Positions 1-64,000 of a stretch of 64,000 nucleotides of DNA are shown one piece after another. A program made the position numbers and the translations under genes. Source of the DNA: Pseudomonadota bacterium (GTDB taxonomy: Bacteria; Bdellovibrionota_B; Oligoflexia; Oligoflexales; CAIYRB01); the NCBI GenBank assembly GCA_031416315.1, contig JANOTL010000109.1:101929-165928 (forward strand), written 5' to 3'. How positions within the stretch are numbered: the stretch's first letter is position 1; the number at the start of each line of letters is the position of its first letter. The notes under the pieces were generated by a model, which was given only the letters and a program-made list of their open reading frames with translations, had not been told where the DNA came from and searched no databases.

Positions 1-936
1 GACAGCAGCAGCAAGAGTGGCAACAAGAACAAAAAGACCACCAAGTCGACTGGCGAGGACCCCGGCGACCTGGCCGACGACGAGACGCTTTCCGCCGAGG
101 CCCTCGGCGCCTTGAGCGAGGACGACCTCGAGTCCAAGGACATCGCGCAGCCCGACGCGGGCGCACCCGCCGCGGAGCCGGCCGCGCCGCCGCCGCCGCC
201 GATCAAGTATCCGACTTTCGACTTCAACGGCAAGGGCGCTTGCACGTGCAAGGGCAAGGTGCACACGACCTTCGCCAAGATTGCCTCAGCGATCAACGCC
301 GACTCGCTCAGCATCGACATGTACTTCGCCGACATGCAGCTCTCCGGCAAGGCCAAGGGCCAGGACAAGGCCAGCGCCAAGATCAAGGAGAGCACCGGCG
401 TCACGACCTACACGCGCCTGCCAGTGGCGCAGCTCAAACCGCTGAAAGAAGCCGGCTTCGAGTACGTCGGCTACGCGGTCTTCGCGACCCAGGTGGTGAA
501 GTCCCGCCAAGGCCAGACCTTCATTTTCGACAAGCCCCTGCCGGTCTTTCCGTGGCCGTCTCTCCCGTCGAAGTACGCTGCCCTTCAAGCTGCCGGAAAC
601 TCCAAGTCCTGGACGGCGAACGTCAACCAGGTCGGCGTGCGTCAGTTTCCGGTGACCGTCACCTTTACCTTGCTCGAGGCGGCCGACACGCGCGTCGTCG
701 TCAAGCTGACGGTCGACATCCCGGATACGACCTACGCCATCTACGAGGACTTCCCGATGGCTCGCGAGTCGATCTATACGATCAACCCGAAGGCGCAGAT
801 GATCACCCGCATCGACAACACGAGCCTCTTCTTGGGCAACGAGTGCGACAACCGCCAGGAATCGGTGAAAATGGCCTACCTGGTCTGCAAGCGGAACACC
901 GAAGGCGCGATCGACGACTTCCCCTGCGCGCAGTGA
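1..936 (+). CDS. Hypothetical protein, 5'-truncated by the window edge
   Basis: Frame is open from base 1 (DSSSKSGNKNKK...) through a Pro-rich linker to TGA at 936; GC3-rich codons; no recognised family. Confidence 0.75.
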   Translation, partial: DSSSKSGNKNKKTTKSTGEDPGDLADDETLSAEALGALSEDDLESKDIAQPDAGAPAAEPAAPPPPPIKYPTFDFNGKGACTCKGKVHTTFAKIASAINADSLSIDMYFADMQLSGKAKGQDKASAKIKESTGVTTYTRLPVAQLKPLKEAGFEYVGYAVFATQVVKSRQGQTFIFDKPLPVFPWPSLPSKYAALQAAGNSKSWTANVNQVGVRQFPVTVTFTLLEAADTRVVVKLTVDIPDTTYAIYEDFPMARESIYTINPKAQMITRIDNTSLFLGNECDNRQESVKMAYLVCKRNTEGAIDDFPCAQ

Positions 937-974
937 GCCGCCGCGCTTCGTGAGCGCTGAGGACGCATCCCGGC

Positions 975-980
975 TATAAT
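975..980 (+). promoter_or_regulatory. Perfect sigma70 -10 box, probable leaderless promoter of the MBOAT gene
   Basis: TATAAT ends 6 nt before GTG at 987; no obvious SD. Confidence 0.5.
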
Positions 981-986
981 CGCCGG

Positions 987-2372
987 GTGCAGTTCCACAC
1001 GTTCACCTTCGTCTACTTCTTCCTGATCACGTTCGCGCTCTACCTGAAGTTGGCGCACCGGGCTCAGAATCTCGTGCTTTTAGCCGCGAGCTGGGTGTTC
1101 TATGGCGCTTGGGACGGCCGCTTTCTAGCGCTTCTCATCGCGTCCTCGACCCTGGACTGGGGCTGCGCCTTGGGCATCGACCGGCCAGGCGCGAGCCCGC
1201 GGCGAAAGAAGCTCCTGCTAACGTTGAGCCTCGGGCTCAACCTCTCCGTCCTGGCCGTCTTCAAGTACCTGGCCACGCGCGAGAACCTGGGCTGGGTCCT
1301 GCCGGTCGGCGTCTCCTTCTACACCTTTCAGATCATGGGCTACGTGATCGACGTCTACCGAGGCCGCATCAAGGCGGAGCGCGACTGGCTCGACTACCAG
1401 CTCTTCGTCGCCTTCTTCCCGCAGCTCGTCGCCGGGCCCATCGAGCGGGCGAAGAATCTGCTGACCCAGGTGAAGCTGCCGCGGCAAGTCACCTGGCAGG
1501 GGCTCAGCGAAGGCAGCTGGCTCCTCCTCCTCGGCTTCTTCAAGAAGGTCGTGGTCGCCGACAACCTCGCGCCTTACGTCTTTAAGCTGAAGCCGGCGCT
1601 CCCGATTCTCTCCGGGGGCGAGGCGGCGCTCTACTATTACACGATCGTCTGGTACGTTTACGCCGACTTTTCCGGCTATAGCGACATCGCGCGCGGCGCC
1701 GGCAAGCTGATGGGCTTCGAGCTGATGGCGAACTTCCGCATGCCCTTCTTCGCGAAGAATCCGGCGGATTTTTGGCGGCGCTGGAACATCAGCCTTTCCG
1801 ACTGGTTTCGCGACTACGTGTTCACGCCGATGTCGCGGATGCTGGGCAAGCCGCTGGCGCGAAACCGCTACTACCTCGCCTTTTGCGCCTTCGCGACGCT
1901 GACTCTGTGCGGGCTCTGGCACGGCGCGGCCTGGAACTTCGTCCTCTTCGGGGCGATGCACGGCCTCATCCTCGTCGGCTACTACATGGTGCGCCCCTTT
2001 CTCCGCCGCATGGGCTGGAACCGCGTGACGGCGACGCGACTCGGCGCGCTCGTGTCCGGATTCATCGCCTTCCACTTCTACGCGACGCCTACGCTCCTTT
2101 TCTTCGTCTCGACGCCGCGCGACGCCTTGGCGATCGTCGAGATGGCGATCCGCAACGCCTGGACGAGCGACGCGCTCATGCTCTTTGCGATGATGGGTCT
2201 CGTCGGTCTGCCCATGCTCGCGATCGACTGGTGGCAAAACGAGAAAGACGACCTGATGATCATCAAAACGCTGCCGGTCTGGGGCCGCACGACGATCTAC
2301 GTGCTCTTGTTCGCAATGATCGTGCTTTGTGGTGAAACGGGGACGCATGCCTTCGTCTACTTTCAATTCTAG
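987..2372 (+). CDS. MBOAT family O-acyltransferase (AlgI/DltB-like)
   Basis: LPVGVSFYTFQ, FFPQLVAGPIER, YADFSGYSDIA, DFWRRWNISLS, GLWHGA (catalytic His); multi-TM. Confidence 0.93.
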   Translation: MQFHTFTFVYFFLITFALYLKLAHRAQNLVLLAASWVFYGAWDGRFLALLIASSTLDWGCALGIDRPGASPRRKKLLLTLSLGLNLSVLAVFKYLATRENLGWVLPVGVSFYTFQIMGYVIDVYRGRIKAERDWLDYQLFVAFFPQLVAGPIERAKNLLTQVKLPRQVTWQGLSEGSWLLLLGFFKKVVVADNLAPYVFKLKPALPILSGGEAALYYYTIVWYVYADFSGYSDIARGAGKLMGFELMANFRMPFFAKNPADFWRRWNISLSDWFRDYVFTPMSRMLGKPLARNRYYLAFCAFATLTLCGLWHGAAWNFVLFGAMHGLILVGYYMVRPFLRRMGWNRVTATRLGALVSGFIAFHFYATPTLLFFVSTPRDALAIVEMAIRNAWTSDALMLFAMMGLVGLPMLAIDWWQNEKDDLMIIKTLPVWGRTTIYVLLFAMIVLCGETGTHAFVYFQF

Positions 2373-3306
2373 GCGCGCCCTCGGCGTCCTCGGCCTGATG
2401 CTGGCGACGCTCGTCCTGGGCAACGTCGTCCTCTTCCGCGTTTTTCACGAGGACAACTTCCTCACGATGGCGGCGCGCAACATCGGACCCGACCGAAGCC
2501 TGGTCTTTTTCGGCTCCTCGCGCCTGCTCTACGGCATCGATCCCGCACAGTACCCGTGGCCCAACGTATCGATCGCTGCGAACTATATGGACCTGATGAG
2601 CGCGCACGAGCTCTATGAGGTGCATGCCGACCGGCTCGGCGGCATGAAGCTCGCCGTGATCGAGCTCGACGTCGCGACGCTGACGTACGACACGGCAGCG
2701 ATGAACCCGTACGGCCTCCTAGACCTAGGGCAGCGCAAGGTCGCGCCGCTCGGGGCATGGGTCCGGCACTTCGACGCCTCGCTGCACCGCGTCCTCGCGC
2801 CGATCTTCAACTGGCGGCTGACACCGAGCTTCGTCGAGAGCCACCGGGGGCGGACCATCGCCGAGAAGGAGCCGCTCGACGCCGCCCCGGGCTTCATCCC
2901 CTCCACCGTGACCATGGCTTACCCGGAGTTTCACGCCGAGTCCGACGTCCAGACGACCAAGGAGGAGATGGCGGCGGCGGGGGAGGCGGTGCAGCGGCGG
3001 AATCTCGACGCGGCCGTCGCCTTGGTCACGGGGCTCAGGGCGCGCGGGGTGCGGGTCATATTACTGCGCTTCCCCTTGGAGCCGGCGCTGCGCAAGCTCT
3101 ACCCGCCCGAATGGCACGAGCTGGTGCGGGGCAGGCTCTTGGAGCTCGGCCGCCGCGTCGGCGGCGCTGAGCCCGACTTCTGGGACTACTCGGGCGACGA
3201 GGCCTTCCTCCCCGAGGAATTCCGGGACTCCGACCACTTGAACAAGCGCGGCGCCGCCCGCCTCGCCGCGGTACTCACACCGCGGCTCCAAGCCCTGTTA
3301 AAATGA
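2347..3306 (+). CDS. SGNH-like periplasmic partner of the MBOAT (AlgJ/DltD/DUF1574-like)
   Basis: N-terminal TM, FGSSR block, C-terminal FRDSDHLN (DxxH); overlaps MBOAT end. Confidence 0.75.
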   Translation: MPSSTFNSRRALGVLGLMLATLVLGNVVLFRVFHEDNFLTMAARNIGPDRSLVFFGSSRLLYGIDPAQYPWPNVSIAANYMDLMSAHELYEVHADRLGGMKLAVIELDVATLTYDTAAMNPYGLLDLGQRKVAPLGAWVRHFDASLHRVLAPIFNWRLTPSFVESHRGRTIAEKEPLDAAPGFIPSTVTMAYPEFHAESDVQTTKEEMAAAGEAVQRRNLDAAVALVTGLRARGVRVILLRFPLEPALRKLYPPEWHELVRGRLLELGRRVGGAEPDFWDYSGDEAFLPEEFRDSDHLNKRGAARLAAVLTPRLQALLK

Positions 3307-3346
3307 ACGGACTCCCGTCGTCAACGCCCCGGTCCGAGGTCAGTGG

Positions 3347-4606
3347 ATGAGCGCCCCCTCCGCCCTATCGCAAGGCTTTCTCGCTTTCGCCATGCGTTAC
3401 GCGGGGCGCAGCCTCTGGCGCAACAAGCGCCGCACCGTGCTCACGATCGGCACGGTGACGCTCTCCAGCTTCGTTTCGCTGGTGGCGACGCGTTATTCGA
3501 CCGCAGTCTTGAAGATTTGGCAGGACGGCGCCATCGACCACGGCGCCGGTCACGCCCAGTTTCACCAGAAAGACTACTTCGACAGCCCCGACATCATCTC
3601 GGAGAAGATCACGTTCGCCGAGAACGACCCCGTCCACGCCGCGCTCGCTTTGGACCCGGCCGTCGAGGCCGTGAGCCGGCGTCTCGTGTTCGAGGGCATC
3701 ATCTCTTCCGAGCGCAAGACGGTGTACTTCATCGGCCGCGCCATCGAGGCCGAAAGCGAGCTCAAGGTCTCGCCCGGGATCTTCCATCCGAAGGAGGACG
3801 AGGGCAGCTTCGTCACCTCCAGCATCGCGAACGGCGTCGTGCTCGGGCGCGGTCTGGCCGAGACCTTGGAGCTCAAGGTCGGCGACGACGCGGTGCTGAA
3901 GACCAGCACGCTCTCGGGCGCGGTCAACGGCGTCGACGTGAAGGTGATCGGCATCGTCAACCCGCCGTTACCAGCCTTGTCGAAGCGCCTCGTCTACATG
4001 CCGCTCGAGCAGGGGCAGAAGTCGATCAAGATCCCGGGCCGGATCACCGAGCTCGTCGTGCGTCTTAAGCCCGGATCCGACGCGGAAAAGTGGGTCGCGA
4101 GCTGGGAAGGGAAGGCGCCCCTCCTGGACCTCCGCGGCTGGTGGAAGATCGACCCGATGATCCGCGAGGTCGAGCGCATCTGGGATTCGGTCGTCGGCGT
4201 GATCTCGGTCCTCCTCTTCGTCGCGGCCGGCATCTCGGTCCTCAACATCGTCTTCATGCTGGTGATGGAGCGCACGGTCGAGATCGGCACGCTCATGGCG
4301 ATCGGCGCTCGTCCTCGCGACATCCGCACGCTCTTTACGCTGGAAGCGGCGCTCATCGGCGCGATCGGGGGCGTCCTCGGCGCCGTGCTGGGGAACATCG
4401 CGCTGGTGGCGATGGACATCAGCGGCGTACCCTTCGACTCTCCGTTCAGCAGCGGGCGCATCTTCGTCCACCCGAAGGTGAGCCTTCTGGTCAGCGTCCT
4501 GGTCTTCTTCGCCGCCGTTTTGATCTGCTACGTGTCGGCCTTGGCGCCCTCGCGCAAGGCCTCGCACGTGGAGCCGGTCGTCGCTTTCAAGGGGCAAGTC
4601 ACATGA
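3347..4606 (+). CDS. ABC transporter permease, LolE/FtsX/MacB family
   Basis: RSLWRNKRRTVLT, large periplasmic loop, ERTVEIGTLMAIGA, 4 TMs. Confidence 0.92.
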   Translation: MSAPSALSQGFLAFAMRYAGRSLWRNKRRTVLTIGTVTLSSFVSLVATRYSTAVLKIWQDGAIDHGAGHAQFHQKDYFDSPDIISEKITFAENDPVHAALALDPAVEAVSRRLVFEGIISSERKTVYFIGRAIEAESELKVSPGIFHPKEDEGSFVTSSIANGVVLGRGLAETLELKVGDDAVLKTSTLSGAVNGVDVKVIGIVNPPLPALSKRLVYMPLEQGQKSIKIPGRITELVVRLKPGSDAEKWVASWEGKAPLLDLRGWWKIDPMIREVERIWDSVVGVISVLLFVAAGISVLNIVFMLVMERTVEIGTLMAIGARPRDIRTLFTLEAALIGAIGGVLGAVLGNIALVAMDISGVPFDSPFSSGRIFVHPKVSLLVSVLVFFAAVLICYVSALAPSRKASHVEPVVAFKGQVT

Positions 4607-5361
4607 TGCGGTCCGTCGTTCTCGGTTTGGCACTGACCTTCGCGCCCGCGGCCCTGGCCGCAGGCGGCAAATGGACGAAAGAAGAGGCGAAAAAAGTCCT
4701 GAAGACGGCGGAGGAGATCCGCTCGCTCGACAAAGCCGAGATCGCGGTCGACCTGCAGACGGTGCAGGATAAACGGGAAACCGTTTATGACCTGAAGATC
4801 GTCCGCTCGTCCGAGCGGCGCGCCTACATCGACTTCCTCGGGCCTAAGGAGGAAAGGGGCCGGAAGATGCTCGCGAAGGGCATGAGCTACTGGTCCACCT
4901 TCCCCGACTCGAAGCGCGTCGTCGCGATCTCGCGGCGCGAGATGATCGGCAACAGCGCCTTCGCGCTCGCCGACATCTTCCAGATGGACGCCGACGAGGA
5001 CTACGACCCGACGATCACGGGCGAGGAAGAGGTCGACGACGGGGCCGGGAAGAAGGTGAAGACCCTGAAGCTCGACATGAAGGGGAAGCACGACGACGCG
5101 CCCTATGCGCGGATCGAGTACTGGGTGGAGAGCACGGGGTTTTTCCCGGTGCGCGCCCGGTTTTACGGCTCGTCCGGGAAGCATCTGAAGACGATGACGG
5201 TCGAGACGCGCAAGGACATCGCGGGGCGGGACCGGCCGGAGATCACCAAGATGGTGGACGAGGTGACGAAGGGTCACGTCTCGTGGTGGAAGACGAAGTC
5301 GATGGTGGCGGCGGAGCCGCCGGATGCGATGTTCTCGAAGGATTATTTGAAGGGGCGGTAG
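4603..5361 (+). CDS. Outer-membrane lipoprotein-sorting protein (LolA-like)
   Basis: Signal peptide; FLGPKEERGRKML, PYARIEYWV, FYGSSGKHLKTM; ATGA-coupled to the permease. Confidence 0.8.
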   Translation: MMRSVVLGLALTFAPAALAAGGKWTKEEAKKVLKTAEEIRSLDKAEIAVDLQTVQDKRETVYDLKIVRSSERRAYIDFLGPKEERGRKMLAKGMSYWSTFPDSKRVVAISRREMIGNSAFALADIFQMDADEDYDPTITGEEEVDDGAGKKVKTLKLDMKGKHDDAPYARIEYWVESTGFFPVRARFYGSSGKHLKTMTVETRKDIAGRDRPEITKMVDEVTKGHVSWWKTKSMVAAEPPDAMFSKDYLKGR

Positions 5362-5427
5362 CGGGAGCCGGGATTTGCGGGGCGATTGCGACGCGTCTTT
5401 TGGCTAAAGGAGCCAGGCCAACCAACC

Positions 5428-6291
5428 TCAACGCGACTTCTTGCCCGCACCAGCCGACCCCGACCCCGACCCACTTCCTGCTCCTGCCGCACTCGCCACC
5501 GGCTTCATCTTCAGCCGCACCACGATCCTCCGATTCATCGCCTGATTGCTCAAGATCGCAAACCCACGATCGTCCCGGTCCGGCACCAAGGGCTGAAAGT
5601 GCGCCAACCCCGCCGCCCGCATCCGGTGCGGGTCGATCCCCATCTTCGCCAAGACGCGCACGACGCTCGTCGCACGCTCCGACGACAGCTCCCAGTTGTC
5701 GAAGAACTTGGAGTTCTTGATCGGGTCGGAGTCGGTGTGGCCCTCGACCTCGAGCAGCGCGTCGCCCGGCATCGTCTGCAGCTGCCGTGCGACCGCCTCG
5801 ATCGCCGCCATGCCGTCGGCGGTAAGCTTAGCCAGACCGGGGACGAACATGTTGCTCGTGAGCATGACGATCTCGATCGTGTTCGGCTCGGTCTGGCCGA
5901 GGGCGAAGACGGCATCCAGATTCAGGGACGAGGTCGGGTCCTGCGGCGTCGGGGCGCGGTTCTCGTCGGCATCGAGCGCGGCTTTGTCGGCCGTCGTGTT
6001 CGAGCCGACTAGCATCTTCAGCCGCGCCAGCACCTTCTGCGGCTCGTCGTACTTGCCGGTCGACTTCTCGACCTGAAAGAAGAGGATGAAAAAGCACATG
6101 AGCAAGGTGACCATGTCGGCATAGCTGAGGAGCCAGGGCTCGCCGCCCTCTTCTTCCTCGTGATGTCCGCCGGCATGATGGTGACCGCCGCCGTGACCCT
6201 TCGCATGCGCGGCGTCATGACCGTCTTCGGCCTCGCCATCGAAGCTCATGCCCTTGGCGCTCAGCTTCTGGGCGTGGCCGTCACGCTGCAT
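5428..6291 (-). CDS. motB: MotB/PomB-like stator subunit with OmpA-like peptidoglycan-binding domain
   Basis: WLLSYADMVTLLMCFFILFF with the conserved Asp; EVEGHTD, NWELSSERA, NRR. Confidence 0.9.
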   Translation of the reverse strand: MQRDGHAQKLSAKGMSFDGEAEDGHDAAHAKGHGGGHHHAGGHHEEEEGGEPWLLSYADMVTLLMCFFILFFQVEKSTGKYDEPQKVLARLKMLVGSNTTADKAALDADENRAPTPQDPTSSLNLDAVFALGQTEPNTIEIVMLTSNMFVPGLAKLTADGMAAIEAVARQLQTMPGDALLEVEGHTDSDPIKNSKFFDNWELSSERATSVVRVLAKMGIDPHRMRAAGLAHFQPLVPDRDDRGFAILSNQAMNRRIVVRLKMKPVASAAGAGSGSGSGSAGAGKKSR

Positions 6292-7105
6292 TGCCCTTCA
6301 CCTCGCCGCCGCCGCCGCCGGCTCCGCCGGCTCCGCCGGTGACCTTGCCGCGCGCGCTCGGCGGAATGTGACTCAAGAGCATCTCGCGCACCAGGATTCC
6401 TGGCGTCTTGCGCTTGATCAGGAGGATGCCCTCGACGATCATGAGGCGCTTTGCGGCCGTCTTCTGCGTGCGGAACATCAGGTTGTCGGCTACGGGCAGG
6501 ATGAGGACGTTGGCGGTGATGACGCCGTAGAGCGTCGCCGCGAGGGCGACCGACATCGCGGGGCCGATCTTCTCGCCGGCGCCTTCCTGGCCGAGCGTCG
6601 ACAAGAGCGCGATCATGCCCATGACCGTGCCCATGAGGCCGGCGGCGGGCGGGTACTTGCCCAGGTTCTTGAACATTTTCATCTGATTGCCTTCGCGCTC
6701 TTTCTGCACTTCGATGCGGCGGCGAAGGATCGTCTCGATGGCGTCGGCCTCGAAGCCGCCGACGAGGAGGTCTATGGCGTCCTTTAGAAAGAGGTCGGTG
6801 ACCTTGCTCTTGAAGGCGGTGAGGCCTTGCATGTCGATCCGGGCCTGCTCGGCCATCTGCACGAGCTGCTCGACGATCTCTACGGAGTCGTCCTTCATCT
6901 TTTTCGTGATGACCCGGACCATCGGGAAGAAGGACTTCAGCTCGGTCGAGGGCACGGAGATGATGGCGATCGCGGCGGTGCCGATGAAGACGCAGAAGCC
7001 CCCGTGCGCGTCGAGAAAGCGCATCGGCTTGTCGGGGTCCGTCCAGACCGCCATGCCGACCATGAAAATAAGGGCTATGATGAACCCTATGCCGTTTGAG
7101 CTCAT
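6281..7105 (-). CDS. motA: MotA/PomA-like stator subunit
   Basis: YPPAAGLMGTVMGMI, IGPAMSVALAATLYG, FLKDAIDLLVGG, IVEGILLI; overlaps motB. Confidence 0.9.
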   Translation of the reverse strand: MSSNGIGFIIALIFMVGMAVWTDPDKPMRFLDAHGGFCVFIGTAAIAIISVPSTELKSFFPMVRVITKKMKDDSVEIVEQLVQMAEQARIDMQGLTAFKSKVTDLFLKDAIDLLVGGFEADAIETILRRRIEVQKEREGNQMKMFKNLGKYPPAAGLMGTVMGMIALLSTLGQEGAGEKIGPAMSVALAATLYGVITANVLILPVADNLMFRTQKTAAKRLMIVEGILLIKRKTPGILVREMLLSHIPPSARGKVTGGAGGAGGGGGEVKGNAA

Positions 7106-7326
7106 TTACGTTCGTCTTCGTCTTTGGGTTTCGGGAGCGCGCGCGCGGCGGCTTTGAGGGCGCCGCCGAGGCCGCCTAGGCCGAAGGCCTCCTTGCCGTC
7201 GCTCAGGAGATCGAGGCGGAGCTTGCAGGTCTCGACGAAGCGCAGGAACTCGCGCCGAACCTCCTGCTCGAGGCTCGCTTTGAGCTCCTCGGCCTGCTTC
7301 ACGAAATTGGGGGGGCTCTGGTTCAT
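7102..7326 (-). CDS. Small helical hypothetical protein (74 aa)
   Basis: Fills the gap between the FliG-like gene and motA; 4-bp overlap with the motA start. Confidence 0.65.
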   Translation of the reverse strand: MNQSPPNFVKQAEELKASLEQEVRREFLRFVETCKLRLDLLSDGKEAFGLGGLGGALKAAARALPKPKDEDERK

Positions 7327-7338
7327 GCGGTGCTCGGG

Positions 7339-9546
7339 TTAGGCGACGGCGCGCGGAGTTTTCGGCGTGTCGTCGAGGAGACCCTCGTCTTTGAGACGAA
7401 GAAGGTAGGTCGAGATTTGGCGTTGGAGCGCGAGCGACTGCTTCTCGTTCCGCTTCTTGTAGAAGGTCTTGGCGTCGAGGAGCTTGAGCTCGTCCACGAC
7501 GGTCGCGGCTTTGACCTCGGGCAGGGCCTTGATCACCGCTTGGCGCACGGGCTCTGCGGCGGCGAAGATCAGCATGGCGATCTGCTCGTTGGCGCGCTCG
7601 CCGAAGATCTCCATGAGCATCTCCTTCGGCAGGTTCTGGACCGCGTCGAAGGCGACGTAGTGCTTGGCGAAGTCTTTGCGCACGTCGTCTTTGCGCCCGA
7701 TCTCGTCGAGGAGAAGCTTCTGGTCCTCGTCGCCGAGGGACTCGGCGAGACGGCCGAGATAGCGCGCGCCGTCGACGAGGCCGCCAGTCTCCTTGGTCGC
7801 CTCCGCCTTGGCCTTGAGCTTCGGCAGCTCCGCGAAGAGCTTCTCGAGATCCGCAGGCGTCGCGGCGCCGAGCTCGACCACCGCGGTCATGAGCGCCTTC
7901 TTCATGGTCTCGTCGCCCGAGGCCTCGACCATCTTCTTCACGCGCACGGGCGAGAAGCAGGCGAGAAACGCAGGACGCAAGGGCTTAGCGAGCTCGCTGG
8001 TGATGCGGGCCAGCTCGGCGTTGCCGAGGCGCGCGAGCCAGGCGACGTCGGTGAGCTTTAGGATCGGCGAGCCGCCGAACTCCTCGACCGCGATGCGGCC
8101 GTAGAACTCCTGGAGCGCCGCGTTGCGCGAAGCCTTCGCTTCTTGAATGGCGCCCGGACGCGCCAGGTGGCGCTTCAGCCGCTCCATGTGCGCAGCGGTC
8201 AGACCTTTTACGAGCTCGGCCGTGGCTTCTCGGGAAAGCGCCAATAGCAGCGCCGAAGCTAGAGGCAAGGACTGATCGGAGTCGACCAGGTCCTGCATTT
8301 CCCGATACAGAGCAAAGCTCCGCTCTTTCGCCAGAATCTCGATCTTGTCCTGCACGGCGACGAGAAATTCCTCGAGGCGCGCGCGCTCGCCTTCATCCGT
8401 TGGCATCGAGTTGCCCGCGGCTCCGCCGGCTCCGTGCCCTTGCCCTTGCCCGGCCTCGCCCTTGGACTCCTCGTCCCGGTGCCCTTCCGCCGCCGCCTTC
8501 AGCCTGTCCGCCCTCGCCGCTTTTTCCATTTCACGCTGCGCCTCGACGTGCGCGGTCGCAGCCTCTTTCATGCCGCTACCGATGCTGGCGAAGCCGCCGG
8601 CCAAGGCCGTCATGCCCTTTTTGAACGCGCCCGAGCCCATGACCAAGCCGAGGATCACGGCGACCGCGAGAATGATGCCGAAGAGGAGGACTTGGATCTT
8701 GGCGAGGCCGCCCAGGGCGCCCCCGTCGTCCTTCGCCGCCCCGGCGCCGGCTTCGGTCGCGGCCGACGCGGAGCCCGAGCCTGAGCCGCTCTCGGCCCTC
8801 TTCCTTTCTTCCGCTACGGCGGCCTCGACGGCCAGAAGTTTCGTCTCGAGCTCGCGCACCTTGGCTTCGCGCGTCGATAGCTCACGGGTCTGCTCGAGGC
8901 GGTTGCGCTGGATCTCGAGGTCCCTTTTGGCGACCTCGAGCTTCATCCGCTCTGACTCGAGGTCGAACTTCGCCTTGTCGCTGCTTGCGCCGTTCAAGGC
9001 CGCGGCCTGCGCGCGCTGCGCCTCGCTGCGAAGCTGGTCGGGGATCGACTCGGTGACCAAAGTCTCCGTGCGGACCGTCAGGGTGCGCGAGGCGCCGTCG
9101 ACGGCGAGCTTCTTGCCGACGGCCTGCTCGAGGATCTTGCGCTTCGCCTCAGGGATCCTCCGGTCGAAGGTGATCTCGGCGCGGATGGCCTTGATCTTGC
9201 GGCGGACGACGCCCGCGGAGCCCTCGGCCATGCTCGAAAGCTTTGCCGGGTCGACCTTCAGCGTCAGGTAGGGAAGGCTCGCGGAGCCGCCGCCCGCGCT
9301 CTCGCCGGCTGCGACGGTGCCTTCGTCGAGCTCGACGTCGGCGACGACGAAAAACTCCTCGGGCGCCAACTGGCCGCGCAGGAGCGTCGTGATCTCGCTC
9401 TCGATCTGCCTTTGTCCGGCGAGCCGCTCGGCCGGATCCACGTCCGCACGCGCCGCGCTCGTCGCGAGGAGCGCGACGATGACGGCGATCGCTGCGAGGC
9501 GCAGCGCAACCAACGGCGACGTTGGCGTGGAGTATGGGAAGCGCAA
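7339..9546 (-). CDS. Membrane-anchored FliF-like/FliG fusion protein (signal peptide, ring-like domain, coiled coil, TM, FliG M and C domains)
   Basis: TTG at 9546 after GGAG (start uncertain); signal ...ATSAARA; TM IQVLLFGIILAVAVILGLVMG; C-terminus GG...HYVAFDAV...KAATVVDEL...LQRQISTYLLRLKDEG resembles FliG-C. Confidence 0.8.
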   Translation of the reverse strand: MRFPYSTPTSPLVALRLAAIAVIVALLATSAARADVDPAERLAGQRQIESEITTLLRGQLAPEEFFVVADVELDEGTVAAGESAGGGSASLPYLTLKVDPAKLSSMAEGSAGVVRRKIKAIRAEITFDRRIPEAKRKILEQAVGKKLAVDGASRTLTVRTETLVTESIPDQLRSEAQRAQAAALNGASSDKAKFDLESERMKLEVAKRDLEIQRNRLEQTRELSTREAKVRELETKLLAVEAAVAEERKRAESGSGSGSASAATEAGAGAAKDDGGALGGLAKIQVLLFGIILAVAVILGLVMGSGAFKKGMTALAGGFASIGSGMKEAATAHVEAQREMEKAARADRLKAAAEGHRDEESKGEAGQGQGHGAGGAAGNSMPTDEGERARLEEFLVAVQDKIEILAKERSFALYREMQDLVDSDQSLPLASALLLALSREATAELVKGLTAAHMERLKRHLARPGAIQEAKASRNAALQEFYGRIAVEEFGGSPILKLTDVAWLARLGNAELARITSELAKPLRPAFLACFSPVRVKKMVEASGDETMKKALMTAVVELGAATPADLEKLFAELPKLKAKAEATKETGGLVDGARYLGRLAESLGDEDQKLLLDEIGRKDDVRKDFAKHYVAFDAVQNLPKEMLMEIFGERANEQIAMLIFAAAEPVRQAVIKALPEVKAATVVDELKLLDAKTFYKKRNEKQSLALQRQISTYLLRLKDEGLLDDTPKTPRAVA

Positions 9547-9595
9547 GGGGAGGGACTCCGGGCGGCGGACGCCGCACGTATGGGGGCTTAGTCTT

Positions 9596-9625
9596 ACGAT
9601 AATAAACCCAGCCACATGTCGTCAA
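9596..9625 (-). promoter_or_regulatory. Possible sigma70 promoter for the fusion-motAB unit
   Basis: TTGACG-N18-TATCGT (or N15-TATTAT) in an AT-rich gap. Confidence 0.35.
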
Positions 9626-9635
9626 CTAACTGTAA

Positions 9636-10451
9636 CTAATGGGTATTTTTTGCCGGGTCGGCGACGGCGGCCGTGGCTTTGGCGGGAACGAGGAGAACGT
9701 AGAAGCTGCCGACCTTTTCCGGGCCCTTGCCGTCGCCTCGATCGATGGCGACGCTGTAGGCGCCCTCGGCATAGACGGGCGCGACGAAGTGCGTGCCGGT
9801 CGCCAAGCCGACCAAAGGCAGGCGCTCGCCGGTGCTTTCGACGCCTAGATGGATCTTGTACTTCTCCTTGGCTTTCGTCGGCGGGAACCAAAGGATGGGG
9901 AGCGCGACCGGGAACTTGTCGGTGATGACGATGGCACCCTTCTTCGGGTGCAGGATCGTCGTCGCGATCGGCGCCATCGAAGGCAGGTCTTTGCCGCTCC
10001 CGCCTTCGGGCTTGGGCTCTTTCGGCGGCTTTTTGTCGGCTTTGGCGGTGAGGTAGATGGCGTTGATGCGCTCCCATGCGCTTTTGAACGCGACGCCGAC
10101 CGTCGGCGACGCCTTTGCGCCCTGCGCCAGGCCGTCGGCGTAAACGCTGGTGAGATCGACCTCGCGTAGGACGTCGACGGTGAGGCGGCAAATCAGGCTG
10201 GAATCGGCGTTTAGACTCATCTCGCGAACGTTGCGGCCGGGTTCTTTGCGGGCCAGGAGGAGGCTGCCGCTGGTGAGCGTCTGCACCAGGCTGTCCTCCG
10301 GGAGGTCGACGCCGGGCTTCAATTTCAGCCATTCCGCGGCGCGGTCGCTCCAGACGGCGAAGTTGCCGTCGATGGCCAACACCTCGAAGGTGACGGCCGC
10401 GCGCGCCGGGCTCGCGGCGAAGAGGCAGAGGAGAAAGAGGACGCGGATCAT
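9636..10451 (-). CDS. Secreted protein with FecR-like N-terminal region and beta-rich C-terminal domain
   Basis: Signal peptide ...ASPARA; EVLAIDGNFAV...WLKLKPGVDLPEDSLVQT resembles the FecR-type beta motif; 4-bp overlap with the phosphatase. Confidence 0.6.
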   Translation of the reverse strand: MIRVLFLLCLFAASPARAAVTFEVLAIDGNFAVWSDRAAEWLKLKPGVDLPEDSLVQTLTSGSLLLARKEPGRNVREMSLNADSSLICRLTVDVLREVDLTSVYADGLAQGAKASPTVGVAFKSAWERINAIYLTAKADKKPPKEPKPEGGSGKDLPSMAPIATTILHPKKGAIVITDKFPVALPILWFPPTKAKEKYKIHLGVESTGERLPLVGLATGTHFVAPVYAEGAYSVAIDRGDGKGPEKVGSFYVLLVPAKATAAVADPAKNTH

Positions 10452-12334
10452 GCGGCCGCCGCCGGCGTCTCGTCTTCGCCGTCCGGCTTCGCCTCGGGGC
10501 TTGCCGACGCGACGCGACGCTCGAGGAGCAGGATGCAGAGGTCGTCTCCTGCCGGCGCGCCGCTCAGGTAGCTCGTCCAGCTGGAAACGATCGCATCGAG
10601 GACCTGCTCGCCGTCACGGCTCGCGCCTTCAGTGAACATCCGCCGCAAGCGGCGGCTGCCGTAGATGCTGCCGCCGCCGGTCGGGCGGCCTTCGATCAGG
10701 CCGTCGGTGTAGAGGAGGAGACGAAACGATGCCGGCACCTTGATGGTCGCGACGCCGAACTTGGGCTCCGCCTCGACGCCGAGCGGCATCGAGCGCAGCT
10801 TCACGAGCTCCACCGAAGCTTCGACGCCGTGGCCCGATTCCAGCAAGGGGAAAGGATGGCCGGCGTTGGTGACGACGAGGACGTTCTCCGCCTTGCGCCA
10901 AGTGATGATCTGCATCGTGACGTGAATCTTGTCGAGCGCGAGGTTGCGCAGGCGATCGTTGACGGAGCTCATGAGCTCGATGGGCGCGATACCAACGGTC
11001 TCGACGCGCTCGTCGAAGAGGGCCGCGATGATGGCGGTGAACATCGAGGAGCCGACACCGTGGCCTGAGACGTCGGCGATCGCGACCGTGACGTCGCCCG
11101 AGGCCTCGTCGAAGTGGCAAGCGTACCAGTCGCCGGCGCATTCGTCGGCGGCTTGGTACCGCATCATGATCTTCAGCTCGGGATGGTCCGCGGGCAGGTT
11201 GGGGACGCGCAGGAAGGTGTCCTGCAGGCTCTTTGCGATGGCGAGCTCGTTCGCCATGCGGAGCTTTGCCATGCGGTCCTCCATCAACTTGCCGATCGCC
11301 TGGTCGCGGGAGGTCAGGCGTTGCGCCATCGTGCGGAAGGATTCGACGAGCGGGCCGAGCTCGCCGAAGCCTTTGTTGCGCGGCAAGCGTGAAAAGTCGC
11401 CGCGGCCGATGTGGACGGCCAGCTGCGACAGCTCGCGGATCGGGTGGAGGAGCATCGTGGCTGGCAGGGCGACGAGGGTCACGGCGCTGACGAGGAGGCC
11501 GAAGAGGATGAGAGAGAAACGCTTGCCGAGCTCCCAGACGACACCCAGGGCCTTGGCCTTGGAGGTTTCGGCGAAGAGCACCAAATTCGTCCCCGAAATT
11601 TCCAGGTAGAAGCCGTAGACCGGCCCAGCCTGGCCGCCCGGGATCTCGATCTGCGAGTTGGTGAGGTTCCGCTTCACGAAAGCCGCGACCAGCGGGCGCT
11701 GGGCGAACGTGGATTGGTTGATCTCGGGGGTGTTAGAATGAATGAGCAGCCCTGCGTGCGTCACCAGATAGAACTTCGAATGAGCGGCGCTGATCGCGCT
11801 GCCGCCCACCGCTCCCTTCTTGGTCATCCATCCGCCCACGTCCTCCTGCCAGAGGTAGAGCTTCTTGCCACTCAGAAAGGCTACGAAGGATTGATCGCCG
11901 TATCGAACGATCGTCCAGGTGTCGGGCCGCGGCGAAAGCTTCAGGCCGAGCTCGAACCACCTGAGTTTTTTCGGCAGGCTCCCGGCCTCGCGCTCGATCG
12001 GCGAAGTCGGTGTGGCGCCGAGCTTGTAGGTCGCGGTCGCGCCGCCGGTCGGGCCTTGATCGAGGCGCGGCACGCAGCTCTCGGCGAGGCGTGTGCGCGC
12101 GGCGTTCGCCTGGCGCTCGAGGTCGAGGTAGAGAATCGCCCAGGTGTCGCGCAGCTTGTTCGCGTAGAGGATCTCGAAAGCGGCGACGCCGGCGAGCGTG
12201 CCGGCGACGACAACGGCGACGGCGACCACCGCCACGATCAAGCGCGTGAGCGTCCAGAAAGCCACGAAACGCGTCTTCAAACGCGCGACGAGCTTTTTCT
12301 TGGGCGTTCCGGGTTTGAGCGCGGGAGTGCTCAC
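10448..12334 (-). CDS. Membrane sensor PP2C/SpoIIE (RsbU-like) phosphatase with HAMP domain
   Basis: 2 TMs, HAMP (PIRELSQLA...ELGPLVESFRTMA), AGDWY, IADVSGHG, NAGHP, YTDGL, DDLC. Confidence 0.92.
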   Translation of the reverse strand: MSTPALKPGTPKKKLVARLKTRFVAFWTLTRLIVAVVAVAVVVAGTLAGVAAFEILYANKLRDTWAILYLDLERQANAARTRLAESCVPRLDQGPTGGATATYKLGATPTSPIEREAGSLPKKLRWFELGLKLSPRPDTWTIVRYGDQSFVAFLSGKKLYLWQEDVGGWMTKKGAVGGSAISAAHSKFYLVTHAGLLIHSNTPEINQSTFAQRPLVAAFVKRNLTNSQIEIPGGQAGPVYGFYLEISGTNLVLFAETSKAKALGVVWELGKRFSLILFGLLVSAVTLVALPATMLLHPIRELSQLAVHIGRGDFSRLPRNKGFGELGPLVESFRTMAQRLTSRDQAIGKLMEDRMAKLRMANELAIAKSLQDTFLRVPNLPADHPELKIMMRYQAADECAGDWYACHFDEASGDVTVAIADVSGHGVGSSMFTAIIAALFDERVETVGIAPIELMSSVNDRLRNLALDKIHVTMQIITWRKAENVLVVTNAGHPFPLLESGHGVEASVELVKLRSMPLGVEAEPKFGVATIKVPASFRLLLYTDGLIEGRPTGGGSIYGSRRLRRMFTEGASRDGEQVLDAIVSSWTSYLSGAPAGDDLCILLLERRVASASPEAKPDGEDETPAAAA

Positions 12335-12339
12335 TCGAT

Positions 12340-12594
12340 TCAGTCTTCAGCGTCCGTGGCGAACGTTTGGTCCAGATCTTTGTGCAGCTCGCGCAGAAGC
12401 CTTTGCTTCGCGACGATGCGCGCGAGCTGGCGGTGCGTCGTCAGGCGCGCGGCTACGTTCGGCGGCATCGGCGCTTTCTCGGCACGGAGCTCGTCCAAAA
12501 GACGGGCGGCGACGAGGCATTCCTCGCGCAGCGACTCGACACGGGCGCGCAGCGCGCGCTGGGGGGAGACCTTGCGGCTGATCAATTTGAGCAT
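12340..12594 (-). CDS. Small helical hypothetical protein (84 aa)
   Basis: ATG at 12594 (MLKLISRKV...), ends 5 nt before the phosphatase start. Confidence 0.55.
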   Translation of the reverse strand: MLKLISRKVSPQRALRARVESLREECLVAARLLDELRAEKAPMPPNVAARLTTHRQLARIVAKQRLLRELHKDLDQTFATDAED

Positions 12595-12694
12595 GGCGTT
12601 TCGTCCTATGAAACTTCGGCCTGGCAGTCCTTGCCCGGCAGCTTCGTTTCGGCACGATCTGCACGGCGGTTGATTCGACTCGGAAAATTGTGGC

Positions 12695-13141
12695 TTGGCG
12701 CGTGCGGCAAAGGTCGCGGAAAAGGCGAAGGAGAACGCGGTGAAAGACGACAAGGACGCGGTCACGCGGATGTTCGGCAGCGAGCGCGTGAAGGGCCTGG
12801 GGTTCAGGCGCATCAAGCCCGATCTGAGCTTTGGCGTGTCGAAGCTGACCGACGTTTCGAGCTGGTTCGGAAGTGCCGCGATGCCGGCGCCGCCGGAGCC
12901 TTCGGGCGCGACGAGCGACGCGTCTGCGGACGCTCAGGGCGACGCCGGCAGCGGCGTGAGCTTCGGCCTCACCGCCTGGCGCGACGCGCTCTCTTCCGCG
13001 GATCGTGACCTCGCCGACGCGATCGGACTGGCGCTCGGCGCGCTCGACGACGCGGAGCGCGAGCTGCTCTTCTCCGGCTGCGAGCCGGACGAGCGCCGGA
13101 CCCTCGAGGCTTGCTTCAGCTTGGCCGAGGCGAAGCCGTGA
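12695..13141 (+). CDS. Hypothetical protein
   Basis: First ORF of a divergent overlapping operon; GTGA overlap with the next gene; start uncertain. Confidence 0.55.
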   Translation: MARAAKVAEKAKENAVKDDKDAVTRMFGSERVKGLGFRRIKPDLSFGVSKLTDVSSWFGSAAMPAPPEPSGATSDASADAQGDAGSGVSFGLTAWRDALSSADRDLADAIGLALGALDDAERELLFSGCEPDERRTLEACFSLAEAKP

Positions 13142-13674
13142 GCCTCCGCGCCGCCTTCGCTTTGAGCTTGGTCGTCTTGGGCTGTCGGACATCCGGGACG
13201 CTGGACGCACCGGTGCCGACGACGGCCGTGAGCCTGGGCCAGGACCTGAAGCCGGCGGCGCGCCTGGGACGCCTCCCGATCCCGGTCGACACCGACGACG
13301 TGATGCAACGTTATGCGTTGCAGCCCATCGGCGCCGCCACCGAATATCTGATCGTCGTCACGCCGGACAAGGTCGACGGCAAGATCACCGTACCGCTCGG
13401 CAACGGAAGTAGCAGCGCGGACGCCGCCGTCGTCTACAACGAGTATCTGAACCAGCTGCTGCGCGCGCATCGTCATCTTCTGCGCGGCGAGGTGCGCGAC
13501 GCCATGGTCGTGCTCGACCGGCTCGACGAGCGCTTCGATCAGAGTTACGGCGGCCTCGTCCTGCGCGGAAACCTGCATTACCTCCTCGGGAACGCCGGCG
13601 AGGCCGCGCGGCAGTTCGAGCTGGCGCGACGGATCTTCCCGGGCGCGAAGGCGCTCGAGGGGGTGAAGAGATGA
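13138..13674 (+). CDS. Lipoprotein with C-terminal TPR
   Basis: MSLRAAFALSLVVLGC lipobox; LRGNLHYLLGNAGEAARQFELARRIFP is TPR-like. Confidence 0.75.
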   Translation: MSLRAAFALSLVVLGCRTSGTLDAPVPTTAVSLGQDLKPAARLGRLPIPVDTDDVMQRYALQPIGAATEYLIVVTPDKVDGKITVPLGNGSSSADAAVVYNEYLNQLLRAHRHLLRGEVRDAMVVLDRLDERFDQSYGGLVLRGNLHYLLGNAGEAARQFELARRIFPGAKALEGVKR

Positions 13675-14279
13675 GGGCTTTTTTCGCGGGACTATTGCTG
13701 CTCGCAGGCTGCTCCACCAGCTACGACATCCGCACCAAGCCGGACGGGGTGAAGCTCTACGTCGGCGACAAGCAGATGGGGACGACGCCCTTTGCCCTGA
13801 GCTCCGGCGACGCGCCGAAGTCCGAGGCCGGCGGCGTCCTGGCGCGCCTCGAGATCGAGGGCTACCAGCGCGTCTTCGTGTGGCTGCCCGACGACGGCAA
13901 GCGCTACGACCTCACGTTCAACATGACGCCGTTCTTCCGCCGGGCGCGCGACGAGTCGGTGGTCGGCGATCTCGAGATCGATCGCATCGACCTCTACCGA
14001 CTGAGCGAGCGGCTCCTCGACCTGCAGACGGATCTTCTCGCTGGGACGCAAACGGCGAAAAACCCGGCGGCTGAGGAGTTGAAGCGCCTCATCGACGCGA
14101 ACCCGACGATGGGGTCGATGCATTTTCTGGAGGCGCTCAGGCTCTTGCGCGAAGGCAAGAAGGACGAGGGCAAGCTGGTCCTGAAGACGGCCCTGCGCTT
14201 CGCGCCGAGCGAGTTCGACTTCCTATCCTTGATGAACGAGCTCGGAGGCGACGCGAATGCGGCTAAGCCTACGCCTTAG
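13671..14279 (+). CDS. PEGA-domain lipoprotein with TPR-like C-terminus
   Basis: LAGC lipobox; IRTKPDGVKLYVGDKQMGTTP...EGYQ. Confidence 0.8.
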   Translation: MRAFFAGLLLLAGCSTSYDIRTKPDGVKLYVGDKQMGTTPFALSSGDAPKSEAGGVLARLEIEGYQRVFVWLPDDGKRYDLTFNMTPFFRRARDESVVGDLEIDRIDLYRLSERLLDLQTDLLAGTQTAKNPAAEELKRLIDANPTMGSMHFLEALRLLREGKKDEGKLVLKTALRFAPSEFDFLSLMNELGGDANAAKPTP

Positions 14280-14901
14280 CGCGGTCCTCGCGGCCGGCGC
14301 GGCGGCTTTGGTCGCGGGCGCCCCGGCCCTGTCCTTGCCGAACCAAGAGATCACCGTCGGGGTTCCGTCCGGGAACTACACGAAGACGACGATCTCGGAG
14401 GTGTATAAGGGCACGGCGCCTTACGGCTTCGCGACGGAGTACGGGATCTTCCTCGACCCTAAGCTCGCGATCGCCGGGCAATTCGAGCTCAACCTGGAGC
14501 CGACGAAGCAGAGCGCCGTCCTCCTCGGCGGCGCTGCCGGTTTGAAGTACTACGTGGTCGGCGGCGACAACCGCATCCTCTCCGACACGTACGTGAAGGG
14601 CGTCGGGCGGCCGAAGCTGAATGCGTTCCTGGTGGTCGGCTTCGGCGGCAAGCAGTACGACTTCAGCGTCCCGGAGAAGGTGGAGGACGACAAGAAGGCC
14701 GGATCCATCTTCGAGAAAGACGGCAAGGATCTGGCGAAGGGCTCGGTCGTCGGCCTGTCGGTCGGGCTCGGGGCGCAGTATCCGATCTTCTTCGATCTGC
14801 AGCCTGGATTTCGGGTGCAGATGTTCAAGTCGTTTTCCGCGGAGAATCAGCCGGATATTACGGTGATGGCGGTGTGGTTGTCGTGTGGGTTTGGGCTTTA
14901 G
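14257..14901 (+). CDS. Small outer-membrane beta-barrel protein
   Basis: Signal peptide, alternating amphipathic strands (GAAGLKYY, LSVGLGAQYP), C-terminal VWLSCGFGL. Confidence 0.7.
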   Translation: MRLSLRLSAVLAAGAAALVAGAPALSLPNQEITVGVPSGNYTKTTISEVYKGTAPYGFATEYGIFLDPKLAIAGQFELNLEPTKQSAVLLGGAAGLKYYVVGGDNRILSDTYVKGVGRPKLNAFLVVGFGGKQYDFSVPEKVEDDKKAGSIFEKDGKDLAKGSVVGLSVGLGAQYPIFFDLQPGFRVQMFKSFSAENQPDITVMAVWLSCGFGL

Positions 14902-14961
14902 AGGGAGTCTAAAAAGGCGCGGGACCGTAAACCTACGTCCCGCGCCTTTTTAGACACCCTC
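14901..14961. mobile_element. 61-bp MITE/REP-like hairpin flanked by TTA direct repeats; probable bidirectional terminator
   Basis: GAGGG(A/T)GTCTAAAAAGGCGCGGGAC arms with one mismatch, 11-nt loop; TTA at 14898-14900 and 14962-14964; second copy near 63830. Confidence 0.7.
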
Positions 14962-16146
14962 TTAGAGCGCCGGCGCCGCTTCCGCCAGCCCTGCCAGCGC
15001 CGTCCGAATCTCGTCGTCCCGTCCCATCGGCGTCAACAAGCGCCGCCCGTTCACATACGCCCCCGGCGGCCGATCGATGCCGAGCGTCGCCGTCATGGCG
15101 CGCGCTTGCGCGGCGAAGGCCTTGGCATCATCGGAATCAACGCAGGGCGTGAACTCCGCCGAGATCAGCTGCGCTTCCTGCGCGCCTTGCGTCGTGATCC
15201 ACTCCGTCAGACCGGCGACGTTCCCCGCCAGATGCAGAGGCGCGCGGTGCGCGACGTCGAGCCAAGCGGTCAGGCGGTCGCCGCCGCCTTTGGCGGCGCA
15301 GAACTGCGCGCGCGCGAACAGCTCGTCGACCGGGACGTCGCCCTTGCCCACGAAAGGAATCGGCCGCACGCCGAGCTTGCCGCCCGCGCCCTTGCGGAGA
15401 AGCTCGAGCTGCGGCCACGAAACGCGGCAGTTCTGGCAGAATGGCTGGGTGACGACGAGCGCCTCGACCGGCGCCTCGCCTTTGCCGCCGAGCGCCGCGA
15501 AATCCGTCGTCTTCATCTCGACCCGCGGCGGGCAGGGGAGCGGCGCCAGACTGACGAAGCTGCCCTCGGTCTTCATGGCGGCGCGGCGCTCCTCGACCCA
15601 GCGCTGGACCTTCTGCGCCTTGAGATGCCCCTCGATCGTCGGGCGCAGCTTCTCGAGGTTCGACTCTTTCGGAAAGCCGGACTTGTTGGCCTCGTAGAAC
15701 GCCTTCACCTCGTCGTTCTCGACCGTGGCCGCATCGCCGGCGATCGCCTCGAGCTCCGGCAGCTCGCCACCGGTTTCCTTCGCGGCGCTCATGCGCAGCG
15801 CGACGCTTTCGATGATCTGGTTCTGGCGGACCCAGCCTTCCTCTAACGAGCGGACGAAGCGCGTCCGATCCGCAGGCGGCAGCTCCTGGAAGCTCACCTG
15901 CTTGTCCTTCAGCGCGAAGAGCGGCGCGGGCTTCGCTTCGCTGTCGCCGAGGTAACACTGCGCGAGGCCGCTCAGGACCGACGCCGCCGGCTTCGCCGGC
16001 TCACCGGGCGTCGCGGGCGAAGCCGGCGAGCTCGGCGCTTGGTAGCCGATCTTGCCGCCATCCGCGCTGCGCTTGCCGATCATGACGCCGGCCGCTACGC
16101 CGACCACCAACCCCGCCACCAATGCGCCGCCGAGCTTCGCTTGCAT
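14962..16146 (-). CDS. DsbA-like thioredoxin-fold oxidoreductase with SurA-like helical N-terminal region
   Basis: N-terminal TM; PFCQNC; LGIDRPPGAYVNGRRL; same layout as 45855-46943. Confidence 0.75.
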   Translation of the reverse strand: MQAKLGGALVAGLVVGVAAGVMIGKRSADGGKIGYQAPSSPASPATPGEPAKPAASVLSGLAQCYLGDSEAKPAPLFALKDKQVSFQELPPADRTRFVRSLEEGWVRQNQIIESVALRMSAAKETGGELPELEAIAGDAATVENDEVKAFYEANKSGFPKESNLEKLRPTIEGHLKAQKVQRWVEERRAAMKTEGSFVSLAPLPCPPRVEMKTTDFAALGGKGEAPVEALVVTQPFCQNCRVSWPQLELLRKGAGGKLGVRPIPFVGKGDVPVDELFARAQFCAAKGGGDRLTAWLDVAHRAPLHLAGNVAGLTEWITTQGAQEAQLISAEFTPCVDSDDAKAFAAQARAMTATLGIDRPPGAYVNGRRLLTPMGRDDEIRTALAGLAEAAPAL

Positions 16147-16197
16147 GCGAGAATTCCCAGGAAAGGGGAGAGACGGAAGAGTAAATGTTTCCTGGGG

Positions 16198-19100
16198 TTA
16201 GGGTACCGTGAAGTCGTACTTTTTGCTACAGGTGCGCAGCGAGGGCTCGAGCGGCGAGCCGATCGGGCCGGCTGGGTTGGCCGCGTGCAGGGCCGTGAGT
16301 CCGACCGCGTCCACGCCGATCTGCTTCGTGGCGTTGGAGCCGAAGCAGCGGACGCCTTCCGGGACGACGACGCAGGCGTGGTTCTTGCCGGCCGCAACCG
16401 CGTACACATTGCTCAGTTGCGCCGGACCCGTGTCGAGGGCCATGACCGGGACCGAGGAGGCGGCGGTGTCGTCGTTCCCCAGCTGTGAGCTCGCGTTCGC
16501 GCCCCAGCAGGCGAGCTTCTTGGTGGCGAGGAGCGCGCAGGCGTGCCCGCCGCCGACCGAGATCGAGACGACGGAGCCGAGGCTCCCCGTGCCGCCTACG
16601 TTCTGGACCGTGGTCGGGTTCTTGATCTGAGTGTAGGTCAGCGGAGCGTTGACCGCCGCGACGCCGTCCGCATTCGAGCCCCAGCACATCGCCGTGCCGT
16701 CGGCGAAGACCGCGCAGCTCGTCTTGCCGCCGGCCGCGAGGCCGACTGCGTTGGCGATGGCGGCGTTGCTGACGTCACGTACGAGAACTGGGAAGAGGCG
16801 GACCAAGTTGGCTGCGCCGGGCGCAACGCGGGTCAGGAGCGTGGCGTCGTTGTGGTAATAGTTGTTGTCGCCGACTTGGTCCATGTCGTTGGCGCCCCAG
16901 CAGAGGAGCGACTGGCCGGTGACGTTGGCGCCGGAGATCGAAACGCGAAGGGCGCAGGTGTGGGCAGAGCCCGCGGCGATAGAGAAGGCGTCGGTGAGAT
17001 CAGCGGTGGTATCGACGTTGTCGGAGGCGTCCTTAGCGGTGACGACCTTCACCGGCCTAGGGAGAGCGGTGTGGACGGTGAGGCCGTCGCCGAGCTGGCC
17101 GTTGTCATTCCTGCCCCAGCAGAAGACTTTGCGCGTGGTGTCGACGGCGCAGGTGTGGTCGTCGCCGGTCGCGATCGCGACGATATTCGAAAGATTGGCA
17201 GCTTGTTCCGGGATCGGCTTCCGCACGAAGGCCGGGTATCTCAGCGACGCGCCGGCGCCCATCTCGCGGTTGGCGCCGAGCTGGCCGAACTCGTTCGAGC
17301 CCCAGCAGACGACCTTCTTGGCGGAAGTGAGGGCGCAAGCGTGATTCTTGCCCGCCGCCACCGCGACGAGACCGAAGAGCTCGGAATCAAAGTCCGAAGG
17401 ATCGCGAATTGCCTGCGGATCGGACGCGCTGGCCGTGGTCGAGTGCAGCACGTTGCGACCGAGCTTACCGAAGTCGTTGGCGCCCCAGCAGGAGACGCGG
17501 CCGTCGAGCTGCAAGGCGCAGGAGAAGCCGTCGCCCGCGGAGACGCTGGCCATCTTCGCCGAGGAGCAGGAGGTGCCAAGGCAGCCGTCGAAGGCCATCT
17601 GGGCGCCGGCCATCGAGGCCTCCGGCGTCGGGACGAGGGCGGGGATCGGACGGCGGAGGTTGGTCGGCGCGCCGAGGTCCTTCAGCTCGAGGAAGCGGCC
17701 GATCTTCGCGGTCTCGGTGGCGCTTCCCACTTCCCAGCTCGTAAGGTGCGTGCCGAGGTTAGTGAAGATGTTCAACTGGCCGTCGACGGAGTCGTAGTCG
17801 GCAGTGACGGCGAGCGAGGTGACGCCGGTCCCGAGGACACCAGTCGCAGTGGTGCATGCGCCCGCGCCGCAGTTGCTGCTACCGGTCCGGATGGTGATCG
17901 AGCCGGGGAGCACCACTTTGCACTGGCTAGAGAGCGTTGGTGCGAGCCATGCAAGGCCGAAGCTGCGCGACGTGTCGTCCGGAATCGAGAAGCTGATCGT
18001 ACCTTGGTTCGAAACCTTGGGGGTCGTCGCGTTGGTAGTGACGGTGTAGACGACGCGGCCTTGGCCGGAGTAGCCAACGGTCGGCGTGAACGTGAAGGAG
18101 CAGATTCCCGTCGTGGCGCTGCAGGTCGGGCCGGTGGTGATCGTGCCGCCGGAAGGCGTGCCGACGACCGTCAAGGCCGTGGCCTTGTCGTTCTCGCGGT
18201 CGGTGTAGTCGGTTCCAAGCGCAAGCGCGACCACGATCGGCGTGCGGTCCGGCATGACGACCGGGAAGCTCGTGGCGACCGGGGCCTCGTCGCTCGCCGC
18301 GATGTTGATCGTGATGATTGCCGCGTTGGAGTCAACGTTCGGCGTGCCTGAGATGCGCGTCTTGTAGTGGACCTTGGCGTTGCCCGTGAATCCGTTGTTC
18401 GGCGTAACCGTGAAGTCGCACGCGCCGGAGGAGCAAGCAATTTCCGTCGGGTTGCCGGCGATCGTGCCATTCTCGAGCGACTGGATCAGAAGCTTATCGA
18501 CATTCGGGCCCGGATTGTACGTGTAACCGGCGCCGCGGGCGACGGTCAGGGGCTTCGGCTGGTTCAGGCTGCCGTTGACGGTGAAGCTCTGCGAGCGCAG
18601 CTTCGGCTTGAAGTCGACGGTGACGGTCGCCGGCGTCGTGGCCGTTTGGCCCGCCGTCTTTACGTTGAAGTTGAAAGTCGCGTTGCCGTAGTGTTGGGCG
18701 TTCGGCAGGAAGCTGACGAGGCAGATGCCGGCTGTGTCGCATTCGATCGGGCTATCCGGCGACAGGGTGCCGTTGACCGCGCCCGAGACTTGGAGCTCCG
18801 TGGCGAGATCGGTCGCGTTGACGTCGGTGTAGCCGGTGGTCGCCCCTTTCGAGATAGCGATGAGCTTGGCGGTCTCGTCGGAGCCAATGAAGCTGAGGTT
18901 GTAGACGACCGGAGGCGTCGGCACGGGGACGACGTCGATGGTCAGGTTCGCGTAGTTCGACCATGTCGGGGCGCCGGCGGGGCCGGCCTTTAGGCGGTAC
19001 TTGAGCGCGACCGTGCCGACGTAGACGGGAGTCGGCGGAGTGTAGGTGAACGTGCAGGTGCCGGTCGTGCAGGAGCCGATCGCGACCGTGCCCTTGGCGG

Positions 19101-22100
19101 CTGGGACTGGGGTCAAATCGTCGTTGACGATTTGGAGCTGCGTCGCTTCGTCGTAGATATGCGTCCCGTGCTTCGCGTAGTCGGTGACCTTCACGATCGA
19201 GCCGTTGAGCGGTGTGTTTTCCGACGTGGTCCGCGTGGCGTTGGCGGCAAGGAGGTGCTTCGAGACCGCGATCGTACCCGTTCCGGTCCCCGACCAGACT
19301 TCCCAAACGCTGACCTTGTAGTCGAAGGTGAGCGAGCCCTCAAAGTTGAGCGCCGGCATGATCTTCAGCGTCAGGATCTTGGTCACCTGATCGAAGGACG
19401 ATTCCTGGATCGAGCCGTTCTGCACGTTGAACGCGTCGATCTGAATGTTTTTGCCAGTGAAGTTCGCGTCGTCGGCGTAGGTGTAGCCCCAGACCGTGGA
19501 GCCGTTCTCGCGGCCTAGGTAAACGGTGATGGGCTCGTTAACCGAGGTCGTGAACTGAGCGGGGCTGGTGACGACCGGGGTCGCTTTGACCCAGAAGCGA
19601 TAGAGGCCGTCGGCGACGATGTAGGTGTTTCGGTTGCCGCTGTCATAGTGGAATGGATACGGGACACCGCGCGTGTGGTAGGTGCGCGAGTATGTGTCCC
19701 CGACGTACGCCTTCCACTTGAACTCGACTAATCCCCAGTCGAAGGTCGACGTCGTTTTGAAGTCGAAGGAACAGGTGCCGTTAGCATCGCAGTTGGTCGT
19801 TTCGCAGGCAAAGTCCACTGACGTCGTGCCGGAGCAGGTGACGCCCGAGCCCGTGATCGCCGCGGAAACAAAGGGCGATCGCAGGCGAGCCAAGGCTTCC
19901 GGGGCGAATCCGAAGACCTTGATCTTCGTCGCGTTGGCCGTAAAGCCGGTGGCTGTGTCTAACGGCGTGAAGTATTCGTGATCTTTGTAGTCGGTGACGG
20001 GGGCCGTGCCCCGCTTACGGAAGCTGATCACCTTGGTCGAGTTCTGGGCCACGTTCTCGATCATTTTTTCATTACGAATACATATGTAGTCAGGGTCGGT
20101 GTACAACGGCTCGTGCGGGCAGATGTTGCGCGTGGCGACCTTGGGAATGATGCGCGTAAAGAAGGTCTGGGTGTTGGTCGCACAGCCGAGGTCGTCGTAG
20201 CCGCGGAGGAGAACGGACGCATAGCTCAGCTGGTCGTCGTTGAAATCCGTCGGCGTGGCGAAGCCGGGGAGCGACCAGTCGAAGGTGCAGACACCGTTGA
20301 CGCAGACGGGCGTCGAGATCGTGCTGCCATAGGCATCGACGACCGTGATACTCGAAAGCGGACGACGCTCGGCTCCGGAGGCGGGGTAGTTGTAGTGATT
20401 GCCATTGGCGCCGACCGCGCCGATCGTGGTGCTGAACGTGGAGCCTTGGTCCGCGTTGCTGTTCAGGAAGACGTGAGGCTCGAGCTCGCCGGAGAGGAGG
20501 CAGCCCTGCCCGCCGCCGTTCAACGAGACCTTGAAGGTGATCTTCTTCCAGTCGCTTTTCGTGACCAGCTCGTTGTTGAAGAAGTGCGTGCCTTGTGGGG
20601 TCGAGTACGTGAGGTTCTCAGCCGACACGACGCGGTACCAGAAACCTGCCGAAGCCGGGTAGCTCGGGTACGTGGTCGCGGACTTGAATCCGCCCTGGCA
20701 GAAGCCGCTGCTGCAGACCATCGGGCCGTCCAACGTGCCGCCGGTCGGGGCCGGAGCGCCGTTCGTGCCGTCGCCGATCTCGATCGAGGTCGCCAAGTCG
20801 GAGCCCGGGTAGGGCCAACCCGAAGGAGCCCAGTGGTTGACCGCGAACGCGTCGTCCGGATCGATCGGAGCGATGCCCGGCTTCAGGATGAAGTTCTTGG
20901 TGGCGTTGCGCCCGAGGGTGAAGTCGGTTTCGTAATTGGCAACCGTGACGTCTGGGTCTTGGGTGCCGTGCACCGGCAAGTGCTCGTTGACGAAGGGGGT
21001 CGAGTCGCCGGAGGAGATGTAGATCGAGAGAGTCGACCACAATGGCTGCTCTTTCAGCACGCCGCCGTTATCCGTCGTCACCTTGTATTTGACGGTCGCG
21101 ACGTCGTTGACCTTCGTGCCGTTCGGCGTGAAATTTAGGGTGCAAGCACCGCTCGGGTCGCACTCGAAGGCGTCGTTGGCGTCCTTGCCAGAGGCATAGT
21201 TGAGCGTGCCGCCAACCAAGGTCGCAGGATCGATACGGACCTTTACGGCCTTGTCGTCGTCGACGTCATAGTAGCCGAAGCGCCAGTGCTCCCACCATCC
21301 CGGGTTACTGTCGAGGTTGCCGCGACGCGGGTTGTTGGCGGCTGCGGCGTTTATGTAAGGCTTGAGGACGATGTTCATGGGCGTGCCGACGCCGTTCGCA
21401 TAGAACGTGCCGGTCGAGAGCAAGGCGTCGGGGTGCGCGACGAAGAGATACTGGCGGTTCAGCATCAGCGTTTGCGCGTTGTCGCCGAACACCTGCGGTG
21501 CGTCATCGACCGCCGTGTAGGTCAGGGTCATGGTCTTGTTCGCGGACCAGAGGCCGTTGGCCTTCACTCGGTACGTGATGATCCCCTGGCCGGCCTTGTC
21601 GAAGGTCGGGGTAACGTTGACATTGCAGACGCCCGCCGGGTCGCAGCCGGTCTGCGCGGCGACTTGGAACATGGCGGCGTCAAAGCTGATGACCTCCACG
21701 TCGGTCGCGCGCATCGGATAGCCGTCCGGATCGCTCACGTAGGAGGCATTGATCTGTGTCGCTGTCCTATAGCCGTCGCTCGGCTGCAGGACGATCGTTG
21801 CGGTCGTATCCTCGAGCATCGTCTGGGTGATTGCGTCCGCGACGGGCGCCAAAGCTTCCTTGATATCGAACGTGATGACGCCCGTGTCAGTGCTCAAAGT
21901 GTTGGTATTGATCACATTGCTATGCGTCTTAAGCTTCCAGCTGATGAGGCGGGTGTCGTTGACGACGTCGACTGGAGGGGTCCAAGTCCACTTGCAAGCG
22001 GCCGTGCCGCAGGTACAGACGACATCGGGCGCGCTGACGGCACAGATCGTATTGTCACCACCGTTGGCGACGGAGACGCCGGAGAATGTGCCCGAGACGA

Positions 22101-25100
22101 GCGCGTTGCTGGCGTTCAGGAAGCGCAGCTCGACGACGTCGTCGTCGTTGGTGTCCTTGTACCATTTACCGTTGCCGCACGAGATGTTGTCGCGCGCCAT
22201 GGACGTCGGCTTCGGCTGGTTCTTGAAGACGATAAGGGTCTTGTCGCAAGGATCCGGAGGGTTGTCGTTGGGCTCGACGTGGATGCGCATCCACGTCGAC
22301 GTGTTGGTCAAAAGGTCCGACTTGACGTCGTCCACCGCGCCGCAGCCGCCGTTGAGGGTGCGACAAACTTGATACTGAAGGTCTACGTCGCCGTACCAGT
22401 AGGAGGTCGTGCGGAACGTGCCGGTCCATACGCCTGCCGAGATCGACTGGTCGACGATGGAGCCTTTGCTGGAGAAGTTGCCGGCGGGAGTGACGATCAG
22501 CAAGTCCTGCAGCGTCGCAACTTGGGGGTTGTCGGCCTGGGTGTACCCGTTTCCGAGCTCGATGCGCAGCGGAACGTCCGTGACCGGAATCAGGACGCCG
22601 TTAACTAGGACCTGCTGCTTGTCGAAGGCCCGGCCGGTGAGGGCGTGCTCGAAGACCTGCGAGACCGTGCCTGTCGCTTCGTCTGAAACCGAAGTGAAGT
22701 GCGTCGAGTCCGAGGAATGCGTGACGCGAACGCGATATTTGAAGGTCGAGTCACCGGTGTAGACCAACTTCGCCGGCGCGAAGCTCGCGGAGCAGATGCC
22801 CGTCGCGCAGCCCGTGACCGTTATCGTTCCCCAAGGCACGCCGGCCTTGTTCGGTTGCTGCGTGATCTCGATGTCGGTCGTGAGCTCCGGCAACAGTCCC
22901 CAAGGCGCGTCATACGCGTCGAACTCGACCTGAGCGGGAACCGCGGTGTTGGCGAACTTCAAGGGAACCGTACGGCCTTGGACCGTATTGAGCGTGAACG
23001 GCTTGGCAACGGTGCGCGGCATGATGATGATCGAGTACGTCGTCTCTTCGCTCGGGAAGGGTAGGTACTTGACCGCGTCGCCGACGACGGTCTTCAGCTT
23101 GAACGTGGCAGCTGCCGTCGTGTTATCACCCGAGACGTTATTCGAGTCCGGAACGAAGTCGGCATAACAATTGTCGCCGGCGCAGGAGAAGTTGCTGGAG
23201 AAGGAGCCGCCGGTCTGGCTGACGACGAGGATCTTGGCCGGGTTCGCGTGCGTCCCGGCACGGCTGTGGGTGTAGTCGATGCCTTTTTTCACGACGATGC
23301 GCATCTGCTCGCCGGCCGGCTTCGTCACGTCGCCGATGCCTTCGACCCAGCGGAGCTCGCGGGTTGCGGCTGTACGAATCGGGCGGGGGAAGACATCGAG
23401 GTTGTAGACGCCGACTGGCGTAGTCGACCACACGGTTCCGTGGGCGGCAGTGGTAGCGACCACGTAGTCAAACTGCGTGTAGCTGGTCGGATCGGTTGTG
23501 AAGAAGCCGTCGTTCGGAGTGAAATTGGCGGAGCATACCCCAGAACCAGTGCAGCTCCAGCCGCTGAGGGTGCCGTCGGGGGTCAAAGTCAACGAGCCAG
23601 GCCGCGCCCAAAAGGAGCCTGGATCGGATAGGAGATGTGTATAGCCAGAGTTCAAGCTCACCGAGACCGCCGTCGTGACGGGCGAGCCCGCTGGGCCTGC
23701 CTCGACGACCGCCGTTTTCGTCGTCGCCTTGGCGCGCGGGTAGAAGTAGACGGCTGAAGTGCCAAGTATGTGCGACTCGAAGTTGTTCACGTCGCGCACG
23801 TGGTAGGTGAAACTGGCGTTCGTCGCGAACGACCCGCCGGAGAGCGGTGTGACGTTGACGTCGCAGACGTTCGCAACGCAACTTTGCCACGTGCCGCTGC
23901 CGGCGATCGTCGCGTTGTTGACCGAGGCGACTTTGTACTGCGAGATCGTGTGGCCGAGAGTATGCTCAAAGCCGCCGACGCTGGTACCGCCGGTTCCGGA
24001 CGCGATCGAGACGACCTTGACGACGTCCTCTTCGCCTTCGTTGGCGCCCGCCGGGTAGTTGCGCGAGTTGGCGAGAACGCGCGGCGTCATCGTGATGGTG
24101 ACGGTGCTCGCGTTCATGGCGGCCAACGGTGTGATGCCGTCGGCTTCGACGTAGCTCAGATCGCGCGTCCGGAAGGTAAAGCCGCCGGAGAGATTGCCTT
24201 CGCCGTCAGCCCAAGCGCGTGGCGTGAAGCGGATGATGCAATCGCCGCTGCTGCAAGGACAATGGAGCTCTGTGCCGGCTACCGTACAGCTCAGGTCCGA
24301 GCCGCCAATGCTCGTGCGGTACTTGACCGTATCGCTAAGCGCATTGGAGATGTTCGTGATCACGACGCTGCCCGCGTCGTGGTCGTCTTGGTGCGTGTAG
24401 CCGAGGCCCGCGCCGCGACTGATCACGATGTTGATCGCCGTGCCTTCGGTCGTGGACGCGGTCAAGTTTTGCGTGCGATGTCGCGGCACGAAGGTGACGC
24501 TACCAGATGAAGCAGTGTCCTGAGTGACGCCGTTGACCGTTACTTTTGTCGTGAACGTGACGACCTGCGCGGTAGTGCTCAAAAGTTTGACCGTGCACAC
24601 GCCGGTCCCGCTGTTACAAGTCGGCGGTTCGGCAAGGGAAGCGCCGCCGCTGATGTTTTCGACCGCGATGGTGTCTGCGTAGTGCTGGGTACCGTGGACG
24701 TTTGCCTCGTTGTTCGGGAACACATAGCCGCATTGCGTGACGGCGCCGGCCGGGCAGAGTCCGGAAACTCTGTTTCTAACTTGAAAGGTATAGGTTTCGT
24801 TCTCGATCGCGTTCCCAAAGCTTATGTTGTCGGGCTTTGGCAGCGGGCGGAAGTAAACGTAGCCGATGCCATAGAGCTGGCTCGTGGGCGGTTTTACAGT
24901 CTTCGTCTCGATAAAATGCTCGATTTGGTACTTGAAGCGTGCCCAGCCCCAGCGCTGATTCGTGCCAGGGCTGCCGCCCGGGCCATAGTCGCTCGCAAGA
25001 AATGAACCCGTTGATATCGGGGACAGATCAATCCGGCAATTCCCGGTGCTCGAGTCGCATAAGGTTGCGTCGTTCTCGATCGTCGGGCCGTCGAGGTTGG

Positions 25101-28100
25101 CGTTGTTCACGTAACCGCTGACGTTGTTCTTCTTGAAATAGATCGTTGTCGCTTTCGTATTTTCGGCGTGCGTGTAGCCATTGCCCAAAGACGCAATGAA
25201 TGGGTAGAGGGTCCCTTCGACGCCGTCGTAGCGGATGACGCGGGCTTCCGAGGCTGAAGGATTGAGCGGCTGCGGAATCAAATCGAACGTGACGGTCGAC
25301 CAGTTGGACCAGACGATCTTCCCTCCCGTAAAGCTCGTGTCATTAACGCCGATCGCATACTGGATTGAAGCTTCCTCGGCATCAGTTTGACGGTTGTAGT
25401 TGGCTTCAGGTTTGATACGGACCGTACAGATTTTGCTCGGACACTGGACGCCATCCACAGGCGTCGGATTGCAGTCGGTGGTCACGCCCCCGGCATAGCA
25501 CGACACGTGTTCTGGGTTTTGGTACCTGACGTAGACATCTGCCGCGGCGTTGCCAAACCAGGTGTCGTCTTGGTAGGTGAAGCCGTTGTTGCGCTGGACA
25601 GTGAAGGTGAAATACTCAGCGTTATTGGCATTTTCGACCTGCGTGACCGTCTGCGTCGCTGGCACGACCGGCTTAGCGCGGAGGTTGTAGCGAACGCGAG
25701 CGGTGCCACCCGACGATACTGATGACGGGCTTAGCGCGGCGTAGTTTGTGCGTACCGAGTATTCGAGGAAGACCTGATTCGCTGCGCTTCGCGTGGAGTA
25801 AGCCCCGTATTCCGCGCTCGACGCGCCAATCTTGGGCGTGAACATGGCATTGCAGCCAGATGCATCGCAGGTCCAAGAGCCCACGGAGCTGCTGGTCGAC
25901 GGCGTTGCGTCGACGCCTTCGAGAGGGTCGGACCACGCGTGGGTGTAGCCGAGGTTCGCGCCAATCGCTAGGTTGACGGCCGTCGGCTCGCCTTCGACGA
26001 CGACCTTCTCCGTCGTGCCATAGCTCGCCACCGGCTTCGGATAGACAACCACGTTGGCGCGACCGACGTTCTCCGATTGCACGATGCGCGGGTCGGAGCC
26101 CGGCTCTTTCACTTCGGGCTTGAACGTAAAGTACGCGCCGAGGGTCGGATCGGTGCGCGCGCCTGGCGGCGACGAAGTGCCGGCGCTCGGCGAGATGGCG
26201 GCGTCGCAATAGGCGGAGCCCGCCGGACACGTGAAGTCGGTCGTCGCCACGGAGGTGAGGCCAGATTGTGCTTGAATCACGATCCGGTTCGGGCTGTGGC
26301 CGCGCTTGTGCGTAAAGCCTAGGTTCGCGCCGCCCTCGATGCCGCGTTCGATTCGGATCGATTTCGCCGTGTCCTGAACGGTGTACCAGGTCGTGTTCGT
26401 GGCGTCCGGCTTCGGATAGACGTCGACGGTGACCGTCTTCAGCGCGGTTTCAACGTATTGGTTGCCGGTCTGGGCGACTGGCAACAGTGTGTCGGTGAGG
26501 CGCATTTTGAACTTGAACGTCGCAGTGCCGTCGCGGAAGCCCGTATCCGGACGGAACTTGCCGACGCAAAGGCCCGAGGCGTCGCACGTGGGGGCAGGGG
26601 AAGGCAGGATGACGCCGTTACCGCCGCCCACGTCAGTCGTCAAGATTCCGTTCGGCGCGCTAGCCGCGGTCGCGAGAACGGTCGCGTACGATGCCGGGAA
26701 CGTATAGCCCTGGTCGGCGCCGTTGGCGATTTGCCAATCGAGATCGGTGCCTTCGATCGCCTTGAAGTGGCGGTTGGTGGCGTGGCTCAGGTCTTGGCCA
26801 ACCGGGACCGGACGAACGGCGACGTCGATCGTGTCGACGTTCGAAGTGAAGGGCGTGCCCATGACCTGGTCGACGACGCGAACCTTGTAACCGAAGCTAC
26901 TGGTACCAATTTGGTTCGCGACCGGCACGAAGGTCGCGTCGCATTTTTTCGTGCCGCCGGTGGTCGTGCAGCCGAAACCGCTTAGAGCGCCCAAGTTCGA
27001 ATCGAGCGCCGGCGAATCGAGAACGATGGACTGAGGATGCACATCGTACGAGTTGTCTAGGTAATAGCCTTTCAAATCACCGAGCGAAGTGCCGCGCGAA
27101 ATCGAGAGGGTCTGGCCCGCGTCGTTCTCGCGGATGGCCCAGGTCGCGGCGAGGCCGTTGGCGATTGGAATCGGACGCACGTCGAGCGTGAACGTCGCGA
27201 GGTTCGAGACGATGCTTTCGCCGAGATAGCTGTCGTCTATGGTCACTTTGAAATCGAACGAAGCGGCGCCGTGATAATCCGTGGTCGGTCTGAATACGAC
27301 CGTGCAGGTGCCGTACGTCGGGCTGCCGACCGTAATGTCGCAGCTCGGCGCGCCGAAGATCGTGCCCGCGGTCTCACCAGTGACCGTGATCGAGACGGCG
27401 CCTTTGCCGAAGTCGTTATCCGCCGCCGCGAGTGCGCGGGCATAGCCGACCGGCACGCCGACGAGGTGGATCTTGGCCGAATAATCGGTGTTTTCGGCGA
27501 AAGCGGCGGAGAGCGCGTTGGCGACCGGGAGCGGCCGCACCTTGATCGTCGCCGTTCCCGCGGTCGGGGACGTGAGCTCACGCGGGGTCGGCGAGAAGGC
27601 GGCGTCCTCGGTGACGATGTTGTACTGGAAGGTCGCGTCGCCCGAGTAGCCATTGGCCGGCTTCACAGGCACCGTGCACTGGCCGTTCACGGCGCAGGAG
27701 ATCACGCAGTCGGTCGCCTGCGAGCAGCTGCCGATCGACTCGAGCTTGGAGAGCTGCCAGCTACCGCCGACGATCACGATCTTTTTGGCGTTGTGGTCGT
27801 AGGTGTGGGTGTAGCCGTCGCCGCGCGCGATGATGAAGTCCTTCGCGACGGTCACGTTTTGCTTCACCGCGCCGAGAAAGCTCGTGGTCTTTGGCTTCGG
27901 ACGGTACTCGATCTTGACGGTGCCGGAGGTCGGCGCCTCGAGGTCCCCGACGATGTCGTTGTTGACCCCGGGGTTGGCCTTCGTCGGGTCATTGACCGTG
28001 ACGAAGTAGCTCAAGACGGCGTCGTGGTCGGCCGCGGTCGGCGCGAAGCTGTTCGTCGGGTCGAAGGTCGCGGTGCAGTCGCCGCCGGAGGCGCAGACGA

Positions 28101-31100
28101 AAGCGGTCGTCAAGCCGTGCGTCTCGGACGCGAGGCGGATCGACTTGCCGTCGTAGTAGGGGTGCCAGTACTCCTTGTCCGTGGCGTTGGCGCCGCGGCG
28201 CAGGACGACCGTGTGGTCTTCCCCTTCCGCGGCCATCATGTTGATGACGGCGGTGTTGGCGCGCGGGCGCTTGCGGACGTTGACCTTCAGCGTGCCGGTG
28301 CTGTCGGAGACGGCGATCCCGCTTTCCGGCGTCTGGATCGAGACCTTGTAGTTGATGGTCGGGCAATTGGTGCCGCCGGCGTCGCAGCCGTTGTCGACGG
28401 CGCTCGTCGTAGAGTAGTGGTCAGTCGCGCCGACGAAGGTGCCGTCGCAAGAGCCGGCGACGCAAGAGAGCGTGCAATCGTCGCCGACGCAAGCGACCGC
28501 GCTCGAGCCCTGGCCGACGATGCCGCCGAACGGCGAGGCCTTGTTGGTGAAGACGCGCGAGGCGCCGTCACCGCCGCCGTTCGTGAAGATGATCGAAGCC
28601 GGCGCGCGGTCCAAGTCGTGCGTCAAACCGGTGTTCAACGCGAGACGCACGCTCTTGTCGGTGTTCTCGATGGCCACGATGTCGAGCTTTGCGGCGGCAC
28701 GCGGCTTCGGATAGTAGTAGACGTAGGCCGTTGCCGGCGTCGACCAGATGTTTATGGTGGCGACCGGGTTGACGGTGTCGACTGGCACGAGGACTTGATA
28801 CGTGACCTCCGCCCAGCCGAAGGTCTTGCCGGCGTTGGTCGTCTTGCCGACTACGTCCGCGAACGCCGTCGCGATCGGGGTCAGCGTCAGCGGACAGGCG
28901 CCTCCGGTGCAAGCCGTGTCGCCTACGGCCGGAGTCGAGAGGTTGGTGCTGGAGAGGACGCGGATCTGCGTCGCGTTGCCGCCGACTTCGGCATGGGTGT
29001 AACCGCCCAGAGTGCTCCGGCCGATGCTCATCGCGTAAGGGGTGGTCTCGATCCCGTCGGGGTCGGCGGAGAAGGTGACGCCGCGCGCCTTCGGCAAGAG
29101 GCGGAACTCCATCGTCGACGGGGTCGACCATTTCTCGACGTTCCCGGCCGGGCCGTCGAGAACCATCACTTGGTACTCGATTTTGGCGACGCCGCCGTCG
29201 GTGGTGGTGAGGCTACGGTGGAAGTCCGTCTCCGGAATGAAGGTCGGCGTCGGGCAGATGCCGTTGCCGTCGCAGATTAGTTCGCCGCAGCCGCCGTCGC
29301 AGGTCATGTGCGACGAGGCTGGCGCGCGGAAGATGATCTTCGCGGCCTTGCGGTTGGCGGAGTCGCCGTACGTGTAGCCGGCGCCGAGCTGGATCGTGAT
29401 GCCGTTGATCGGCTCGTTCTCGACGAAGGTGTTGTACTGGGTGACCGCGGGCACTTTCGGCGTCGCGCGGACGTTGAAGGTGACGCGGCCTTGGGTCGTC
29501 CCCGACCAGACCTCGGTGGTCGTCGACGCGCTTTCGGAGGTCGCAGGGCTGGTGAATTTCGTCTGGACCTTGTAGTCGAAGCTCGCCTGGTCGGCGCCGT
29601 AGGGGCCGCCGTCTTTGGCGCGGAAAGTCGCGGTACAGACGCCGCCGGTGTCGCACGTGTAGGGAGTCGTGATCGCGCTGCCGGCGGTGACCGTCGTGAC
29701 GTCGATCGCCGTGGCCGGGTCGGTCCATTTGTGGGTGTAGCCGGTACCGGTCCCTTGGGTGAGGGTGACCGAGGCTTGCTCGCCCTCGAAGATGATCAGG
29801 TTCTTTTTGCCGGAATCGCTCGGGACCGGCTTCGGATAGACCGTGAGCGAGGCTCTGGCCGCGACGTTCGCCTGCGCGCTGCGCGGCGAGACGCCGATCT
29901 CGCGCACGGTCGGCTTGAACTCGAAGAAGGCGGCGGCGGCGGGGAGCGCCGAGTTGGAGGAGAAGCCGGACGCCGGCGTGACCGTCGTCGTACAGGCATC
30001 GCCAGTACAGGTGAAATTTAGGGCAACCGAGGTGTCGATGTTGCCCGTGCTGGTGATCTCGATGCCGATCGGATCGTCGTCGCGCGGGTGCGTGAAGCCC
30101 GAAGCCGCGCCGCGCTTGACGGTCACGCTGCGCGCCTCTCCCTCGATGGTATAGCGCGTGAAGCTGTTGGCGACCGGCTTCGGATAGACGTCGACGGAGG
30201 CGGTCTTCCGCGCCGAGGTGATGAGCTGGATCGCGGGTGGCAAGGTCGAATCGGAGACCGCGACCTGGAAGTCGAACTTGGCCTCGTCGGCGATGCCGGT
30301 GGTGAAGTATCCAGGCTCCGGGTTGAAGACGCCCGTGCAGACGGAGGTCGTGCAGCCCAAGCCGCAGGCCTCGGTCGCGCAGATCGCGCCGGCCGCGACC
30401 GTGCCGTGGCCGTCGGTGACGCGGTCGAAGGTGGCGATGTTGAGGGAACTCATGGGGGACGAATAGGCCGCGTCGGTCGGGTAGGTGTAGCCGCTCGTGG
30501 CGCCGTTGGCGACTTTCCACGTGAGGGCCTGGTCCTCGACCGTGCGGAAGATCGGGTTCGACGTGTAGCTCACGTCGAAGGCGCGGACGATTGGGCGAAC
30601 TTCTAGGTTGATCGTCGCCTCGTTGGAGGCGAGGGGCCCCAGGTCACCGTCGTTGACGAGGACCTTGTACTTGAAGTCGGTGAGGCCGAACTGGTTCGCG
30701 GCCGGGGTGAAGGTTGAGAAACAGCGCTTCGGCGAGTCGCTGCCGGTCGTGCACGAGAAGCCGCCGACGGCGAAGGCGCCGCGCGAGGTCGCGGGAGCCT
30801 GCGTCAGGTCGATCGACTGCGGGTGGATATCATACTCGGCGGCCACGAGGTTCGGGTACCAGTAGCCGAGCTTGTCCGACTCGAGGGCCCCGAGCTGCAG
30901 GTCCAACACGCGCGCGAAGTTCTCTTTCGTCGTCCAGGTCGAGGCGAAGCCAGTCGCATCGGGGACCGGGCGAATGCGCACGGTGATCGACTTCGGATCC
31001 GACCAGAGGTCGCGGTTCAAGACGGTGTCGCGCACGGAGAGGGTGTAGCTCGTCAGGGACGTGCCGAAGGCCTCGGCGGTCGGCTGGAACGTACCGATGC

Positions 31101-34100
31101 ATTTACGGAAGTCGGCGCTGCCGGAGTCGGTGACGCACGTGATCGCTGTGCCGAAGCTACCGTTCGAAGGCCCGGACAGGATCTGGACCGCTTTGGCGGG
31201 ATAGTTGGAGACCGGGTGCTGGTAGCCCTGGCCCGCGGCGTTCGCGAGGGTCAAGGTGACGGCGGTGTTCTCTTTGGTTTTGAAGGTCAAGTCGTGCGCA
31301 ACCGGTAGCGGGCGCACATCGACCGAGGCCGTGCCGACGACGACCGTCTTGAGCTCGCGCGGCGTGGCGAATGCTGTATCGACCACGGTGATGTGGTAGG
31401 TGAACTGCGCGGGACCGTAATAGTCGGTTTCCGGCACGATCTCGACCGGGCAGATGCCGTTGGTGTCGCAGGCGATCTCGCAGCTGGCGACCGTACAGGT
31501 GCCGCCGACGATGGAGAGGCGCTGGAGGCTCGCGCCCTTTAGCACTTCGATCTTGGTCGCCTTTAGCGAGTACGTGTGGGTGTAGCCGGCGCCGGGGCCG
31601 ATGCTTACCGTGCGCAAGGACGGGCTCGCCTCGTCCTCGGCCATCGCGAAGCTTGTGCCGGTGGCGCGGGGCTTCGGACGGTACTCGATCTTGACGCGAC
31701 CCGCGGCAGTCGATTTTAGGTCGCCGACCGTGCCCGAGCCGGCGGTTTTGTTGGTCGGGTCCTCGACCACCACCTTGTAATCGATCGTGGCGAACTCGTC
31801 GCCGCTCGCCGGCTCCCACGTCGCGGTCGGCTCGAACGTGGCAGTACAGGTGCCGGCGCCAGTATTACAGGCGAACGCGCCGCCTTGGAGGCCGCCGCGG
31901 CTGGCAATGATGTTGGTCACGGACTTGGCGTTGTAGAAGGGGTGGCCGTAATGGACAGGCTTGGCGAAGCTCAACGCCAAGGGCTCGCCCTCGGCCTGAA
32001 TCATGACGATCGGTGCCGCCGGGACGGTCGGCTTGGGACGGACGTTGAAGCGGATCGGCTGCGCGATGTCGGCGATGGCGTCGAGATTGGTTCCGAGGGT
32101 GTCGTGGACGGTGACCTTGAAGTCGACGTCGGGGCAGTTGGCGCCGCCGACCGAGCAGGAGACCGGTGGCTGTCCCAGTGTATTGGAGTAGACGCCGACG
32201 GCGGACGTGAAGATTCCCGAGCAGCTGCCCAAGGCACACCCGAGGTAGCAGTCCTGATCGCCGCTGTTACAAGCGATCGATCCCGTGATGTAACCGCGCA
32301 CGTCGCCGTTGCGAACGGCGATGCGGCTCAGGGCGTCGCGATCGCCGTTCATGAAATGGAGCTTCGTCGCGAGCTGGAAGGTCGCGTGCGTGTAGCCTTT
32401 GTCGAGGGCGACCTCGAACGGCGTGCCCTCGCCTTCGACCGCGACCACTTCGCGCGCCTGAACGCGCGGCTTCGGGAAGACCCGCATGTCGTAGCGCACG
32501 GATTCGGTGAGGAGCTGCGAAGCCTGCGCGGCCGGCATGCCGGCGGGCGCCGCGACCTGCACCTTGAAGTAGATGAAATTGTCCTGGTCGCTCCCCGCGG
32601 CCGGGCGATAGGTCGCCGTGCAAAGGCCGGCCGGGTCGCAAGTGAAGGCCTTCTCGATGTTTGCCGGCGTCGCGGCGAGGACCTGCGCCGGCGTCGTCGG
32701 GTCGACGAGACCGCCCTGGGCGGCGCTCGGCCAGCCGATGATCTGAATCTTCACGGCTTTGGCGCCGAGGGCGTGCGTGTAACCGGCTCCCAGGTCGATC
32801 GTGAGGGGAATCTCTGCCCCTTCGATGCCAGACGAGCTGCGCGCCTGAGCGACGGGGCTCGGGTAGACGTTGACCTTCTGCGTCGCCCATTCGGACCAGA
32901 TGTTTTTGACGCGAACGCGGTAATCGAACGAACCGTAATCGGTCGTAGAGGTGAAGAACCCCGACGAAGGCTGGACCGTCGTCGAGCACTTGCCGATCGC
33001 GTCGCAGGACACGCCGAGGAGGGAGACGTTGCTCAGGAGCCGCGTCTCGACGGCGTCGGCGGCCTCGTTGTAGCCCTGAACATAACCCTTGAAGCAGGTA
33101 GCGGGCGTCGAGGCGGGCGTGTCGCAACGCTCGATCGCGAAGGGAAGTTGATTCCCTTGGACCGCGTAGACGTAATCCCAGGCCGGATTCTGCGCTTTGA
33201 GCGAGACGGCGGTCGCGTAGGGACGCGGATAGAATTCGATCTCGGCGGTGCCGAGGTTGGAGGTCAACGCGTCCGTTTCGGCCGTCGACAAGGTGACGGC
33301 GCTCAGCGCTGCAGGGGTCAGCTTCACGCGGTATTGGAAGCTGGCGATGCCGAAGCCCGGCCAGGCGCCGGCCGGCGAAGCCGGATCGAAGGTCGCGGCC
33401 CACCACTTGCTGCCGATGTCGTACGGCAGCTCGGACAGCGCCTGGAAGGAGCCGTTTGCCTGGTTTAAGACCTCGACCTGCGCAGAGAGGTCACAGTCCT
33501 CGTGCTGGAAGCCGGCATCGACACCGATCGCGCCGTGGAGCGCCGGAAAACAGAAGGCGCCCGTCGGCCAGTCGCCCGGCAGGATCTTCACCGCCTGGGA
33601 GATGCCCTCGTTGCCCTTGAAATGCTTGTCTTGCGCCTTCAAAAAGCTGAGGGCGTGGGGGACCGGGTAGAAGTCGACCGTGTAAGTCTTGATCTCGGAC
33701 TCTTTCGGGCCGAGGTCGTTGTCGAAGAGGACGAGCTTGTAGTCGAAGGATGTGAGGTGCGTAATCGTCGCGTCTTGGGGATTGAAGGTGCCGTTACAGA
33801 CGCCGCTCGTCGGAGCGCAAGTGATCCCGCCGCTGGCAACGTTGCCGCGGAAAGGCGTGCCGACGACGATGACCTGCGGCGCCAATGCGAGAGCGTTCGG
33901 GTAGGTGTAGCCTTCGCCCGGCGCGATGCGGACGACTTTGGGGACCGTCTGGACGCCCATGTCGGACTTGCCGACGTTGACGATGATCGGGCGGACCTCA
34001 ATGGAGATGATCTTGGGGTCGGAGGGGATGATGCCAAGGACCGGGTCATTCACCGTAATCTGGTACGTAATCTTGGCAAAGCCATCGACCGGCTTGTAGT

Positions 34101-37100
34101 AGTAGCTCGGATTCGGACGGAAGGTCGCCGTACAACGATGCGGCGACGCCGCCTCACAGCCGAACAGCGGGGCGAGAACTTCACCTTGCGCGGGCAAAGT
34201 CGGCGTGACGATGACGACGCCAGACGGACGGTACAGCGTCGCATCGGAGGCGTAGTAGGGATGCTCGTAGCCGACGCCGGGCTTCAGAACGATCTCTTTG
34301 TCGGTTTGCTGCCATTGCGGAATCGTGAGGTCCTGCGCTTTCGGCTTCGGCCGGAAGTCGATGGAGACGGTGCCGACGGTCGATTCGATGTCGCCTTGGA
34401 CGATCGGGTCGTAGGCGACGACGGTGTAATCGAACTTCGCAAGGTTGCCGTAGTAATAGTCGCCGTTGCCGAGGGATGCGGGTAGGAACGTCGCGGTGTC
34501 ACAGGCGCCGGCCGGGCAAAAATATTCTAGGGGGGTCACGGTGCCGTTCTGCACGGTGCCGACGATTTTGATGCGGTCGATCCGGGTACCGGTCGGCTGC
34601 GCGTAAGTGTAGCCGTTGCCAGCTCCGCTGGTGAACGTCACCGGGGGCTGCGTGCCTTGGACGGCAGCGAAGCTGATGCCCGTGGCCCGCGGGCGAGGAC
34701 GGACGTTGACGTTGACGCGCGCGACCTTCGAGTTGACTTCGGTGCCCAACTCGGTGTCGTACGTCCAGATCTTGTAAGTGAAGTGCGCTTCAGTCGGTGC
34801 CGCGTCCGGCGTCCAATAGTCGAGGTCCGGGGTGAAGATGATGCGGCAAGTGCCGCCCGGGTCGGTGCAAGTGGCGGCGCCGGGGCCGATGTCTTCGAAG
34901 ACGGCCGTGCCCTTAGCGAAAGAGACGACCTCGATCCGAGTCGCCGGCTTGTTGCTCGGATGCGTATACCCTTGGCCTACACCCGGGTTGAAGTTGACGG
35001 TGAGGGGCTGGTTCTCGATCGTGTATTTGTTAAAGTTCTGCGCGATCGCGGTCGGGCGCACTTCGATCTGGAAACGGCCGTTGGCCGGCGAGGCGAGGCC
35101 GCCGACCGTGACCTTGTACTGGAATTCGTCGATGGTCGCCGCCAGATAGGCCGGCGTATCGTAGCTCGCGGTACAGACGCCGTCCGAGCCGCAGGCGAAG
35201 GCGCCGAGCGTGCCGCGCGTCAAGGCGGTCGGGGTGACGGCGGTCGCTTTGTGGTCGCGGCGGTGGGCGTAGCCCATGCGCAGACGGCGCTCGGGTTGCG
35301 TGTCCTCGTTGAGGACGAGGCCCGTCTTCAGCTCGAGGCGAACGGTGCCCGGTTGCTCGGAGAGCATGTACGCCCTGCGGTCGGTCGAGCGCGGCGCCGG
35401 GTAGACGTCGATGAAGATCTTCGCCGTGTTGGAGGCGAGGTCCGCTTGCAGCACGGTGTCCCGCGTAATGACGCGGTATTCGATCCATGCCGGACCCTCG
35501 AAGTTTGTCGGCGGCGTGTAAATGACGGTACAGCGGCCGGCGGCGTCGCAACTGGTCGTGGGGGCGGCGCCGGAGATCGGCGAGTAGCTCATGACCTCGA
35601 CGGTCTTCGCGGGCGTGCTGTAGGCGTGGGTGTACTCGTCGGCGAGCTCGAGGACGAAGTTCTTCGGCGTGTTCTCGTCGACGCGCTGCCAGGTGGTGAG
35701 GTCCGCTTCGACGCCGACGTTCTTGGCGCGGGGGCGCGGACGAACGTCTAGGCCGATCTCGCCGTACTCTGAGTCGAGCGGGCCGAGCTTCGCGTCCGTG
35801 ACCCAAACGCGGTAGTCGAACTTTTGCCGGCCGAAGTAGTCGACGGTCGGCGTGTAAGTGGTCGTGCAGGCGCCGGCAGCGCAGGCGATCGCGCTGAGGC
35901 TGCCGTGCGAGGCGCCCTTCTCGACCATGTTCATGTCGTTGGCGAGCAGGCTGTCGGCGTGAGTGTAGCCGTTGCCCGGGCTGACGCTGAACAAGTAGCT
36001 CGAAGGCGCGAAGCTCGTGTTCTCGGCGACCGCCTTGGTGAAGCCCGGCGTCTTCGGCACGGGACGCACGTCGATGGCGATCTTCTTGTTCTTAGACGTG
36101 ATGCGACTCGAAGAGAGGAGGTAAACGGGGTCCAGGACCGTGAGGTTCCAGGCGAGGTCGGGCGTCAGCTCACCGACCTGACCGACGGCCGGCGTGTAGG
36201 TCGCGGTGCAAATGCCGTCGACGGCGCAGGCGAAGAGGCTGAGGTTGCCGCTCGAGGGGTTGGCTACCGCTGCGGCCGTGATCGCCTTCAGGCTGAAGGG
36301 GTGGCTGTACTGCGGCGTGGCGCCGCCCTTGTCGAGCACGATGGCAAGTGACGACGGTCGCGTCGCCGAGAATTCGCGCACGGCGTAAGTGAGGTCCGTC
36401 GCGACCGGAAGCGGCCGGATTTGGACCTCGAGGTTAGCCAAGTTGGAGGTGAGGACGCGGTTCGCCGGCACCTTCAGGAAGTCGTCGAGGTAAATCGTCG
36501 GATTGGTGATCAGGTCGGAGGGGACCGACACCAACACCTTGAAGGACATCTTGAGATTCGATCCGGCATTCTGCGGATCGTAGTAGCCGGCAATGCCTAA
36601 GAAGTCGAAAGCGCAGTCACCGTTGTCGCAGGGGACGTCGCCGGACACGACCGTGGGGCCGAAGCCGACGATATAGCCTCGCGCCGTATCGATCGCTTCG
36701 ATTTTGGCCACTGAGGCCTTGGCGTTGTCGTCGTGGATGTAGCCCACGGTCGAGCCCGCGTCGCCGAACTTGATCGATACGGCGCGCTGCGTGTCTTGGA
36801 TGGCTTGCACCGCGACGTTGGTCGCGACCGGCAAGGGGTACCAGCGGACCGTGGCCTTCCCCTTGTTGGACTCGATGGGGCGGCCGTCCTTAGTGGCGCG
36901 GATTTGGTATTCGAACTCACCAGTGCCCTTGTAGCCGGCAAGGCCGACGACCGTCGCGGTCCATTCGCCGGGAGTGGTCTCGGCGAAGGCAGAGATGCTT
37001 TGGATATTGTCGGTGGTGACGACATCGATGCGCGTGATGACGATGCCGTTCCGGGCGCCCTTGTAGCCGACATCTTCCGACATCGTGACTTTGTAGTTTT

Positions 37101-39174
37101 GGCCCTGAACGGTAAGGCCGGCGAAGCCGATCGCGCGCAGGTTCGGCATGACGGTGATGCGAGCGGAGGCATAGTTGGACTGGATACCGTCGGCGACGAC
37201 GGCATAATCAAAGCTCGCCTGGCCGTAATAACCGTCGTCGGCGCGGAAGATGAAAGGACACTTGCCGTCGACGCACGGAATGCCGCACTCGAAGCCCTTG
37301 GCGACCCAGCCGTCGACGAAGACCTCTTTACAGCCGACGCCGCGCGCCGGGTCCGGCGACATGCCGGCGGCGAGCTGGATCTTGCCGTGGAAGTCCTGCT
37401 CGTACAGCGGCTGTCGCACGTAGAGCATCGTCGCATTCTTGTTGAGGACGTGCGTGTAGCCGGCGAAGGTCTTGACTTTGTCGCCGTCGAACTCAATCGC
37501 CTTGCCGATGGAAGCGGGACGGTCTTCGTCCTGCTGCGCGATCATGTCAAAGCCCAGGGCGCGCGGCACTGGCTGCACGGCGATCTGGATCATGGCGACG
37601 TTGGAGGTCGAATTGCCCGCGACGACCTGGTAGCTTACGGTCGCGTATTCGGGCCGCGCTGCGTCGCCGTTCGTAAAGAAGTCCTTGGTCGGCTTGAAGC
37701 GGCCGGCACAGGTGCCGTCGATGCAGACGAACGGCGGGTCGCTGACGATCTCGCCTTGCGTGGTTGAGAAGATGATTTCGCGCGCGTTGTCGCGGTCGGC
37801 GTCCAGGTAGCCCAAGCCCTCGCCGCGCGTGATCGAGATGTCGACCACCGTGTTCTCGAGCGTGGTCAGGGCCAGGCCGGTGGCCACGACCGGGGTGTCC
37901 GGGATTTTGTAGAGGGCGGACTTGAAGACGGGGGTGTCGTCGAAGCCGTCGTTGACTTGCAGCTCGCAGAACAGCTCGTCGTCGCGGCTGTCGTCCTCGA
38001 CCAGGTTGTAAGTGAAGGTCTTCTGGGCGGCAGTGCCGACGAGGACGGCGCGCTCGACGACGCCAAGGTTCTCGCGTTTGCTGTTCCGGAACCAGAGGCG
38101 CGGGCTGAGGGTTTGCCAGTCGTCGACGTCCGTGTAAGTCGCGGTGCACGTGACTTCGGTCGGCTTGCCGTTTTGGTCGGTCTTGACGACGTCGAGGACG
38201 AGGGAAGCGACTTCGGTGACGTGGTTCTTGAGCTCGAAGCTCATCACCGTGACGTTCTGGTCTTCGCGGCCGTATTTGTCGAACGCGCGAACGCCGACCG
38301 TGTAGACGACGGCATGCTCGAGGTCCGAGATCTTGAACTCGCCGACGGCGCGGTCTTTGACCTCGCCGATGCGCGTCTCGGGCTTGAACTCGCTGCCGAG
38401 GTAGATGTGATATCCGGCGATGTCTTCACGGTCTGACGCGGTCCATTGGACGAGGAGCTCACCGTTGGCGGGGGAGGCGAGGGCGGTGACGCCAGAGAAC
38501 TCGACGGCTTCGCCGGTGGCGGTGCAGAGCGAGGTCTCGTTGGTGTCCGCGGGGAAGTTGTCGATCATGTAGCGAACGATAAAGCACGTGCGCTGGTCGA
38601 GGCCGATCTCGCTCGTCTTGAAGAAGTTGTCTTCGGTCTCGCGGAGCGCCTTCCAAGGCTCTGCGGGGTCTCCGCGCTGCATGACTTTGAAGCGCGCGCC
38701 CTTGAACGGGGGCGCCGCCCATTTCAGCATGTAGGTACCGTCGCGCAGGGACTTCAGCTCGGAAAGGCCGGCGAACTTATACGGCTGGTGGCCGGTACAA
38801 ATCTCCTTGACGTTCTTGTCGCTGTCGTTGTCTTTCTGCGTGAAGCGCACGACGAAGCACGTGTCGCCCACGAGGCGCAAGTCCGGCGTGATGTAGCTGG
38901 ATGTCGGCGGAGTCGAGACCGGCTTCGTGAAGTCAAAGGCCTCGGAGGCTTTGCGCTGGAAGACGCGGTAACTGACGTCGGACAGGCCGACAGTCGGCTG
39001 CCAAAAGACGGTCCACGTGCCGTCTGTGTTCGGTGTGACCTCGCGGACACCGCCGAATTCCAGCAGCTTGGCGCCCTGGGCGCCCGTTGAGGTCGAGCCG
39101 CCACCGCCGCAGCCTGGGAGCAGCTGGGCAATGCCGGCGATCAGAGTCGTCAGTTTTAAAAGCTTGGTAGCCAT
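16198..39174 (-). CDS. Giant (~7,658 aa) Cys-rich surface lipoprotein/adhesin: FN3-like head, tandem Ig-like repeats, RCC1 beta-propeller
   Basis: Unbroken 23-kb ORF; MATKLLKLTTLIAGIAQLLPGC lipobox-like signal; recurring RPxP...GYTH...CxxxGxC...FxPxxxYxG...FxYxV units; seven C-terminal AGxxHxCA...CWG repeats. Confidence 0.9.
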   Translation of the reverse strand: MATKLLKLTTLIAGIAQLLPGCGGGGSTSTGAQGAKLLEFGGVREVTPNTDGTWTVFWQPTVGLSDVSYRVFQRKASEAFDFTKPVSTPPTSSYITPDLRLVGDTCFVVRFTQKDNDSDKNVKEICTGHQPYKFAGLSELKSLRDGTYMLKWAAPPFKGARFKVMQRGDPAEPWKALRETEDNFFKTSEIGLDQRTCFIVRYMIDNFPADTNETSLCTATGEAVEFSGVTALASPANGELLVQWTASDREDIAGYHIYLGSEFKPETRIGEVKDRAVGEFKISDLEHAVVYTVGVRAFDKYGREDQNVTVMSFELKNHVTEVASLVLDVVKTDQNGKPTEVTCTATYTDVDDWQTLSPRLWFRNSKRENLGVVERAVLVGTAAQKTFTYNLVEDDSRDDELFCELQVNDGFDDTPVFKSALYKIPDTPVVATGLALTTLENTVVDISITRGEGLGYLDADRDNAREIIFSTTQGEIVSDPPFVCIDGTCAGRFKPTKDFFTNGDAARPEYATVSYQVVAGNSTSNVAMIQIAVQPVPRALGFDMIAQQDEDRPASIGKAIEFDGDKVKTFAGYTHVLNKNATMLYVRQPLYEQDFHGKIQLAAGMSPDPARGVGCKEVFVDGWVAKGFECGIPCVDGKCPFIFRADDGYYGQASFDYAVVADGIQSNYASARITVMPNLRAIGFAGLTVQGQNYKVTMSEDVGYKGARNGIVITRIDVVTTDNIQSISAFAETTPGEWTATVVGLAGYKGTGEFEYQIRATKDGRPIESNKGKATVRWYPLPVATNVAVQAIQDTQRAVSIKFGDAGSTVGYIHDDNAKASVAKIEAIDTARGYIVGFGPTVVSGDVPCDNGDCAFDFLGIAGYYDPQNAGSNLKMSFKVLVSVPSDLITNPTIYLDDFLKVPANRVLTSNLANLEVQIRPLPVATDLTYAVREFSATRPSSLAIVLDKGGATPQYSHPFSLKAITAAAVANPSSGNLSLFACAVDGICTATYTPAVGQVGELTPDLAWNLTVLDPVYLLSSSRITSKNKKIAIDVRPVPKTPGFTKAVAENTSFAPSSYLFSVSPGNGYTHADSLLANDMNMVEKGASHGSLSAIACAAGACTTTYTPTVDYFGRQKFDYRVWVTDAKLGPLDSEYGEIGLDVRPRPRAKNVGVEADLTTWQRVDENTPKNFVLELADEYTHAYSTPAKTVEVMSYSPISGAAPTTSCDAAGRCTVIYTPPTNFEGPAWIEYRVITRDTVLQADLASNTAKIFIDVYPAPRSTDRRAYMLSEQPGTVRLELKTGLVLNEDTQPERRLRMGYAHRRDHKATAVTPTALTRGTLGAFACGSDGVCTASYDTPAYLAATIDEFQYKVTVGGLASPANGRFQIEVRPTAIAQNFNKYTIENQPLTVNFNPGVGQGYTHPSNKPATRIEVVSFAKGTAVFEDIGPGAATCTDPGGTCRIIFTPDLDYWTPDAAPTEAHFTYKIWTYDTELGTEVNSKVARVNVNVRPRPRATGISFAAVQGTQPPVTFTSGAGNGYTYAQPTGTRIDRIKIVGTVQNGTVTPLEYFCPAGACDTATFLPASLGNGDYYYGNLAKFDYTVVAYDPIVQGDIESTVGTVSIDFRPKPKAQDLTIPQWQQTDKEIVLKPGVGYEHPYYASDATLYRPSGVVIVTPTLPAQGEVLAPLFGCEAASPHRCTATFRPNPSYYYKPVDGFAKITYQITVNDPVLGIIPSDPKIISIEVRPIIVNVGKSDMGVQTVPKVVRIAPGEGYTYPNALALAPQVIVVGTPFRGNVASGGITCAPTSGVCNGTFNPQDATITHLTSFDYKLVLFDNDLGPKESEIKTYTVDFYPVPHALSFLKAQDKHFKGNEGISQAVKILPGDWPTGAFCFPALHGAIGVDAGFQHEDCDLSAQVEVLNQANGSFQALSELPYDIGSKWWAATFDPASPAGAWPGFGIASFQYRVKLTPAALSAVTLSTAETDALTSNLGTAEIEFYPRPYATAVSLKAQNPAWDYVYAVQGNQLPFAIERCDTPASTPATCFKGYVQGYNEAADAVETRLLSNVSLLGVSCDAIGKCSTTVQPSSGFFTSTTDYGSFDYRVRVKNIWSEWATQKVNVYPSPVAQARSSSGIEGAEIPLTIDLGAGYTHALGAKAVKIQIIGWPSAAQGGLVDPTTPAQVLAATPANIEKAFTCDPAGLCTATYRPAAGSDQDNFIYFKVQVAAPAGMPAAQASQLLTESVRYDMRVFPKPRVQAREVVAVEGEGTPFEVALDKGYTHATFQLATKLHFMNGDRDALSRIAVRNGDVRGYITGSIACNSGDQDCYLGCALGSCSGIFTSAVGVYSNTLGQPPVSCSVGGANCPDVDFKVTVHDTLGTNLDAIADIAQPIRFNVRPKPTVPAAPIVMIQAEGEPLALSFAKPVHYGHPFYNAKSVTNIIASRGGLQGGAFACNTGAGTCTATFEPTATWEPASGDEFATIDYKVVVEDPTNKTAGSGTVGDLKSTAAGRVKIEYRPKPRATGTSFAMAEDEASPSLRTVSIGPGAGYTHTYSLKATKIEVLKGASLQRLSIVGGTCTVASCEIACDTNGICPVEIVPETDYYGPAQFTYHITVVDTAFATPRELKTVVVGTASVDVRPLPVAHDLTFKTKENTAVTLTLANAAGQGYQHPVSNYPAKAVQILSGPSNGSFGTAITCVTDSGSADFRKCIGTFQPTAEAFGTSLTSYTLSVRDTVLNRDLWSDPKSITVRIRPVPDATGFASTWTTKENFARVLDLQLGALESDKLGYWYPNLVAAEYDIHPQSIDLTQAPATSRGAFAVGGFSCTTGSDSPKRCFSTFTPAANQFGLTDFKYKVLVNDGDLGPLASNEATINLEVRPIVRAFDVSYTSNPIFRTVEDQALTWKVANGATSGYTYPTDAAYSSPMSSLNIATFDRVTDGHGTVAAGAICATEACGLGCTTSVCTGVFNPEPGYFTTGIADEAKFDFQVAVSDSTLPPAIQLITSARKTASVDVYPKPVANSFTRYTIEGEARSVTVKRGAASGFTHPRDDDPIGIEITSTGNIDTSVALNFTCTGDACTTTVTPASGFSSNSALPAAAAFFEFKPTVREIGVSPRSAQANVAARASLTVYPKPVPSDSGKKNLIIFEGEQASVTLTQGTGTGYTHKWTDPATAIDVTTVTAGSAITTPYTCDTGGVCTATFRAKDGGPYGADQASFDYKVQTKFTSPATSESASTTTEVWSGTTQGRVTFNVRATPKVPAVTQYNTFVENEPINGITIQLGAGYTYGDSANRKAAKIIFRAPASSHMTCDGGCGELICDGNGICPTPTFIPETDFHRSLTTTDGGVAKIEYQVMVLDGPAGNVEKWSTPSTMEFRLLPKARGVTFSADPDGIETTPYAMSIGRSTLGGYTHAEVGGNATQIRVLSSTNLSTPAVGDTACTGGACPLTLTPIATAFADVVGKTTNAGKTFGWAEVTYQVLVPVDTVNPVATINIWSTPATAYVYYYPKPRAAAKLDIVAIENTDKSVRLALNTGLTHDLDRAPASIIFTNGGGDGASRVFTNKASPFGGIVGQGSSAVACVGDDCTLSCVAGSCDGTFVGATDHYSTTSAVDNGCDAGGTNCPTINYKVSIQTPESGIAVSDSTGTLKVNVRKRPRANTAVINMMAAEGEDHTVVLRRGANATDKEYWHPYYDGKSIRLASETHGLTTAFVCASGGDCTATFDPTNSFAPTAADHDAVLSYFVTVNDPTKANPGVNNDIVGDLEAPTSGTVKIEYRPKPKTTSFLGAVKQNVTVAKDFIIARGDGYTHTYDHNAKKIVIVGGSWQLSKLESIGSCSQATDCVISCAVNGQCTVPVKPANGYSGDATFQYNIVTEDAAFSPTPRELTSPTAGTATIKVRPLPVANALSAAFAENTDYSAKIHLVGVPVGYARALAAADNDFGKGAVSITVTGETAGTIFGAPSCDITVGSPTYGTCTVVFRPTTDYHGAASFDFKVTIDDSYLGESIVSNLATFTLDVRPIPIANGLAATWAIRENDAGQTLSISRGTSLGDLKGYYLDNSYDVHPQSIVLDSPALDSNLGALSGFGCTTTGGTKKCDATFVPVANQIGTSSFGYKVRVVDQVMGTPFTSNVDTIDVAVRPVPVGQDLSHATNRHFKAIEGTDLDWQIANGADQGYTFPASYATVLATAASAPNGILTTDVGGGNGVILPSPAPTCDASGLCVGKFRPDTGFRDGTATFKFKMRLTDTLLPVAQTGNQYVETALKTVTVDVYPKPDATNTTWYTVQDTAKSIRIERGIEGGANLGFTHKRGHSPNRIVIQAQSGLTSVATTDFTCPAGSAYCDAAISPSAGTSSPPGARTDPTLGAYFTFKPEVKEPGSDPRIVQSENVGRANVVVYPKPVASYGTTEKVVVEGEPTAVNLAIGANLGYTHAWSDPLEGVDATPSTSSSVGSWTCDASGCNAMFTPKIGASSAEYGAYSTRSAANQVFLEYSVRTNYAALSPSSVSSGGTARVRYNLRAKPVVPATQTVTQVENANNAEYFTFTVQRNNGFTYQDDTWFGNAAADVYVRYQNPEHVSCYAGGVTTDCNPTPVDGVQCPSKICTVRIKPEANYNRQTDAEEASIQYAIGVNDTSFTGGKIVWSNWSTVTFDLIPQPLNPSASEARVIRYDGVEGTLYPFIASLGNGYTHAENTKATTIYFKKNNVSGYVNNANLDGPTIENDATLCDSSTGNCRIDLSPISTGSFLASDYGPGGSPGTNQRWGWARFKYQIEHFIETKTVKPPTSQLYGIGYVYFRPLPKPDNISFGNAIENETYTFQVRNRVSGLCPAGAVTQCGYVFPNNEANVHGTQHYADTIAVENISGGASLAEPPTCNSGTGVCTVKLLSTTAQVVTFTTKVTVNGVTQDTASSGSVTFVPRHRTQNLTASTTEGTAINIVISRGAGLGYTHQDDHDAGSVVITNISNALSDTVKYRTSIGGSDLSCTVAGTELHCPCSSGDCIIRFTPRAWADGEGNLSGGFTFRTRDLSYVEADGITPLAAMNASTVTITMTPRVLANSRNYPAGANEGEEDVVKVVSIASGTGGTSVGGFEHTLGHTISQYKVASVNNATIAGSGTWQSCVANVCDVNVTPLSGGSFATNASFTYHVRDVNNFESHILGTSAVYFYPRAKATTKTAVVEAGPAGSPVTTAVSVSLNSGYTHLLSDPGSFWARPGSLTLTPDGTLSGWSCTGSGVCSANFTPNDGFFTTDPTSYTQFDYVVATTAAHGTVWSTTPVGVYNLDVFPRPIRTAATRELRWVEGIGDVTKPAGEQMRIVVKKGIDYTHSRAGTHANPAKILVVSQTGGSFSSNFSCAGDNCYADFVPDSNNVSGDNTTAAATFKLKTVVGDAVKYLPFPSEETTYSIIIMPRTVAKPFTLNTVQGRTVPLKFANTAVPAQVEFDAYDAPWGLLPELTTDIEITQQPNKAGVPWGTITVTGCATGICSASFAPAKLVYTGDSTFKYRVRVTHSSDSTHFTSVSDEATGTVSQVFEHALTGRAFDKQQVLVNGVLIPVTDVPLRIELGNGYTQADNPQVATLQDLLIVTPAGNFSSKGSIVDQSISAGVWTGTFRTTSYWYGDVDLQYQVCRTLNGGCGAVDDVKSDLLTNTSTWMRIHVEPNDNPPDPCDKTLIVFKNQPKPTSMARDNISCGNGKWYKDTNDDDVVELRFLNASNALVSGTFSGVSVANGGDNTICAVSAPDVVCTCGTAACKWTWTPPVDVVNDTRLISWKLKTHSNVINTNTLSTDTGVITFDIKEALAPVADAITQTMLEDTTATIVLQPSDGYRTATQINASYVSDPDGYPMRATDVEVISFDAAMFQVAAQTGCDPAGVCNVNVTPTFDKAGQGIITYRVKANGLWSANKTMTLTYTAVDDAPQVFGDNAQTLMLNRQYLFVAHPDALLSTGTFYANGVGTPMNIVLKPYINAAAANNPRRGNLDSNPGWWEHWRFGYYDVDDDKAVKVRIDPATLVGGTLNYASGKDANDAFECDPSGACTLNFTPNGTKVNDVATVKYKVTTDNGGVLKEQPLWSTLSIYISSGDSTPFVNEHLPVHGTQDPDVTVANYETDFTLGRNATKNFILKPGIAPIDPDDAFAVNHWAPSGWPYPGSDLATSIEIGDGTNGAPAPTGGTLDGPMVCSSGFCQGGFKSATTYPSYPASAGFWYRVVSAENLTYSTPQGTHFFNNELVTKSDWKKITFKVSLNGGGQGCLLSGELEPHVFLNSNADQGSTFSTTIGAVGANGNHYNYPASGAERRPLSSITVVDAYGSTISTPVCVNGVCTFDWSLPGFATPTDFNDDQLSYASVLLRGYDDLGCATNTQTFFTRIIPKVATRNICPHEPLYTDPDYICIRNEKMIENVAQNSTKVISFRKRGTAPVTDYKDHEYFTPLDTATGFTANATKIKVFGFAPEALARLRSPFVSAAITGSGVTCSGTTSVDFACETTNCDANGTCSFDFKTTSTFDWGLVEFKWKAYVGDTYSRTYHTRGVPYPFHYDSGNRNTYIVADGLYRFWVKATPVVTSPAQFTTSVNEPITVYLGRENGSTVWGYTYADDANFTGKNIQIDAFNVQNGSIQESSFDQVTKILTLKIMPALNFEGSLTFDYKVSVWEVWSGTGTGTIAVSKHLLAANATRTTSENTPLNGSIVKVTDYAKHGTHIYDEATQLQIVNDDLTPVPAAKGTVAIGSCTTGTCTFTYTPPTPVYVGTVALKYRLKAGPAGAPTWSNYANLTIDVVPVPTPPVVYNLSFIGSDETAKLIAISKGATTGYTDVNATDLATELQVSGAVNGTLSPDSPIECDTAGICLVSFLPNAQHYGNATFNFNVKTAGQTATTPATVTVDFKPKLRSQSFTVNGSLNQPKPLTVARGAGYTYNPGPNVDKLLIQSLENGTIAGNPTEIACSSGACDFTVTPNNGFTGNAKVHYKTRISGTPNVDSNAAIITINIAASDEAPVATSFPVVMPDRTPIVVALALGTDYTDRENDKATALTVVGTPSGGTITTGPTCSATTGICSFTFTPTVGYSGQGRVVYTVTTNATTPKVSNQGTISFSIPDDTSRSFGLAWLAPTLSSQCKVVLPGSITIRTGSSNCGAGACTTATGVLGTGVTSLAVTADYDSVDGQLNIFTNLGTHLTSWEVGSATETAKIGRFLELKDLGAPTNLRRPIPALVPTPEASMAGAQMAFDGCLGTSCSSAKMASVSAGDGFSCALQLDGRVSCWGANDFGKLGRNVLHSTTASASDPQAIRDPSDFDSELFGLVAVAAGKNHACALTSAKKVVCWGSNEFGQLGANREMGAGASLRYPAFVRKPIPEQAANLSNIVAIATGDDHTCAVDTTRKVFCWGRNDNGQLGDGLTVHTALPRPVKVVTAKDASDNVDTTADLTDAFSIAAGSAHTCALRVSISGANVTGQSLLCWGANDMDQVGDNNYYHNDATLLTRVAPGAANLVRLFPVLVRDVSNAAIANAVGLAAGGKTSCAVFADGTAMCWGSNADGVAAVNAPLTYTQIKNPTTVQNVGGTGSLGSVVSISVGGGHACALLATKKLACWGANASSQLGNDDTAASSVPVMALDTGPAQLSNVYAVAAGKNHACVVVPEGVRCFGSNATKQIGVDAVGLTALHAANPAGPIGSPLEPSLRTCSKKYDFTVP

Positions 39175-39181
39175 GCCGGGT

Positions 39182-39208
39182 TCTTCGGCAAACCCGGAGA
39201 AAGGTTTA
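39182..39208 (-). promoter_or_regulatory. Sigma28 (FliA)-like promoter of the giant gene
   Basis: TAAA-N15-GCCGAAGA ending 7 nt before ATG. Confidence 0.7.
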
Positions 39209-39304
39209 CATAAACCAGGTTTCCCCTGGATCGCGCTAGGAATTCTGGCCACTTGCCGACGGGCAGAATGCCGTAATCTTCGGACTGCAAGTTTCCGGCG
39301 GGGC

Positions 39305-39332
39305 TCAACTAGGACGGGCTTCTTGCCGAAGC
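39305..39332 (+). promoter_or_regulatory. Sigma28-like promoter of the FN3 lipoprotein
   Basis: TCAA-N16-GCCGAAGC ending 8 nt before ATG. Confidence 0.55.
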
Positions 39333-39340
39333 GTCTAGTG

Positions 39341-40297
39341 ATGAAACTACGATGCCAAACATTTCTCTGGGCAACGGCAGCGCTGGTTTTCGCCTGCGGC
39401 GGCGGTGGAGCGCCTCAAGAAGCCGGCTCCAAGCAGATTCGCTCGCAGGTTGCCACGTTCGCCGGCGCCAAGACGCTGGAGAAATTGCCGGACGGTGCCT
39501 GGATCGTGCGGTGGACGCCGGTCGAGGCGGACGGCATCCAGTACTCGGTCTTCAAGGCGCCGCAAGGTCAGCCCATGGATTACAATTCGCCTTTCGTTTC
39601 TGTGCCGACCGACTACTTCTCGTATCGGCCAAAGAACGTCTACACCGAGCGTTCGATCTGCTTCGTCGTGCGCGTCACCAACGTGGTTGGTGACACCAAC
39701 ATCAATTCTCTGTGCACGATGGAGGAGCCGCTCTCCTTCAGCGGCGCCTCTTCGCTCGAGCGCTTGGCCGACGGCGCGTATACTCTCAAATGGCCCGCGC
39801 TCTTGGTCGAGGGTGTGATCTTCGCGGTCTATGCCCGGCAGGACGAGGACGAGTTCAACTTCGAGCAGGCCAGCTTCGACGGCATCCGCGAGAACTTCTT
39901 CAGCCAATTGAAACAGGTCGAGCGCGGCACGCGCTTCTGCTTCGTCGTGCGCTACCAGCATCCGGATCTGCCCACCGACGTGAACAACACCGAGCTATGC
40001 ACCGAGGTCGAGGCGCCGATTGAGTTCGAGGGCATCAAGAACCGCGAGGTGCTCGACGGTCGCACGGTCAAGTTGAACTGGAACTTGGCCGACCCTGAGA
40101 TCGTCAAAAGCTACCGCGTGTATCAGGGCGCGGACTTCAAGGAGCTCGTCACGACCGTGACGGACGCGACCGGCGAAGCCAAGGTCGAGGGGCTCGTTCC
40201 GGGTCGACAGTATAGTTTCGGCATCCGCGCGGTCGACCAGTTCGGGCGCGAGGACCGGAACATCGTGATCCGCTCGGTCGTCATGCCGCCGGAATAA
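39341..40297 (+). CDS. FN3-like lipoprotein, paralog of the giant protein's N-terminal head
   Basis: LVFAC lipobox; DGAWIVRW...CFVVR...LCT twice; GIRAVDQFGREDRN versus GVRAFDKYGREDQN in the giant. Confidence 0.85.
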   Translation: MKLRCQTFLWATAALVFACGGGGAPQEAGSKQIRSQVATFAGAKTLEKLPDGAWIVRWTPVEADGIQYSVFKAPQGQPMDYNSPFVSVPTDYFSYRPKNVYTERSICFVVRVTNVVGDTNINSLCTMEEPLSFSGASSLERLADGAYTLKWPALLVEGVIFAVYARQDEDEFNFEQASFDGIRENFFSQLKQVERGTRFCFVVRYQHPDLPTDVNNTELCTEVEAPIEFEGIKNREVLDGRTVKLNWNLADPEIVKSYRVYQGADFKELVTTVTDATGEAKVEGLVPGRQYSFGIRAVDQFGREDRNIVIRSVVMPPE

Positions 40298-40300
40298 CGC

Positions 40301-41551
40301 TCATCTGACCTTGAGAAAGCTCGCGAGCGTGAGCTCGTAGCTCCGCGAGGCCAAGACGTTCACGCCGCGCGGCGTGTCCCGCACGGTGACGGTCGACCAG
40401 AACGGGACGGGCGCCAGCATCATCACCGAGAGCGAGCCCTCGACGTAAATCGCGAGCGCGTCCGTGCCGTCGCTGAGCGCGGAGTAGTTTCCGGAAACCT
40501 GTCCCGAATAGCGATCGGTGAAGTGCCGCTCGACGCCACCTTTGAGGGTCGTGGTCACGATCCCGAGCCGAAATCCGGCGCCGCCGCCGAAACGTACGTC
40601 GTCGCCGGGGTCGAGCGCTAGGTCGTAGGTGCGCTCTTTCGCGGCGAGCTCTTCGCCAGCAAGCGGCAGGCGCTCGCGCTTCCTTGCGCCAAGATTTTTC
40701 ACGTAGCCTAGCTCGCCCAAGAGGAAAAAACGCGACAGCGCGAGCTGCGGCTCGATGGCAAGGCCGGCGCCGTAGTATCCCTTGCCGAAGCCGAAGTCGG
40801 TGAGCTCGTCCGGATCGTCGACGGCGCCGGTCGGCGTCGTCAAAGTCGCCGTAATCGGCATCGACCAGCGCAGCTTGCGCGCGAGACGGCCCTCGACGCT
40901 CGTGCGCGCGCCGAGACGCAGGTCGCCTACGCCTTCATTCTCCCAGCGGTCGAGCGAGGCGTAGCCTAGATCTTTTTCCAGCGAAGCGCGCACCGCCTTC
41001 GCGTCGAGCGCGGCGGCGCGGTCGAGTCCCGACTTCAACTCGTCGTAAGCTAGATCCCCGAGGCGGTCTTTGATCGCGCCCGCATTGTTCGTCCCGGTGA
41101 GCGCGAGCTTGCTTTCGACCTTGGCGCGGATCCAAGGAATGCCGGCGAAGAGCGTGAGGCGCGGCGTGATCCCGAAGGCGAAGCCCAAGCTCGTCGCCTG
41201 CACGTCGGCGCGCACTTCGCCCCGTAGAGTGCCGAGGTCCAAGCCGTCGACGAGTCCCGCGGCTCCAGGATGCTCCGTCTCGAAGCGCGACAGCTCGGAA
41301 GCGAGCCGCTTGAGGTCCGCGCCGCCGTGACCTCGGGCGAGCTCAGCACCGCGAAAGCTCTTGTCGAAGCGCGATCCCAGGGGCGTCAGAAGGCCCTTCG
41401 CGTCGAATGCCTCGGACTGTTCAGCGTAGCCGAGGTATCCGAGCTGGAAGAGCGCGATGCCGCGGGGCAAGACGTGCTGGGCCTCGGCTCGATGCGAGAT
41501 CGTGGCCATAAGAAGGAGAATGAGCGGAAAGAGGGCGGTCGAGCGTCTCAT
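40301..41551 (-). CDS. Putative outer-membrane beta-barrel protein
   Basis: Signal ...HRAEA; GVGDLRLGAR, TLTTPTG, GFGKG motifs typical of MetA/CoxB-type barrels; amphipathic strands. Confidence 0.65.
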   Translation of the reverse strand: MRRSTALFPLILLLMATISHRAEAQHVLPRGIALFQLGYLGYAEQSEAFDAKGLLTPLGSRFDKSFRGAELARGHGGADLKRLASELSRFETEHPGAAGLVDGLDLGTLRGEVRADVQATSLGFAFGITPRLTLFAGIPWIRAKVESKLALTGTNNAGAIKDRLGDLAYDELKSGLDRAAALDAKAVRASLEKDLGYASLDRWENEGVGDLRLGARTSVEGRLARKLRWSMPITATLTTPTGAVDDPDELTDFGFGKGYYGAGLAIEPQLALSRFFLLGELGYVKNLGARKRERLPLAGEELAAKERTYDLALDPGDDVRFGGGAGFRLGIVTTTLKGGVERHFTDRYSGQVSGNYSALSDGTDALAIYVEGSLSVMMLAPVPFWSTVTVRDTPRGVNVLASRSYELTLASFLKVR

Positions 41552-43083
41552 TCGGCGCCGTCCCATCTCTCGACGGCGTCTTGCAAGGTCTTCACCAGGT
41601 CTTCGGTCCACGGCGCCGCGACGAGCCCTTGCGTCGCCGTCAAGCCTCGCGCGAGCCAGAGCGCCTCGCTCGCGTCCATGGTCTTCGTGACGCCGCGCGC
41701 GGCGACGCCGTGCACGAGCCCCTGCACGATCGAGCGCAGATGCGGCGAGGATAGGATCTCGTGCTCGGCATCGGCCAACGCCGTCAGCGTCCGGCCGGTG
41801 AGCCTTGGCTCGTCGACGACGAGGCCGGCGCTCGGGCCCGCCGTCACGTGTTTCGAGATCAGCTGCGAGATCGTCGCGCGTAGCGCGTCCTGGAGTGAGC
41901 CGCGTGCGCCTTCGAGGTCCAAGGTTGTTTCTGGATCGAGGCCCGCCTTGTCGATGTTTTTTAGGGCGCGCGCCCAAGCCGTCAGCGCCTCGGCAAGCAG
42001 AACGAGGTCCTCGAGCGAGGCTTTCGGCAGCGAGTGCGTCTTCAGATCGAGGTACTCGCGCGGCAGAAGGGTCGACATCGTCTTCAGAAACACCAACGGC
42101 AAGGACTTCGCGTCCGCGGGGACGAGCTTGCCGACGGCGCTCTCCATCCGGTCTTCGCGCAGCTTTTGGAAGGCGGCTGCGGCCGCGGCCCAAAGCCGCG
42201 CGGCCTCGGCGAGGGGCGGCAGCTCGGTCGACGTAAGGCTCCACCGCTCGCCGCCTTGCAGCGCCATGCCGAGTAGGCGGTGACGTGCGGAGATCGCGGG
42301 GAGCTCGACGCGCATGGTGCCGCCGAAAAAGCGCTTCGCCTTCGTCTGTTTGCGCGGATCGTAGGCGCCGGCCAGGCCCGCGCCGTTGTCGAGGTCGCGC
42401 GACATGCCGCCATAGGGTGCCTCGAGCCCTGCCAGATAACTCCACTCCATCAAGGCGCGGAGCGTCTCGACGTTCTGCGTCCCGCCGGACTTTGCGGCGT
42501 CGGCGAAGACGAAGCGCCAGCGCGCGGCTTGCGCGTCGAGCCGTACTTCGCCCTCGGCCTCGCCCTCAAGCCGGAGGAAGCCCTCGAAGCTGAAGCGCGT
42601 CGCGCCGCCGCCCAGGCGCTCCGCGACGCCGGCGCGGATCTCTTCGGTGATTTTCTCGTCGCTGGCGAAGTTGTCGAGCAGGGCGTCGCCGAGAAAATTC
42701 GGCAAGGCCTGAATGCGGGCCAGCTCAGGCTTGACCTTGATCTTCTCGCGCACCGAAGGCACCAGCGCCTCAGGTAAGGCGCCCGGGCTCGTGTTCAAGC
42801 GCGTGAGCCAGGCAGCGCGGCGGCGTGGACACGCGTCGCAGTGAGCGAGCGCCTCGAGCTCGGCCGAAGGCGTCACCGGCGCGGTCAGCGCGAGGTTCGC
42901 CGGCAGCGACGGCGTCCCTGCGAAATGCACGAAGGGCTCCGCTTCGTCCGCGGGCTTGACGCCTTCGCCGAGCTTCGGGCCTTTGTCCGAGGCCTTCTTC
43001 TTCTCGCCTTCTTCGCCACGCGTCGTCGCCTGGCAGCCGAAGGCCGCGAGAATCGCGAGGATGAAGGGGACGAGTCGGATCAT
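41548..43083 (-). CDS. Hypothetical lipoprotein with CxxC (HCDAC)
   Basis: MIRLVPFILAILAAFGC lipobox; 4-bp overlap with the barrel gene. Confidence 0.7.
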   Translation of the reverse strand: MIRLVPFILAILAAFGCQATTRGEEGEKKKASDKGPKLGEGVKPADEAEPFVHFAGTPSLPANLALTAPVTPSAELEALAHCDACPRRRAAWLTRLNTSPGALPEALVPSVREKIKVKPELARIQALPNFLGDALLDNFASDEKITEEIRAGVAERLGGGATRFSFEGFLRLEGEAEGEVRLDAQAARWRFVFADAAKSGGTQNVETLRALMEWSYLAGLEAPYGGMSRDLDNGAGLAGAYDPRKQTKAKRFFGGTMRVELPAISARHRLLGMALQGGERWSLTSTELPPLAEAARLWAAAAAAFQKLREDRMESAVGKLVPADAKSLPLVFLKTMSTLLPREYLDLKTHSLPKASLEDLVLLAEALTAWARALKNIDKAGLDPETTLDLEGARGSLQDALRATISQLISKHVTAGPSAGLVVDEPRLTGRTLTALADAEHEILSSPHLRSIVQGLVHGVAARGVTKTMDASEALWLARGLTATQGLVAAPWTEDLVKTLQDAVERWDGAE

Positions 43084-43165
43084 GGTCCGCGCTACGCTGC
43101 AATGCCGGTGCCAGACGCAAGGGGCCGAATCCCTTGGGAGATGGGCGCGGCGGAGCGACCAGCCT

Positions 43166-43594
43166 CTAGGCGGCGCGGCCCAGCTTGGCATCCGCGGAGA
43201 ATTTTCCGGCGCCGGCGAAGAGGAAGAGCATCGCGAAAGCAAAATAGCAAAGCGACAGCTCCTTCTTGCCGAAGGGATCATTCAGGTGCACGCCCAAGCC
43301 CGCCGTGAGCATCGTGAAGCCGACGAAAAAGGCCGCGGGGCGTGTCGCCAAGCCCAAGGCGAGGCAGAGGCCGCCGACGAACTCGGCCAAGGCCGCGGCC
43401 CAAGCGAAGAGCTCGGGCATGGGAAAGCCCAAGCTGCGGACGCCTTCGACGAAACCATCCGCGGGCGGGATCTTTCCCATACCGTGCGCGAAGGCCATGG
43501 TGAGGCCGGCCCACAGTCGGGCGACGAGAAGGCCCGCGGCGCCCCAGGTGTCGAACACGTGACCGGGATGAAACAAGATCTTTTTGATCGACAT
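43166..43594 (-). CDS. DoxX family membrane protein
   Basis: LLVARLWAGLTMAFAHGMGK, AEFVGGLCLALGLATRPAA, GAGKFSAD. Confidence 0.9.
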   Translation of the reverse strand: MSIKKILFHPGHVFDTWGAAGLLVARLWAGLTMAFAHGMGKIPPADGFVEGVRSLGFPMPELFAWAAALAEFVGGLCLALGLATRPAAFFVGFTMLTAGLGVHLNDPFGKKELSLCYFAFAMLFLFAGAGKFSADAKLGRAA

Positions 43595-44325
43595 CAAGCG
43601 CCCTCTTTGAGCTCGTCGGAGAGGAGCCTGCCATCCTTCAGGCGCACGATACGATGGCAATACTCGAGCACGTGTCCGTCGTGTGTCGCGACCACGACCG
43701 TCGCGCCTTCGCGCTCGCACAGCTCTCTCAGGACGGTGAGCACGGTGTCCGCCGTGTCATGGTCGAGATTGGCCGTGGGCTCGTCGGCGAGGATGATCGG
43801 CGGTTTGTTCATCAGGGCGCGCGCGATGGCCACGCGCTGCATTTGACCGCCGGAGAGGCGGTTGACGCTCTGATTGATCTGCTTGCCGAGGCCGACGGCC
43901 TCCAGGAGCTTGGTCCCGCGCACCGCCAGAGGCTCGCCGAGGTCGTTCGAGCCGAGCTGCGCCGGGAGCATGACGTTCTCCAGCGTCGTCAGCACGGGCA
44001 CCAGGTTGAAGTTCTGGAAGATGAAGCCGGTGGTGACGTTGCGGAAGCGCGACTGCTCGTCGCGCGAGAGCTTGGCGATGTCGGTGCCGTTGACGACGAC
44101 CGAGCCGGTCGACGGAACGTCCAAGGCGCCGATCAAGTTGAGGAGCGTCGACTTGCCCGATCCCGAAGGCCCCATCAGGGCGACGATGCCGCCGCGAGGC
44201 ACGGCGAGCGTCACGCCGCGCAGCGCGTTCACCTCGGTCTCGCCCATCATGTACATCTTGCCGACGTCCCGGATCTGGATCAGCGGGCTCGCGGCGGAAC
44301 CGTCCTTTTCGAAGTTCATTTCCAT
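43594..44325 (-). CDS. ABC ATP-binding protein, LolD/MJ0796 family
   Basis: GPSGSGKST, GFIFQNFNL, LSGGQMQRVAIARAL, ILADEPTANLD, ATHD. Confidence 0.95.
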   Translation of the reverse strand: MEMNFEKDGSAASPLIQIRDVGKMYMMGETEVNALRGVTLAVPRGGIVALMGPSGSGKSTLLNLIGALDVPSTGSVVVNGTDIAKLSRDEQSRFRNVTTGFIFQNFNLVPVLTTLENVMLPAQLGSNDLGEPLAVRGTKLLEAVGLGKQINQSVNRLSGGQMQRVAIARALMNKPPIILADEPTANLDHDTADTVLTVLRELCEREGATVVVATHDGHVLEYCHRIVRLKDGRLLSDELKEGA

Positions 44326-44867
44326 GTCACGTCCTTCGGATCCTTGAAGAGCGCTTTGCGGTAGAATTTGAGCTCCTCGACGCTTTCGCGGATGTCCCCG
44401 AGCGCGCGGTGGGCGCCCTTTTTCTTCTGCGCTTTCACGCCCGGGTACCAGCGCGCGGCCAGCTCCTTCACGGAGCTGACGTCGACCAGCCGGTAGTGGA
44501 GGTGCGCCTCCAAGTCCTGCATGTATTTCACCAAGAAGCGCCGGTCTTGCCAGATGCTGTTGCCGCAGAGCGGGCTCTCGCGGACGCCGGCGTGCGTCTT
44601 CACGAAGTCGAGCGTCAGGCGCTCGGCCTCGGCCAGGGTCGTCTTCGACTCGAGCACGCGCTGCCAGAGCCCCGACTTGGTATGGTGCTCCTTGTTCCAG
44701 TCGTCCATGCGCTCGAAGCGCTCGGGCGGCTGGTGGATCACGAGCTCCGGGCCTTCGGCCACGATCTCGAGCTCGCCATCGGTGACCAAGGTCGCGATCT
44801 CGAGGATCTCGTCGACTTCCGGGTCCAGGCCGGTCATCTCGAGGTCCATCCAAACGAGCAAAGACAA
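44316..44867 (-). CDS. orn: Oligoribonuclease
   Basis: LVWMDLEMTGL, HTKSGL, LCGNSIWQDRRFL, HYRLVDVSSVKELA, HRALGDIRES. Confidence 0.97.
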   Translation of the reverse strand: MSLLVWMDLEMTGLDPEVDEILEIATLVTDGELEIVAEGPELVIHQPPERFERMDDWNKEHHTKSGLWQRVLESKTTLAEAERLTLDFVKTHAGVRESPLCGNSIWQDRRFLVKYMQDLEAHLHYRLVDVSSVKELAARWYPGVKAQKKKGAHRALGDIRESVEELKFYRKALFKDPKDVTWK

Positions 44868-44906
44868 GGGAACCTCGGTGCGCTCACGATTGTCGGGATC
44901 TTCGCG

Positions 44907-45650
44907 CTAAGGTTCTGAGCGCTCCGCGATAAACGCGAACGCCCGGCTTCGATGCGCGATCCATTCCACGACGTGATTGTAATCGATTTTTTCCACGAGC
45001 GCCGCGCCTTGCGGATCGCTAAGGATGCCGGTCCGGGCGCTCCGCTCGGCAAACGCCGTGAGCGCGTACACGCGCCAGCCCTGGCCGAAGGCGTCCGGCG
45101 CCCCGAGGCCGTATCCGGCGAGGAAGCCGTCGACTTCGCTCTTCGCCGCGCCCGGCGCGGCTTTGACCAGGAGCTCGCCGACGCGAACGCCGAAGTCCCC
45201 GGGATAGCCGGCGGCGCCGGTGAGGACGCCGACGTCTCGGTTCGTGAAGCTCCAGTCGGCCGGGTGCAGGGACGCGAAGACGACGAACCGCGGCGCGCTC
45301 TTCCCCGTACCGGCGCGCACGACGAAGCGCGCCGCGGTGGCGGCGGGGTTCGCGTCAGGGACCGCGAGCCAGATCTCGATCGCGAGCTCCTCGCCCTCGG
45401 CGCTTTCGCCGACGCTTCGGAGCCAATCGCGTAGTTGAGTCTCGAGGGCCGCCCGATACGCGGTACGGTCGTACTCGTAGGCGGTGCCTGCGATCGTATA
45501 GAGGTAGTGCTCGCCGTCGTCGCAAGCGGTCACCACGGGCGCCGGCGCGCCGTCTGGGATCGCGATGCAGGCAGGACCCGCCGCCACCACCTGGGCGCGG
45601 GCGCAAATGGCGAGGCTTACTAGTGAGAGTCGCAAAAGTGGTCTGCCCAT
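44907..45650 (-). CDS. Secreted hypothetical protein, C-terminus like a subtilase pro-domain
   Basis: Signal peptide; GELLVKAAPG...VEKIDYNHVV. Confidence 0.6.
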   Translation of the reverse strand: MGRPLLRLSLVSLAICARAQVVAAGPACIAIPDGAPAPVVTACDDGEHYLYTIAGTAYEYDRTAYRAALETQLRDWLRSVGESAEGEELAIEIWLAVPDANPAATAARFVVRAGTGKSAPRFVVFASLHPADWSFTNRDVGVLTGAAGYPGDFGVRVGELLVKAAPGAAKSEVDGFLAGYGLGAPDAFGQGWRVYALTAFAERSARTGILSDPQGAALVEKIDYNHVVEWIAHRSRAFAFIAERSEP

Positions 45651-45656
45651 GAGCGT

Positions 45657-45683
45657 TCTTCGGACGCGGAGCCGAAAGCTTTT
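45657..45683 (-). promoter_or_regulatory. Weak sigma28-like promoter
   Basis: AAAA-N15-TCCGAAGA ending 6 nt before ATG at 45650. Confidence 0.4.
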
Positions 45684-45854
45684 GGCAAAGTCGAGCTAGA
45701 CAAGCGTATTCGGCTGCCTCTACACTGGGTTTTCCGAGTCTGCACGGGCACTTCGAGTCTCACAGAGATATCACCTCGGGTCCTTCATATTTGAGAAGGC
45801 CCCTCAACATCCCCTTCCTTGCGCCCAAGGAAGAAAGCCAGGAGCGATTGCCGG

Positions 45855-46943
45855 ATGATTCCGACCAAGTCCTATTACAAACGCATCGTGCTCGCGATCG
45901 CCGCCGTATCTGCAGCACTCGTGACGACCCAGATCGTCGCGCAGGACAACAACGCTCCGGCCTTCAAGATCGGACCCAAGACCACGTCGATGGGCGAGGT
46001 CTATAAAGACGACCAAGCCAGCTTCTACGAGCTCGACAAGAAAAAGTACGACCTGATCGAGCGCCTCGCGAAGGAGAAGTACCTCGAGTACTTCTGGCAG
46101 AACAACGCCAAGGAAACCGGCAAGTCGGTGGCCGAGGCGCAGAAGGCGTACGAAGAGAAGAACCTTAAGATCTCCGAGAAGGAGGTCCAGGAGACGCTGG
46201 AGAAGTTCAAAGACCATCCGTCCCTGTCGAAGCTCGACAAGAAGGAGCAGGAAAAACAGGTCCGCGACTACCTGCTCGAGCGTTCACGCCGAGACCTCTT
46301 TGACGGCATCATCGAAGCCGGATTGAAGAAGGGCGAGCTCGTCGTCTCGTTCCCGCAGCCGGTCGAGCCGGTCTACCAGGTGACGGTGACGTCCGAGGAC
46401 CATGTCCGTTACGGGCCCGACGTCTCTGACCTCAAGCCCGTGGGCTGCACCGCCGACGACTGTGCGATCACGATCGTCGAGTACAGCGAGTTCGAGTGTC
46501 CCTTCTGCTCGCGCGTCATGCCGGACGTGAAGAAGGTCCTAGCCGAGTTCAAGGGCAAGATCCGTTGGGTCACGCGCGACTTCCCGCTCAGCTTCCACAA
46601 CCGCGCCAAGCCCGCGGCCATCGCGGCGCACTGCGCCGGCGAGCAAGGCAAGTACTGGAACATGTACCAGGCGCTCTTCGAGAATCAGCGCAACCTCGCG
46701 GACGCGGACCTGAAGAGCTACGCCGACAAGATCGGCCTCGACAAAGCCAAGTACGAGAAGTGCACCTCCGCCCCGGCCCCGATCGAAGCCCGCATCGAGA
46801 AGAACATGCAGACCGGTATGGCCTTGGGCGTTTCCGGCACCCCGGCATTTTTCATCAACGGCCGTCGCCTCTCCGGCGCCATGCCGTACTCCGAGTTCAA
46901 GCGCGTGATCGACGACGAGCTGAAGAACAAGAAAAAAAGCTAA
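45855..46943 (+). CDS. DsbA family oxidoreductase with SurA-like N-terminal region
   Basis: AGGAG SD; signal peptide; YSEFECPFC, DFPLSFH, GVSGTPAFFINGR. Confidence 0.92.
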   Translation: MIPTKSYYKRIVLAIAAVSAALVTTQIVAQDNNAPAFKIGPKTTSMGEVYKDDQASFYELDKKKYDLIERLAKEKYLEYFWQNNAKETGKSVAEAQKAYEEKNLKISEKEVQETLEKFKDHPSLSKLDKKEQEKQVRDYLLERSRRDLFDGIIEAGLKKGELVVSFPQPVEPVYQVTVTSEDHVRYGPDVSDLKPVGCTADDCAITIVEYSEFECPFCSRVMPDVKKVLAEFKGKIRWVTRDFPLSFHNRAKPAAIAAHCAGEQGKYWNMYQALFENQRNLADADLKSYADKIGLDKAKYEKCTSAPAPIEARIEKNMQTGMALGVSGTPAFFINGRRLSGAMPYSEFKRVIDDELKNKKKS

Positions 46944-46999
46944 CCCCCTTGATTGACTCGACTAGGGGCCGCGTCGGCAGGAAATGCCGGGGCGGCCCC

Positions 47000-47026
47000 T
47001 CAACTTTGGCCGGCAGAGGCCGATCT
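47000..47026 (+). promoter_or_regulatory. Sigma28-like promoter of the PilZ gene
   Basis: TCAA-N15-GCCGATCT. Confidence 0.55.
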
Positions 47027-47075
47027 CAAGGGCGTAGAAGGTCTCGTTCTAGCGCAGCCAGGCCCGGAGATTATT

Positions 47076-47486
47076 ATGAGCGTGCGGAAGGATAGCCGTA
47101 AGGTCGGTCGTCTCAAGCTCTCTGAGCACCTGAAGGTGGTCATGGGATCCTTGGGCTCGGACGTGCGGTACGACATGTGGTCGAAGAACATCTCCCACAC
47201 GGGCTTCTTCCTCGACTTCGATCGTCCGGGTCGTTTCCCGTTCACCACGGCCTCGATCATGGAGATCTGGTTGGAGCTCGAGCCAGGTAACACCATCTTT
47301 TTCAACGGGAAAATGGCCCGAGTGGTCTTCCCGGGGGATGCCGCGGCGGCCGATACGGGCCCTGGCATCGCCGTCCGGATCGTGCAAATCGACTCGAAGA
47401 ACGAGAAGGTCCTCTTCGACTTCATCGACCGAAAGTTCAAGGAAATCGAGGCCAAGAAGGCTCAGACGCCGGGCAACGCCGCCTGA
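47076..47486 (+). CDS. PilZ domain protein
   Basis: RKDSR/RKVGR (RxxxR), NISHTG (NxSxxG), GIAVRI. Confidence 0.85.
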   Translation: MSVRKDSRKVGRLKLSEHLKVVMGSLGSDVRYDMWSKNISHTGFFLDFDRPGRFPFTTASIMEIWLELEPGNTIFFNGKMARVVFPGDAAAADTGPGIAVRIVQIDSKNEKVLFDFIDRKFKEIEAKKAQTPGNAA

Positions 47487-47499
47487 TCGCAGGAAGTTC

Positions 47500-47526
47500 T
47501 CAAGATTTTTGCGCGTCGGCCGAAGA
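47500..47526 (+). promoter_or_regulatory. Sigma28-like promoter
   Basis: TCAA-N15-GCCGAAGA upstream of 47603. Confidence 0.55.
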
Positions 47527-47602
47527 AGAGGCCGTCCTCAGCACACGCAGCTGAGGCACTTAGTGGAACCCCCAGGGCCAACCGTGGCCAGGAGCTTCCA
47601 CT

Positions 47603-47869
47603 ATGCGTCGTTTTCTCAGCCAAGCCCTCGTCGCCGTCGCCCTCCTCCTCCCGGCGAACATCGCGAGCGGCGTGACGCGTGGTGACCTCGTGGAGCAAGA
47701 CACCGACGACACGCAGGCCGTGACGACCGGCGCCGCGGTCCGCGCCAACGCCGACGTGCAGATCCGCCGCGTGAAGGGCCTGCTCTTCTCGAAGTCCTCG
47801 GAAAAAGTCCAGGACCAGGCGTTCGAGCGCCTGCAGAAGCTTCAGAAAGAGCTGCGCGGCTCCAAGTAA
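47603..47869 (+). CDS. Small secreted hypothetical protein
   Basis: AGGAG SD; signal peptide MRRFLSQALVAVALLL. Confidence 0.7.
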   Translation: MRRFLSQALVAVALLLPANIASGVTRGDLVEQDTDDTQAVTTGAAVRANADVQIRRVKGLLFSKSSEKVQDQAFERLQKLQKELRGSK

Positions 47870-47900
47870 GCGCGCGTTGGTCTAACTCCGCGTCTTGTCG

Positions 47901-48014
47901 TGCTAGAATCGTTGGAAACTAGCGACGGACGGCTAAGCAAGGGCAGTAGCCGTCCGCCCTACGCATCGCGTCGGACGCGCTGCTCCGGGCAGCCGCCGAC
48001 TGCCCTTGCTTAGC
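47901..48014 (+). promoter_or_regulatory. Extended -10 promoter plus structured 5' leader
   Basis: TGCTAGAAT at 47901-47909; perfect inverted repeats 47926-47935/47947-47956 and 47932-47947/47999-48014. Confidence 0.55.
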
Positions 48015-48040
48015 ACACGAATTAGAGGAAGGTGACGCGG

Positions 48041-48280
48041 ATGGCTCAGCTCGACTGGAACAAGGTCAAACTCCCCGACGGCGCGAAGATCTTCAAGGTC
48101 CACAACTTCGCCGTCATGCACAAGGGCGCGACCTATCACATCGAGGTCGACGAGTTCGCCGACGGCTCTTACAGCGGTCACGGCGAGCACTCGACGGACA
48201 AGTCCACGGTCCTGAAGACCGTGAACGGTCGTACGCTCGAGGACTGCCTGACGTCGCTCCTCTCCAGCCTCTCCAAGTGA
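48041..48280 (+). CDS. Small hypothetical protein (79 aa)
   Basis: Purine-rich SD region, GC3-rich codons, 6 nt from the next gene. Confidence 0.75.
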   Translation: MAQLDWNKVKLPDGAKIFKVHNFAVMHKGATYHIEVDEFADGSYSGHGEHSTDKSTVLKTVNGRTLEDCLTSLLSSLSK

Positions 48281-48286
48281 TCTGAG

Positions 48287-49483
48287 ATGAGCGTCACGGT
48301 TGGGCTCGAGCGGTTGATCCGTGAGCCCCGGCTGGCCGCCGGTTGGGGACGTCTCGGCCTCCTTTGCAATCAGGCCTCGGTGACTCGAGACTTCGGGGCG
48401 GCCTGGGACCTCGTGCTCGGGCTCTTCGAAAAGCGCGTGACGGCGCTCTTCGGCCCGCAGCACGGCTTCTACGGGACGGTCCAGGACAACATGATCGAGA
48501 CCGGGCACGCGCGCCACGCGGGCACGGGCCTGCCGCTTTTCAGCCTCTACTCCGAGACCCGCGAGCCGACCGACGCGATGATGGCCGAGATCGACACCCT
48601 GTTGATCGACTTGCAGATCGTTGGTTGCCGCATCTACACCTGGAAGTCGACGATCGCGGGCTGCTTGCGCGCGGCCAAGCGCACCGGCAAGCGCCTCGTC
48701 GTGTTGGATCGCCCGAATCCGCTCGGAGGCGAGGTGCTCGAAGGCCGCGTCTTGGACCTGGACGCGACGAGTTTCGTCGGCCAATTCGCGACGCCGATGC
48801 GGCACGGCCTCACCGCTGGCGAGTCGGCGCTCTATTTCAACGCGACCATCGGCGCCGAGTTGGAGGTGGTACGGCTGGAAGGTTGGGATCCGGCGGCCTA
48901 CTGGGCGGATTTGGGTCGACCCTGGGTTTTGACCTCGCCGAATTTGCCGACGCCCGATCCCGTTTATACGTATCCGGGCACGGTCTTGTTCGAAGGGACG
49001 AATGTCTCGGAAGGGCGCGGGACGGGCTTGCCGTTCCAGCTGATCGGCGCGCCCTACGTGGAGTCGGCGGAAGCGGTCGTCGACAAAGTGAAGCGCCTCC
49101 TCGGCGGCAAGACGCCGGGAGTTCATCTAAGGGCCGCGCAGTTCGAGCCGACGTCACAGAAGTGGCGCGGCGAGACGTGCCGCGGCGTCTGCATCCATGT
49201 GACGGATCCGCGGCAGGTGCGGAGCTTCCGTTTGGCCTTGGCGATCTGCGAGGCGTTCGTGGAGCTCGGGGGTGCGAAGTACGAGTGGAAGGCGCCGCCG
49301 TACGAGTACGATCACGTGACGCTGCCGATCAAGCTGATCCTGGGCTCGCAGGTGGCGGATCGACACTTTGGGGCCGGGCGGTTTTCCGTGGACGAGCCGT
49401 TCTGGCGCGACGGGATTGCGGGGTACATCGAAGCGGTCCGTGGGCACCTGCTTTATCCGCGGGTGATGCGGGACGAGACTTAA
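48287..49483 (+). CDS. Exo-beta-N-acetylmuramidase NamZ (DUF1343) family
   Basis: GLLCNQAS, LFGPQHGF, DLQIVGCRIYT, VLDRPNPLGG, RHGLTAGE, SEGRGT. Confidence 0.92.
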   Translation: MSVTVGLERLIREPRLAAGWGRLGLLCNQASVTRDFGAAWDLVLGLFEKRVTALFGPQHGFYGTVQDNMIETGHARHAGTGLPLFSLYSETREPTDAMMAEIDTLLIDLQIVGCRIYTWKSTIAGCLRAAKRTGKRLVVLDRPNPLGGEVLEGRVLDLDATSFVGQFATPMRHGLTAGESALYFNATIGAELEVVRLEGWDPAAYWADLGRPWVLTSPNLPTPDPVYTYPGTVLFEGTNVSEGRGTGLPFQLIGAPYVESAEAVVDKVKRLLGGKTPGVHLRAAQFEPTSQKWRGETCRGVCIHVTDPRQVRSFRLALAICEAFVELGGAKYEWKAPPYEYDHVTLPIKLILGSQVADRHFGAGRFSVDEPFWRDGIAGYIEAVRGHLLYPRVMRDET

Positions 49484-49580
49484 AATCGCGGCGGCGGCGT
49501 GCGCCGCTGCCGACGCGGCGAGTTTCGCGAAACCGCTTCAGCGATTTTCAGAGCGACTTCGGATATCCCGCCTAGCGTCC

Positions 49581-51359
49581 CTATGGCGCCTTCTTCGCAC
49601 CCGCCTTCTTCCCCGGCCCCACCGGCGGCTTCTTCACCGCCCCCTTCGGCGTCTTCACGCCGCTCTTCACTTTGCCAGCCGCCGTCGGCTTCTTCACCAC
49701 CGGCATCGGCTTCTTCCCGACGACTCCGGCTTTCGGGCTCAGCGGCTTCGCTTTCCCTTTCGCCTTGACGGGCGCAACGACGGGCGCCGCTTTCACGACC
49801 GCCGCGCTCTTAGGCTTCGCCCCGACCGAAGGCCCCTTCACGCCCCGCGCCTTCTTCTCGCGCAATGCCGCCAACGCCGCGTCGTAAGGTTGGGTCCCGG
49901 TCCCGGCCGAAGCGCGCGCCGCCACGATCGTCGGGATCACGCTGACCGCGTCGGAGTATTGGAACTGCCGCAGACAGGCTTCCTTCACCTCGCGCTCAGG
50001 GTCCTTCTCCAACAGATCCTCGAGGAGCGGCACGGTCTCTTTCGTCAGGCCGTTCGCGCCCGCCGACTCGACCGCGGCCAAGCGCAGCTCCGTGCGCGGG
50101 CTCCTCAGGTTCGCCGTCCAGGCCTTCTTCGCCGCGGGAATGCCGAGCTCGCCCATGGCTTGACCCGCCTCGATCAACGCCTGCTGCTGCGGCGCAAAGC
50201 TTTTCTCCGCGGGCAAAGGCGGCAGCTCCTCGAGGACCTTCTTCAGGAAGGCGAGCATCGCCTCCTGCTCTTTCGCCGAAAGTTTCGCGAGCACGATCGG
50301 CCCCGGTGCCATCGGGACCGACATCTCGGTCAGGGCCGAAGCGACCAAAGCCGGCGCCCTCTTCGCGTGCCGCAGCAAGATCTCGTAGCCCGTCGTGCGC
50401 AGATCCGCGCGCAGGAGGAGGTCGTTCGCGCACTGCTCGGCGACGAGGCCGTCGCGGTCCTCGACGCAGAGCTCGATCATCTTTCGCTCCGGCTTCGGCC
50501 GGTACATGTACGTGCGGAAGGTCATCATCCTCACGCCCTCCCGCGGATCGGCGGCGAGCTTCGCCACGGCCTCGTCGACGTCGGGAAAAGGCAGCCAGGC
50601 GAGCGCCTTCCCGACGCGCTCGCGCACGGGCTCGCGCGCGTCGGCGGCGTGCATGACGAGGCGCAGGGCGTCGTCCGCGTCGGGATACTCGATCTTGGCG
50701 GGTAAGTCGGGTCGTCCGTTCTGAAAGGCGCGGCCGTCGATCCCGTTCTTCTTCAGCCAGCTCGTCAACACGACGTCGATTGCGCCCTGCACGGCGGCGC
50801 CGTCCTTCTCCTCGAGCGCCGTTTCGGCCAAGCCCGCGGCCTCCTCCGGCGACTTCTCGGCGAGGCAGGTGAGCGAAGCCGAGCGCGCCCCGGCGAATGC
50901 GGTCTTGTCCTTCACCGTCTGTCCCAGCATCGGCTGAGCCTTCGCGCCGCCGGCACCGCCGCAGATGAACTCGACGACGACCTCGGCGACGGTGCTCGAG
51001 CTCACCATGTCGAAGGTCTGCCGCTCGACCTTGGCTCCGTCGGCGAGGAGCGGCTTCACCTCGTCGTGCTGGTCGGGATGCGATTCGAGGAGGGCCATCG
51101 CCGCCATCACCCGGACGGTCGGCTTCGGATGCTTGAATAGGCCGACGAGGCGCTTTGGGGGCGAGCCGACGATGTTGGCGTAGTGCTTCCCGAGGCGCTC
51201 GTGCAGGCGCACCCGGCCGTCGTCGACGGAGGCGTCGATCCGCGCCTCGCCGATGGCGGTGACGGCGGCGTCGAAGCCGACCGGCGCTGTAGGCTCGGAG
51301 GGCTCGCAGCCCCATAGCGAGGCAGCGAGACAGAGGATCCTGAGAGCGTCGGATTGCAT
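49581..51359 (-). CDS. HEAT-repeat lipoprotein with Lys/Pro/Ala-rich C-terminal tail
   Basis: LWGC lipobox; PTVRVMAAMAL, DPREGVR, ELRLAAVES, DPEREVKEA. Confidence 0.8.
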   Translation of the reverse strand: MQSDALRILCLAASLWGCEPSEPTAPVGFDAAVTAIGEARIDASVDDGRVRLHERLGKHYANIVGSPPKRLVGLFKHPKPTVRVMAAMALLESHPDQHDEVKPLLADGAKVERQTFDMVSSSTVAEVVVEFICGGAGGAKAQPMLGQTVKDKTAFAGARSASLTCLAEKSPEEAAGLAETALEEKDGAAVQGAIDVVLTSWLKKNGIDGRAFQNGRPDLPAKIEYPDADDALRLVMHAADAREPVRERVGKALAWLPFPDVDEAVAKLAADPREGVRMMTFRTYMYRPKPERKMIELCVEDRDGLVAEQCANDLLLRADLRTTGYEILLRHAKRAPALVASALTEMSVPMAPGPIVLAKLSAKEQEAMLAFLKKVLEELPPLPAEKSFAPQQQALIEAGQAMGELGIPAAKKAWTANLRSPRTELRLAAVESAGANGLTKETVPLLEDLLEKDPEREVKEACLRQFQYSDAVSVIPTIVAARASAGTGTQPYDAALAALREKKARGVKGPSVGAKPKSAAVVKAAPVVAPVKAKGKAKPLSPKAGVVGKKPMPVVKKPTAAGKVKSGVKTPKGAVKKPPVGPGKKAGAKKAP

Positions 51360-51384
51360 GCTGAAACTGTCGCCCACTTGGCCC

Positions 51385-51426
51385 AAAAAGAAAAGGCCCC
51401 GCCGCGTCCGTGACGCGTCGGGAGCC
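51385..51426 (-). terminator. Rho-independent terminator
   Basis: Minus strand GGCTCCCGACGCGTC-ACG-GACGCGGCGGGGCC followed by TTTTCTTTTT. Confidence 0.7.
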
Positions 51427-51555
51427 CTGAAAAGACGCGCTCTGTGGGCACGGACGAGGGGGTCGGCGGTACCGGGTGGTCGAGGCTCCCCGACGGTCCG
51501 CTGGAGTCGCTTTTTCGTAGCTTCAATGCCTCCTGGCGCCGACGCGCGGCCCCCC
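51385..51555 (-). ncRNA. Candidate structured ncRNA (rod-like, 6S-like size)
   Basis: About 170-nt intergenic segment with nested end-to-end pairings, ending in a terminator. Confidence 0.4.
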
Positions 51556-51629
51556 GGATGATTCCAAATTCCTTAGTAATTTCCGGAGTGGCTCGGGACC
51601 TGCAGTAGCAGGTGAGAGAGGAGGCACTC

Positions 51630-52181
51630 ATGGAGGTTGCGCAGATTCCCTTCACCATGGCGCAAAGCTTGAGCGGTTCCGACGCGGCTTTGACCCGTTA
51701 CCGGGTGGAACTCTCCGAAGGCGCGATGGAGTTGCGCCACTATGAGGCGCTCACCGTCGCGAAGACGACGCTCGCCGGCGAAGACTTGGCCGCGTCGAAA
51801 GCGGCTTTCCGCCGGCTCAACGACTACGTCGTTGGCCATAACGTCGCTCGTCGTCGCATCGCATGCGAGACTCCCTTCCTGAGCGTGTGCCAATTCGGAT
51901 GCACGACGCTCGCAGTGGTCATGCCACGGAACGAAAAGACGCCGCCGAAGCCGATCGCGAGTGAGATCGAGCTCGAGCTCCTCCCGAGCCGGCGCGTCGC
52001 CAGCCTGGCGTTCTCAGGTCGCTCGAGCCCGGACCGCATCCGCGAGCGTACTGCCGAGCTGCTGCGCTGGGTCCGACACAAAGGTCTGAAACCCCGGTCT
52101 GAGACGCCCATGGCGCGCCTCGACTCCCGCTTCACGTTGCCGTGGCTCAAGCGCCATGAGGTTCACGTCGAGGTGGCCTAG
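51630..52181 (+). CDS. SOUL family heme-binding protein
   Basis: ELRHY, AFRRLNDYVVGHN, VASLAFSG, FTLPWLKRHEV. Confidence 0.85.
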   Translation: MEVAQIPFTMAQSLSGSDAALTRYRVELSEGAMELRHYEALTVAKTTLAGEDLAASKAAFRRLNDYVVGHNVARRRIACETPFLSVCQFGCTTLAVVMPRNEKTPPKPIASEIELELLPSRRVASLAFSGRSSPDRIRERTAELLRWVRHKGLKPRSETPMARLDSRFTLPWLKRHEVHVEVA

Positions 52182-52218
52182 CGAGAGAGACACAGATGTG
52201 CCGCAGAGACGAAAAGCC

Positions 52219-53184
52219 ATGAATCCGCTCGTAGAGTCACCGCTCGAGCTCCTCGCGCAGCTGACCCAGGACAACGAGGCGCTGCGCGAGGCTGCTCGAC
52301 GCAAGGACCAGTTCCTCGCCATGGTTGCCCATGAGCTGCGCAGCCCCCTCAACGCCATCCTGGGCTGGGTCGAGATGTTGGAGAGCGGCGACCTCCCGCC
52401 GGAGGAGCACTTGACGGCGTTCCGCACCATCCGCCGCAACGCGCGGATCCAAGTGCAGCTCTCCGAAGACCTTCTCGACATCGCGCGCATCATCGGCGGC
52501 ACGCTGCGCCTCGACTGCCGCCCGGGACCGCTCGGCCCGATCGTGCAGGCCGCGATCGACGCCGCGCGCCCGATCGCCGAGGCAAAGGGCGTCGTCCTCG
52601 TTCTCGTGCCCGCGCTCGGGGATACGACCGCGTCGATCCTCGTCGACCCCGATCGCATGCAGCAGGTCGTCGGCAACCTCATCGGCAACGCCGTGAAGTT
52701 CACGCCCGCGCTTGGCAAAGTGGAGGTGTCGACGCGGCGCGTCGAAGGCGGCGTCGAGCTGCTCGTCGCCGACGAGGGGGAAGGCATCGAACCCAGCTTC
52801 TTGCCGCATGTCTTCGACCGCTTTCTGCAAGCCAAGGCGGAGGGTAGCCGACGCGGCGGTCTCGGACTCGGTCTCGCGATCGTCAAGTACATCACCGAGA
52901 TGCACGAAGGGACGGTGCGTGCGGCAAGCGCCGGCCTCGGTCTTGGCGCCCAGTTCTCGCTGTATTTGCCGGCTTTTACTGCCGCGGCAGAACACAATGT
53001 GCTTTCGCCGACAAGCCTCGTCGTCGATGCCCAGGGTTGCTCCCTCGTCACGGGGCTCACGATCCTGGTCGTCGAAGACGATCCCGACACTTTGCGCCTC
53101 CTGACTCGCGAACCCTTCGGCCTTGAGTCGCTTCGGCCTGACCCATTCGTCGATCGCCGAGCTGCCGATCGGCCTGCCGACTGA
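52219..53184 (+). CDS. Histidine kinase (HisKA+HATPase) with truncated receiver and no sensor domain
   Basis: FLAMVAHELRSPL, NLIGNAVKFT, DEGEGI, GLGLGL; ILVVEDD then loss of homology. Confidence 0.85.
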   Translation: MNPLVESPLELLAQLTQDNEALREAARRKDQFLAMVAHELRSPLNAILGWVEMLESGDLPPEEHLTAFRTIRRNARIQVQLSEDLLDIARIIGGTLRLDCRPGPLGPIVQAAIDAARPIAEAKGVVLVLVPALGDTTASILVDPDRMQQVVGNLIGNAVKFTPALGKVEVSTRRVEGGVELLVADEGEGIEPSFLPHVFDRFLQAKAEGSRRGGLGLGLAIVKYITEMHEGTVRAASAGLGLGAQFSLYLPAFTAAAEHNVLSPTSLVVDAQGCSLVTGLTILVVEDDPDTLRLLTREPFGLESLRPDPFVDRRAADRPAD

Positions 53185-53203
53185 GCTCTCGACGACGCTC
53201 GAG

Positions 53204-53797
53204 CTAGCCAGGCACACCTTCAGCACGGTCGAGCCATAGCGTTAACGCTTGAAAGGTTTCTCGTGCGGCTGCCACCGAGCGCTCGATCTCAGCTTCGTTT
53301 CTAGGAGCCGCCCAAACGTGCAGACAAGCGAGAAAATCATGCCAACGAGCGCGCGTCCCCGTGCCCTCGCCAAAGAAGAAGGCGGCTCCCGTCGCCGGCG
53401 TGAGCGCGAGGCTGCGGGTCAATCGCTTGCTGATGAGTTGGCCGCCCAAAGCGCTGCCCTCGAGGACGTAGAGGACACCGGATATTTCCGTCTCAGAATC
53501 GATCCGCGGTCCATGTTCACACCGGGGAAGCTCCTCTGGCCGGCGCCCGAAATGGGCGAGGTCCCGCGCCAAACGCTCCGCCTGCTGGCGGCCCGTGGTC
53601 CACGGCGCCCACGCGGCGCCCGCCGCGACGCGAGCCAGGCTCGCCTCTAGCGGCGTGTAAAAACCCCAGAAGGCCGCGAGGATTGCGGCGTATTCGGCAG
53701 CGGCCAGGTCGGGCGCGAGGAGACGTTGGAGACCCTTGTGCTCATCGAGCCTTGCATGAAGCTGGCGAGTCGCAGCGCGCAGGGTATCGTGGAGCAT
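53204..53797 (-). CDS. Biliverdin-producing heme oxygenase (BphO/HemO-like)
   Basis: LRAATRQLH, LYVLEGSALGG, AARETF. Confidence 0.9.
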   Translation of the reverse strand: MLHDTLRAATRQLHARLDEHKGLQRLLAPDLAAAEYAAILAAFWGFYTPLEASLARVAAGAAWAPWTTGRQQAERLARDLAHFGRRPEELPRCEHGPRIDSETEISGVLYVLEGSALGGQLISKRLTRSLALTPATGAAFFFGEGTGTRARWHDFLACLHVWAAPRNEAEIERSVAAARETFQALTLWLDRAEGVPG

Positions 53798-53937
53798 CCG
53801 GTCCTCGCGTTCCAATGGTCGTCCCGCTGGCCGGACGGCGGCTTGGAGCAGAAACCATGCGCGTCCGAGTTGCAAAGCGCAAGCGGTGGGGGGACGGAGG
53901 ATTGTTTACCGCAGAGAGCCCAGTGGAAATTTCCGCC

Positions 53938-55416
53938 TCAGTGCGCCACGCCTTCATAAGGCGAAGACTTCACTCCCGGCTGCTGCACCATCTGTTGAAA
54001 CTGATTCATCAGCTTCAACCCCGCAAAATCCGCATCGGACTTCGCGTTCACCGCCAACCGCGGGTCCAGCGCCAGCGCCTCGCCCAGAGAATCCAGGGCT
54101 TCGGGGCCGCGCCCCATGAGCGCCAACACGCAGGCCTGGTTATAGCGCGCCGTCGCGTCCTGCGGATCGACTTGCGTCGCGGCGCCGAAGGACTTCAGCG
54201 CTTCGGGATAGCTCTTCTTGCGATAATATACCAAGCCCAGGCCGTTGAAGTAGTCGCTCCGCGACGGATCGAGCGCGATCGCGTCGCCGAAGGCTCGCAC
54301 CGCGCCATCGTGGTCGGCTAGGCTTTCGGACAGGGTCTCGCCGAGCAGAGCATAGGTGACGCCGTTTCCGGGCAGCTCGTCATTCACCTTGCGTAGCAAC
54401 ACGGCAAGCTCTTTGTGCAGCTTCTTCTCGCGATACGCCTTGGTCATGAAGTCGACGATGGCGAGATTCCCCGCGTCGGCGCGCAGCGCCTCGACGAAGG
54501 CCGTGGCCGCCTTCGGAAAGTCTTTCAGATCGATCCGCGCCGCGCCGAGATGCGCGTTCACCATCGCCGTCATGTTTCCGGACATCATCGCGCCGTGTTT
54601 CGCCAGCACGCCGCTCAGGAGCGTGACGGCGCGCTTATCGTCCTTGAGGTCGCGGTACAGCAGGATCCCATGGTTGATCTGCGCTTCCTTGTAGTCCGGA
54701 TTCGCGGCCTCGAGGCGCGAGTAGATCTCGCTCGCCCGCGCCGTGCGCCCCAGCTCCGCGTGGTTGATCGCGGCCGTCATCTCGAAAAGGGGCGACGGGA
54801 ACTTCGCGTTCCAGCTCTCGAGCTTCGCGATCAGAAGGTCGCCCTTATTCTCCGCGGCGAGGAGCGCGACGACGTAAGGCGCGACGATGCGCGGCTCGGC
54901 GTCGGGGTAGGACAGCGCTTCGTCGAGGAAGCCCAGGATCTTCTCGGTGGAGGCCTCGCCGCCCGCCAGCCGCGAGCGCGTGAAGGCGAAGCGCCAACTC
55001 TTCTTGACGCCGAGATTCTCGGCCTCGACGAGGAGGGCGAGCGCGCGGTCCGGATTGCCCATCAGATCCAGAACCTCGGCGACCGCGACGTAGCCTGCGT
55101 CACTCTTGGGCTCCAGGTCGATCGCTTGCTGCGCCAGGTCGGAGGCCTGCTTCAGCATGAAGAGATCGCCCGGATCGCGGCTGAACTGCCGGATCAGGAC
55201 GTGCGCGAGCAAGTGATGCGCGAGCGCCGACTCGGGCGTCGTCTGCATGACGCGCACGATGCGGCGCTCCAGCTCGGAGAGCTCGTGGTCGTCGGCGGTC
55301 CAAGCCTTGATCTCCAGCTCGCTCATCTCGCGGCTGACCGACGTGCCGGCGTAGCCCGTGGAGGCCGAAAAGAGGGTGGCAAGAGCGACGCATTGGACGA
55401 GCCGGGGGAGCCGCAC
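53938..55416 (-). CDS. Secreted TPR-repeat protein
   Basis: GAGG then GTG at 55416; signal peptide; many TPRs (YFNGLGLVYY, ARYNQACVLA). Confidence 0.85.
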   Translation of the reverse strand: MRLPRLVQCVALATLFSASTGYAGTSVSREMSELEIKAWTADDHELSELERRIVRVMQTTPESALAHHLLAHVLIRQFSRDPGDLFMLKQASDLAQQAIDLEPKSDAGYVAVAEVLDLMGNPDRALALLVEAENLGVKKSWRFAFTRSRLAGGEASTEKILGFLDEALSYPDAEPRIVAPYVVALLAAENKGDLLIAKLESWNAKFPSPLFEMTAAINHAELGRTARASEIYSRLEAANPDYKEAQINHGILLYRDLKDDKRAVTLLSGVLAKHGAMMSGNMTAMVNAHLGAARIDLKDFPKAATAFVEALRADAGNLAIVDFMTKAYREKKLHKELAVLLRKVNDELPGNGVTYALLGETLSESLADHDGAVRAFGDAIALDPSRSDYFNGLGLVYYRKKSYPEALKSFGAATQVDPQDATARYNQACVLALMGRGPEALDSLGEALALDPRLAVNAKSDADFAGLKLMNQFQQMVQQPGVKSSPYEGVAH

Positions 55417-55481
55417 GGGAACCTCTACGTTCAGGAGACTTTCCGGGGTTTCTTCGGGATCCCCCGCCGGTCTTTTGTCTC

Positions 55482-55508
55482 TCTTCGGCAAAATTCTTTG
55501 GACGTTTA
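55482..55508 (-). promoter_or_regulatory. Sigma28-like promoter of the TPR gene
   Basis: TAAA-N15-GCCGAAGA. Confidence 0.65.
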
Positions 55509-55596
55509 GAAAAAACCGCGCTGCCGCTCGGCTTGCCACGGGCCGGGGAATGCCGGATAATTCAAGGAAATCACCCTCTTTTTGCGGCTGAATGTC

Positions 55597-56139
55597 ATGC
55601 CCCGACCGCCCCTTTTTCTGCTCCTCGCCGGGCTCGCGGGCCTTGGCGCGTGCCGGACGGCCTCGCCGTCGGCCTTGGCCGGCTTGCGCGGTCCGCCGCC
55701 TTCGCCGCTGAGCGGGGCACAGTTCGGGCCGGGCGCCACCCACCGCGACTTCCGGCTGCAGAACCCGCTGGTCCTCGCCTTCGAGGTTTTTGGCCAGGGC
55801 ACGATCGGCGCACCGCCGGTCCTGGAGACGATGCTGCGTTGCGCCGGCGACTACGACGAGTTCGAGATCGCGCTCGTAGCGCCCGACGGGACGCGCGTGA
55901 CCCTGGAAAAACGCGGGGCGCCGCAGCTTCGCTCGGACCGCATCGTGCGTTACGGCGATCCCGTCGACGCAGCCGCGCCCGAGCTCGCGCGCCTCACCGG
56001 CAAGCCCGCCGATGGTCCTTGGCGCCTCGAGGTGACCGATCTCGACCCCGGCGACCGCGACGACGGCGCCTTGGTTTTTGCCCGCTTGAGTTTCCCGACC
56101 GGCGCTACAATGAGCGAAACACGAGGAGTTAATCCATGA
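55597..56139 (+). CDS. Lipoprotein with proprotein-convertase P-domain
   Basis: LGAC lipobox; IALVAPDGTRVTL...GKPADGPWRLEVTD. Confidence 0.75.
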   Translation: MPRPPLFLLLAGLAGLGACRTASPSALAGLRGPPPSPLSGAQFGPGATHRDFRLQNPLVLAFEVFGQGTIGAPPVLETMLRCAGDYDEFEIALVAPDGTRVTLEKRGAPQLRSDRIVRYGDPVDAAAPELARLTGKPADGPWRLEVTDLDPGDRDDGALVFARLSFPTGATMSETRGVNP

Positions 56140-57161
56140 GAAGCGTTTGCTGGGGCCTCGCGGCCGCCGCCGTCGTTGCGCTCGTCGCCTGCAAATCCAG
56201 CAATGGCGGCAGCTCCCAGGTGAAGGACATCGAAAGCGTGAAAAAAGTCACGCTCGTGCAAGGCTCGGACGCCGCCGGGAACGCCGTAGCCTTCATCACC
56301 TGCGCCGACGGCTGGATCGACAAAGCCGCGAAAAAGGCCGAGTTCGCCGTGCCCTTCAACAAGGTCTCGAACCTCTCGTACACCGAGATGGAAGCCATCT
56401 ACTGCACCGAAAAGGCCGGAGGCACGGTGATCGTCGCACCGGGCGGCGGCGGCAACAATCCGCCGCCCGCAGGCGGGGGCGGCAACTCCGGCGACTTCAC
56501 GCAGCTCGACACCGCCGTCTGCAAATCGCAGGAGAACGACGACCTTCCCAACGTCACCGAGGTGAAGCGCGTCTTCATCGCCGGCTCGATCGGAGACCCC
56601 TACGACCGGTGCGTCGTCTTCGGCGACGAGCTCGAGACGATTCTGAAGACGCTACCAGTGATCAAGAAGGCCCTGATCGACAAGAAAGTCCGCATTTTCG
56701 CCACGGCAACGGGCGAGACCTTCGCCTACGAAGACGCCGCAAAGAAGCTGACGGTGCCATTCCAGATCAAGGGCAAGCTCGGCAACTTCATCGAGGCCGT
56801 CGCGCCGATCGCCGGCGGCAGCGTGAGCAAGATCATCGTCTTCCCGAGCAACAAGAACCTCGTCTTCACGCAGCGCCAAGGCCTTTACGGCTGGGCCGCG
56901 GCGAAATCCTACTGCGACTCGCTCGGCTCGCCGTGGAAGCTGCCGACCACCGCCCAGTTCAGATCGGTAGGCTCCGACTTAGACGAAGCCAAGCTGAAGG
57001 AGCTAGCGGGAACTACGGCGCAACACGTCGTCTGCAATCAGGTCGCCGACGGCCAGAACAGTTTTGCCTGCGCGCCCCTTGCCCAGGCGGCCGCCAACAG
57101 CGGGAATTTCGACAACATGGGCTCCTACTGCGTGATCGACGCCGCCGCCGCCGCGCCTTGA
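56136..57161 (+). CDS. Lipoprotein with C-terminal DUF1566/C-type-lectin-like motif
   Basis: GAGGAG SD; LVAC lipobox; WAAAKSYCDSLGSPWKLPT. Confidence 0.75.
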   Translation: MRSVCWGLAAAAVVALVACKSSNGGSSQVKDIESVKKVTLVQGSDAAGNAVAFITCADGWIDKAAKKAEFAVPFNKVSNLSYTEMEAIYCTEKAGGTVIVAPGGGGNNPPPAGGGGNSGDFTQLDTAVCKSQENDDLPNVTEVKRVFIAGSIGDPYDRCVVFGDELETILKTLPVIKKALIDKKVRIFATATGETFAYEDAAKKLTVPFQIKGKLGNFIEAVAPIAGGSVSKIIVFPSNKNLVFTQRQGLYGWAAAKSYCDSLGSPWKLPTTAQFRSVGSDLDEAKLKELAGTTAQHVVCNQVADGQNSFACAPLAQAAANSGNFDNMGSYCVIDAAAAAP

Positions 57162-57319
57162 GCCGGCCGGTCCGCAATTGAGCTTTCGACAAGAGGCCGT
57201 GAATCCCTCCCTGGGGTTCGCGGCTTTTGCCTTTGGAAAGCCGTGAAACCCTCGCCCTGACTGAACTTTCCGCCTAGACGCGTCGATAGAATCCCGAGCA
57301 CACGAAGGGATTTCGTCGC

Positions 57320-59887
57320 ATGAAGGTGACTCCGCGCCTGATACTCCTGGTTCCGCTTTTCGCGTTCGGGCTCGCGCTCGGCATCAACCTTTACGTCCGT
57401 AAAGAGCACCAGCCGCTCACGGACCTCTTGCCGCGCGCTCCCGCGGACAAGGCGACCGCGACCGCCCTGAAACCCATGCTGGGCTTGGGCGCCAAGCCGC
57501 TCTCCGCCGCCGACCGTCTGTCCGATTCGCTCCTGACCGACTCCATCCTCTCGATCGTCCAGAGCTACTACGTCGACCCCGAGCGCGTCGACAACAAGAG
57601 CTTGGTGCTCACCGCCTTCAATGCCTTGAGCTCCAACCCTCGCGTCAAGTCGGGTGTCACCGGCGACTCGGTCTGGATCGAGATCGACGGCCAGCGCCGC
57701 TCCTTCGCCATGCCCGAGACCCCGCGCTATCAGGACGTGCTCGACACCTTTTCCACCGTAGCCCAGCTCCTCGACGCGGCCGGCATCGAGGTCGCCGCCG
57801 GCGAGGTCCCGGAAAAGGGTGCGCCTGGCGCGGTCATCCTCCTGAACAGCATGCTCGCCGAGCTCGATGCGCACTCGGCGCTTCTCTCCCCGGACGCCTA
57901 CAAGGAGCTGCGTCAAGGCACCGAGGGCGCCTTCGGCGGCCTGGGTGTCCTCGTCGGCATCCGTGAAAATCTCCTTACCGTCATCAAGCCCTTGCCGCGC
58001 AGCCCGGCCCAGCGCGCCGGCATCAAGAAGCACGACCGCATCTTGGGCATCGACGGCGTCGACACTTACGGCTACTCGCTCGACGAGCTCGTCGAGTACA
58101 TGCGCGGCGATCCGGGCACCGACGTGAAGCTCTCGCTTCTGCGCGAAGGCGCGCCCGGCCCCTCCGAGATCAATTTGCGGCGTGAGGTCATCCACGTCGA
58201 CTCGGTCCAGGTGAAGGAGATCGTGAAGAACGATCTGAAGGTCCTCCACCTCACCGTCGAGAACTTCGCGAGCCGCACCTCCCGCGAGGTGATGAACGCC
58301 ATCAAGCAATTCCGCGAGAAACACGGCGGCAAGCTCTCAGGCCTCGTCTTGGACTTGCGCTCGAATCCGGGCGGCCTCCTCGACCAGGCCGTGCAAATGG
58401 CGGATCTCTTCCTGCAATCCGGCGTCATCGTCTCCACCAAGGGTCGGCGCGAGGAGATCGAGTCGGCCGGCAGCGGCATCGACGAGATGGACTACCCGGT
58501 CACCGTCCTGATCGACGGCGACTCCGCCTCGGCCTCGGAGATCGTCGCCGGAGCGCTGCAGGACCATGGCCGCGCCGTCGTCATCGGGCAGCCGAGCTTC
58601 GGCAAGGGCTCCGTGCAGACCATCTTCGAGCTGCCGGGCGAGCGCGCGCTCAAGCTCACCATCGCGCGCTACTACACGCCGGTCGGCCGCTCGATCCAGA
58701 ACGTCGGCATCATCCCCGACGTGTGGCTGCAGCCGGTCTCGCGCGCCGCCGCCAATGAGAACCTCTTCGGGCCTTACCGCTACAAGAACGAGCGCTTTCT
58801 CCGCAATCACCTCGAGCTCGCCGCCGAGTCGGAGACCAAGCAGACCGAGCTGGCGCGTCTGCAGATGCATCTGCCCGTCCGCAAGGCCTACTACCTTGAA
58901 GGTGACTTGGACTCCGACGACAATCGCATCAACGACCATGAGCTCAACCTCGCCTTGCAGATGATCCGCAAGATCAGAGATACCTACGGCGATAAGATCC
59001 CCGACGGCACCAACCGCGCCTCCCACTGGCTCGGCCTCGCCGGCCCCGTCGTCAATGGCTATGCCGACAAGCTCGACCAAGAAGCGTCGGCCTTCATCGC
59101 CAAATCCCACAAGCTCGACTGGGGCCGCGCCTCCGACACCGCGGCGCGCCAGACGGCGATGTCTACGAGTGACGTTCGCATGGAGCTTGGCAACGGCGAG
59201 AACGTCAAAGCCCGCCCCGGCGAGACGGTGAAGATCCCCTACAAGCTCATCAGCCAATCCGAGCAGCGTCTCGACCGGCTCTCCGTCTTCGCGCGCTCCG
59301 ACATGCCCGGCTTCGACACGCGCGAGACGCTCGTCGGCAGCCTCGCCGCTGCGGCGACCAAAGCAGGGGAGCTCGAGGTCTGGATCCCGAACGGTTGGGA
59401 GCCGGGCCCGCTCCTCCTACGCATCGGCATCGCCTCCGACGCTTGGCCCTCGCGCAACGGCGGCTCCGATCTCCTGATTACGGTCGAGCCCCGGGAGACC
59501 CCCGAGCTGCGCGCCGACGTCAACCTCGTCGCCGAGACCGTCAAGGTCGACGGCGCGCTGGAAACCAAGGAAAAGGCCAAGCTGCGCATCAGCCTGGTCA
59601 ACGCCGGCACCGCCGTGGCGAAGGCTCTGACCGTGCGCGTCATCAACCTCTCCGGCAGCCAGGTCGTCGTCGACTCGGCCCCGCGCGAGGTCTCCGAGCT
59701 CGTCTTGGGCGTCGAGAAGGACGTGTTCGTCTCGATCGAGGGCGGCAAGGCCCTCTTCGCGCCCGACCTCAATCTCGGCCTTCTAGTCGAGAGCGCCGAT
59801 CTCAAGGCGCCGCTCCGCCAGCGCTTCACCGTCCATGCACATCCGAACGCGAAACCGACGAAGGTTTCGAATCTCCTGGGGCACTAA
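57320..59887 (+). CDS. S41 carboxyl-terminal processing protease (CtpA-like) with long C-terminal extension
   Basis: PDZ (FGGLGV, SPAQRAGI), DLRSNPGGLL, SASASEIVAGALQD, FGKGSVQ, IARYYTP. Confidence 0.93.
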   Translation: MKVTPRLILLVPLFAFGLALGINLYVRKEHQPLTDLLPRAPADKATATALKPMLGLGAKPLSAADRLSDSLLTDSILSIVQSYYVDPERVDNKSLVLTAFNALSSNPRVKSGVTGDSVWIEIDGQRRSFAMPETPRYQDVLDTFSTVAQLLDAAGIEVAAGEVPEKGAPGAVILLNSMLAELDAHSALLSPDAYKELRQGTEGAFGGLGVLVGIRENLLTVIKPLPRSPAQRAGIKKHDRILGIDGVDTYGYSLDELVEYMRGDPGTDVKLSLLREGAPGPSEINLRREVIHVDSVQVKEIVKNDLKVLHLTVENFASRTSREVMNAIKQFREKHGGKLSGLVLDLRSNPGGLLDQAVQMADLFLQSGVIVSTKGRREEIESAGSGIDEMDYPVTVLIDGDSASASEIVAGALQDHGRAVVIGQPSFGKGSVQTIFELPGERALKLTIARYYTPVGRSIQNVGIIPDVWLQPVSRAAANENLFGPYRYKNERFLRNHLELAAESETKQTELARLQMHLPVRKAYYLEGDLDSDDNRINDHELNLALQMIRKIRDTYGDKIPDGTNRASHWLGLAGPVVNGYADKLDQEASAFIAKSHKLDWGRASDTAARQTAMSTSDVRMELGNGENVKARPGETVKIPYKLISQSEQRLDRLSVFARSDMPGFDTRETLVGSLAAAATKAGELEVWIPNGWEPGPLLLRIGIASDAWPSRNGGSDLLITVEPRETPELRADVNLVAETVKVDGALETKEKAKLRISLVNAGTAVAKALTVRVINLSGSQVVVDSAPREVSELVLGVEKDVFVSIEGGKALFAPDLNLGLLVESADLKAPLRQRFTVHAHPNAKPTKVSNLLGH

Positions 59888-59892
59888 ACGTC

Positions 59893-61689
59893 ATGAAGGT
59901 CCGTCCAAGAATCGCGATCGTCGCCGGCGAGCTCACCGAGCCTAGGCTCCTCAAGCTCTTTGAGCCGCTGCGCGACATGTTCGACCCGACGATCTACGCC
60001 CTCTACCATGAGCGCCTGATCGATAAGCACGCCCGTCACGGCACCGGCATCAAGCTCCGCATCTTCGAGAACGTCCCCGATATGCCGGGCTACCTCGGCG
60101 GCCTCGAAGAGGAGCTCGCCGGCGCCGAAGCCATCGTCGCGCTCGAGACTTCACGCCTCGCCAGCTTCCAAGCCGTGCGCGCCGCGCGCAAGTACGGCGT
60201 TCCTCTCGGCATCGTCACGACCGAGCATCGCCCGTATTTCTACGAGAAATTCGCCAACATCCGCGCCATCCAGTTCGACATCGTCAACAAAGCCGAGCGT
60301 TTCTGGCCGACGACGCAGCTCGCGGCGCAGTGCCTCCGCCTCGATCAAGTCGCGCCCGACGCGATGCGCATCCTGCCCCCGGTCGTCGACCTCCAGCGTT
60401 TCAAGCCGAATCCCGAGGGCCGCGCCCGCTTTCGCAAATACATCGGGGTGGGCGAGCGCGAGCAGGTCATCCTTTACCGTCAAGACTTGCATGCGGCATG
60501 GCAACCCGACGCCGTCCTACGCGCCTTCGCGCTCCTGAACCAACGCGGTTTGGGGAAAGATCGCCCCCTGCGCCTCATCTTCTGCGGCAACGGCGCCGAG
60601 GCCATGCAGCTTAAATACGGCGCTTACGACCTCGGCCTCGGGCGCACCGTGATGTTCCTGCACCAGGATCCCGAGCCCTTTCTCGTCGACCTCTACGCCG
60701 CGAGCGACGCGATGATCTCGCCGCGCCCGCTCGGCCTCGATTTCCATGAGGATCTACCGCTGCAGATGCTGGAGGCGATGGCCGTCGGCTGCGCTCCCGT
60801 CGTGCAGGCCGGCACCGTCGCGGCCGAGCTCGCAGGCGAGGCCGCCAGCGTTTACGGCGAGGCCACGCGCGAAGCGATCGCCGCCGCGCTGACGCCGCTT
60901 TTCATGGACCAGTCCCACCTCGAGGCGATGCAGCGCCGCGCCGCGCGCAAGGTCGCCCTCGACAACGATGCCTCCGGCATGGCGGAGCTCATTTGCGCCG
61001 AGATCACTCGGCTGATCGACTGCCGCATGGCACGCCCCGACGTCGCCGCCGGCGTGCCGTTGATCCTCGCCGCGATCGAGGCCGCGCTCGTGCGCAAAGA
61101 CCTCACCGACGTGCTGCTGCAATGCGAGGAAGCCCTGCTTCTGGCGATCCCGTCGGCGAAAGATCGCGCCTCGGTCCTCCGGATGAAGGGCGAGGCCCTC
61201 TACGCGCAAGGCGACATCACGACCGCCGGCGAGGTTTTCTCGGAGAGCGCCCGCCTTTTCGACGGCGACGCCCGCACGCTGCGCGGCCTCGGCTTCGTCG
61301 CATGGCAAGGCCATTCGAACGAGGAAGCGCTGATGTTCTTCAAGCGCGCGCACGGCCTGAAGGACGACGACCTCGAGGTGATGCTCGGCTTGGGCCTCGT
61401 CTACCGCCGCCTCGGCCTCCTGGAGGAGGCGATCTTTTGGCTCGAGAAGTGCCTCGCCTCCGAGGACTACCCGTCCGCCGCTCTCTCCGCGCTCGCGCAG
61501 GCCTGCGCCCAGACGCCAAGGACCGAGCACGGCATCGAAGTGCTGGAGCGCGCGCTCGAAGTCGTCGGCGAGAGCAAGATCGTCATGATGACCTTGGGTC
61601 AGCTTTATCTGAATCAAGGCCGTAGCCGCGAAGGTCACGAGATGCTGGAAAAGGCGCTCGGCGACGTGAAAGAGAACAAGGCCTCATGA
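59893..61689 (+). CDS. GT4-family glycosyltransferase fused to TPRs
   Basis: PVVDLQRF, LIFCGNG, LYAASD, EDLPLQMLEAMAVG; C-terminal TPRs. Confidence 0.8.
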   Translation: MKVRPRIAIVAGELTEPRLLKLFEPLRDMFDPTIYALYHERLIDKHARHGTGIKLRIFENVPDMPGYLGGLEEELAGAEAIVALETSRLASFQAVRAARKYGVPLGIVTTEHRPYFYEKFANIRAIQFDIVNKAERFWPTTQLAAQCLRLDQVAPDAMRILPPVVDLQRFKPNPEGRARFRKYIGVGEREQVILYRQDLHAAWQPDAVLRAFALLNQRGLGKDRPLRLIFCGNGAEAMQLKYGAYDLGLGRTVMFLHQDPEPFLVDLYAASDAMISPRPLGLDFHEDLPLQMLEAMAVGCAPVVQAGTVAAELAGEAASVYGEATREAIAAALTPLFMDQSHLEAMQRRAARKVALDNDASGMAELICAEITRLIDCRMARPDVAAGVPLILAAIEAALVRKDLTDVLLQCEEALLLAIPSAKDRASVLRMKGEALYAQGDITTAGEVFSESARLFDGDARTLRGLGFVAWQGHSNEEALMFFKRAHGLKDDDLEVMLGLGLVYRRLGLLEEAIFWLEKCLASEDYPSAALSALAQACAQTPRTEHGIEVLERALEVVGESKIVMMTLGQLYLNQGRSREGHEMLEKALGDVKENKAS

Positions 61690-63083
61690 AAGGGATCGCG
61701 CTTGCCGCCGCGCTCTTGACGGCGTTGGTCGGCTGCCGCCATCCCGCGAGCGAGACCGCCAACGTCCTCGAGGCCGGCAGCGACACCTTCGATTACTGCA
61801 CGGGACCGCGGCCCTTCACGTTCGACTATGGCGCGCGCGATCTCTCGCTCCCGAACGCCTTCTGGCTCTCGGTTCTCGCCGCGCATGCGTACACGACGAA
61901 ACCCGTCGTCGTCGACGAGCTGAAGCGCCTCGGCTTCAAGGATCCCTTCTTCTTCGACGAGGACGGCGTCACGCGCAACGTCCTGCGCACCGGCCTTGAT
62001 TTCCGCTGGGCCAGCACGCAAGGTTTCTGGGCCGAGCGCCCCGAGGGCGTGATCCTGTCTTTCCGCGGCACCAATCCCACGGAGATGGGCGACCTCGTCT
62101 CCGATCTCATGGCGACGCAGAGCTCTCTCATGGCGATCGGCGCGCAGACCATCGGCACCGTCGCCGATGCCGCGATCGCCGCCGCGGGCGACCTTCCCGG
62201 CGGGCAGACGCAGGCTATGACGGACATCAACGTCCATAAGGGCTTCTGGCACGCCCTGGACATCGTCTGGAAGCACATCGAGACGCGCGCGACGGCGATC
62301 TACGCTGCCGAGCGGCCGAAGGAGAAGGCCGCGAAGCTCGCGCGCCTCGACGAACTCGCGACGAAGCTCGCGACCCAAGGCGAAGCGGCGCTCAAACCGC
62401 TTCTCGCCGCCGACCGCGACTGGACCATCGACGTCGCGGGCAAGCTCAAACTTCTGAAGCTTTGGCGGGTCCTCGGCAACGACCAGGCGAAGCGCTCCGA
62501 CCTCTTCGAGGTGATCGATCGCGCCTGGGCCTCGTGGCAACGCCCGTTCTTCGTCACGGGGCATTCGCTTGGCGGCGCGCTGGCGACGATCGCCAGCTAC
62601 CGCTTGATGAAGATGGGCCTCAACGTCCGCGGTCTTTACACGTTCGGCTCGCCGCGCGTCGGCAACCGCGCGTTCACCCACGACTTCCGCGTGCTCGCCT
62701 TCAACAAGGGCTTGAAGGCGAAGGGCACCCCGCAGCAATCGGGCGAAGGCGGCCTCAACCGCTTCGTCCATCGCCTGGATCTCGTCGCCCGCGTCCCGCC
62801 GGTCTTCGGCGCCACCGCCGCGGTCGACGTCACGAACATGAACGGGTTCCTCGACAAGTGGAGCCACGTCAGCAAGATGCGCTATCTCCAGGGCGACGAG
62901 CTGTGGATCGAGGGGAACGAGGCGTTCGACGCAACCTTTGCCGCGGCGAAGATCCCGGAGTACCTGGCCTTGCTCCCGGTCGAGAAGTGGAAGCAGTGGA
63001 TCGGGGATCACATGACGCCGAATTATGCGGGGAAGCTCGAGAAGCTGGCTTTTGGGGTGACGCCTTCGCCTTGTGGGCAGTAG
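61686..63083 (+). CDS. Class 3 lipase lipoprotein
   Basis: LVGC lipobox; SFRGT, VHKGF, GHSLGG, TFGSPRVGN, DLVARVPP. Confidence 0.9.
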   Translation: MKGIALAAALLTALVGCRHPASETANVLEAGSDTFDYCTGPRPFTFDYGARDLSLPNAFWLSVLAAHAYTTKPVVVDELKRLGFKDPFFFDEDGVTRNVLRTGLDFRWASTQGFWAERPEGVILSFRGTNPTEMGDLVSDLMATQSSLMAIGAQTIGTVADAAIAAAGDLPGGQTQAMTDINVHKGFWHALDIVWKHIETRATAIYAAERPKEKAAKLARLDELATKLATQGEAALKPLLAADRDWTIDVAGKLKLLKLWRVLGNDQAKRSDLFEVIDRAWASWQRPFFVTGHSLGGALATIASYRLMKMGLNVRGLYTFGSPRVGNRAFTHDFRVLAFNKGLKAKGTPQQSGEGGLNRFVHRLDLVARVPPVFGATAAVDVTNMNGFLDKWSHVSKMRYLQGDELWIEGNEAFDATFAAAKIPEYLALLPVEKWKQWIGDHMTPNYAGKLEKLAFGVTPSPCGQ

Positions 63084-63143
63084 GCCTGCGATCGCGTACC
63101 GCTCCGCTGGCAGGCGCAGCGAGATTTTTGTACGGTGTCGCCT

Positions 63144-63809
63144 ATGTTGATTTCCGAGCCCTTGACCGTCGTTCATGCCGGCGACGCCTTCGTCGCGGTC
63201 GACAAGCCAGCGGGCTGGCTGAGCGTGCCGGGCCGTCTCGGGACCGAGGATCCCCGGCCCGTGCTGGGACGGGTCCTGGAGGCGCAGCGGGCGCAGCGGG
63301 TGTGGCCGGTCCACCGTCTCGACGTGGAAGTGTCGGGGCTGATCGTTTTCGCCTTGAGCGCCGAGGCGCACAAGGCGGCGAGTCTGTGGTTCGAGGGTCG
63401 TTCGGTCCGTAAGCTTTACCAGGCTTTGACGGAGGGTGAAGCGCCTCCGACGCTCGGACCGGAGCTCTGGACCTCGAACCTCGTACGCGGCAAGAAGCGG
63501 AGTTTCGACGCGCCGCATGGGAAGCGGGCGGAGACGCGCGCGCAGTGCCTAGGAGCGAAACAGGACCGTGCAGGTAGGGCAGGGGTCGGCTGGGAGCTGG
63601 AGCCGCTCACGGGGCGGTCGCATCAGCTCCGGTTCGAGCTGGCGCGGCACGGACACCCGATCCTCGGGGACGTGCTATACGGGGCAAAAGAATCCTGGGA
63701 CGAGGGAGCGATCGCATTGCGGGCGGTGCGCTTAAATCTGGAAGGATGTGCGGGGCGGGAAGAGTTTGGGCTGCCCGCCGTGCTCGAGGTCCCCGGCCTC
63801 TTCGCTTAA
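63144..63809 (+). CDS. RluA family pseudouridine synthase
   Basis: VDKPAG, VHRLD, TGRSHQLR, HPILGDVLYG. Confidence 0.93.
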   Translation: MLISEPLTVVHAGDAFVAVDKPAGWLSVPGRLGTEDPRPVLGRVLEAQRAQRVWPVHRLDVEVSGLIVFALSAEAHKAASLWFEGRSVRKLYQALTEGEAPPTLGPELWTSNLVRGKKRSFDAPHGKRAETRAQCLGAKQDRAGRAGVGWELEPLTGRSHQLRFELARHGHPILGDVLYGAKESWDEGAIALRAVRLNLEGCAGREEFGLPAVLEVPGLFA

Positions 63810-63832
63810 ACCAGCCTTCCTGAGTTCTCTAA

Positions 63833-64000
63833 GAGGGTGTCTAAAAAGGCGCGGGACGTAGGTTTACGGTCCCGCGATCCGCAACCGCTGACCGCTTGCG
63901 GCATTCCGCGGTCCGTGCTCCGCCGACCGCTTTCTGCCTGCCGCTGACGGCATGCTGCTAGCCGCATGTCCGTGCTCCGCGCTGCCGGCCCAACCATTTT
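63833..64000. mobile_element. Second, longer copy of the MITE-like element, running off the window
   Basis: TAA then GAGGGTGTCTAAAAAGGCGCGGGAC; 63827-63876 is the exact reverse complement of 14918-14967. Confidence 0.6.

Follow-up and report, generated by a model that had tools for sequence, protein, structure and literature searches.

In the canonical flagellar motor FliG is a separate soluble protein on the tail of FliF, and its torque helix engages MotA; to our knowledge, this gear is known from the flagellum only. An operon in the window (by which we mean the whole 64,000-nucleotide stretch of DNA analysed here) raises the question of whether such a gear can also work on its own. It encodes a MotA/MotB stator and a single-chain rotor protein, and the original prediction read it as a minimal motor that may power something other than a flagellum. 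We conclude, with a probability of about 0.6, that the cassette is a stand-alone ion-driven rotary motor, built of flagellar rotor and stator parts and working apart from the flagellum. This motor is likely to be undescribed, probably turns one way, and is predicted to act on the outer membrane or on surface lipoproteins. Our literature search returned no description of the cassette; members may be found in the supplements of PMC11323537 (BALO motAB tables) and PMC12505986 (379 stator proteins).

Table 1. Features of the cassette and its neighbourhood (window positions)
Feature	Position	Strand	Remark
motB	5428..6291	-	MotB_plug and OmpA over Pfam cut-off
motA	6281..7105	-	flagellar/PomA type
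74-aa helical ORF	7102..7326	-	stop overlaps motA start
Single-chain rotor protein, 735 aa (P0001)	7339..9546	-	ORF
Cytoplasmic FliG N, M and C, about residues 385–725	7372..8394	-	Pfam, profiles, fold matches
Single inner-membrane helix, residues 286–304	8635..8691	-	hydropathy 2.97
Long helix, residues 191–253, predicted coiled-coil stalk	8788..8976	-	between ring domain and membrane
Periplasmic split ring-building motif, residues 34–164	9055..9447	-	alpha-beta-insert-beta-alpha-beta, model topology
Secreted 271-aa FecR/FN3-like protein	9636..10451	-	directly upstream of rotor gene; N-terminal FecR-like beta domain
Membrane HAMP and SpoIIE (PP2C) phosphatase	10448..12334	-	Pfam
PEGA-like/TPR lipoprotein 1	13111..13674	+	lipobox in sequence, TPR by Pfam
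PEGA/TPR lipoprotein 2	13671..14279	+	lipobox, PEGA E 0.006
8-stranded outer-membrane beta-barrel with signal peptide	14257..14901	+	OmpA/OmpW/NspA fold, model pLDDT 86
Giant 7684-aa FN3/Ig/RCC1 lipoprotein	16198..39252	-	possible cargo, weaker link

The operon

All four ORFs that had been proposed to form the operon were recovered on the minus strand, with a 12-nt gap between the rotor gene and the 74-aa ORF, followed by overlaps of 4 and 11 nt. The start of the rotor gene is uncertain (candidates are GTG 9615, TTG 9546 and TTG 9513); the last of these adjoins the start of a 93%-identical homolog, P0006. A promoter scan gave one site against 0.7 expected and carries no weight as evidence. The scanned ORFs of the window matched no further flagellar Pfam family, in agreement with the original prediction.

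The rotor protein contains all of FliG

The sequence motifs first noticed in the rotor protein were located (IKAIRAEITFD at residue 118, AVGKK at 142, RTLTV at 154, YVAF at 630 and a torque-helix segment at 675–687), as were its two hydrophobic segments, a signal peptide at 12–30 and the transmembrane helix. FliG-like middle and C-terminal domains had been proposed, and both are present; that description was incomplete, since FliG_N also scored over the Pfam cut-off (E 5.7e-6, with FliG_C at E 1.1e-4), and the rotor protein thus contains all of FliG rather than M and C alone. FliG_C was found by Pfam in 37 of 40 family members. The FliG fold of the C-terminus was tested by family profile, Foldseek and structure comparison, which all agreed: a 40-sequence profile matched Aquifex FliG (3hjl, E 2.5e-23), the best 12 Foldseek matches listed were FliG or C-ring chains throughout, and the FliG part matched 1qc7 over 89 of 89 residues (Z 11.7, rmsd 2.5). 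Identity to FliG is low, at 12–19%, and the FliG part is not a separate soluble protein, being fused behind the transmembrane helix.

YVAF aligns with MFTF of the MFxF hinge, and its hydrophobic pattern is kept across 52 relatives. A GG hinge had been placed at residues 588–589; the canonical GG aligns instead with D592-G593 and is not conserved, glycine occupying the second position in only 5 of 52. The EHPQR loop of FliG is described as FliM-binding (PMC7355467). None of the 52 rotor relatives has the EHPQ motif, which both ordinary FliGs of this genome possess, so chemotactic switching has likely been lost in the rotor family. Within the torque helix of this rotor the acidic pair D685/E686 is kept, and the equivalent of R281 is a valine with an adjacent lysine; one torque charge pair has decayed. 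Across the relatives the R281-equivalent is R or K in 42 of 52, and the D289-equivalent is D or E in the same number. Judged by its sequence, the torque helix is under selection in this family.

Ring domain, stalk and membrane helix

The proposed likeness to the FliF ring-building domain RBM3 holds by fold and, more weakly, by sequence. Structure comparison of the model gave FliF RBM3 (8z5v) as the closest solved fold (Z 13.1, rmsd 2.6 over 96), with FliF 6scn at Z 13.0 and SpoIIIAG at Z 8.6; the FliF match ranked above SpoIIIAG, PrgK and SpoIIIAH. By profile the best match in the PDB was again FliF (E 0.005), and both halves of the domain matched FliF of the same genome (E 0.012). A sequence-only test split by half: the first scored 30 against shuffled maxima of 17.8–20.5, and the second 20.3, below its shuffled maximum of 20.75. 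The assignment was therefore settled by the fold comparison. A search of the atlas with residues 34–180 gave scores below 0.9, which serve as a lead only.

The insert of the ring domain (44 aa) is shorter than the beta-collar of FliF. Neither the rotor protein nor 40 family members matched RBM1/RBM2 (YscJ_FliF, PF01514), and the periplasmic part of the model is too short for both domains. The stalk spans 60–188 residues across 53 relatives (median 104). Exactly one central transmembrane helix, with none later, occurs in 47 of the 53; besides its signal the rotor protein has this one helix, and not the two of FliF. The pTM of the rotor model, 0.49, is too low to fix the arrangement of domains.

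The stator is of flagellar type and co-inherited with the rotor

The cassette MotA is of the flagellar type with a cytoplasmic torque domain, matching the PomA family at E 6.6e-40 (TolQ, 7.8e-6) and solved MotA at E 4.6e-31. Of its rotor-contact residues R89 is kept, and two alignments differ in placing Thr or Lys at the E98-equivalent; among cassette MotAs generally the R90-equivalent is R or K in 20 of 34 and the E98-equivalent D or E in 22 of 34. MotB has the plug/TM Asp59 and an OmpA-type peptidoglycan-binding domain (MotB_plug E 3e-13 versus ExbD E 0.21), and the Asp motif recurs in 33 of 37 MotB-like ORFs. The three other MotAs of the genome fall outside the single clade (0.96) that unites the 34 cassette MotAs. 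Rotor and MotA distances mirror each other (r 0.84), cutting across host families; at one locus, L043, the nearby MotA comes from another branch than the rotor. The 74-aa ORF is restricted to the sub-branch of this rotor; its one homolog, at L041, lies immediately before motA (E 1.3e-4), and it matches no Pfam or NCBIfam family.

Conserved partner genes

Calling the motor 'minimal' was wrong, because four additional conserved partner families, all located in the window, lie at positions 9636–14901. The FecR/FN3-like gene, overlooked at first, is present in 27 of 53 loci; profile searches gave it no clear family, its own family profile matching a FecR protein of the same genome (E 1.2e-4) and, weakly, FN3 structures. 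The HAMP-SpoIIE phosphatase, probably a regulator of the motor, has its best neighbour at E 1e-92 and its next paralog in this genome at 5e-24. The PEGA/TPR lipoprotein family lies within 6 kb of the rotor in 40 of 53 loci, and the lipobox Cys of lipoprotein 2 is invariant (36 of 36 aligned). The barrel, a single-copy gene in this genome, matched nothing in the PDB by sequence; its fold was recognised from the model (Z 17.0–17.5 against NspA, OmpA, OmpW and OprF). The giant lipoprotein is possibly cargo of the motor; its N-terminal region matches large lipoproteins at three other examined rotor loci directly and at seven after iteration. The barrel (17 of 53 loci) and the giant lipoprotein (seven other loci) are far from universal. 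Co-inheritance of linked genes does not show physical contact between their products.

The cassette persists in genomes without flagella

An unindexed protein search returned 62 proteins, word-based searches 6 each, and a scan of named genomes 3 loci; Bdellovibrio bacteriovorus itself lay outside the sample. The long-rotor set comprises 53 loci in 42 genomes. The expected linkage to motA was borne out: 38 of 53 loci have motA no more than 6 kb away (0.9% at random), and the linked rotors come from 12 of the phylum's 19 families. For the other 15 of the 53 rotors no motA lies that close, and the same holds for 8 of the 23 rotors flanked by at least 4 kb of sequence on each side.

A separate canonical flagellar set is present on other contigs of the same genome: FliG on C50 and C16, FliF on C67 (the sole PF01514 match), and FliM and FlhA on C45, with eight flagellin matches and three further MotA/MotB pairs. 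This set rules out that the operon holds the only fliG or is a mis-assembled flagellar operon. A 2011 paper reportedly described three Bdellovibrio motAB pairs.

FliF or flagellin was found in 40 of the 42 long-rotor genomes, and all but G044 have flagellin matches. G044 (96% complete) gave no FliF, flagellin, FlhA, rod or hook match, and its sole FliG_C match is the rotor; it keeps the rotor, motA, motB, lipoprotein, barrel and FecR/FN3-like gene. G018 (93% complete), without flagellar gene matches, keeps a more distant rotor and motAB. Export gate, rod, hook, filament and FliM/N were sought in the window ORFs, G044 and G018, and none was found. The proposed role apart from the flagellum is thus supported, and since relatives without flagellar genes also have the cassette, it is likely a rotary envelope machine distinct from the flagellum. 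Four further flagellum-less genomes (G046–G049) carry a soluble FliG-only member of this rotor's own branch, with no ring domain, transmembrane helix or cassette partner in the 9–17 kb examined; no separate RBM-TM gene stood beside the short forms in those stretches.

Relation to known systems

The flagellar core (FliF, FliG, MotA5B2/PomA5B2) shares with the cassette the RBM3 fold, FliG N/M/C, the MFxF-type hinge, the acidic torque-helix pair, a flagellar-type MotA, and a MotB with plug Asp and OmpA domain. Unlike that core, the cassette replaces the two proteins by a single-chain rotor that has a signal of the cleavable type and one transmembrane helix; it lacks RBM1/RBM2, the FliM-binding EHPQ, a conserved GG and a nearby export gate, rod, hook or FliM/N, and it has a short beta-collar insert, a long stalk, its own lipoprotein, barrel and FecR/FN3-like partners, and an occurrence in flagellum-less genomes.

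A natural FliF-FliG fusion reportedly exists in Chlorobaculum, of which our literature search gave no confirmation. The Chlamydiaceae fusion, likewise natural and in a non-flagellated setting, is described as ∼330 aa long and injectisome-tied, with two transmembrane helices, RBM2 but no RBM3, and a FliG-M-like region only (PMC4768692); the cassette rotor, in contrast, keeps RBM3 and all of FliG and has a stator. Engineered FliF-FliG fusions are reported to rotate (PMC7355467, PMC4768692). Those engineered or selected in Salmonella and Vibrio (PMC7355467; PDB 8z4d) form rings as a single chain, rotating in Salmonella, but are described as laboratory constructs with all FliF domains in a full flagellum. 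ExbBD, TolQR, AglRQS, ZorAB and GldLM are non-flagellar 5:2 ion motors, an inner-membrane ion drive for outer-membrane work, and as described have neither FliG rotor nor RBM3 ring (PMC12505986, PMC12204202); nor are the cassette's A and B subunits of the ExbB/TolQ and ExbD/TolR types. SpoIIIAG and SctJ/SctD share the ring-building motif, which in SpoIIIAG is also split, but have no FliG part and no stator, and FliF is the closer fold.

A model for the motor and its alternatives

From the domain anatomy, folds, gene linkage and presence without flagellar genes we infer a ring, its docking to the stators and its rotation, in steps that we regard as quite likely. Sec would export the rotor N-terminus, so that the RBM3-like domain stands in the periplasm, carried by a ∼9 nm stalk (63 helical residues) with one transmembrane anchor. 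RBM3 domains would self-assemble into an S-ring-like ring that templates a FliG ring below the membrane, no separate FliF tail being needed. Co-inherited MotA5B2 units would be held to peptidoglycan by MotB and let ions pass at Asp59, with MotA R89 and FliG D685/E686 transmitting the torque that turns the FliG ring. With no FliM site there would be no CheY switch, and hence rotation would be one-way. More tentatively, large surface lipoproteins may be the target of the raised periplasmic ring, with the FecR/FN3-like protein, the PEGA/TPR lipoproteins and the barrel as intermediaries; these targets would most probably be adhesins, moved or presented for surface attachment or gliding, and the linked phosphatase would act as regulator. 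Agl-Glt and Gld also employ outer-membrane parts and surface adhesins.

The ring might instead be fixed, with stators seated on it and ion flow or stall signalling surface or envelope contact to the HAMP-SpoIIE protein. This would fit the presence of that phosphatase no more than 6 kb away in 20 of 53 loci, the lack of genes for a rod or any other known shaft, and the survival of soluble FliG-only members with no stator genes close by. It would also fit the variable charges of MotA and the decay of one pair of torque charges in the window copy. But the phosphatase is missing from most loci, the torque-helix charges of most rotors and the MotB Asp are kept, and MotA5B2 units that engage FliG are known to generate torque; we consider such a load sensor unlikely. 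Less probable again is an energiser of envelope transport (TonB/Tol-like or for giant-lipoprotein export) whose RBM ring is a conduit and not a drive wheel. RBM rings are conduits in injectisomes and SpoIIIAG/AH, and the linked barrel, TPR lipoproteins and FecR-like protein, with giant lipoproteins nearby, would suit export. Against this, barrels of the OmpA/OmpW fold, such as the 8-stranded one here, are too narrow for protein passage, the conserved neighbours include no ATPase, export gate or TonB-dependent receptor, and MotA is flagellar-type, not ExbB/TolQ.

That the cassette is an accessory of the cell's own flagellar motor (a spare MS/C-ring subunit or stator dock, comparable to the several MotAB pairs of Bdellovibrio) fits the flagellated state of this genome and nearly all carriers, and in BALO genomes the 1–4 motAB pairs are described as stators of the flagellum (PMC11323537). 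This reading is weakened by G044 and G018, and with no RBM1/RBM2 for an export gate, no FliM site and partners from non-flagellar families we think it improbable. Decay of a duplicated flagellar operon, suggested by the low identity to FliG, a split motB (L041), a split rotor (L056) and a very diverged paralog (C217), is very improbable given intact 640–860-aa frames of one architecture throughout the long-rotor set, conserved non-flagellar partners and look-alike clusters in several phyla.

Implications

If the stand-alone motor is real, a three-gene rotor-stator core persisting without flagella would show that the motor is separable from the machinery of export and filament, a point of relevance to the origin or re-use of the flagellar motor. 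It would also be the simplest system in nature with which torque generation could be reconstituted. Speculatively, the cassette may represent a separate class of rotary machine, a 'mirror image of the injectisome' with rotor ring and stator and no export apparatus or filament, in which a turning periplasmic ring moves giant lipoprotein adhesins on the cell surface by way of lipoproteins and an outer-membrane barrel, serving motility on surfaces or contact with prey in several phyla, with several motors per cell. Two of the four MotA/MotB pairs in this genome lie near such rotor genes, and in the genomes of predatory bacteria some of the motAB pairs regarded as 'extra', and some genes annotated as 'fliG', may thus be non-flagellar.

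Fold of the rotor protein

All four ORFs of the operon in the original prediction (the 735-aa rotor protein P0001, a 74-aa ORF, motA and motB) are present in the window as described. P0001 has hydrophobic segments at residues 12–30 and 286–304, and scores above the Pfam cut-off for FliG_N and slightly below it for FliG_C. Its AlphaFold2 model (mean pLDDT 80, pTM 0.49) displays an alpha-beta-insert-beta-alpha-beta arrangement at residues 38–161, followed by a 63-residue helix, a transmembrane segment and a helical C-terminal part. When this model was compared with 48,161 solved chains, the top FliF RBM3 matches were 8z5v (Z 13.1, rmsd 2.6 over 96) and 6scn (Z 13.0), and FliG was also among the best matches (1qc7; Z 11.7, rmsd 2.5 over 89/89); SpoIIIAG, PrgK and SpoIIIAH fell below FliF RBM3 (Z 8.6, 7.9 and 6.9, respectively). 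RBM1 and RBM2 are absent from the protein. Foldseek aligned 327–346 columns of P0001 with full-length FliG, indicating that FliG N is present in addition to the FliG M and C domains originally proposed; that description was correct for both domains but incomplete, as the Pfam FliG_N match also indicates.

An unindexed search yielded 62 representative relatives, about 40 of them 610–740 aa in length. A family profile built from 40 long representatives (alignment A2) matched solved FliG with an E value of 2.5e-23, and 37 of its 40 members matched FliG_C. Judged by sequence, the relationship to RBM3 is weak but consistent: the first half of the domain scores above shuffled sequences while the second half does not, and a 42-sequence profile of the domain had FliF as its top PDB hit (E 0.005) and, in the host genome, recovered the rotor paralogs followed by both halves of the host's own FliF. 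Across the long relatives, the insert within this domain varies from 25 to 70 residues and its spacing to the membrane from 60 to 188 residues.

Conservation of the gene neighborhood

We searched 131 genomes of the phylum and fetched the stretches around long matches among the best 150 matches listed, retaining 53 genes of at least 600 aa from 42 genomes (including the window and a paralog on contig C130) and leaving out short, partial and ordinary FliG matches. Within this sample, of which roughly one quarter comes from a single genus, and using partner profiles grown from the same 53 loci, we observed within 6 kb of the rotor gene a PEGA/TPR lipoprotein (40/53), motA (38/53), motB (35/53), a FecR/FN3-like gene (27/53), a HAMP-SpoIIE phosphatase (20/53) and a barrel gene (17/53). 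A static load sensor tied to that phosphatase is the likeliest of the alternative readings, albeit an unlikely one. Many of the contigs end early; where at least 4 kb flanks the rotor gene on either side (23 loci), the lipoprotein was found in 18, motA in 15, motB in 14, the FecR/FN3-like gene in 13 and the barrel in 9. Only 0.9% of random stretches of the host genome lie comparably close to a motA. Linkage to motA extends to 12 of 19 families of the phylum, and the conserved linkage to motAB on which the original prediction depends was borne out among these best matches. The window's barrel protein is predicted to adopt an 8-stranded OmpA/OmpW-type fold (pLDDT 86, Z 17).

The 34 cassette MotAs form a single clade (support 0.96, in a tree with only five outside sequences), and rotor and MotA distances mirror one another (r 0.84). 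The window's rotor/MotA pair clusters with genomes of other families, not with same-family cassettes. The pattern reflects co-inheritance of rotor and MotA, not contact; one relative's locus (L043) is an exception. In one relative motB occurs as two ORFs (L041:6741-7560) and in another the rotor gene is split (L056:13094-15281), reflecting assembly error or decay.

A profile of the N-terminal region of the window's giant lipoprotein has exactly two matches in the host genome, the 7684-aa and 426-aa proteins. The same region matched large lipoproteins directly in 3 other rotor loci; iteration, with its possible drift towards generic FN3 proteins, brought the number to 7.

Features of the window and FliG-like paralogs elsewhere in the host genome
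Feature	Position	Strand	Remarks
MBOAT acyltransferase, 325-aa unknown protein, LolC/E-like permease, LolA-like protein	987-5361	+	converging on motB; not among conserved rotor neighbors in fetched loci
Lipoprotein, FecR/FN3-like, SpoIIE phosphatase and barrel partners	9636-14901		
158-aa ORF	12340-12816	-	inside cassette region; no homolog in fetched loci
394-aa thioredoxin-like membrane protein	14962-16146	-	inside cassette region
7684-aa FN3/Ig/RCC1 lipoprotein	16198-39252	-	C-terminal RCC1-like propeller
426-aa paralog of its N-terminal region	39017-40297	+	head-to-head with it
Weak PilZ match	46953-47486	+	E 0.003
FliG-like L062	C130:71356-73899		two tandem Cys-containing RBM-like modules; no motAB nearby
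FliG-like L188	C136:31388-33118		4.3 kb from another motA/motB pair
FliG-like L187	C217:5412-7292		very diverged; abuts PEGA/TPR lipoprotein

Rotor and stator motifs

Motifs were counted in 52 long relatives aligned with the host genome's two ordinary FliGs. EHPQ, described as the FliM-binding motif in PMC7355467, occurs in none of the 52 in this alignment, and the hydrophobic pattern at the MFxF position is retained. The GG hinge of the original prediction was misplaced: the canonical GG aligns on D592-G593 rather than on the GG named, and is not conserved. Rotor-stator contact positions (R90/D288-D289 and E98/R281, numbered as in PMC12505986) were transferred through the host's own FliG and MotA. 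The R281 equivalent is R/K, and the D289 equivalent D/E, each in 42/52 relatives; among the 34 cassette MotAs, R90 is R/K in 20 and E98 is D/E in 22. The window copy retains the R90-D289 pair, and has Val at R281 and Thr or Lys at MotA E98, so that one of the two charge pairs is lost on both sides. The window MotB carries a plug Asp59 and an OmpA domain. The window's MotA matches PomA/MotA (E 1e-39) far better than TolQ, and we regard a role for the cassette in energizing transport as improbable.

Relation to flagella and wider distribution

A separate canonical set, for which a check had been proposed, does exist on other contigs of the host genome (FliG on C50 and C16, FliF on C67, FliM and FlhA on C45), together with eight flagellin matches and three MotA/MotB pairs besides that of the cassette. 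The FliG on C16 (235-1242) is a second one of ordinary length; it carries EHPQ and lies apart from every flagellar cluster seen. Three related loci belong to named Oligoflexales/Oligoflexia MAGs, which makes that class the probable one for the host. The window ORFs scanned by family include no further flagellar genes, in agreement with the original prediction. The host also encodes three more membrane-anchored FliG-like proteins (Table).

One draft genome (G044; 96% complete, 1% contamination) gave no match to FliF, flagellin, FlhA or rod/hook proteins; the rotor is the only protein in it to match FliG_C, and is accompanied by the motA, motB, lipoprotein, barrel and FecR/FN3-like genes. A second draft (93% complete) likewise lacks matches to these proteins and retains a rotor of 592 aa, more distantly related, alongside motAB and a TPR gene. 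Of the 42 long-rotor genomes, the 41 besides G044 have flagellin matches. That the cassette is a flagellar accessory seems to us quite improbable. In four flagellum-less genomes (G046–G049) the window's own branch is represented by a soluble protein of 330 aa consisting of FliG alone; the stretches fetched contain no ring domain, transmembrane segment, stator or cassette partner. These genomes count against a simple picture of rotor independence.

Flagellum-less genomes (loci L177:6734-13383, L178, L180 and L182) carry a separate MotA/MotB pair whose operon also contains an unknown 350-aa gene and an AAA_11/AAA_12 helicase of 1370–1440 aa, an arrangement reminiscent of Zorya-type layouts. Look-alike long FliG_C clusters of Bdellovibrionota, Balneolota, Bacteroidota and Pseudomonadota in the Atlas are leads only.

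Proposed mechanism

We found no account of such a cassette in the open-access papers and preprints searched. Closest to it is the Chlamydia FliF-FliG fusion (PMC4768692): this lacks RBM3 and most of FliG, both kept in the rotor protein, and has no stator described alongside it, whereas the window cassette has motA and motB.

From the rotor anatomy and gene linkage that we observe, we infer how the cassette would assemble, dock its stator, rotate and deliver its output. Most likely, the rotor protein builds its own ring through the RBM3-like domain, and this ring would template a FliG ring. Co-inherited MotA5B2 units would turn the latter in one direction, and the stalk-raised ring would transmit force to its partners in the outer membrane and to large lipoproteins at the surface. 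That the cassette is merely a remnant is scarcely credible. We conclude that it is a real, conserved machine, predicted to work like the core of a flagellar motor although it is not part of a flagellum, and that there is a fair chance that it represents a class of its own.

Follow-up and report, generated by a model that had tools for sequence, protein, structure and literature searches.

The locus raises the question whether a flagellar-type ion-driven motor, encoded together with several envelope proteins, serves a giant lipoprotein whose gene lies in the same stretch. The sequence analyzed, from an uncultured Oligoflexales-type bacterium, was a 64,000-nt window of contig JANOTL010000109.1 (assembly GCA_031416315.1), within which all positions are counted, and it was compared with 95 genomes of the order (labelled G, their contigs C) and the metagenome locus L073. 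All the genes that the original prediction had joined into one locus were recovered at their coordinates by the ORF map and the domain scans (Table 1) and, as it had also said, no housekeeping genes stand among them (5428–43083). The idea of a single transcribed unit was not borne out; the genes form five transcription units on both strands, with strand switches at about 12.3–13.1 kb, 14.9 kb, 39.2 kb and 40.3 kb. The conserved core consists of MotA and MotB, the 758-aa FliG-fold protein (FliGfus), the TPR and PEGA lipoproteins, the small barrel and the HAMP-PP2C phosphatase.

Table 1. Genes of the locus, with positions counted within the window.
Feature	Position	Strand	Evidence or remark
MotB stator B subunit, 287 aa	5428-6291	-	MotB_plug and OmpA domains
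MotA stator A subunit, 274 aa, flagellar type	6281-7105	-	MotA_ExbB domain
FliF/FliG-like fusion (FliGfus), 758 aa	7339-9615	-	FliG_N E 6.5e-6; FliG_C E 1.1e-4
Secreted 271-aa protein (p271)	9636-10451	-	signal-type N-terminus, no Pfam/NCBIfam family
HAMP + SpoIIE sensor phosphatase, 628 aa	10448-12334	-	SpoIIE E 7.2e-35, HAMP E 4.2e-8
TPR lipoprotein, 187 aa	13111-13674	+	TPR_14/TPR_2 weak; lipobox Cys25
PEGA-like lipoprotein, 202 aa	13671-14279	+	PEGA weak, E 0.006; lipobox Cys14
Small predicted outer-membrane beta-barrel, 214 aa	14257-14901	+	AF2 model, Atlas neighbours
DsbA-like thiol oxidoreductase, 394 aa	14962-16146	-	Thioredoxin_4 E 6.6e-4 (under cut-off); CQNC motif
Giant lipoprotein, 7,658 aa	16198-39174	-	single ORF; lipobox, fn3, RCC1
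FN3 lipoprotein, paralog of giant N-terminus, 318 aa	39341-40297	+	fn3 E 6.2e-7
400-aa secreted protein ("larger barrel" of the original prediction)	40301-41551	-	not part of the system
511-aa lipoprotein	41548-43083	-	not part of the system

MotB matched MotB_plug (E 3.3e-13) and OmpA (E 4.8e-13) in Pfam, the OmpA-like domain being of the peptidoglycan-binding type, and it has one transmembrane helix (residues 53–72) and the conserved Asp in the SYAD of the string LLSYADMVTLL. Its top NCBIfam match was MotD/MotB, far under the equivalog cut-offs, and G002:C109 has an ortholog with 60% identity. The motA and motB genes overlap by 11 nt. MotA matched MotA_ExbB (Pfam, E 4.7e-23), and the nearest solved structures are those of flagellar MotA and PomA, matched nearly full length with E values of 4.6e-31 to 2e-27. 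In the MotA tree it belongs to clade I, grouped with the sequences of G028 and G020:C369 (support 99/99).

FliGfus measures 758 aa when counted from the longest ORF and 735 aa with the start at 9546, as in the database copy. It includes a signal or anchor segment (31–56), a periplasmic alpha-beta-beta-alpha-beta domain (about 61–183), a coiled coil (212–276), a transmembrane segment (299–332), a disordered linker, and full FliG-like N, M and C domains (408–743), of which FliG_C scored slightly below the cut-off in one Pfam scan (22.8 against 23.3 bits). The AF2 model has a mean pLDDT of 64.6 and about 80 in the FliG part; the periplasmic part is of low confidence (pLDDT 42–83), and the pTM of the whole model is 0.31. 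With this model, the top 12 Foldseek matches in the PDB were all FliG (E 9e-7 to 1e-3, several full length), and FliF was matched weakly, by 8ftf RBM3 (prob 0.99, E 0.18) and 9a67. The torque helix aligns with KRAAALLKDEL of T. maritima FliG, and its Arg/Lys and Asp-Glu positions are kept in all eight aligned members. The EHPQ string, which has a role in FliM binding, is absent from the sequence. Orthologs of FliGfus were found in G010, G020, G026, G028, G095 and L073.

Among the envelope proteins, the two small lipoproteins have invariant lipobox cysteines in their alignments (A2 for the TPR, A3 for the PEGA-like protein), and the C-terminal half of the latter is helical. The TPR gene follows FliGfus or precedes the PEGA gene in G002, G010, G020, G026, G028 and L073, and PEGA-like orthologs are present among the 95 genomes only in G000, G002, G020 (two copies), G026 and G028. 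The 214-aa protein is predicted to be an outer-membrane beta-barrel: its AF2 model, with a pLDDT of only 57, is all-beta with about nine strands behind a signal helix, and its ESM Atlas neighbours carry OMP_b-brl (score 0.97). Its orthologs follow PEGA in G002 and G026 and FliGfus in G020:C87. A barrel of about 8–9 strands cannot itself let the folded giant through.

In the phosphatase, transmembrane helices (22–58 and 272–299) flank a periplasmic domain, followed by HAMP and PP2C/SpoIIE domains. The gene stands beside such modules in G000, in G002 (adjoining the paralog and the giant, 45% identity), in G007 (adjoining MotB, 33% identity) and, as further homologs, in G028, G052:C195, G056:C80 and G027:C28. 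The 271-aa protein, whose gene has a stop/start overlap with the phosphatase gene, has a signal-type hydrophobic N-terminus (4–22). Its earlier label "FecR-like" was not confirmed: no Pfam or NCBIfam family matched, and the ESM Atlas pointed weakly to MtxA/DUF7354 (0.91) and to FecR clusters (0.83–0.84). Homologs with 23% identity follow the phosphatase or MotB in G007 and G056:C145, the ORFs at the equivalent position in G028 show no similarity to it, and its membership in the system is uncertain.

The giant, counted from the ATG before its lipobox, is the product of the largest ORF of the genome, the second largest having 3,424 codons. The lipobox is followed by three FN3-like domains, about 55 Ig-like repeats of 110–125 aa, each with a short Cys loop, and a C-terminal RCC1-type propeller. 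Pfam matched fn3, weakly Cadherin_5/Big_9, and RCC1, RCC1_2 and WD40_RLD (E 2.4e-60). The sequence includes 165 Cys and 58 C-x(2-8)-C loops. Collinear orthologs are present in G002 (54%), G026 (45%, a 6,729-aa ORF) and G020 (41%), and an ortholog of the FN3 paralog adjoins each of them. The paralog shares 33% identity with the first ~310 residues of the giant (E 5.1e-46), and the two genes diverge across a 166-nt spacer. The DsbA-like gene has the same orientation as the giant gene and follows it after 51 nt, its product having a transmembrane anchor (3–25) and CQNC at 237.

The last two genes of the stretch, which the original prediction had counted as a larger barrel and a further lipoprotein of the system, proved to be an unrelated pair, also present in genomes without the motor or the giant. 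The 511-aa lipoprotein has homologs in 23 of the 95 genomes, but the five other module genomes all lack one; in each of five loci examined its gene is followed by the 400-aa gene, and a second copy of the pair is present in G000:C76.

Strong orthologs of the giant were found in four of the 95 genomes (G000, G002, G020 and G026) and the motor module in six, and all four giant genomes carry the module. These counts overstate the independence of the cases, since the genomes are related to one another and the module may be transferred as an island. The giant adjoins motor-module genes in three of the four giant genomes, in three different gene orders, and the adjacent MotA belongs to clade I in G000 and to clade II in G020. 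One contig of G020 includes the giant, the paralog, MotA and MotB in this order. In G002 the giant, the paralog and the phosphatase run to a contig end, and the genes for MotB, DsbA, TPR, PEGA and barrel follow one another on a separate contig. G026 has the giant on contig C117 (60.6 kb) and the module on contig C125 (52.8 kb), each flanked on both sides by 9–36 kb of other genes. The FliGfus gene is found near TPR, PEGA, barrel, MotA or MotB genes in G002, G010, G020 (two copies), G026, G028, G095 and L073. The DsbA-like gene occurs with the giant in G000 and in G026, where it adjoins the paralog and the giant (27% identity), and inside the motor block in G002, between MotB and TPR (40% identity); in G012 and G027 its homologs immediately precede divergent FliG fusions.

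A paralogous module in G007 consists of a FliG fusion, MotA, MotB, phosphatase, p271-like gene and a 1,940-aa FN3 lipoprotein, all on the same strand; the genes as far as the p271-like one overlap by 4–70 nt, and 332 nt separate the latter from the FN3 lipoprotein. Adjacency, which had been regarded as the only visible link, is supplemented by the co-occurrence, the three gene orders and this module. No ortholog of the giant or the paralog was found in the module carriers G010, G028 and G095, the last of which is 94% complete, and the motor therefore does not need this giant. The claim that motor and giant belong together is partly supported, by co-occurrence and repeated neighbourhood, with these three carriers and the unlinked genes of G026 standing against it. 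More distant FN3-headed large lipoproteins (22–35% identity to the paralog) are present in G012, G027, G037, G052 and G056, in the contigs fetched without an adjoining motor except in G056:C80. In the stretches fetched around eight divergent FliG-fusion loci, an ORF of at least 1,500 aa was present in none and one of 1,000–1,200 aa in four.

With the flagellar motor core the locus shares MotA and MotB of flagellar type (including the plug, the Asp and the OmpA domain), a complete FliG fold with its conserved torque helix, and possibly the strand and helix order of a ring-building motif, which the model suggests for the periplasmic domain together with the weak FliF matches. It differs in having a single chain in place of FliF plus FliG, with a single C-terminal-side transmembrane segment, a cleavable-type N-terminus and no EHPQ string. 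FliM/FliN, export gate, rod, hook and filament genes are lacking from the locus, where the partners are instead the giant and the TPR and PEGA lipoproteins together with a small barrel and a PP2C phosphatase, and a separate canonical flagellar set is retained in the genome. FliF-FliG fusions engineered from Vibrio and Salmonella proteins are reported to form rings in membranes and, like FliGfus, have FliF and FliG parts in one polypeptide, but they are described as laboratory constructs of full-length flagellar proteins (PMC10941966, PMC11481574). FliGfus is natural, its putative FliF-like part is cut to a small domain and a coiled coil, and its context is non-flagellar.

The likeness of the locus to gliding machines would be one of analogy. 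Gliding in Bacteroidota is reported to result from the movement of a giant surface adhesin, and GldLM/SprB is described as combining a motor in the inner membrane that is powered by ions, a part that spans the periplasm, lipoproteins of the outer membrane and a giant adhesin built of repeats (PMC8986121, PMC7056307). The working mode proposed below would match this description but without homology, the stator being MotAB and not GldL, the rotor FliG-like and not GldM, and the giant a lipoprotein with no match to the T9SS C-terminal domain. Pfam and NCBIfam gave no match to Gld/Spr/T9SS or Agl/Glt families among the locus proteins. In the Agl-Glt system, as reported, energy from a stator homolog drives an envelope-spanning complex with many TPR proteins, outer-membrane barrels and lipoproteins, which couples to the surface lipoprotein adhesin CglB (PMC9946355, PMC9120999); a stator, a TPR protein, a predicted barrel, lipoproteins and a putative surface lipoprotein would be the analogous parts of the locus. 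AglRQS is described as TolQR-type (PMC12505986). The MotA of the locus, in contrast, is PomA-type (NCBIfam E 6.6e-40, against 7.8e-6 for TolQ). Agl-Glt is also not known to have a FliG-like part. In Salmonella SPI4 the MotAB-like, peptidoglycan-binding and proton-conducting pair SiiAB is, according to the reports, needed for the function of the giant Ig-repeat adhesin SiiE and, as in the locus, encoded beside it (10.1101/641415; PMC6272769). SiiE is described as leaving by a type 1 secretion system, whereas the locus lacks ABC/MFP/OMF genes, includes a FliG-like rotor and encodes a giant with a lipobox at its N-terminus.

The observations comprise the domain make-up of the parts, the conservation of the module, and its co-occurrence and repeated neighbourhood with the giant, the FN3 paralog and the DsbA-like gene. 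Some joint function of motor module and giant is probable. A more specific reading, to which a probability of roughly 0.4 is given, is that stator, FliGfus, lipoproteins and barrel form a trans-envelope ion-driven motor, coupled mechanically to the giant and moving or tensing it at the surface. MotB would anchor MotA5B2 units to peptidoglycan, and MotA, driven by ion flow, would rotate against the torque helix conserved in the FliG part. Ring formation by FliGfus would involve both the FliF-like periplasmic domain and stacking of the FliG parts, and the ring would then turn. We infer that force could reach the giant through the periplasmic domain and the 65-residue coiled coil, which would contact the TPR and PEGA lipoproteins and the barrel, and these in turn would connect either with the FN3 base by which the giant is lipid-anchored or with the FN3 paralog. 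In the periplasm, the DsbA-like enzyme would close the giant's ~58 Cys loops, and the phosphatase may regulate or report the state of the machine via its periplasmic sensor domain.

It is rather unlikely that the module and the giant/paralog/DsbA-like unit are separate systems sharing a variable, horizontally exchanged cell-surface island, even though both are spread patchily across families f1, f3, f10, f16 and f17, three carriers have the module without the giant, the two are unlinked in G026, and the unrelated pair at 40301–43083 shares the stretch. The genome has about 20 ORFs of at least 1,600 codons, so a giant neighbour by chance is not very rare (roughly estimated, about 5% per locus). 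Against such independence, the four giant genomes all fall among the six module genomes, the neighbourhood persists through three gene orders and two MotA clades, the G007 module shares its strand block with another giant lipoprotein, and the DsbA-like gene lies within the G002 motor block. Very improbable is that the module is an extra stator, rotor and scaffold set of the ordinary flagellum, comparable to the PflA/PflB/FlgP-type disks of other bacteria, with the giant gene unrelated. MotA and MotB are of flagellar type, FlhA is present in 78 of the 95 genomes, and elsewhere in this genome lie canonical FliG, FliF, FliH, FliI and FlhA, the rod genes and three further MotAB pairs. With this ordinary flagellar set present, the MotAB/FliGfus module is thus a second system. 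No flagellar genes were found in the ORF and gene map of the window, the module brings a FliG fold of its own that is joined to a membrane anchor and lacks the EHPQ string, and the module occurs in six genomes against 78 with flagellar genes. The module carrier G010, 91% complete, yielded no FlhA, and the aflagellate family f5 (FlhA in none of four genomes) keeps related 330-aa FliG-like genes.

The same synteny could also reflect a motor that powers the crossing, outer-membrane placement or unfurling of the giant rather than movement of a displayed adhesin, which is considered quite unlikely. SiiAB is reported to conduct protons and to assist the type 1 system secreting its giant adhesin (10.1101/641415), and GldLM offers a parallel in type IX secretion. 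With its 58 Cys loops and a DsbA-like partner, the giant must be folded and oxidised periplasmically and, if surface-exposed, requires an energised step. The module has no conserved companion of translocon size in the outer membrane, however, the sole barrel being of 214 aa; the giant has a lipobox and, in the Pfam scan, no recognised T1SS or T9SS signal or family; and the full FliG fold with its conserved torque helix suggests continuous rotation, not a TonB-like pull. An equally small chance is given to the giant being a feeler, with force on it altering the rotor-stator load and the phosphatase signalling by partner-switching, so that the output would be regulation and not motion. The HAMP-SpoIIE phosphatase with its periplasmic domain is the most regular companion of the module after MotAB, and it weakly resembles the biofilm regulator phosphatase SiaA (NCBIfam, E 2.4e-17, far under the cut-off). 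Regulators beside machines are common, however, and do not make the machine a sensor, neither an anti-sigma antagonist nor a STAS partner was seen in the locus with Pfam and NCBIfam, and the MotB plug, Asp and peptidoglycan anchor and the FliG torque helix are all kept, fitting torque generation.

The literature search found no paper describing such a motor-giant module. The MotAB/FliGfus module next to the giant likely marks an undescribed ion-driven machine that would move or deploy a giant adhesin.

The gene map of the locus, based on an ORF listing and family scans (Pfam, NCBIfam), is presented in the table. The genes named for 5428..43083 in the original prediction, which saw there one ~38-kb locus linking a motor to a giant surface protein, outer membrane barrels and lipoproteins, were all recovered, and also its statement that no housekeeping genes lie between them held for the mapped genes. 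The label 'FecR-like' for the 271-aa secreted protein (p271) was not confirmed, as neither Pfam nor NCBIfam gave a match and the Atlas leads were weak. Both strands are used, and the mapped genes fall into at least five units. The first runs from the phosphatase through p271, the 758-aa FliG-domain protein (FliG fusion) and MotA to MotB, and the second from the TPR through the PEGA-like lipoprotein to the barrel candidate. The giant is followed after 51 nt by the DsbA-like gene; the 318-aa FN3 lipoprotein (paralog), which resembles the giant's N-terminus, stands by itself, divergent from the giant; and the 511-aa lipoprotein precedes the 400-aa protein.

Genes mapped in the locus, with coordinates in the window
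Feature	Coordinates	Strand	Basis
MotB	5428-6291	-	ORF listing and family scans
MotA	6281-7105	-	ORF listing and family scans
758-aa FliG-domain protein (FliG fusion)	7339-9615	-	ORF listing and family scans
271-aa secreted protein (p271)	9636-10451	-	ORF listing
HAMP-SpoIIE phosphatase	10448-12334	-	ORF listing and family scans
TPR lipoprotein	13111-13674	+	ORF listing and family scans
PEGA-like lipoprotein	13671-14279	+	ORF listing and family scans
214-aa barrel candidate	14257-14901	+	ORF listing
DsbA-like protein	14962-16146	-	ORF listing and family scans
Giant ORF	16198-39174	-	ORF listing and family scans
318-aa FN3 lipoprotein (paralog)	39341-40297	+	ORF listing and family scans
400-aa secreted protein	40301-41551	-	ORF listing
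511-aa lipoprotein	41548-43083	-	ORF listing

A promoter and terminator scan of 5-17 kb produced no more sites than shuffled sequences, and at the G+C content of the window (~65%) GC3 failed to tell sense from antisense and was rejected as a gene caller. The 776-nt divergent spacer between the phosphatase and TPR genes (12340-13110) contains a 158-codon ORF, 12340-12816(-), whose C-terminal half resembles a small coiled-coil protein. The region may hold a small gene or be regulatory only; having neither a family nor a homolog in the relatives, the ORF was excluded from the system as doubtful. The phosphatase has two transmembrane segments, a HAMP domain (E 4.2e-8) and a SpoIIE domain (E 7.2e-35; Pfam), and so belongs with the PP2C/SpoIIE-with-HAMP class, with its transmembrane sensor, HAMP linker and SpoIIE catalytic domain. 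The AF2 model of the small barrel was of low confidence.

In the FliG fusion, two hydrophobic segments were found (residues 31-56 and 299-332). Its AF2 model, made from an 8-row alignment (mean pLDDT 64.6, pTM 0.31), consists in order of a periplasmic domain, a 65-residue helix (212-276), a transmembrane helix, a disordered linker and a helical domain (408-743; pLDDT ~80). The periplasmic domain (61-183) was modelled as helix-strand-strand-helix-strand with pLDDT 42-83. When the model was compared with the PDB by Foldseek, the 12 best matches were all FliG (E 9e-7 to 1e-3), several of them full-length, including 3hjl at E 9e-7, and the protein shows the three-domain armadillo-like FliG fold. 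Matches to FliF were weaker (8ftf RBM3, probability 0.99, E 0.18; 9a67, probability 0.97), and the Pfam family YscJ_FliF did not match at all. FliG_N scored 27.1 bits against a gathering score of 25, and FliG_C 22.8 against a cut-off of 23.3 in hmmscan and 27.8 bits, above the cut-off, in the genome search. The string EHPQ or HPQ is absent from the fusion and no FliM or FliN was found in the window; we take EHPQ(R) to be the motif of the FliG middle domain associated with the FliM/FliN C-ring. The charged torque helix with which FliG faces MotA is present: '[KR]AATV.DEL' is kept in the family alignment, and the profile aligns to 'KRAAALLKDEL' of T. maritima FliG, the residues that count in this helix being judged in part from PMC12505986. 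Given the hydrophobic segments, the model and the fold search, we consider the fusion a complete FliG that is anchored in the membrane and carries a small FliF-like head. Its FliG identity is firm; that the periplasmic head is a FliF-like ring-building motif is only suggested by the model.

MotA matched MotA_ExbB in Pfam (E 4.7e-23), and its top 10 PDB relatives were all MotA or PomA, aligned over almost the whole length (E 4.6e-31 to 2e-27). With PomA at E 6.6e-40 versus TolQ at E 7.8e-6 in NCBIfam, it is nearer to flagellar MotA/PomA than to ExbB/TolQ, as a flagellar-type A subunit should be. MotB has the plug, transmembrane Asp and OmpA-like domain of a flagellar-type B subunit: Pfam identified MotB_plug and the OmpA-like peptidoglycan-binding domain, and the single transmembrane helix opens with 'SYAD', the Asp of which is presumably the ion-binding residue. 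Scores against named flagellar stators stayed below the NCBIfam equivalog cut-offs (137 and 126 bits versus 341 and 283). The pair was not assignable to a named stator equivalog used in the flagellum, and it does not adjoin flagellar genes in the window.

The motor of the window is not the cell's flagellar motor. The genome itself (G000) contains FlhA, fliF-fliH-fliI together with rod genes, and three further MotAB pairs. The Pfam search ruled out that the fusion is the sole FliG of the genome, since it detected a canonical FliG on contig C50 (PF01706, E 3.6e-41) and a second on C16; BLAST with the FliG-like genes of the relatives found only the fusion. In the flagellar operon G000:C67:39107-43461, a 452-aa FliH-like gene stands between fliF and fliI, and fliG is not between fliF and fliH.

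Two further long FliG_C ORFs are present in the same genome, on C136 and C130. The first belongs to a second, very divergent module (G000:C136:28540-38814). It encodes 576 aa, with a signal peptide and, at the C-terminus, a match to FliG_C (E 1.1e-3); the next gene is for a lipoprotein, and a MotA/MotB pair lies 4.3 kb away on the opposite strand. The second is an 855-codon ORF at G000:C130:71356-73899 (FliG_C, E 1.8e-8). In the relatives' family f5, a soluble ~330-aa FliG-like gene was observed (G039:C1:739631-742381; also G015, G030 and G054), most similar to the fusion's cytoplasmic half (E ~1e-60 to the profile); in G039 a gene for a 552-aa lipoprotein comes directly before it. No MotAB was found within 10 kb of it, and an identity as ordinary flagellar FliG was ruled out because FlhA is lacking in those genomes (0/4).

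Full-length relatives of the fusion were found in G010, G020 (two copies), G026 and G028 among the 95 genomes of the order, in G095 of a different order among the 131 genomes of the phylum, and on one metagenome contig. The partner genes were mapped by searching the fetched contigs by tblastn with every protein of the window. This gave the orders fusion-TPR-PEGA-MotA-MotB ... phosphatase in G028, fusion-TPR-PEGA-MotA on G020:C369, TPR-like lipoprotein-MotA-MotB-fusion in G095 and MotB-DsbA-like-x-TPR-PEGA-barrel on G002:C109, and on G026:C125 the fusion, MotA and TPR-PEGA-barrel. Partners of the module (MotA/MotB, fusion, TPR and PEGA lipoproteins, small barrel and phosphatase) recur in each relative's locus mapped, with PEGA orthologs present only in G000, G002, G020, G026 and G028. 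A peptide-pattern search returned four already known loci in the genome contigs and one new in the metagenome contigs, and a homologous-protein search just 4 close proteins. Against 1.84 billion representative proteins, the profile of the fusion matched 304 at E ≤1e-3, 100 at 1e-10 and 52 at 1e-30, of which ~30 were full-length (640-740 aa). The family is rare but real, and genomes of this phylum carry several divergent FliG fusions each. On G020:C369, a partial ORF was seen upstream of the clade-I module, at 5763-7667(-) of the fetched locus L016. It encodes at least 634 aa, including a 'C..DGTC' loop that resembles the loops in the repeats of the giant; BLAST did not match it to the giant at E 1e-5, and Pfam assigned it to no family.

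The giant comprises 7,658 residues counted from the ATG before its lipobox; no ORF of the genome is larger, and the next is half its size. Three FN3-like domains on its N-terminal side are followed by ~55 repeats of 110-125 residues, with weak matches to Cadherin_5 and Big_9, and by a C-terminal RCC1-type propeller (WD40_RLD E 2.4e-60; RCC1_2 E 6.1e-47, in 5 stretches; RCC1 E 5.7e-34), the tandem RCC1 repeats of which are kept in the G026 ortholog at 41% identity. Its 165 Cys residues include those of 58 short C-x(2-8)-C loops, which are spaced like the repeats. The neighbouring DsbA-like protein has an N-terminal hydrophobic anchor, CQNC at 237 and a Thioredoxin_4 match (E 6.6e-4) of 20.4 bits against a cut-off of 23.2; judged from sequence, the loops would fit a dedicated thiol oxidase next door. 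A second, putative thioredoxin/DsbA-like gene of lipoprotein type (374 aa, 'CPFC' in translation) is located 3 kb past the locus, at 45819-46943(+).

For the first 975 residues of the giant, strong collinear orthologs were found in G002 (54% identity), G026 (45%, in a 6,729-aa ORF) and G020 (41%), and in no other of the 95 genomes; six more genomes had weak, FN3-level matches (E 1e-8 to 1e-28). On G020:C156 the giant (-), paralog (+), MotA (+) and MotB (+) run to the contig end, and on G002:C14 likewise the giant (-), paralog (+) and phosphatase (+, 45% identity), the remaining motor block of G002 being on C109. In the window the giant is flanked by the motor block on the opposite side, compared with these two contigs. 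G026 has the giant, paralog and DsbA-like gene on a 60-kb contig separate from that of the module. The DsbA-like gene moves between the giant set and the motor set, as it adjoins the giant in G000 and G026 and lies within the motor block in G002. The MotA tree (14 rows) joined the window MotA with those of G028 and G020:C369 (support 99/99) and grouped the MotA adjoining G020's giant with G007, G026 and others (82/94); orthologous giants therefore adjoin motors of two clades.

A paralogous case of the module with a large FN3 lipoprotein was observed on G007:C92. There one strand carries a 714-aa FliG fusion, MotA, MotB, a HAMP-SpoIIE phosphatase (33% identity), a p271-like gene and a 1,940-aa lipoprotein with seven FN3 matches, with overlaps of 4-70 nt up to the p271-like gene and a 332-nt gap before the large lipoprotein. 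Divergent from these run genes for a TPR lipoprotein and a barrel-like protein of 213 aa. At eight divergent FliG-fusion loci from G012, G027, G052 and G056, MotAB was adjacent in four, a SpoIIE phosphatase present in three and a DsbA-like gene directly upstream in two, both of one genus. The fetched stretches of four included an ORF of 1,000-1,200 aa, one with a paralog-like FN3 match, and none had an ORF of at least 1,500 aa; the small control of six canonical-fliG loci had no ORF of at least 1,000 aa.

According to one rival explanation, the motor module and the giant are independent neighbours. Phylogenetic profiling and synteny upheld the linkage of the original prediction only in one direction: all four giant genomes fall among the six module genomes of the 95, and no ortholog of giant or paralog was found in the module carriers G010 and G028, which are fragmented (460 and 790 contigs), or G095, which is 94% complete. 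By naive chance the four would all coincide in 15 of 3.18 million cases, a figure that overstates the case because the genomes are related and joint transfer of the genes is possible. All giants of this kind observed to date are in motor genomes. The motor, for its part, need not be accompanied by a giant, given these three carriers, the eight divergent loci and the FN3-headed large lipoproteins also found away from any motor.

The 'larger barrel' and the last lipoprotein of the original prediction were removed from the system. Homologs of the 511-aa lipoprotein occur in 23 of the 95 genomes and in none of the five other module genomes, the 400-aa gene follows the lipoprotein gene in all five best loci, and the window's genome has a second copy of the pair at G000:C76:9692-12533. 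The two form an unrelated unit, and the right-hand edge of the system is therefore placed at the paralog, at 40297. The pair is conserved (window 40301-43083(-), where the 400-aa gene's start overlaps the lipoprotein's stop; fetched loci L056-L060; G000:C76); its lipoprotein measures ~510-600 aa and its secreted protein, of no known family, ~400 aa. Upstream of the locus, a block at 987-5361(+) was read from its translations: 987-2372 is presumably an MBOAT/AlgI-like membrane acyltransferase and 2329-3306 its 325-aa partner, followed by what we take to be an FtsX/LolE-like permease (3347-4606) and a LolA-like protein (~4603-5361).

From the observed parts, their conservation and their linkage, a mechanism can be proposed. 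The fusion proteins would form a ring, and MotB-anchored MotA5B2 units would turn against its FliG domains; the periplasmic head and coiled coil of the fusion may reach the TPR and PEGA lipoproteins and the barrel. These would link to the giant at its FN3 base, which is lipid-anchored, or to the paralog, and a long Ig-repeat fibre tipped by RCC1 would be moved or put under tension, with the phosphatase and p271 possibly sensing or controlling. Engineered FliF-FliG fusions are reported to form rings (PMC10941966, PMC11481574). We give a probability of roughly 0.3 to the whole reading, a flagellum-independent rotary nanomachine in which a natural FliF-FliG fusion ring, spun by its own MotAB, drives via TPR/PEGA/barrel the 7,658-residue lipid-anchored Ig-repeat fibre with RCC1 tip for gliding or prey capture.

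Other roles compete with this rotary reading. The motor might be a flagellar accessory, with which the flagellar type of both stator subunits would agree; FlhA is found in 78 of the 95 genomes of the order versus the module in six. It might be a load sensor, for which the HAMP phosphatase would be a suitable part; the torque helix kept in the fusion speaks rather for a machine that turns. Or it might be a deployment engine of the SiiAB kind, as described in 10.1101/641415, a giant and a MotAB-type pair being at hand; type 1 secretion of giant adhesins (SiiE/LapA) involves an ABC transporter, a membrane-fusion protein, a TolC-like gene and a C-terminal signal, none of which was recognised at this locus, and the giant begins with a lipobox and ends in an RCC1 propeller. 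Bacteroidota gliding and the T9SS differ as well: GldL/GldM, T9SS parts, SprB repeats and the T9SS C-terminal domain were not detected by Pfam or NCBIfam on the locus proteins or the giant.

To our knowledge, neither MotAB nor FliG has been described outside the flagellum. In a full-text literature search, no paper was found that describes a FliG or FliF-FliG protein occurring naturally outside the flagellum together with a dedicated MotAB. Passages of a paper on MotAB evolution (PMC12505986) divide MotAB homologs into flagellar versus generic ion transporters, and such a module is not mentioned in them. We rate the system as outside every described kind of machine though built from known parts, with a predicted function. 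If the rotary reading is true, it would be the third independently evolved conversion of ion flow into surface-adhesin movement, after Gld/SprB and Agl/Glt, and a living example of the flagellar rotor-stator core operating without a flagellum. A module that keeps the torque-generating pair without export apparatus, rod, hook or filament, and in which this pair is tied to giant adhesins and outer membrane lipoproteins, would represent an envelope machine of a new class. It would bear on the origin of the flagellar motor, in whether the rotor-stator core can work alone, and on the way in which processes at the outer surface of diderm bacteria are powered, and it would give a first handle on the role of the many giant lipoproteins in predatory-type bacteria.
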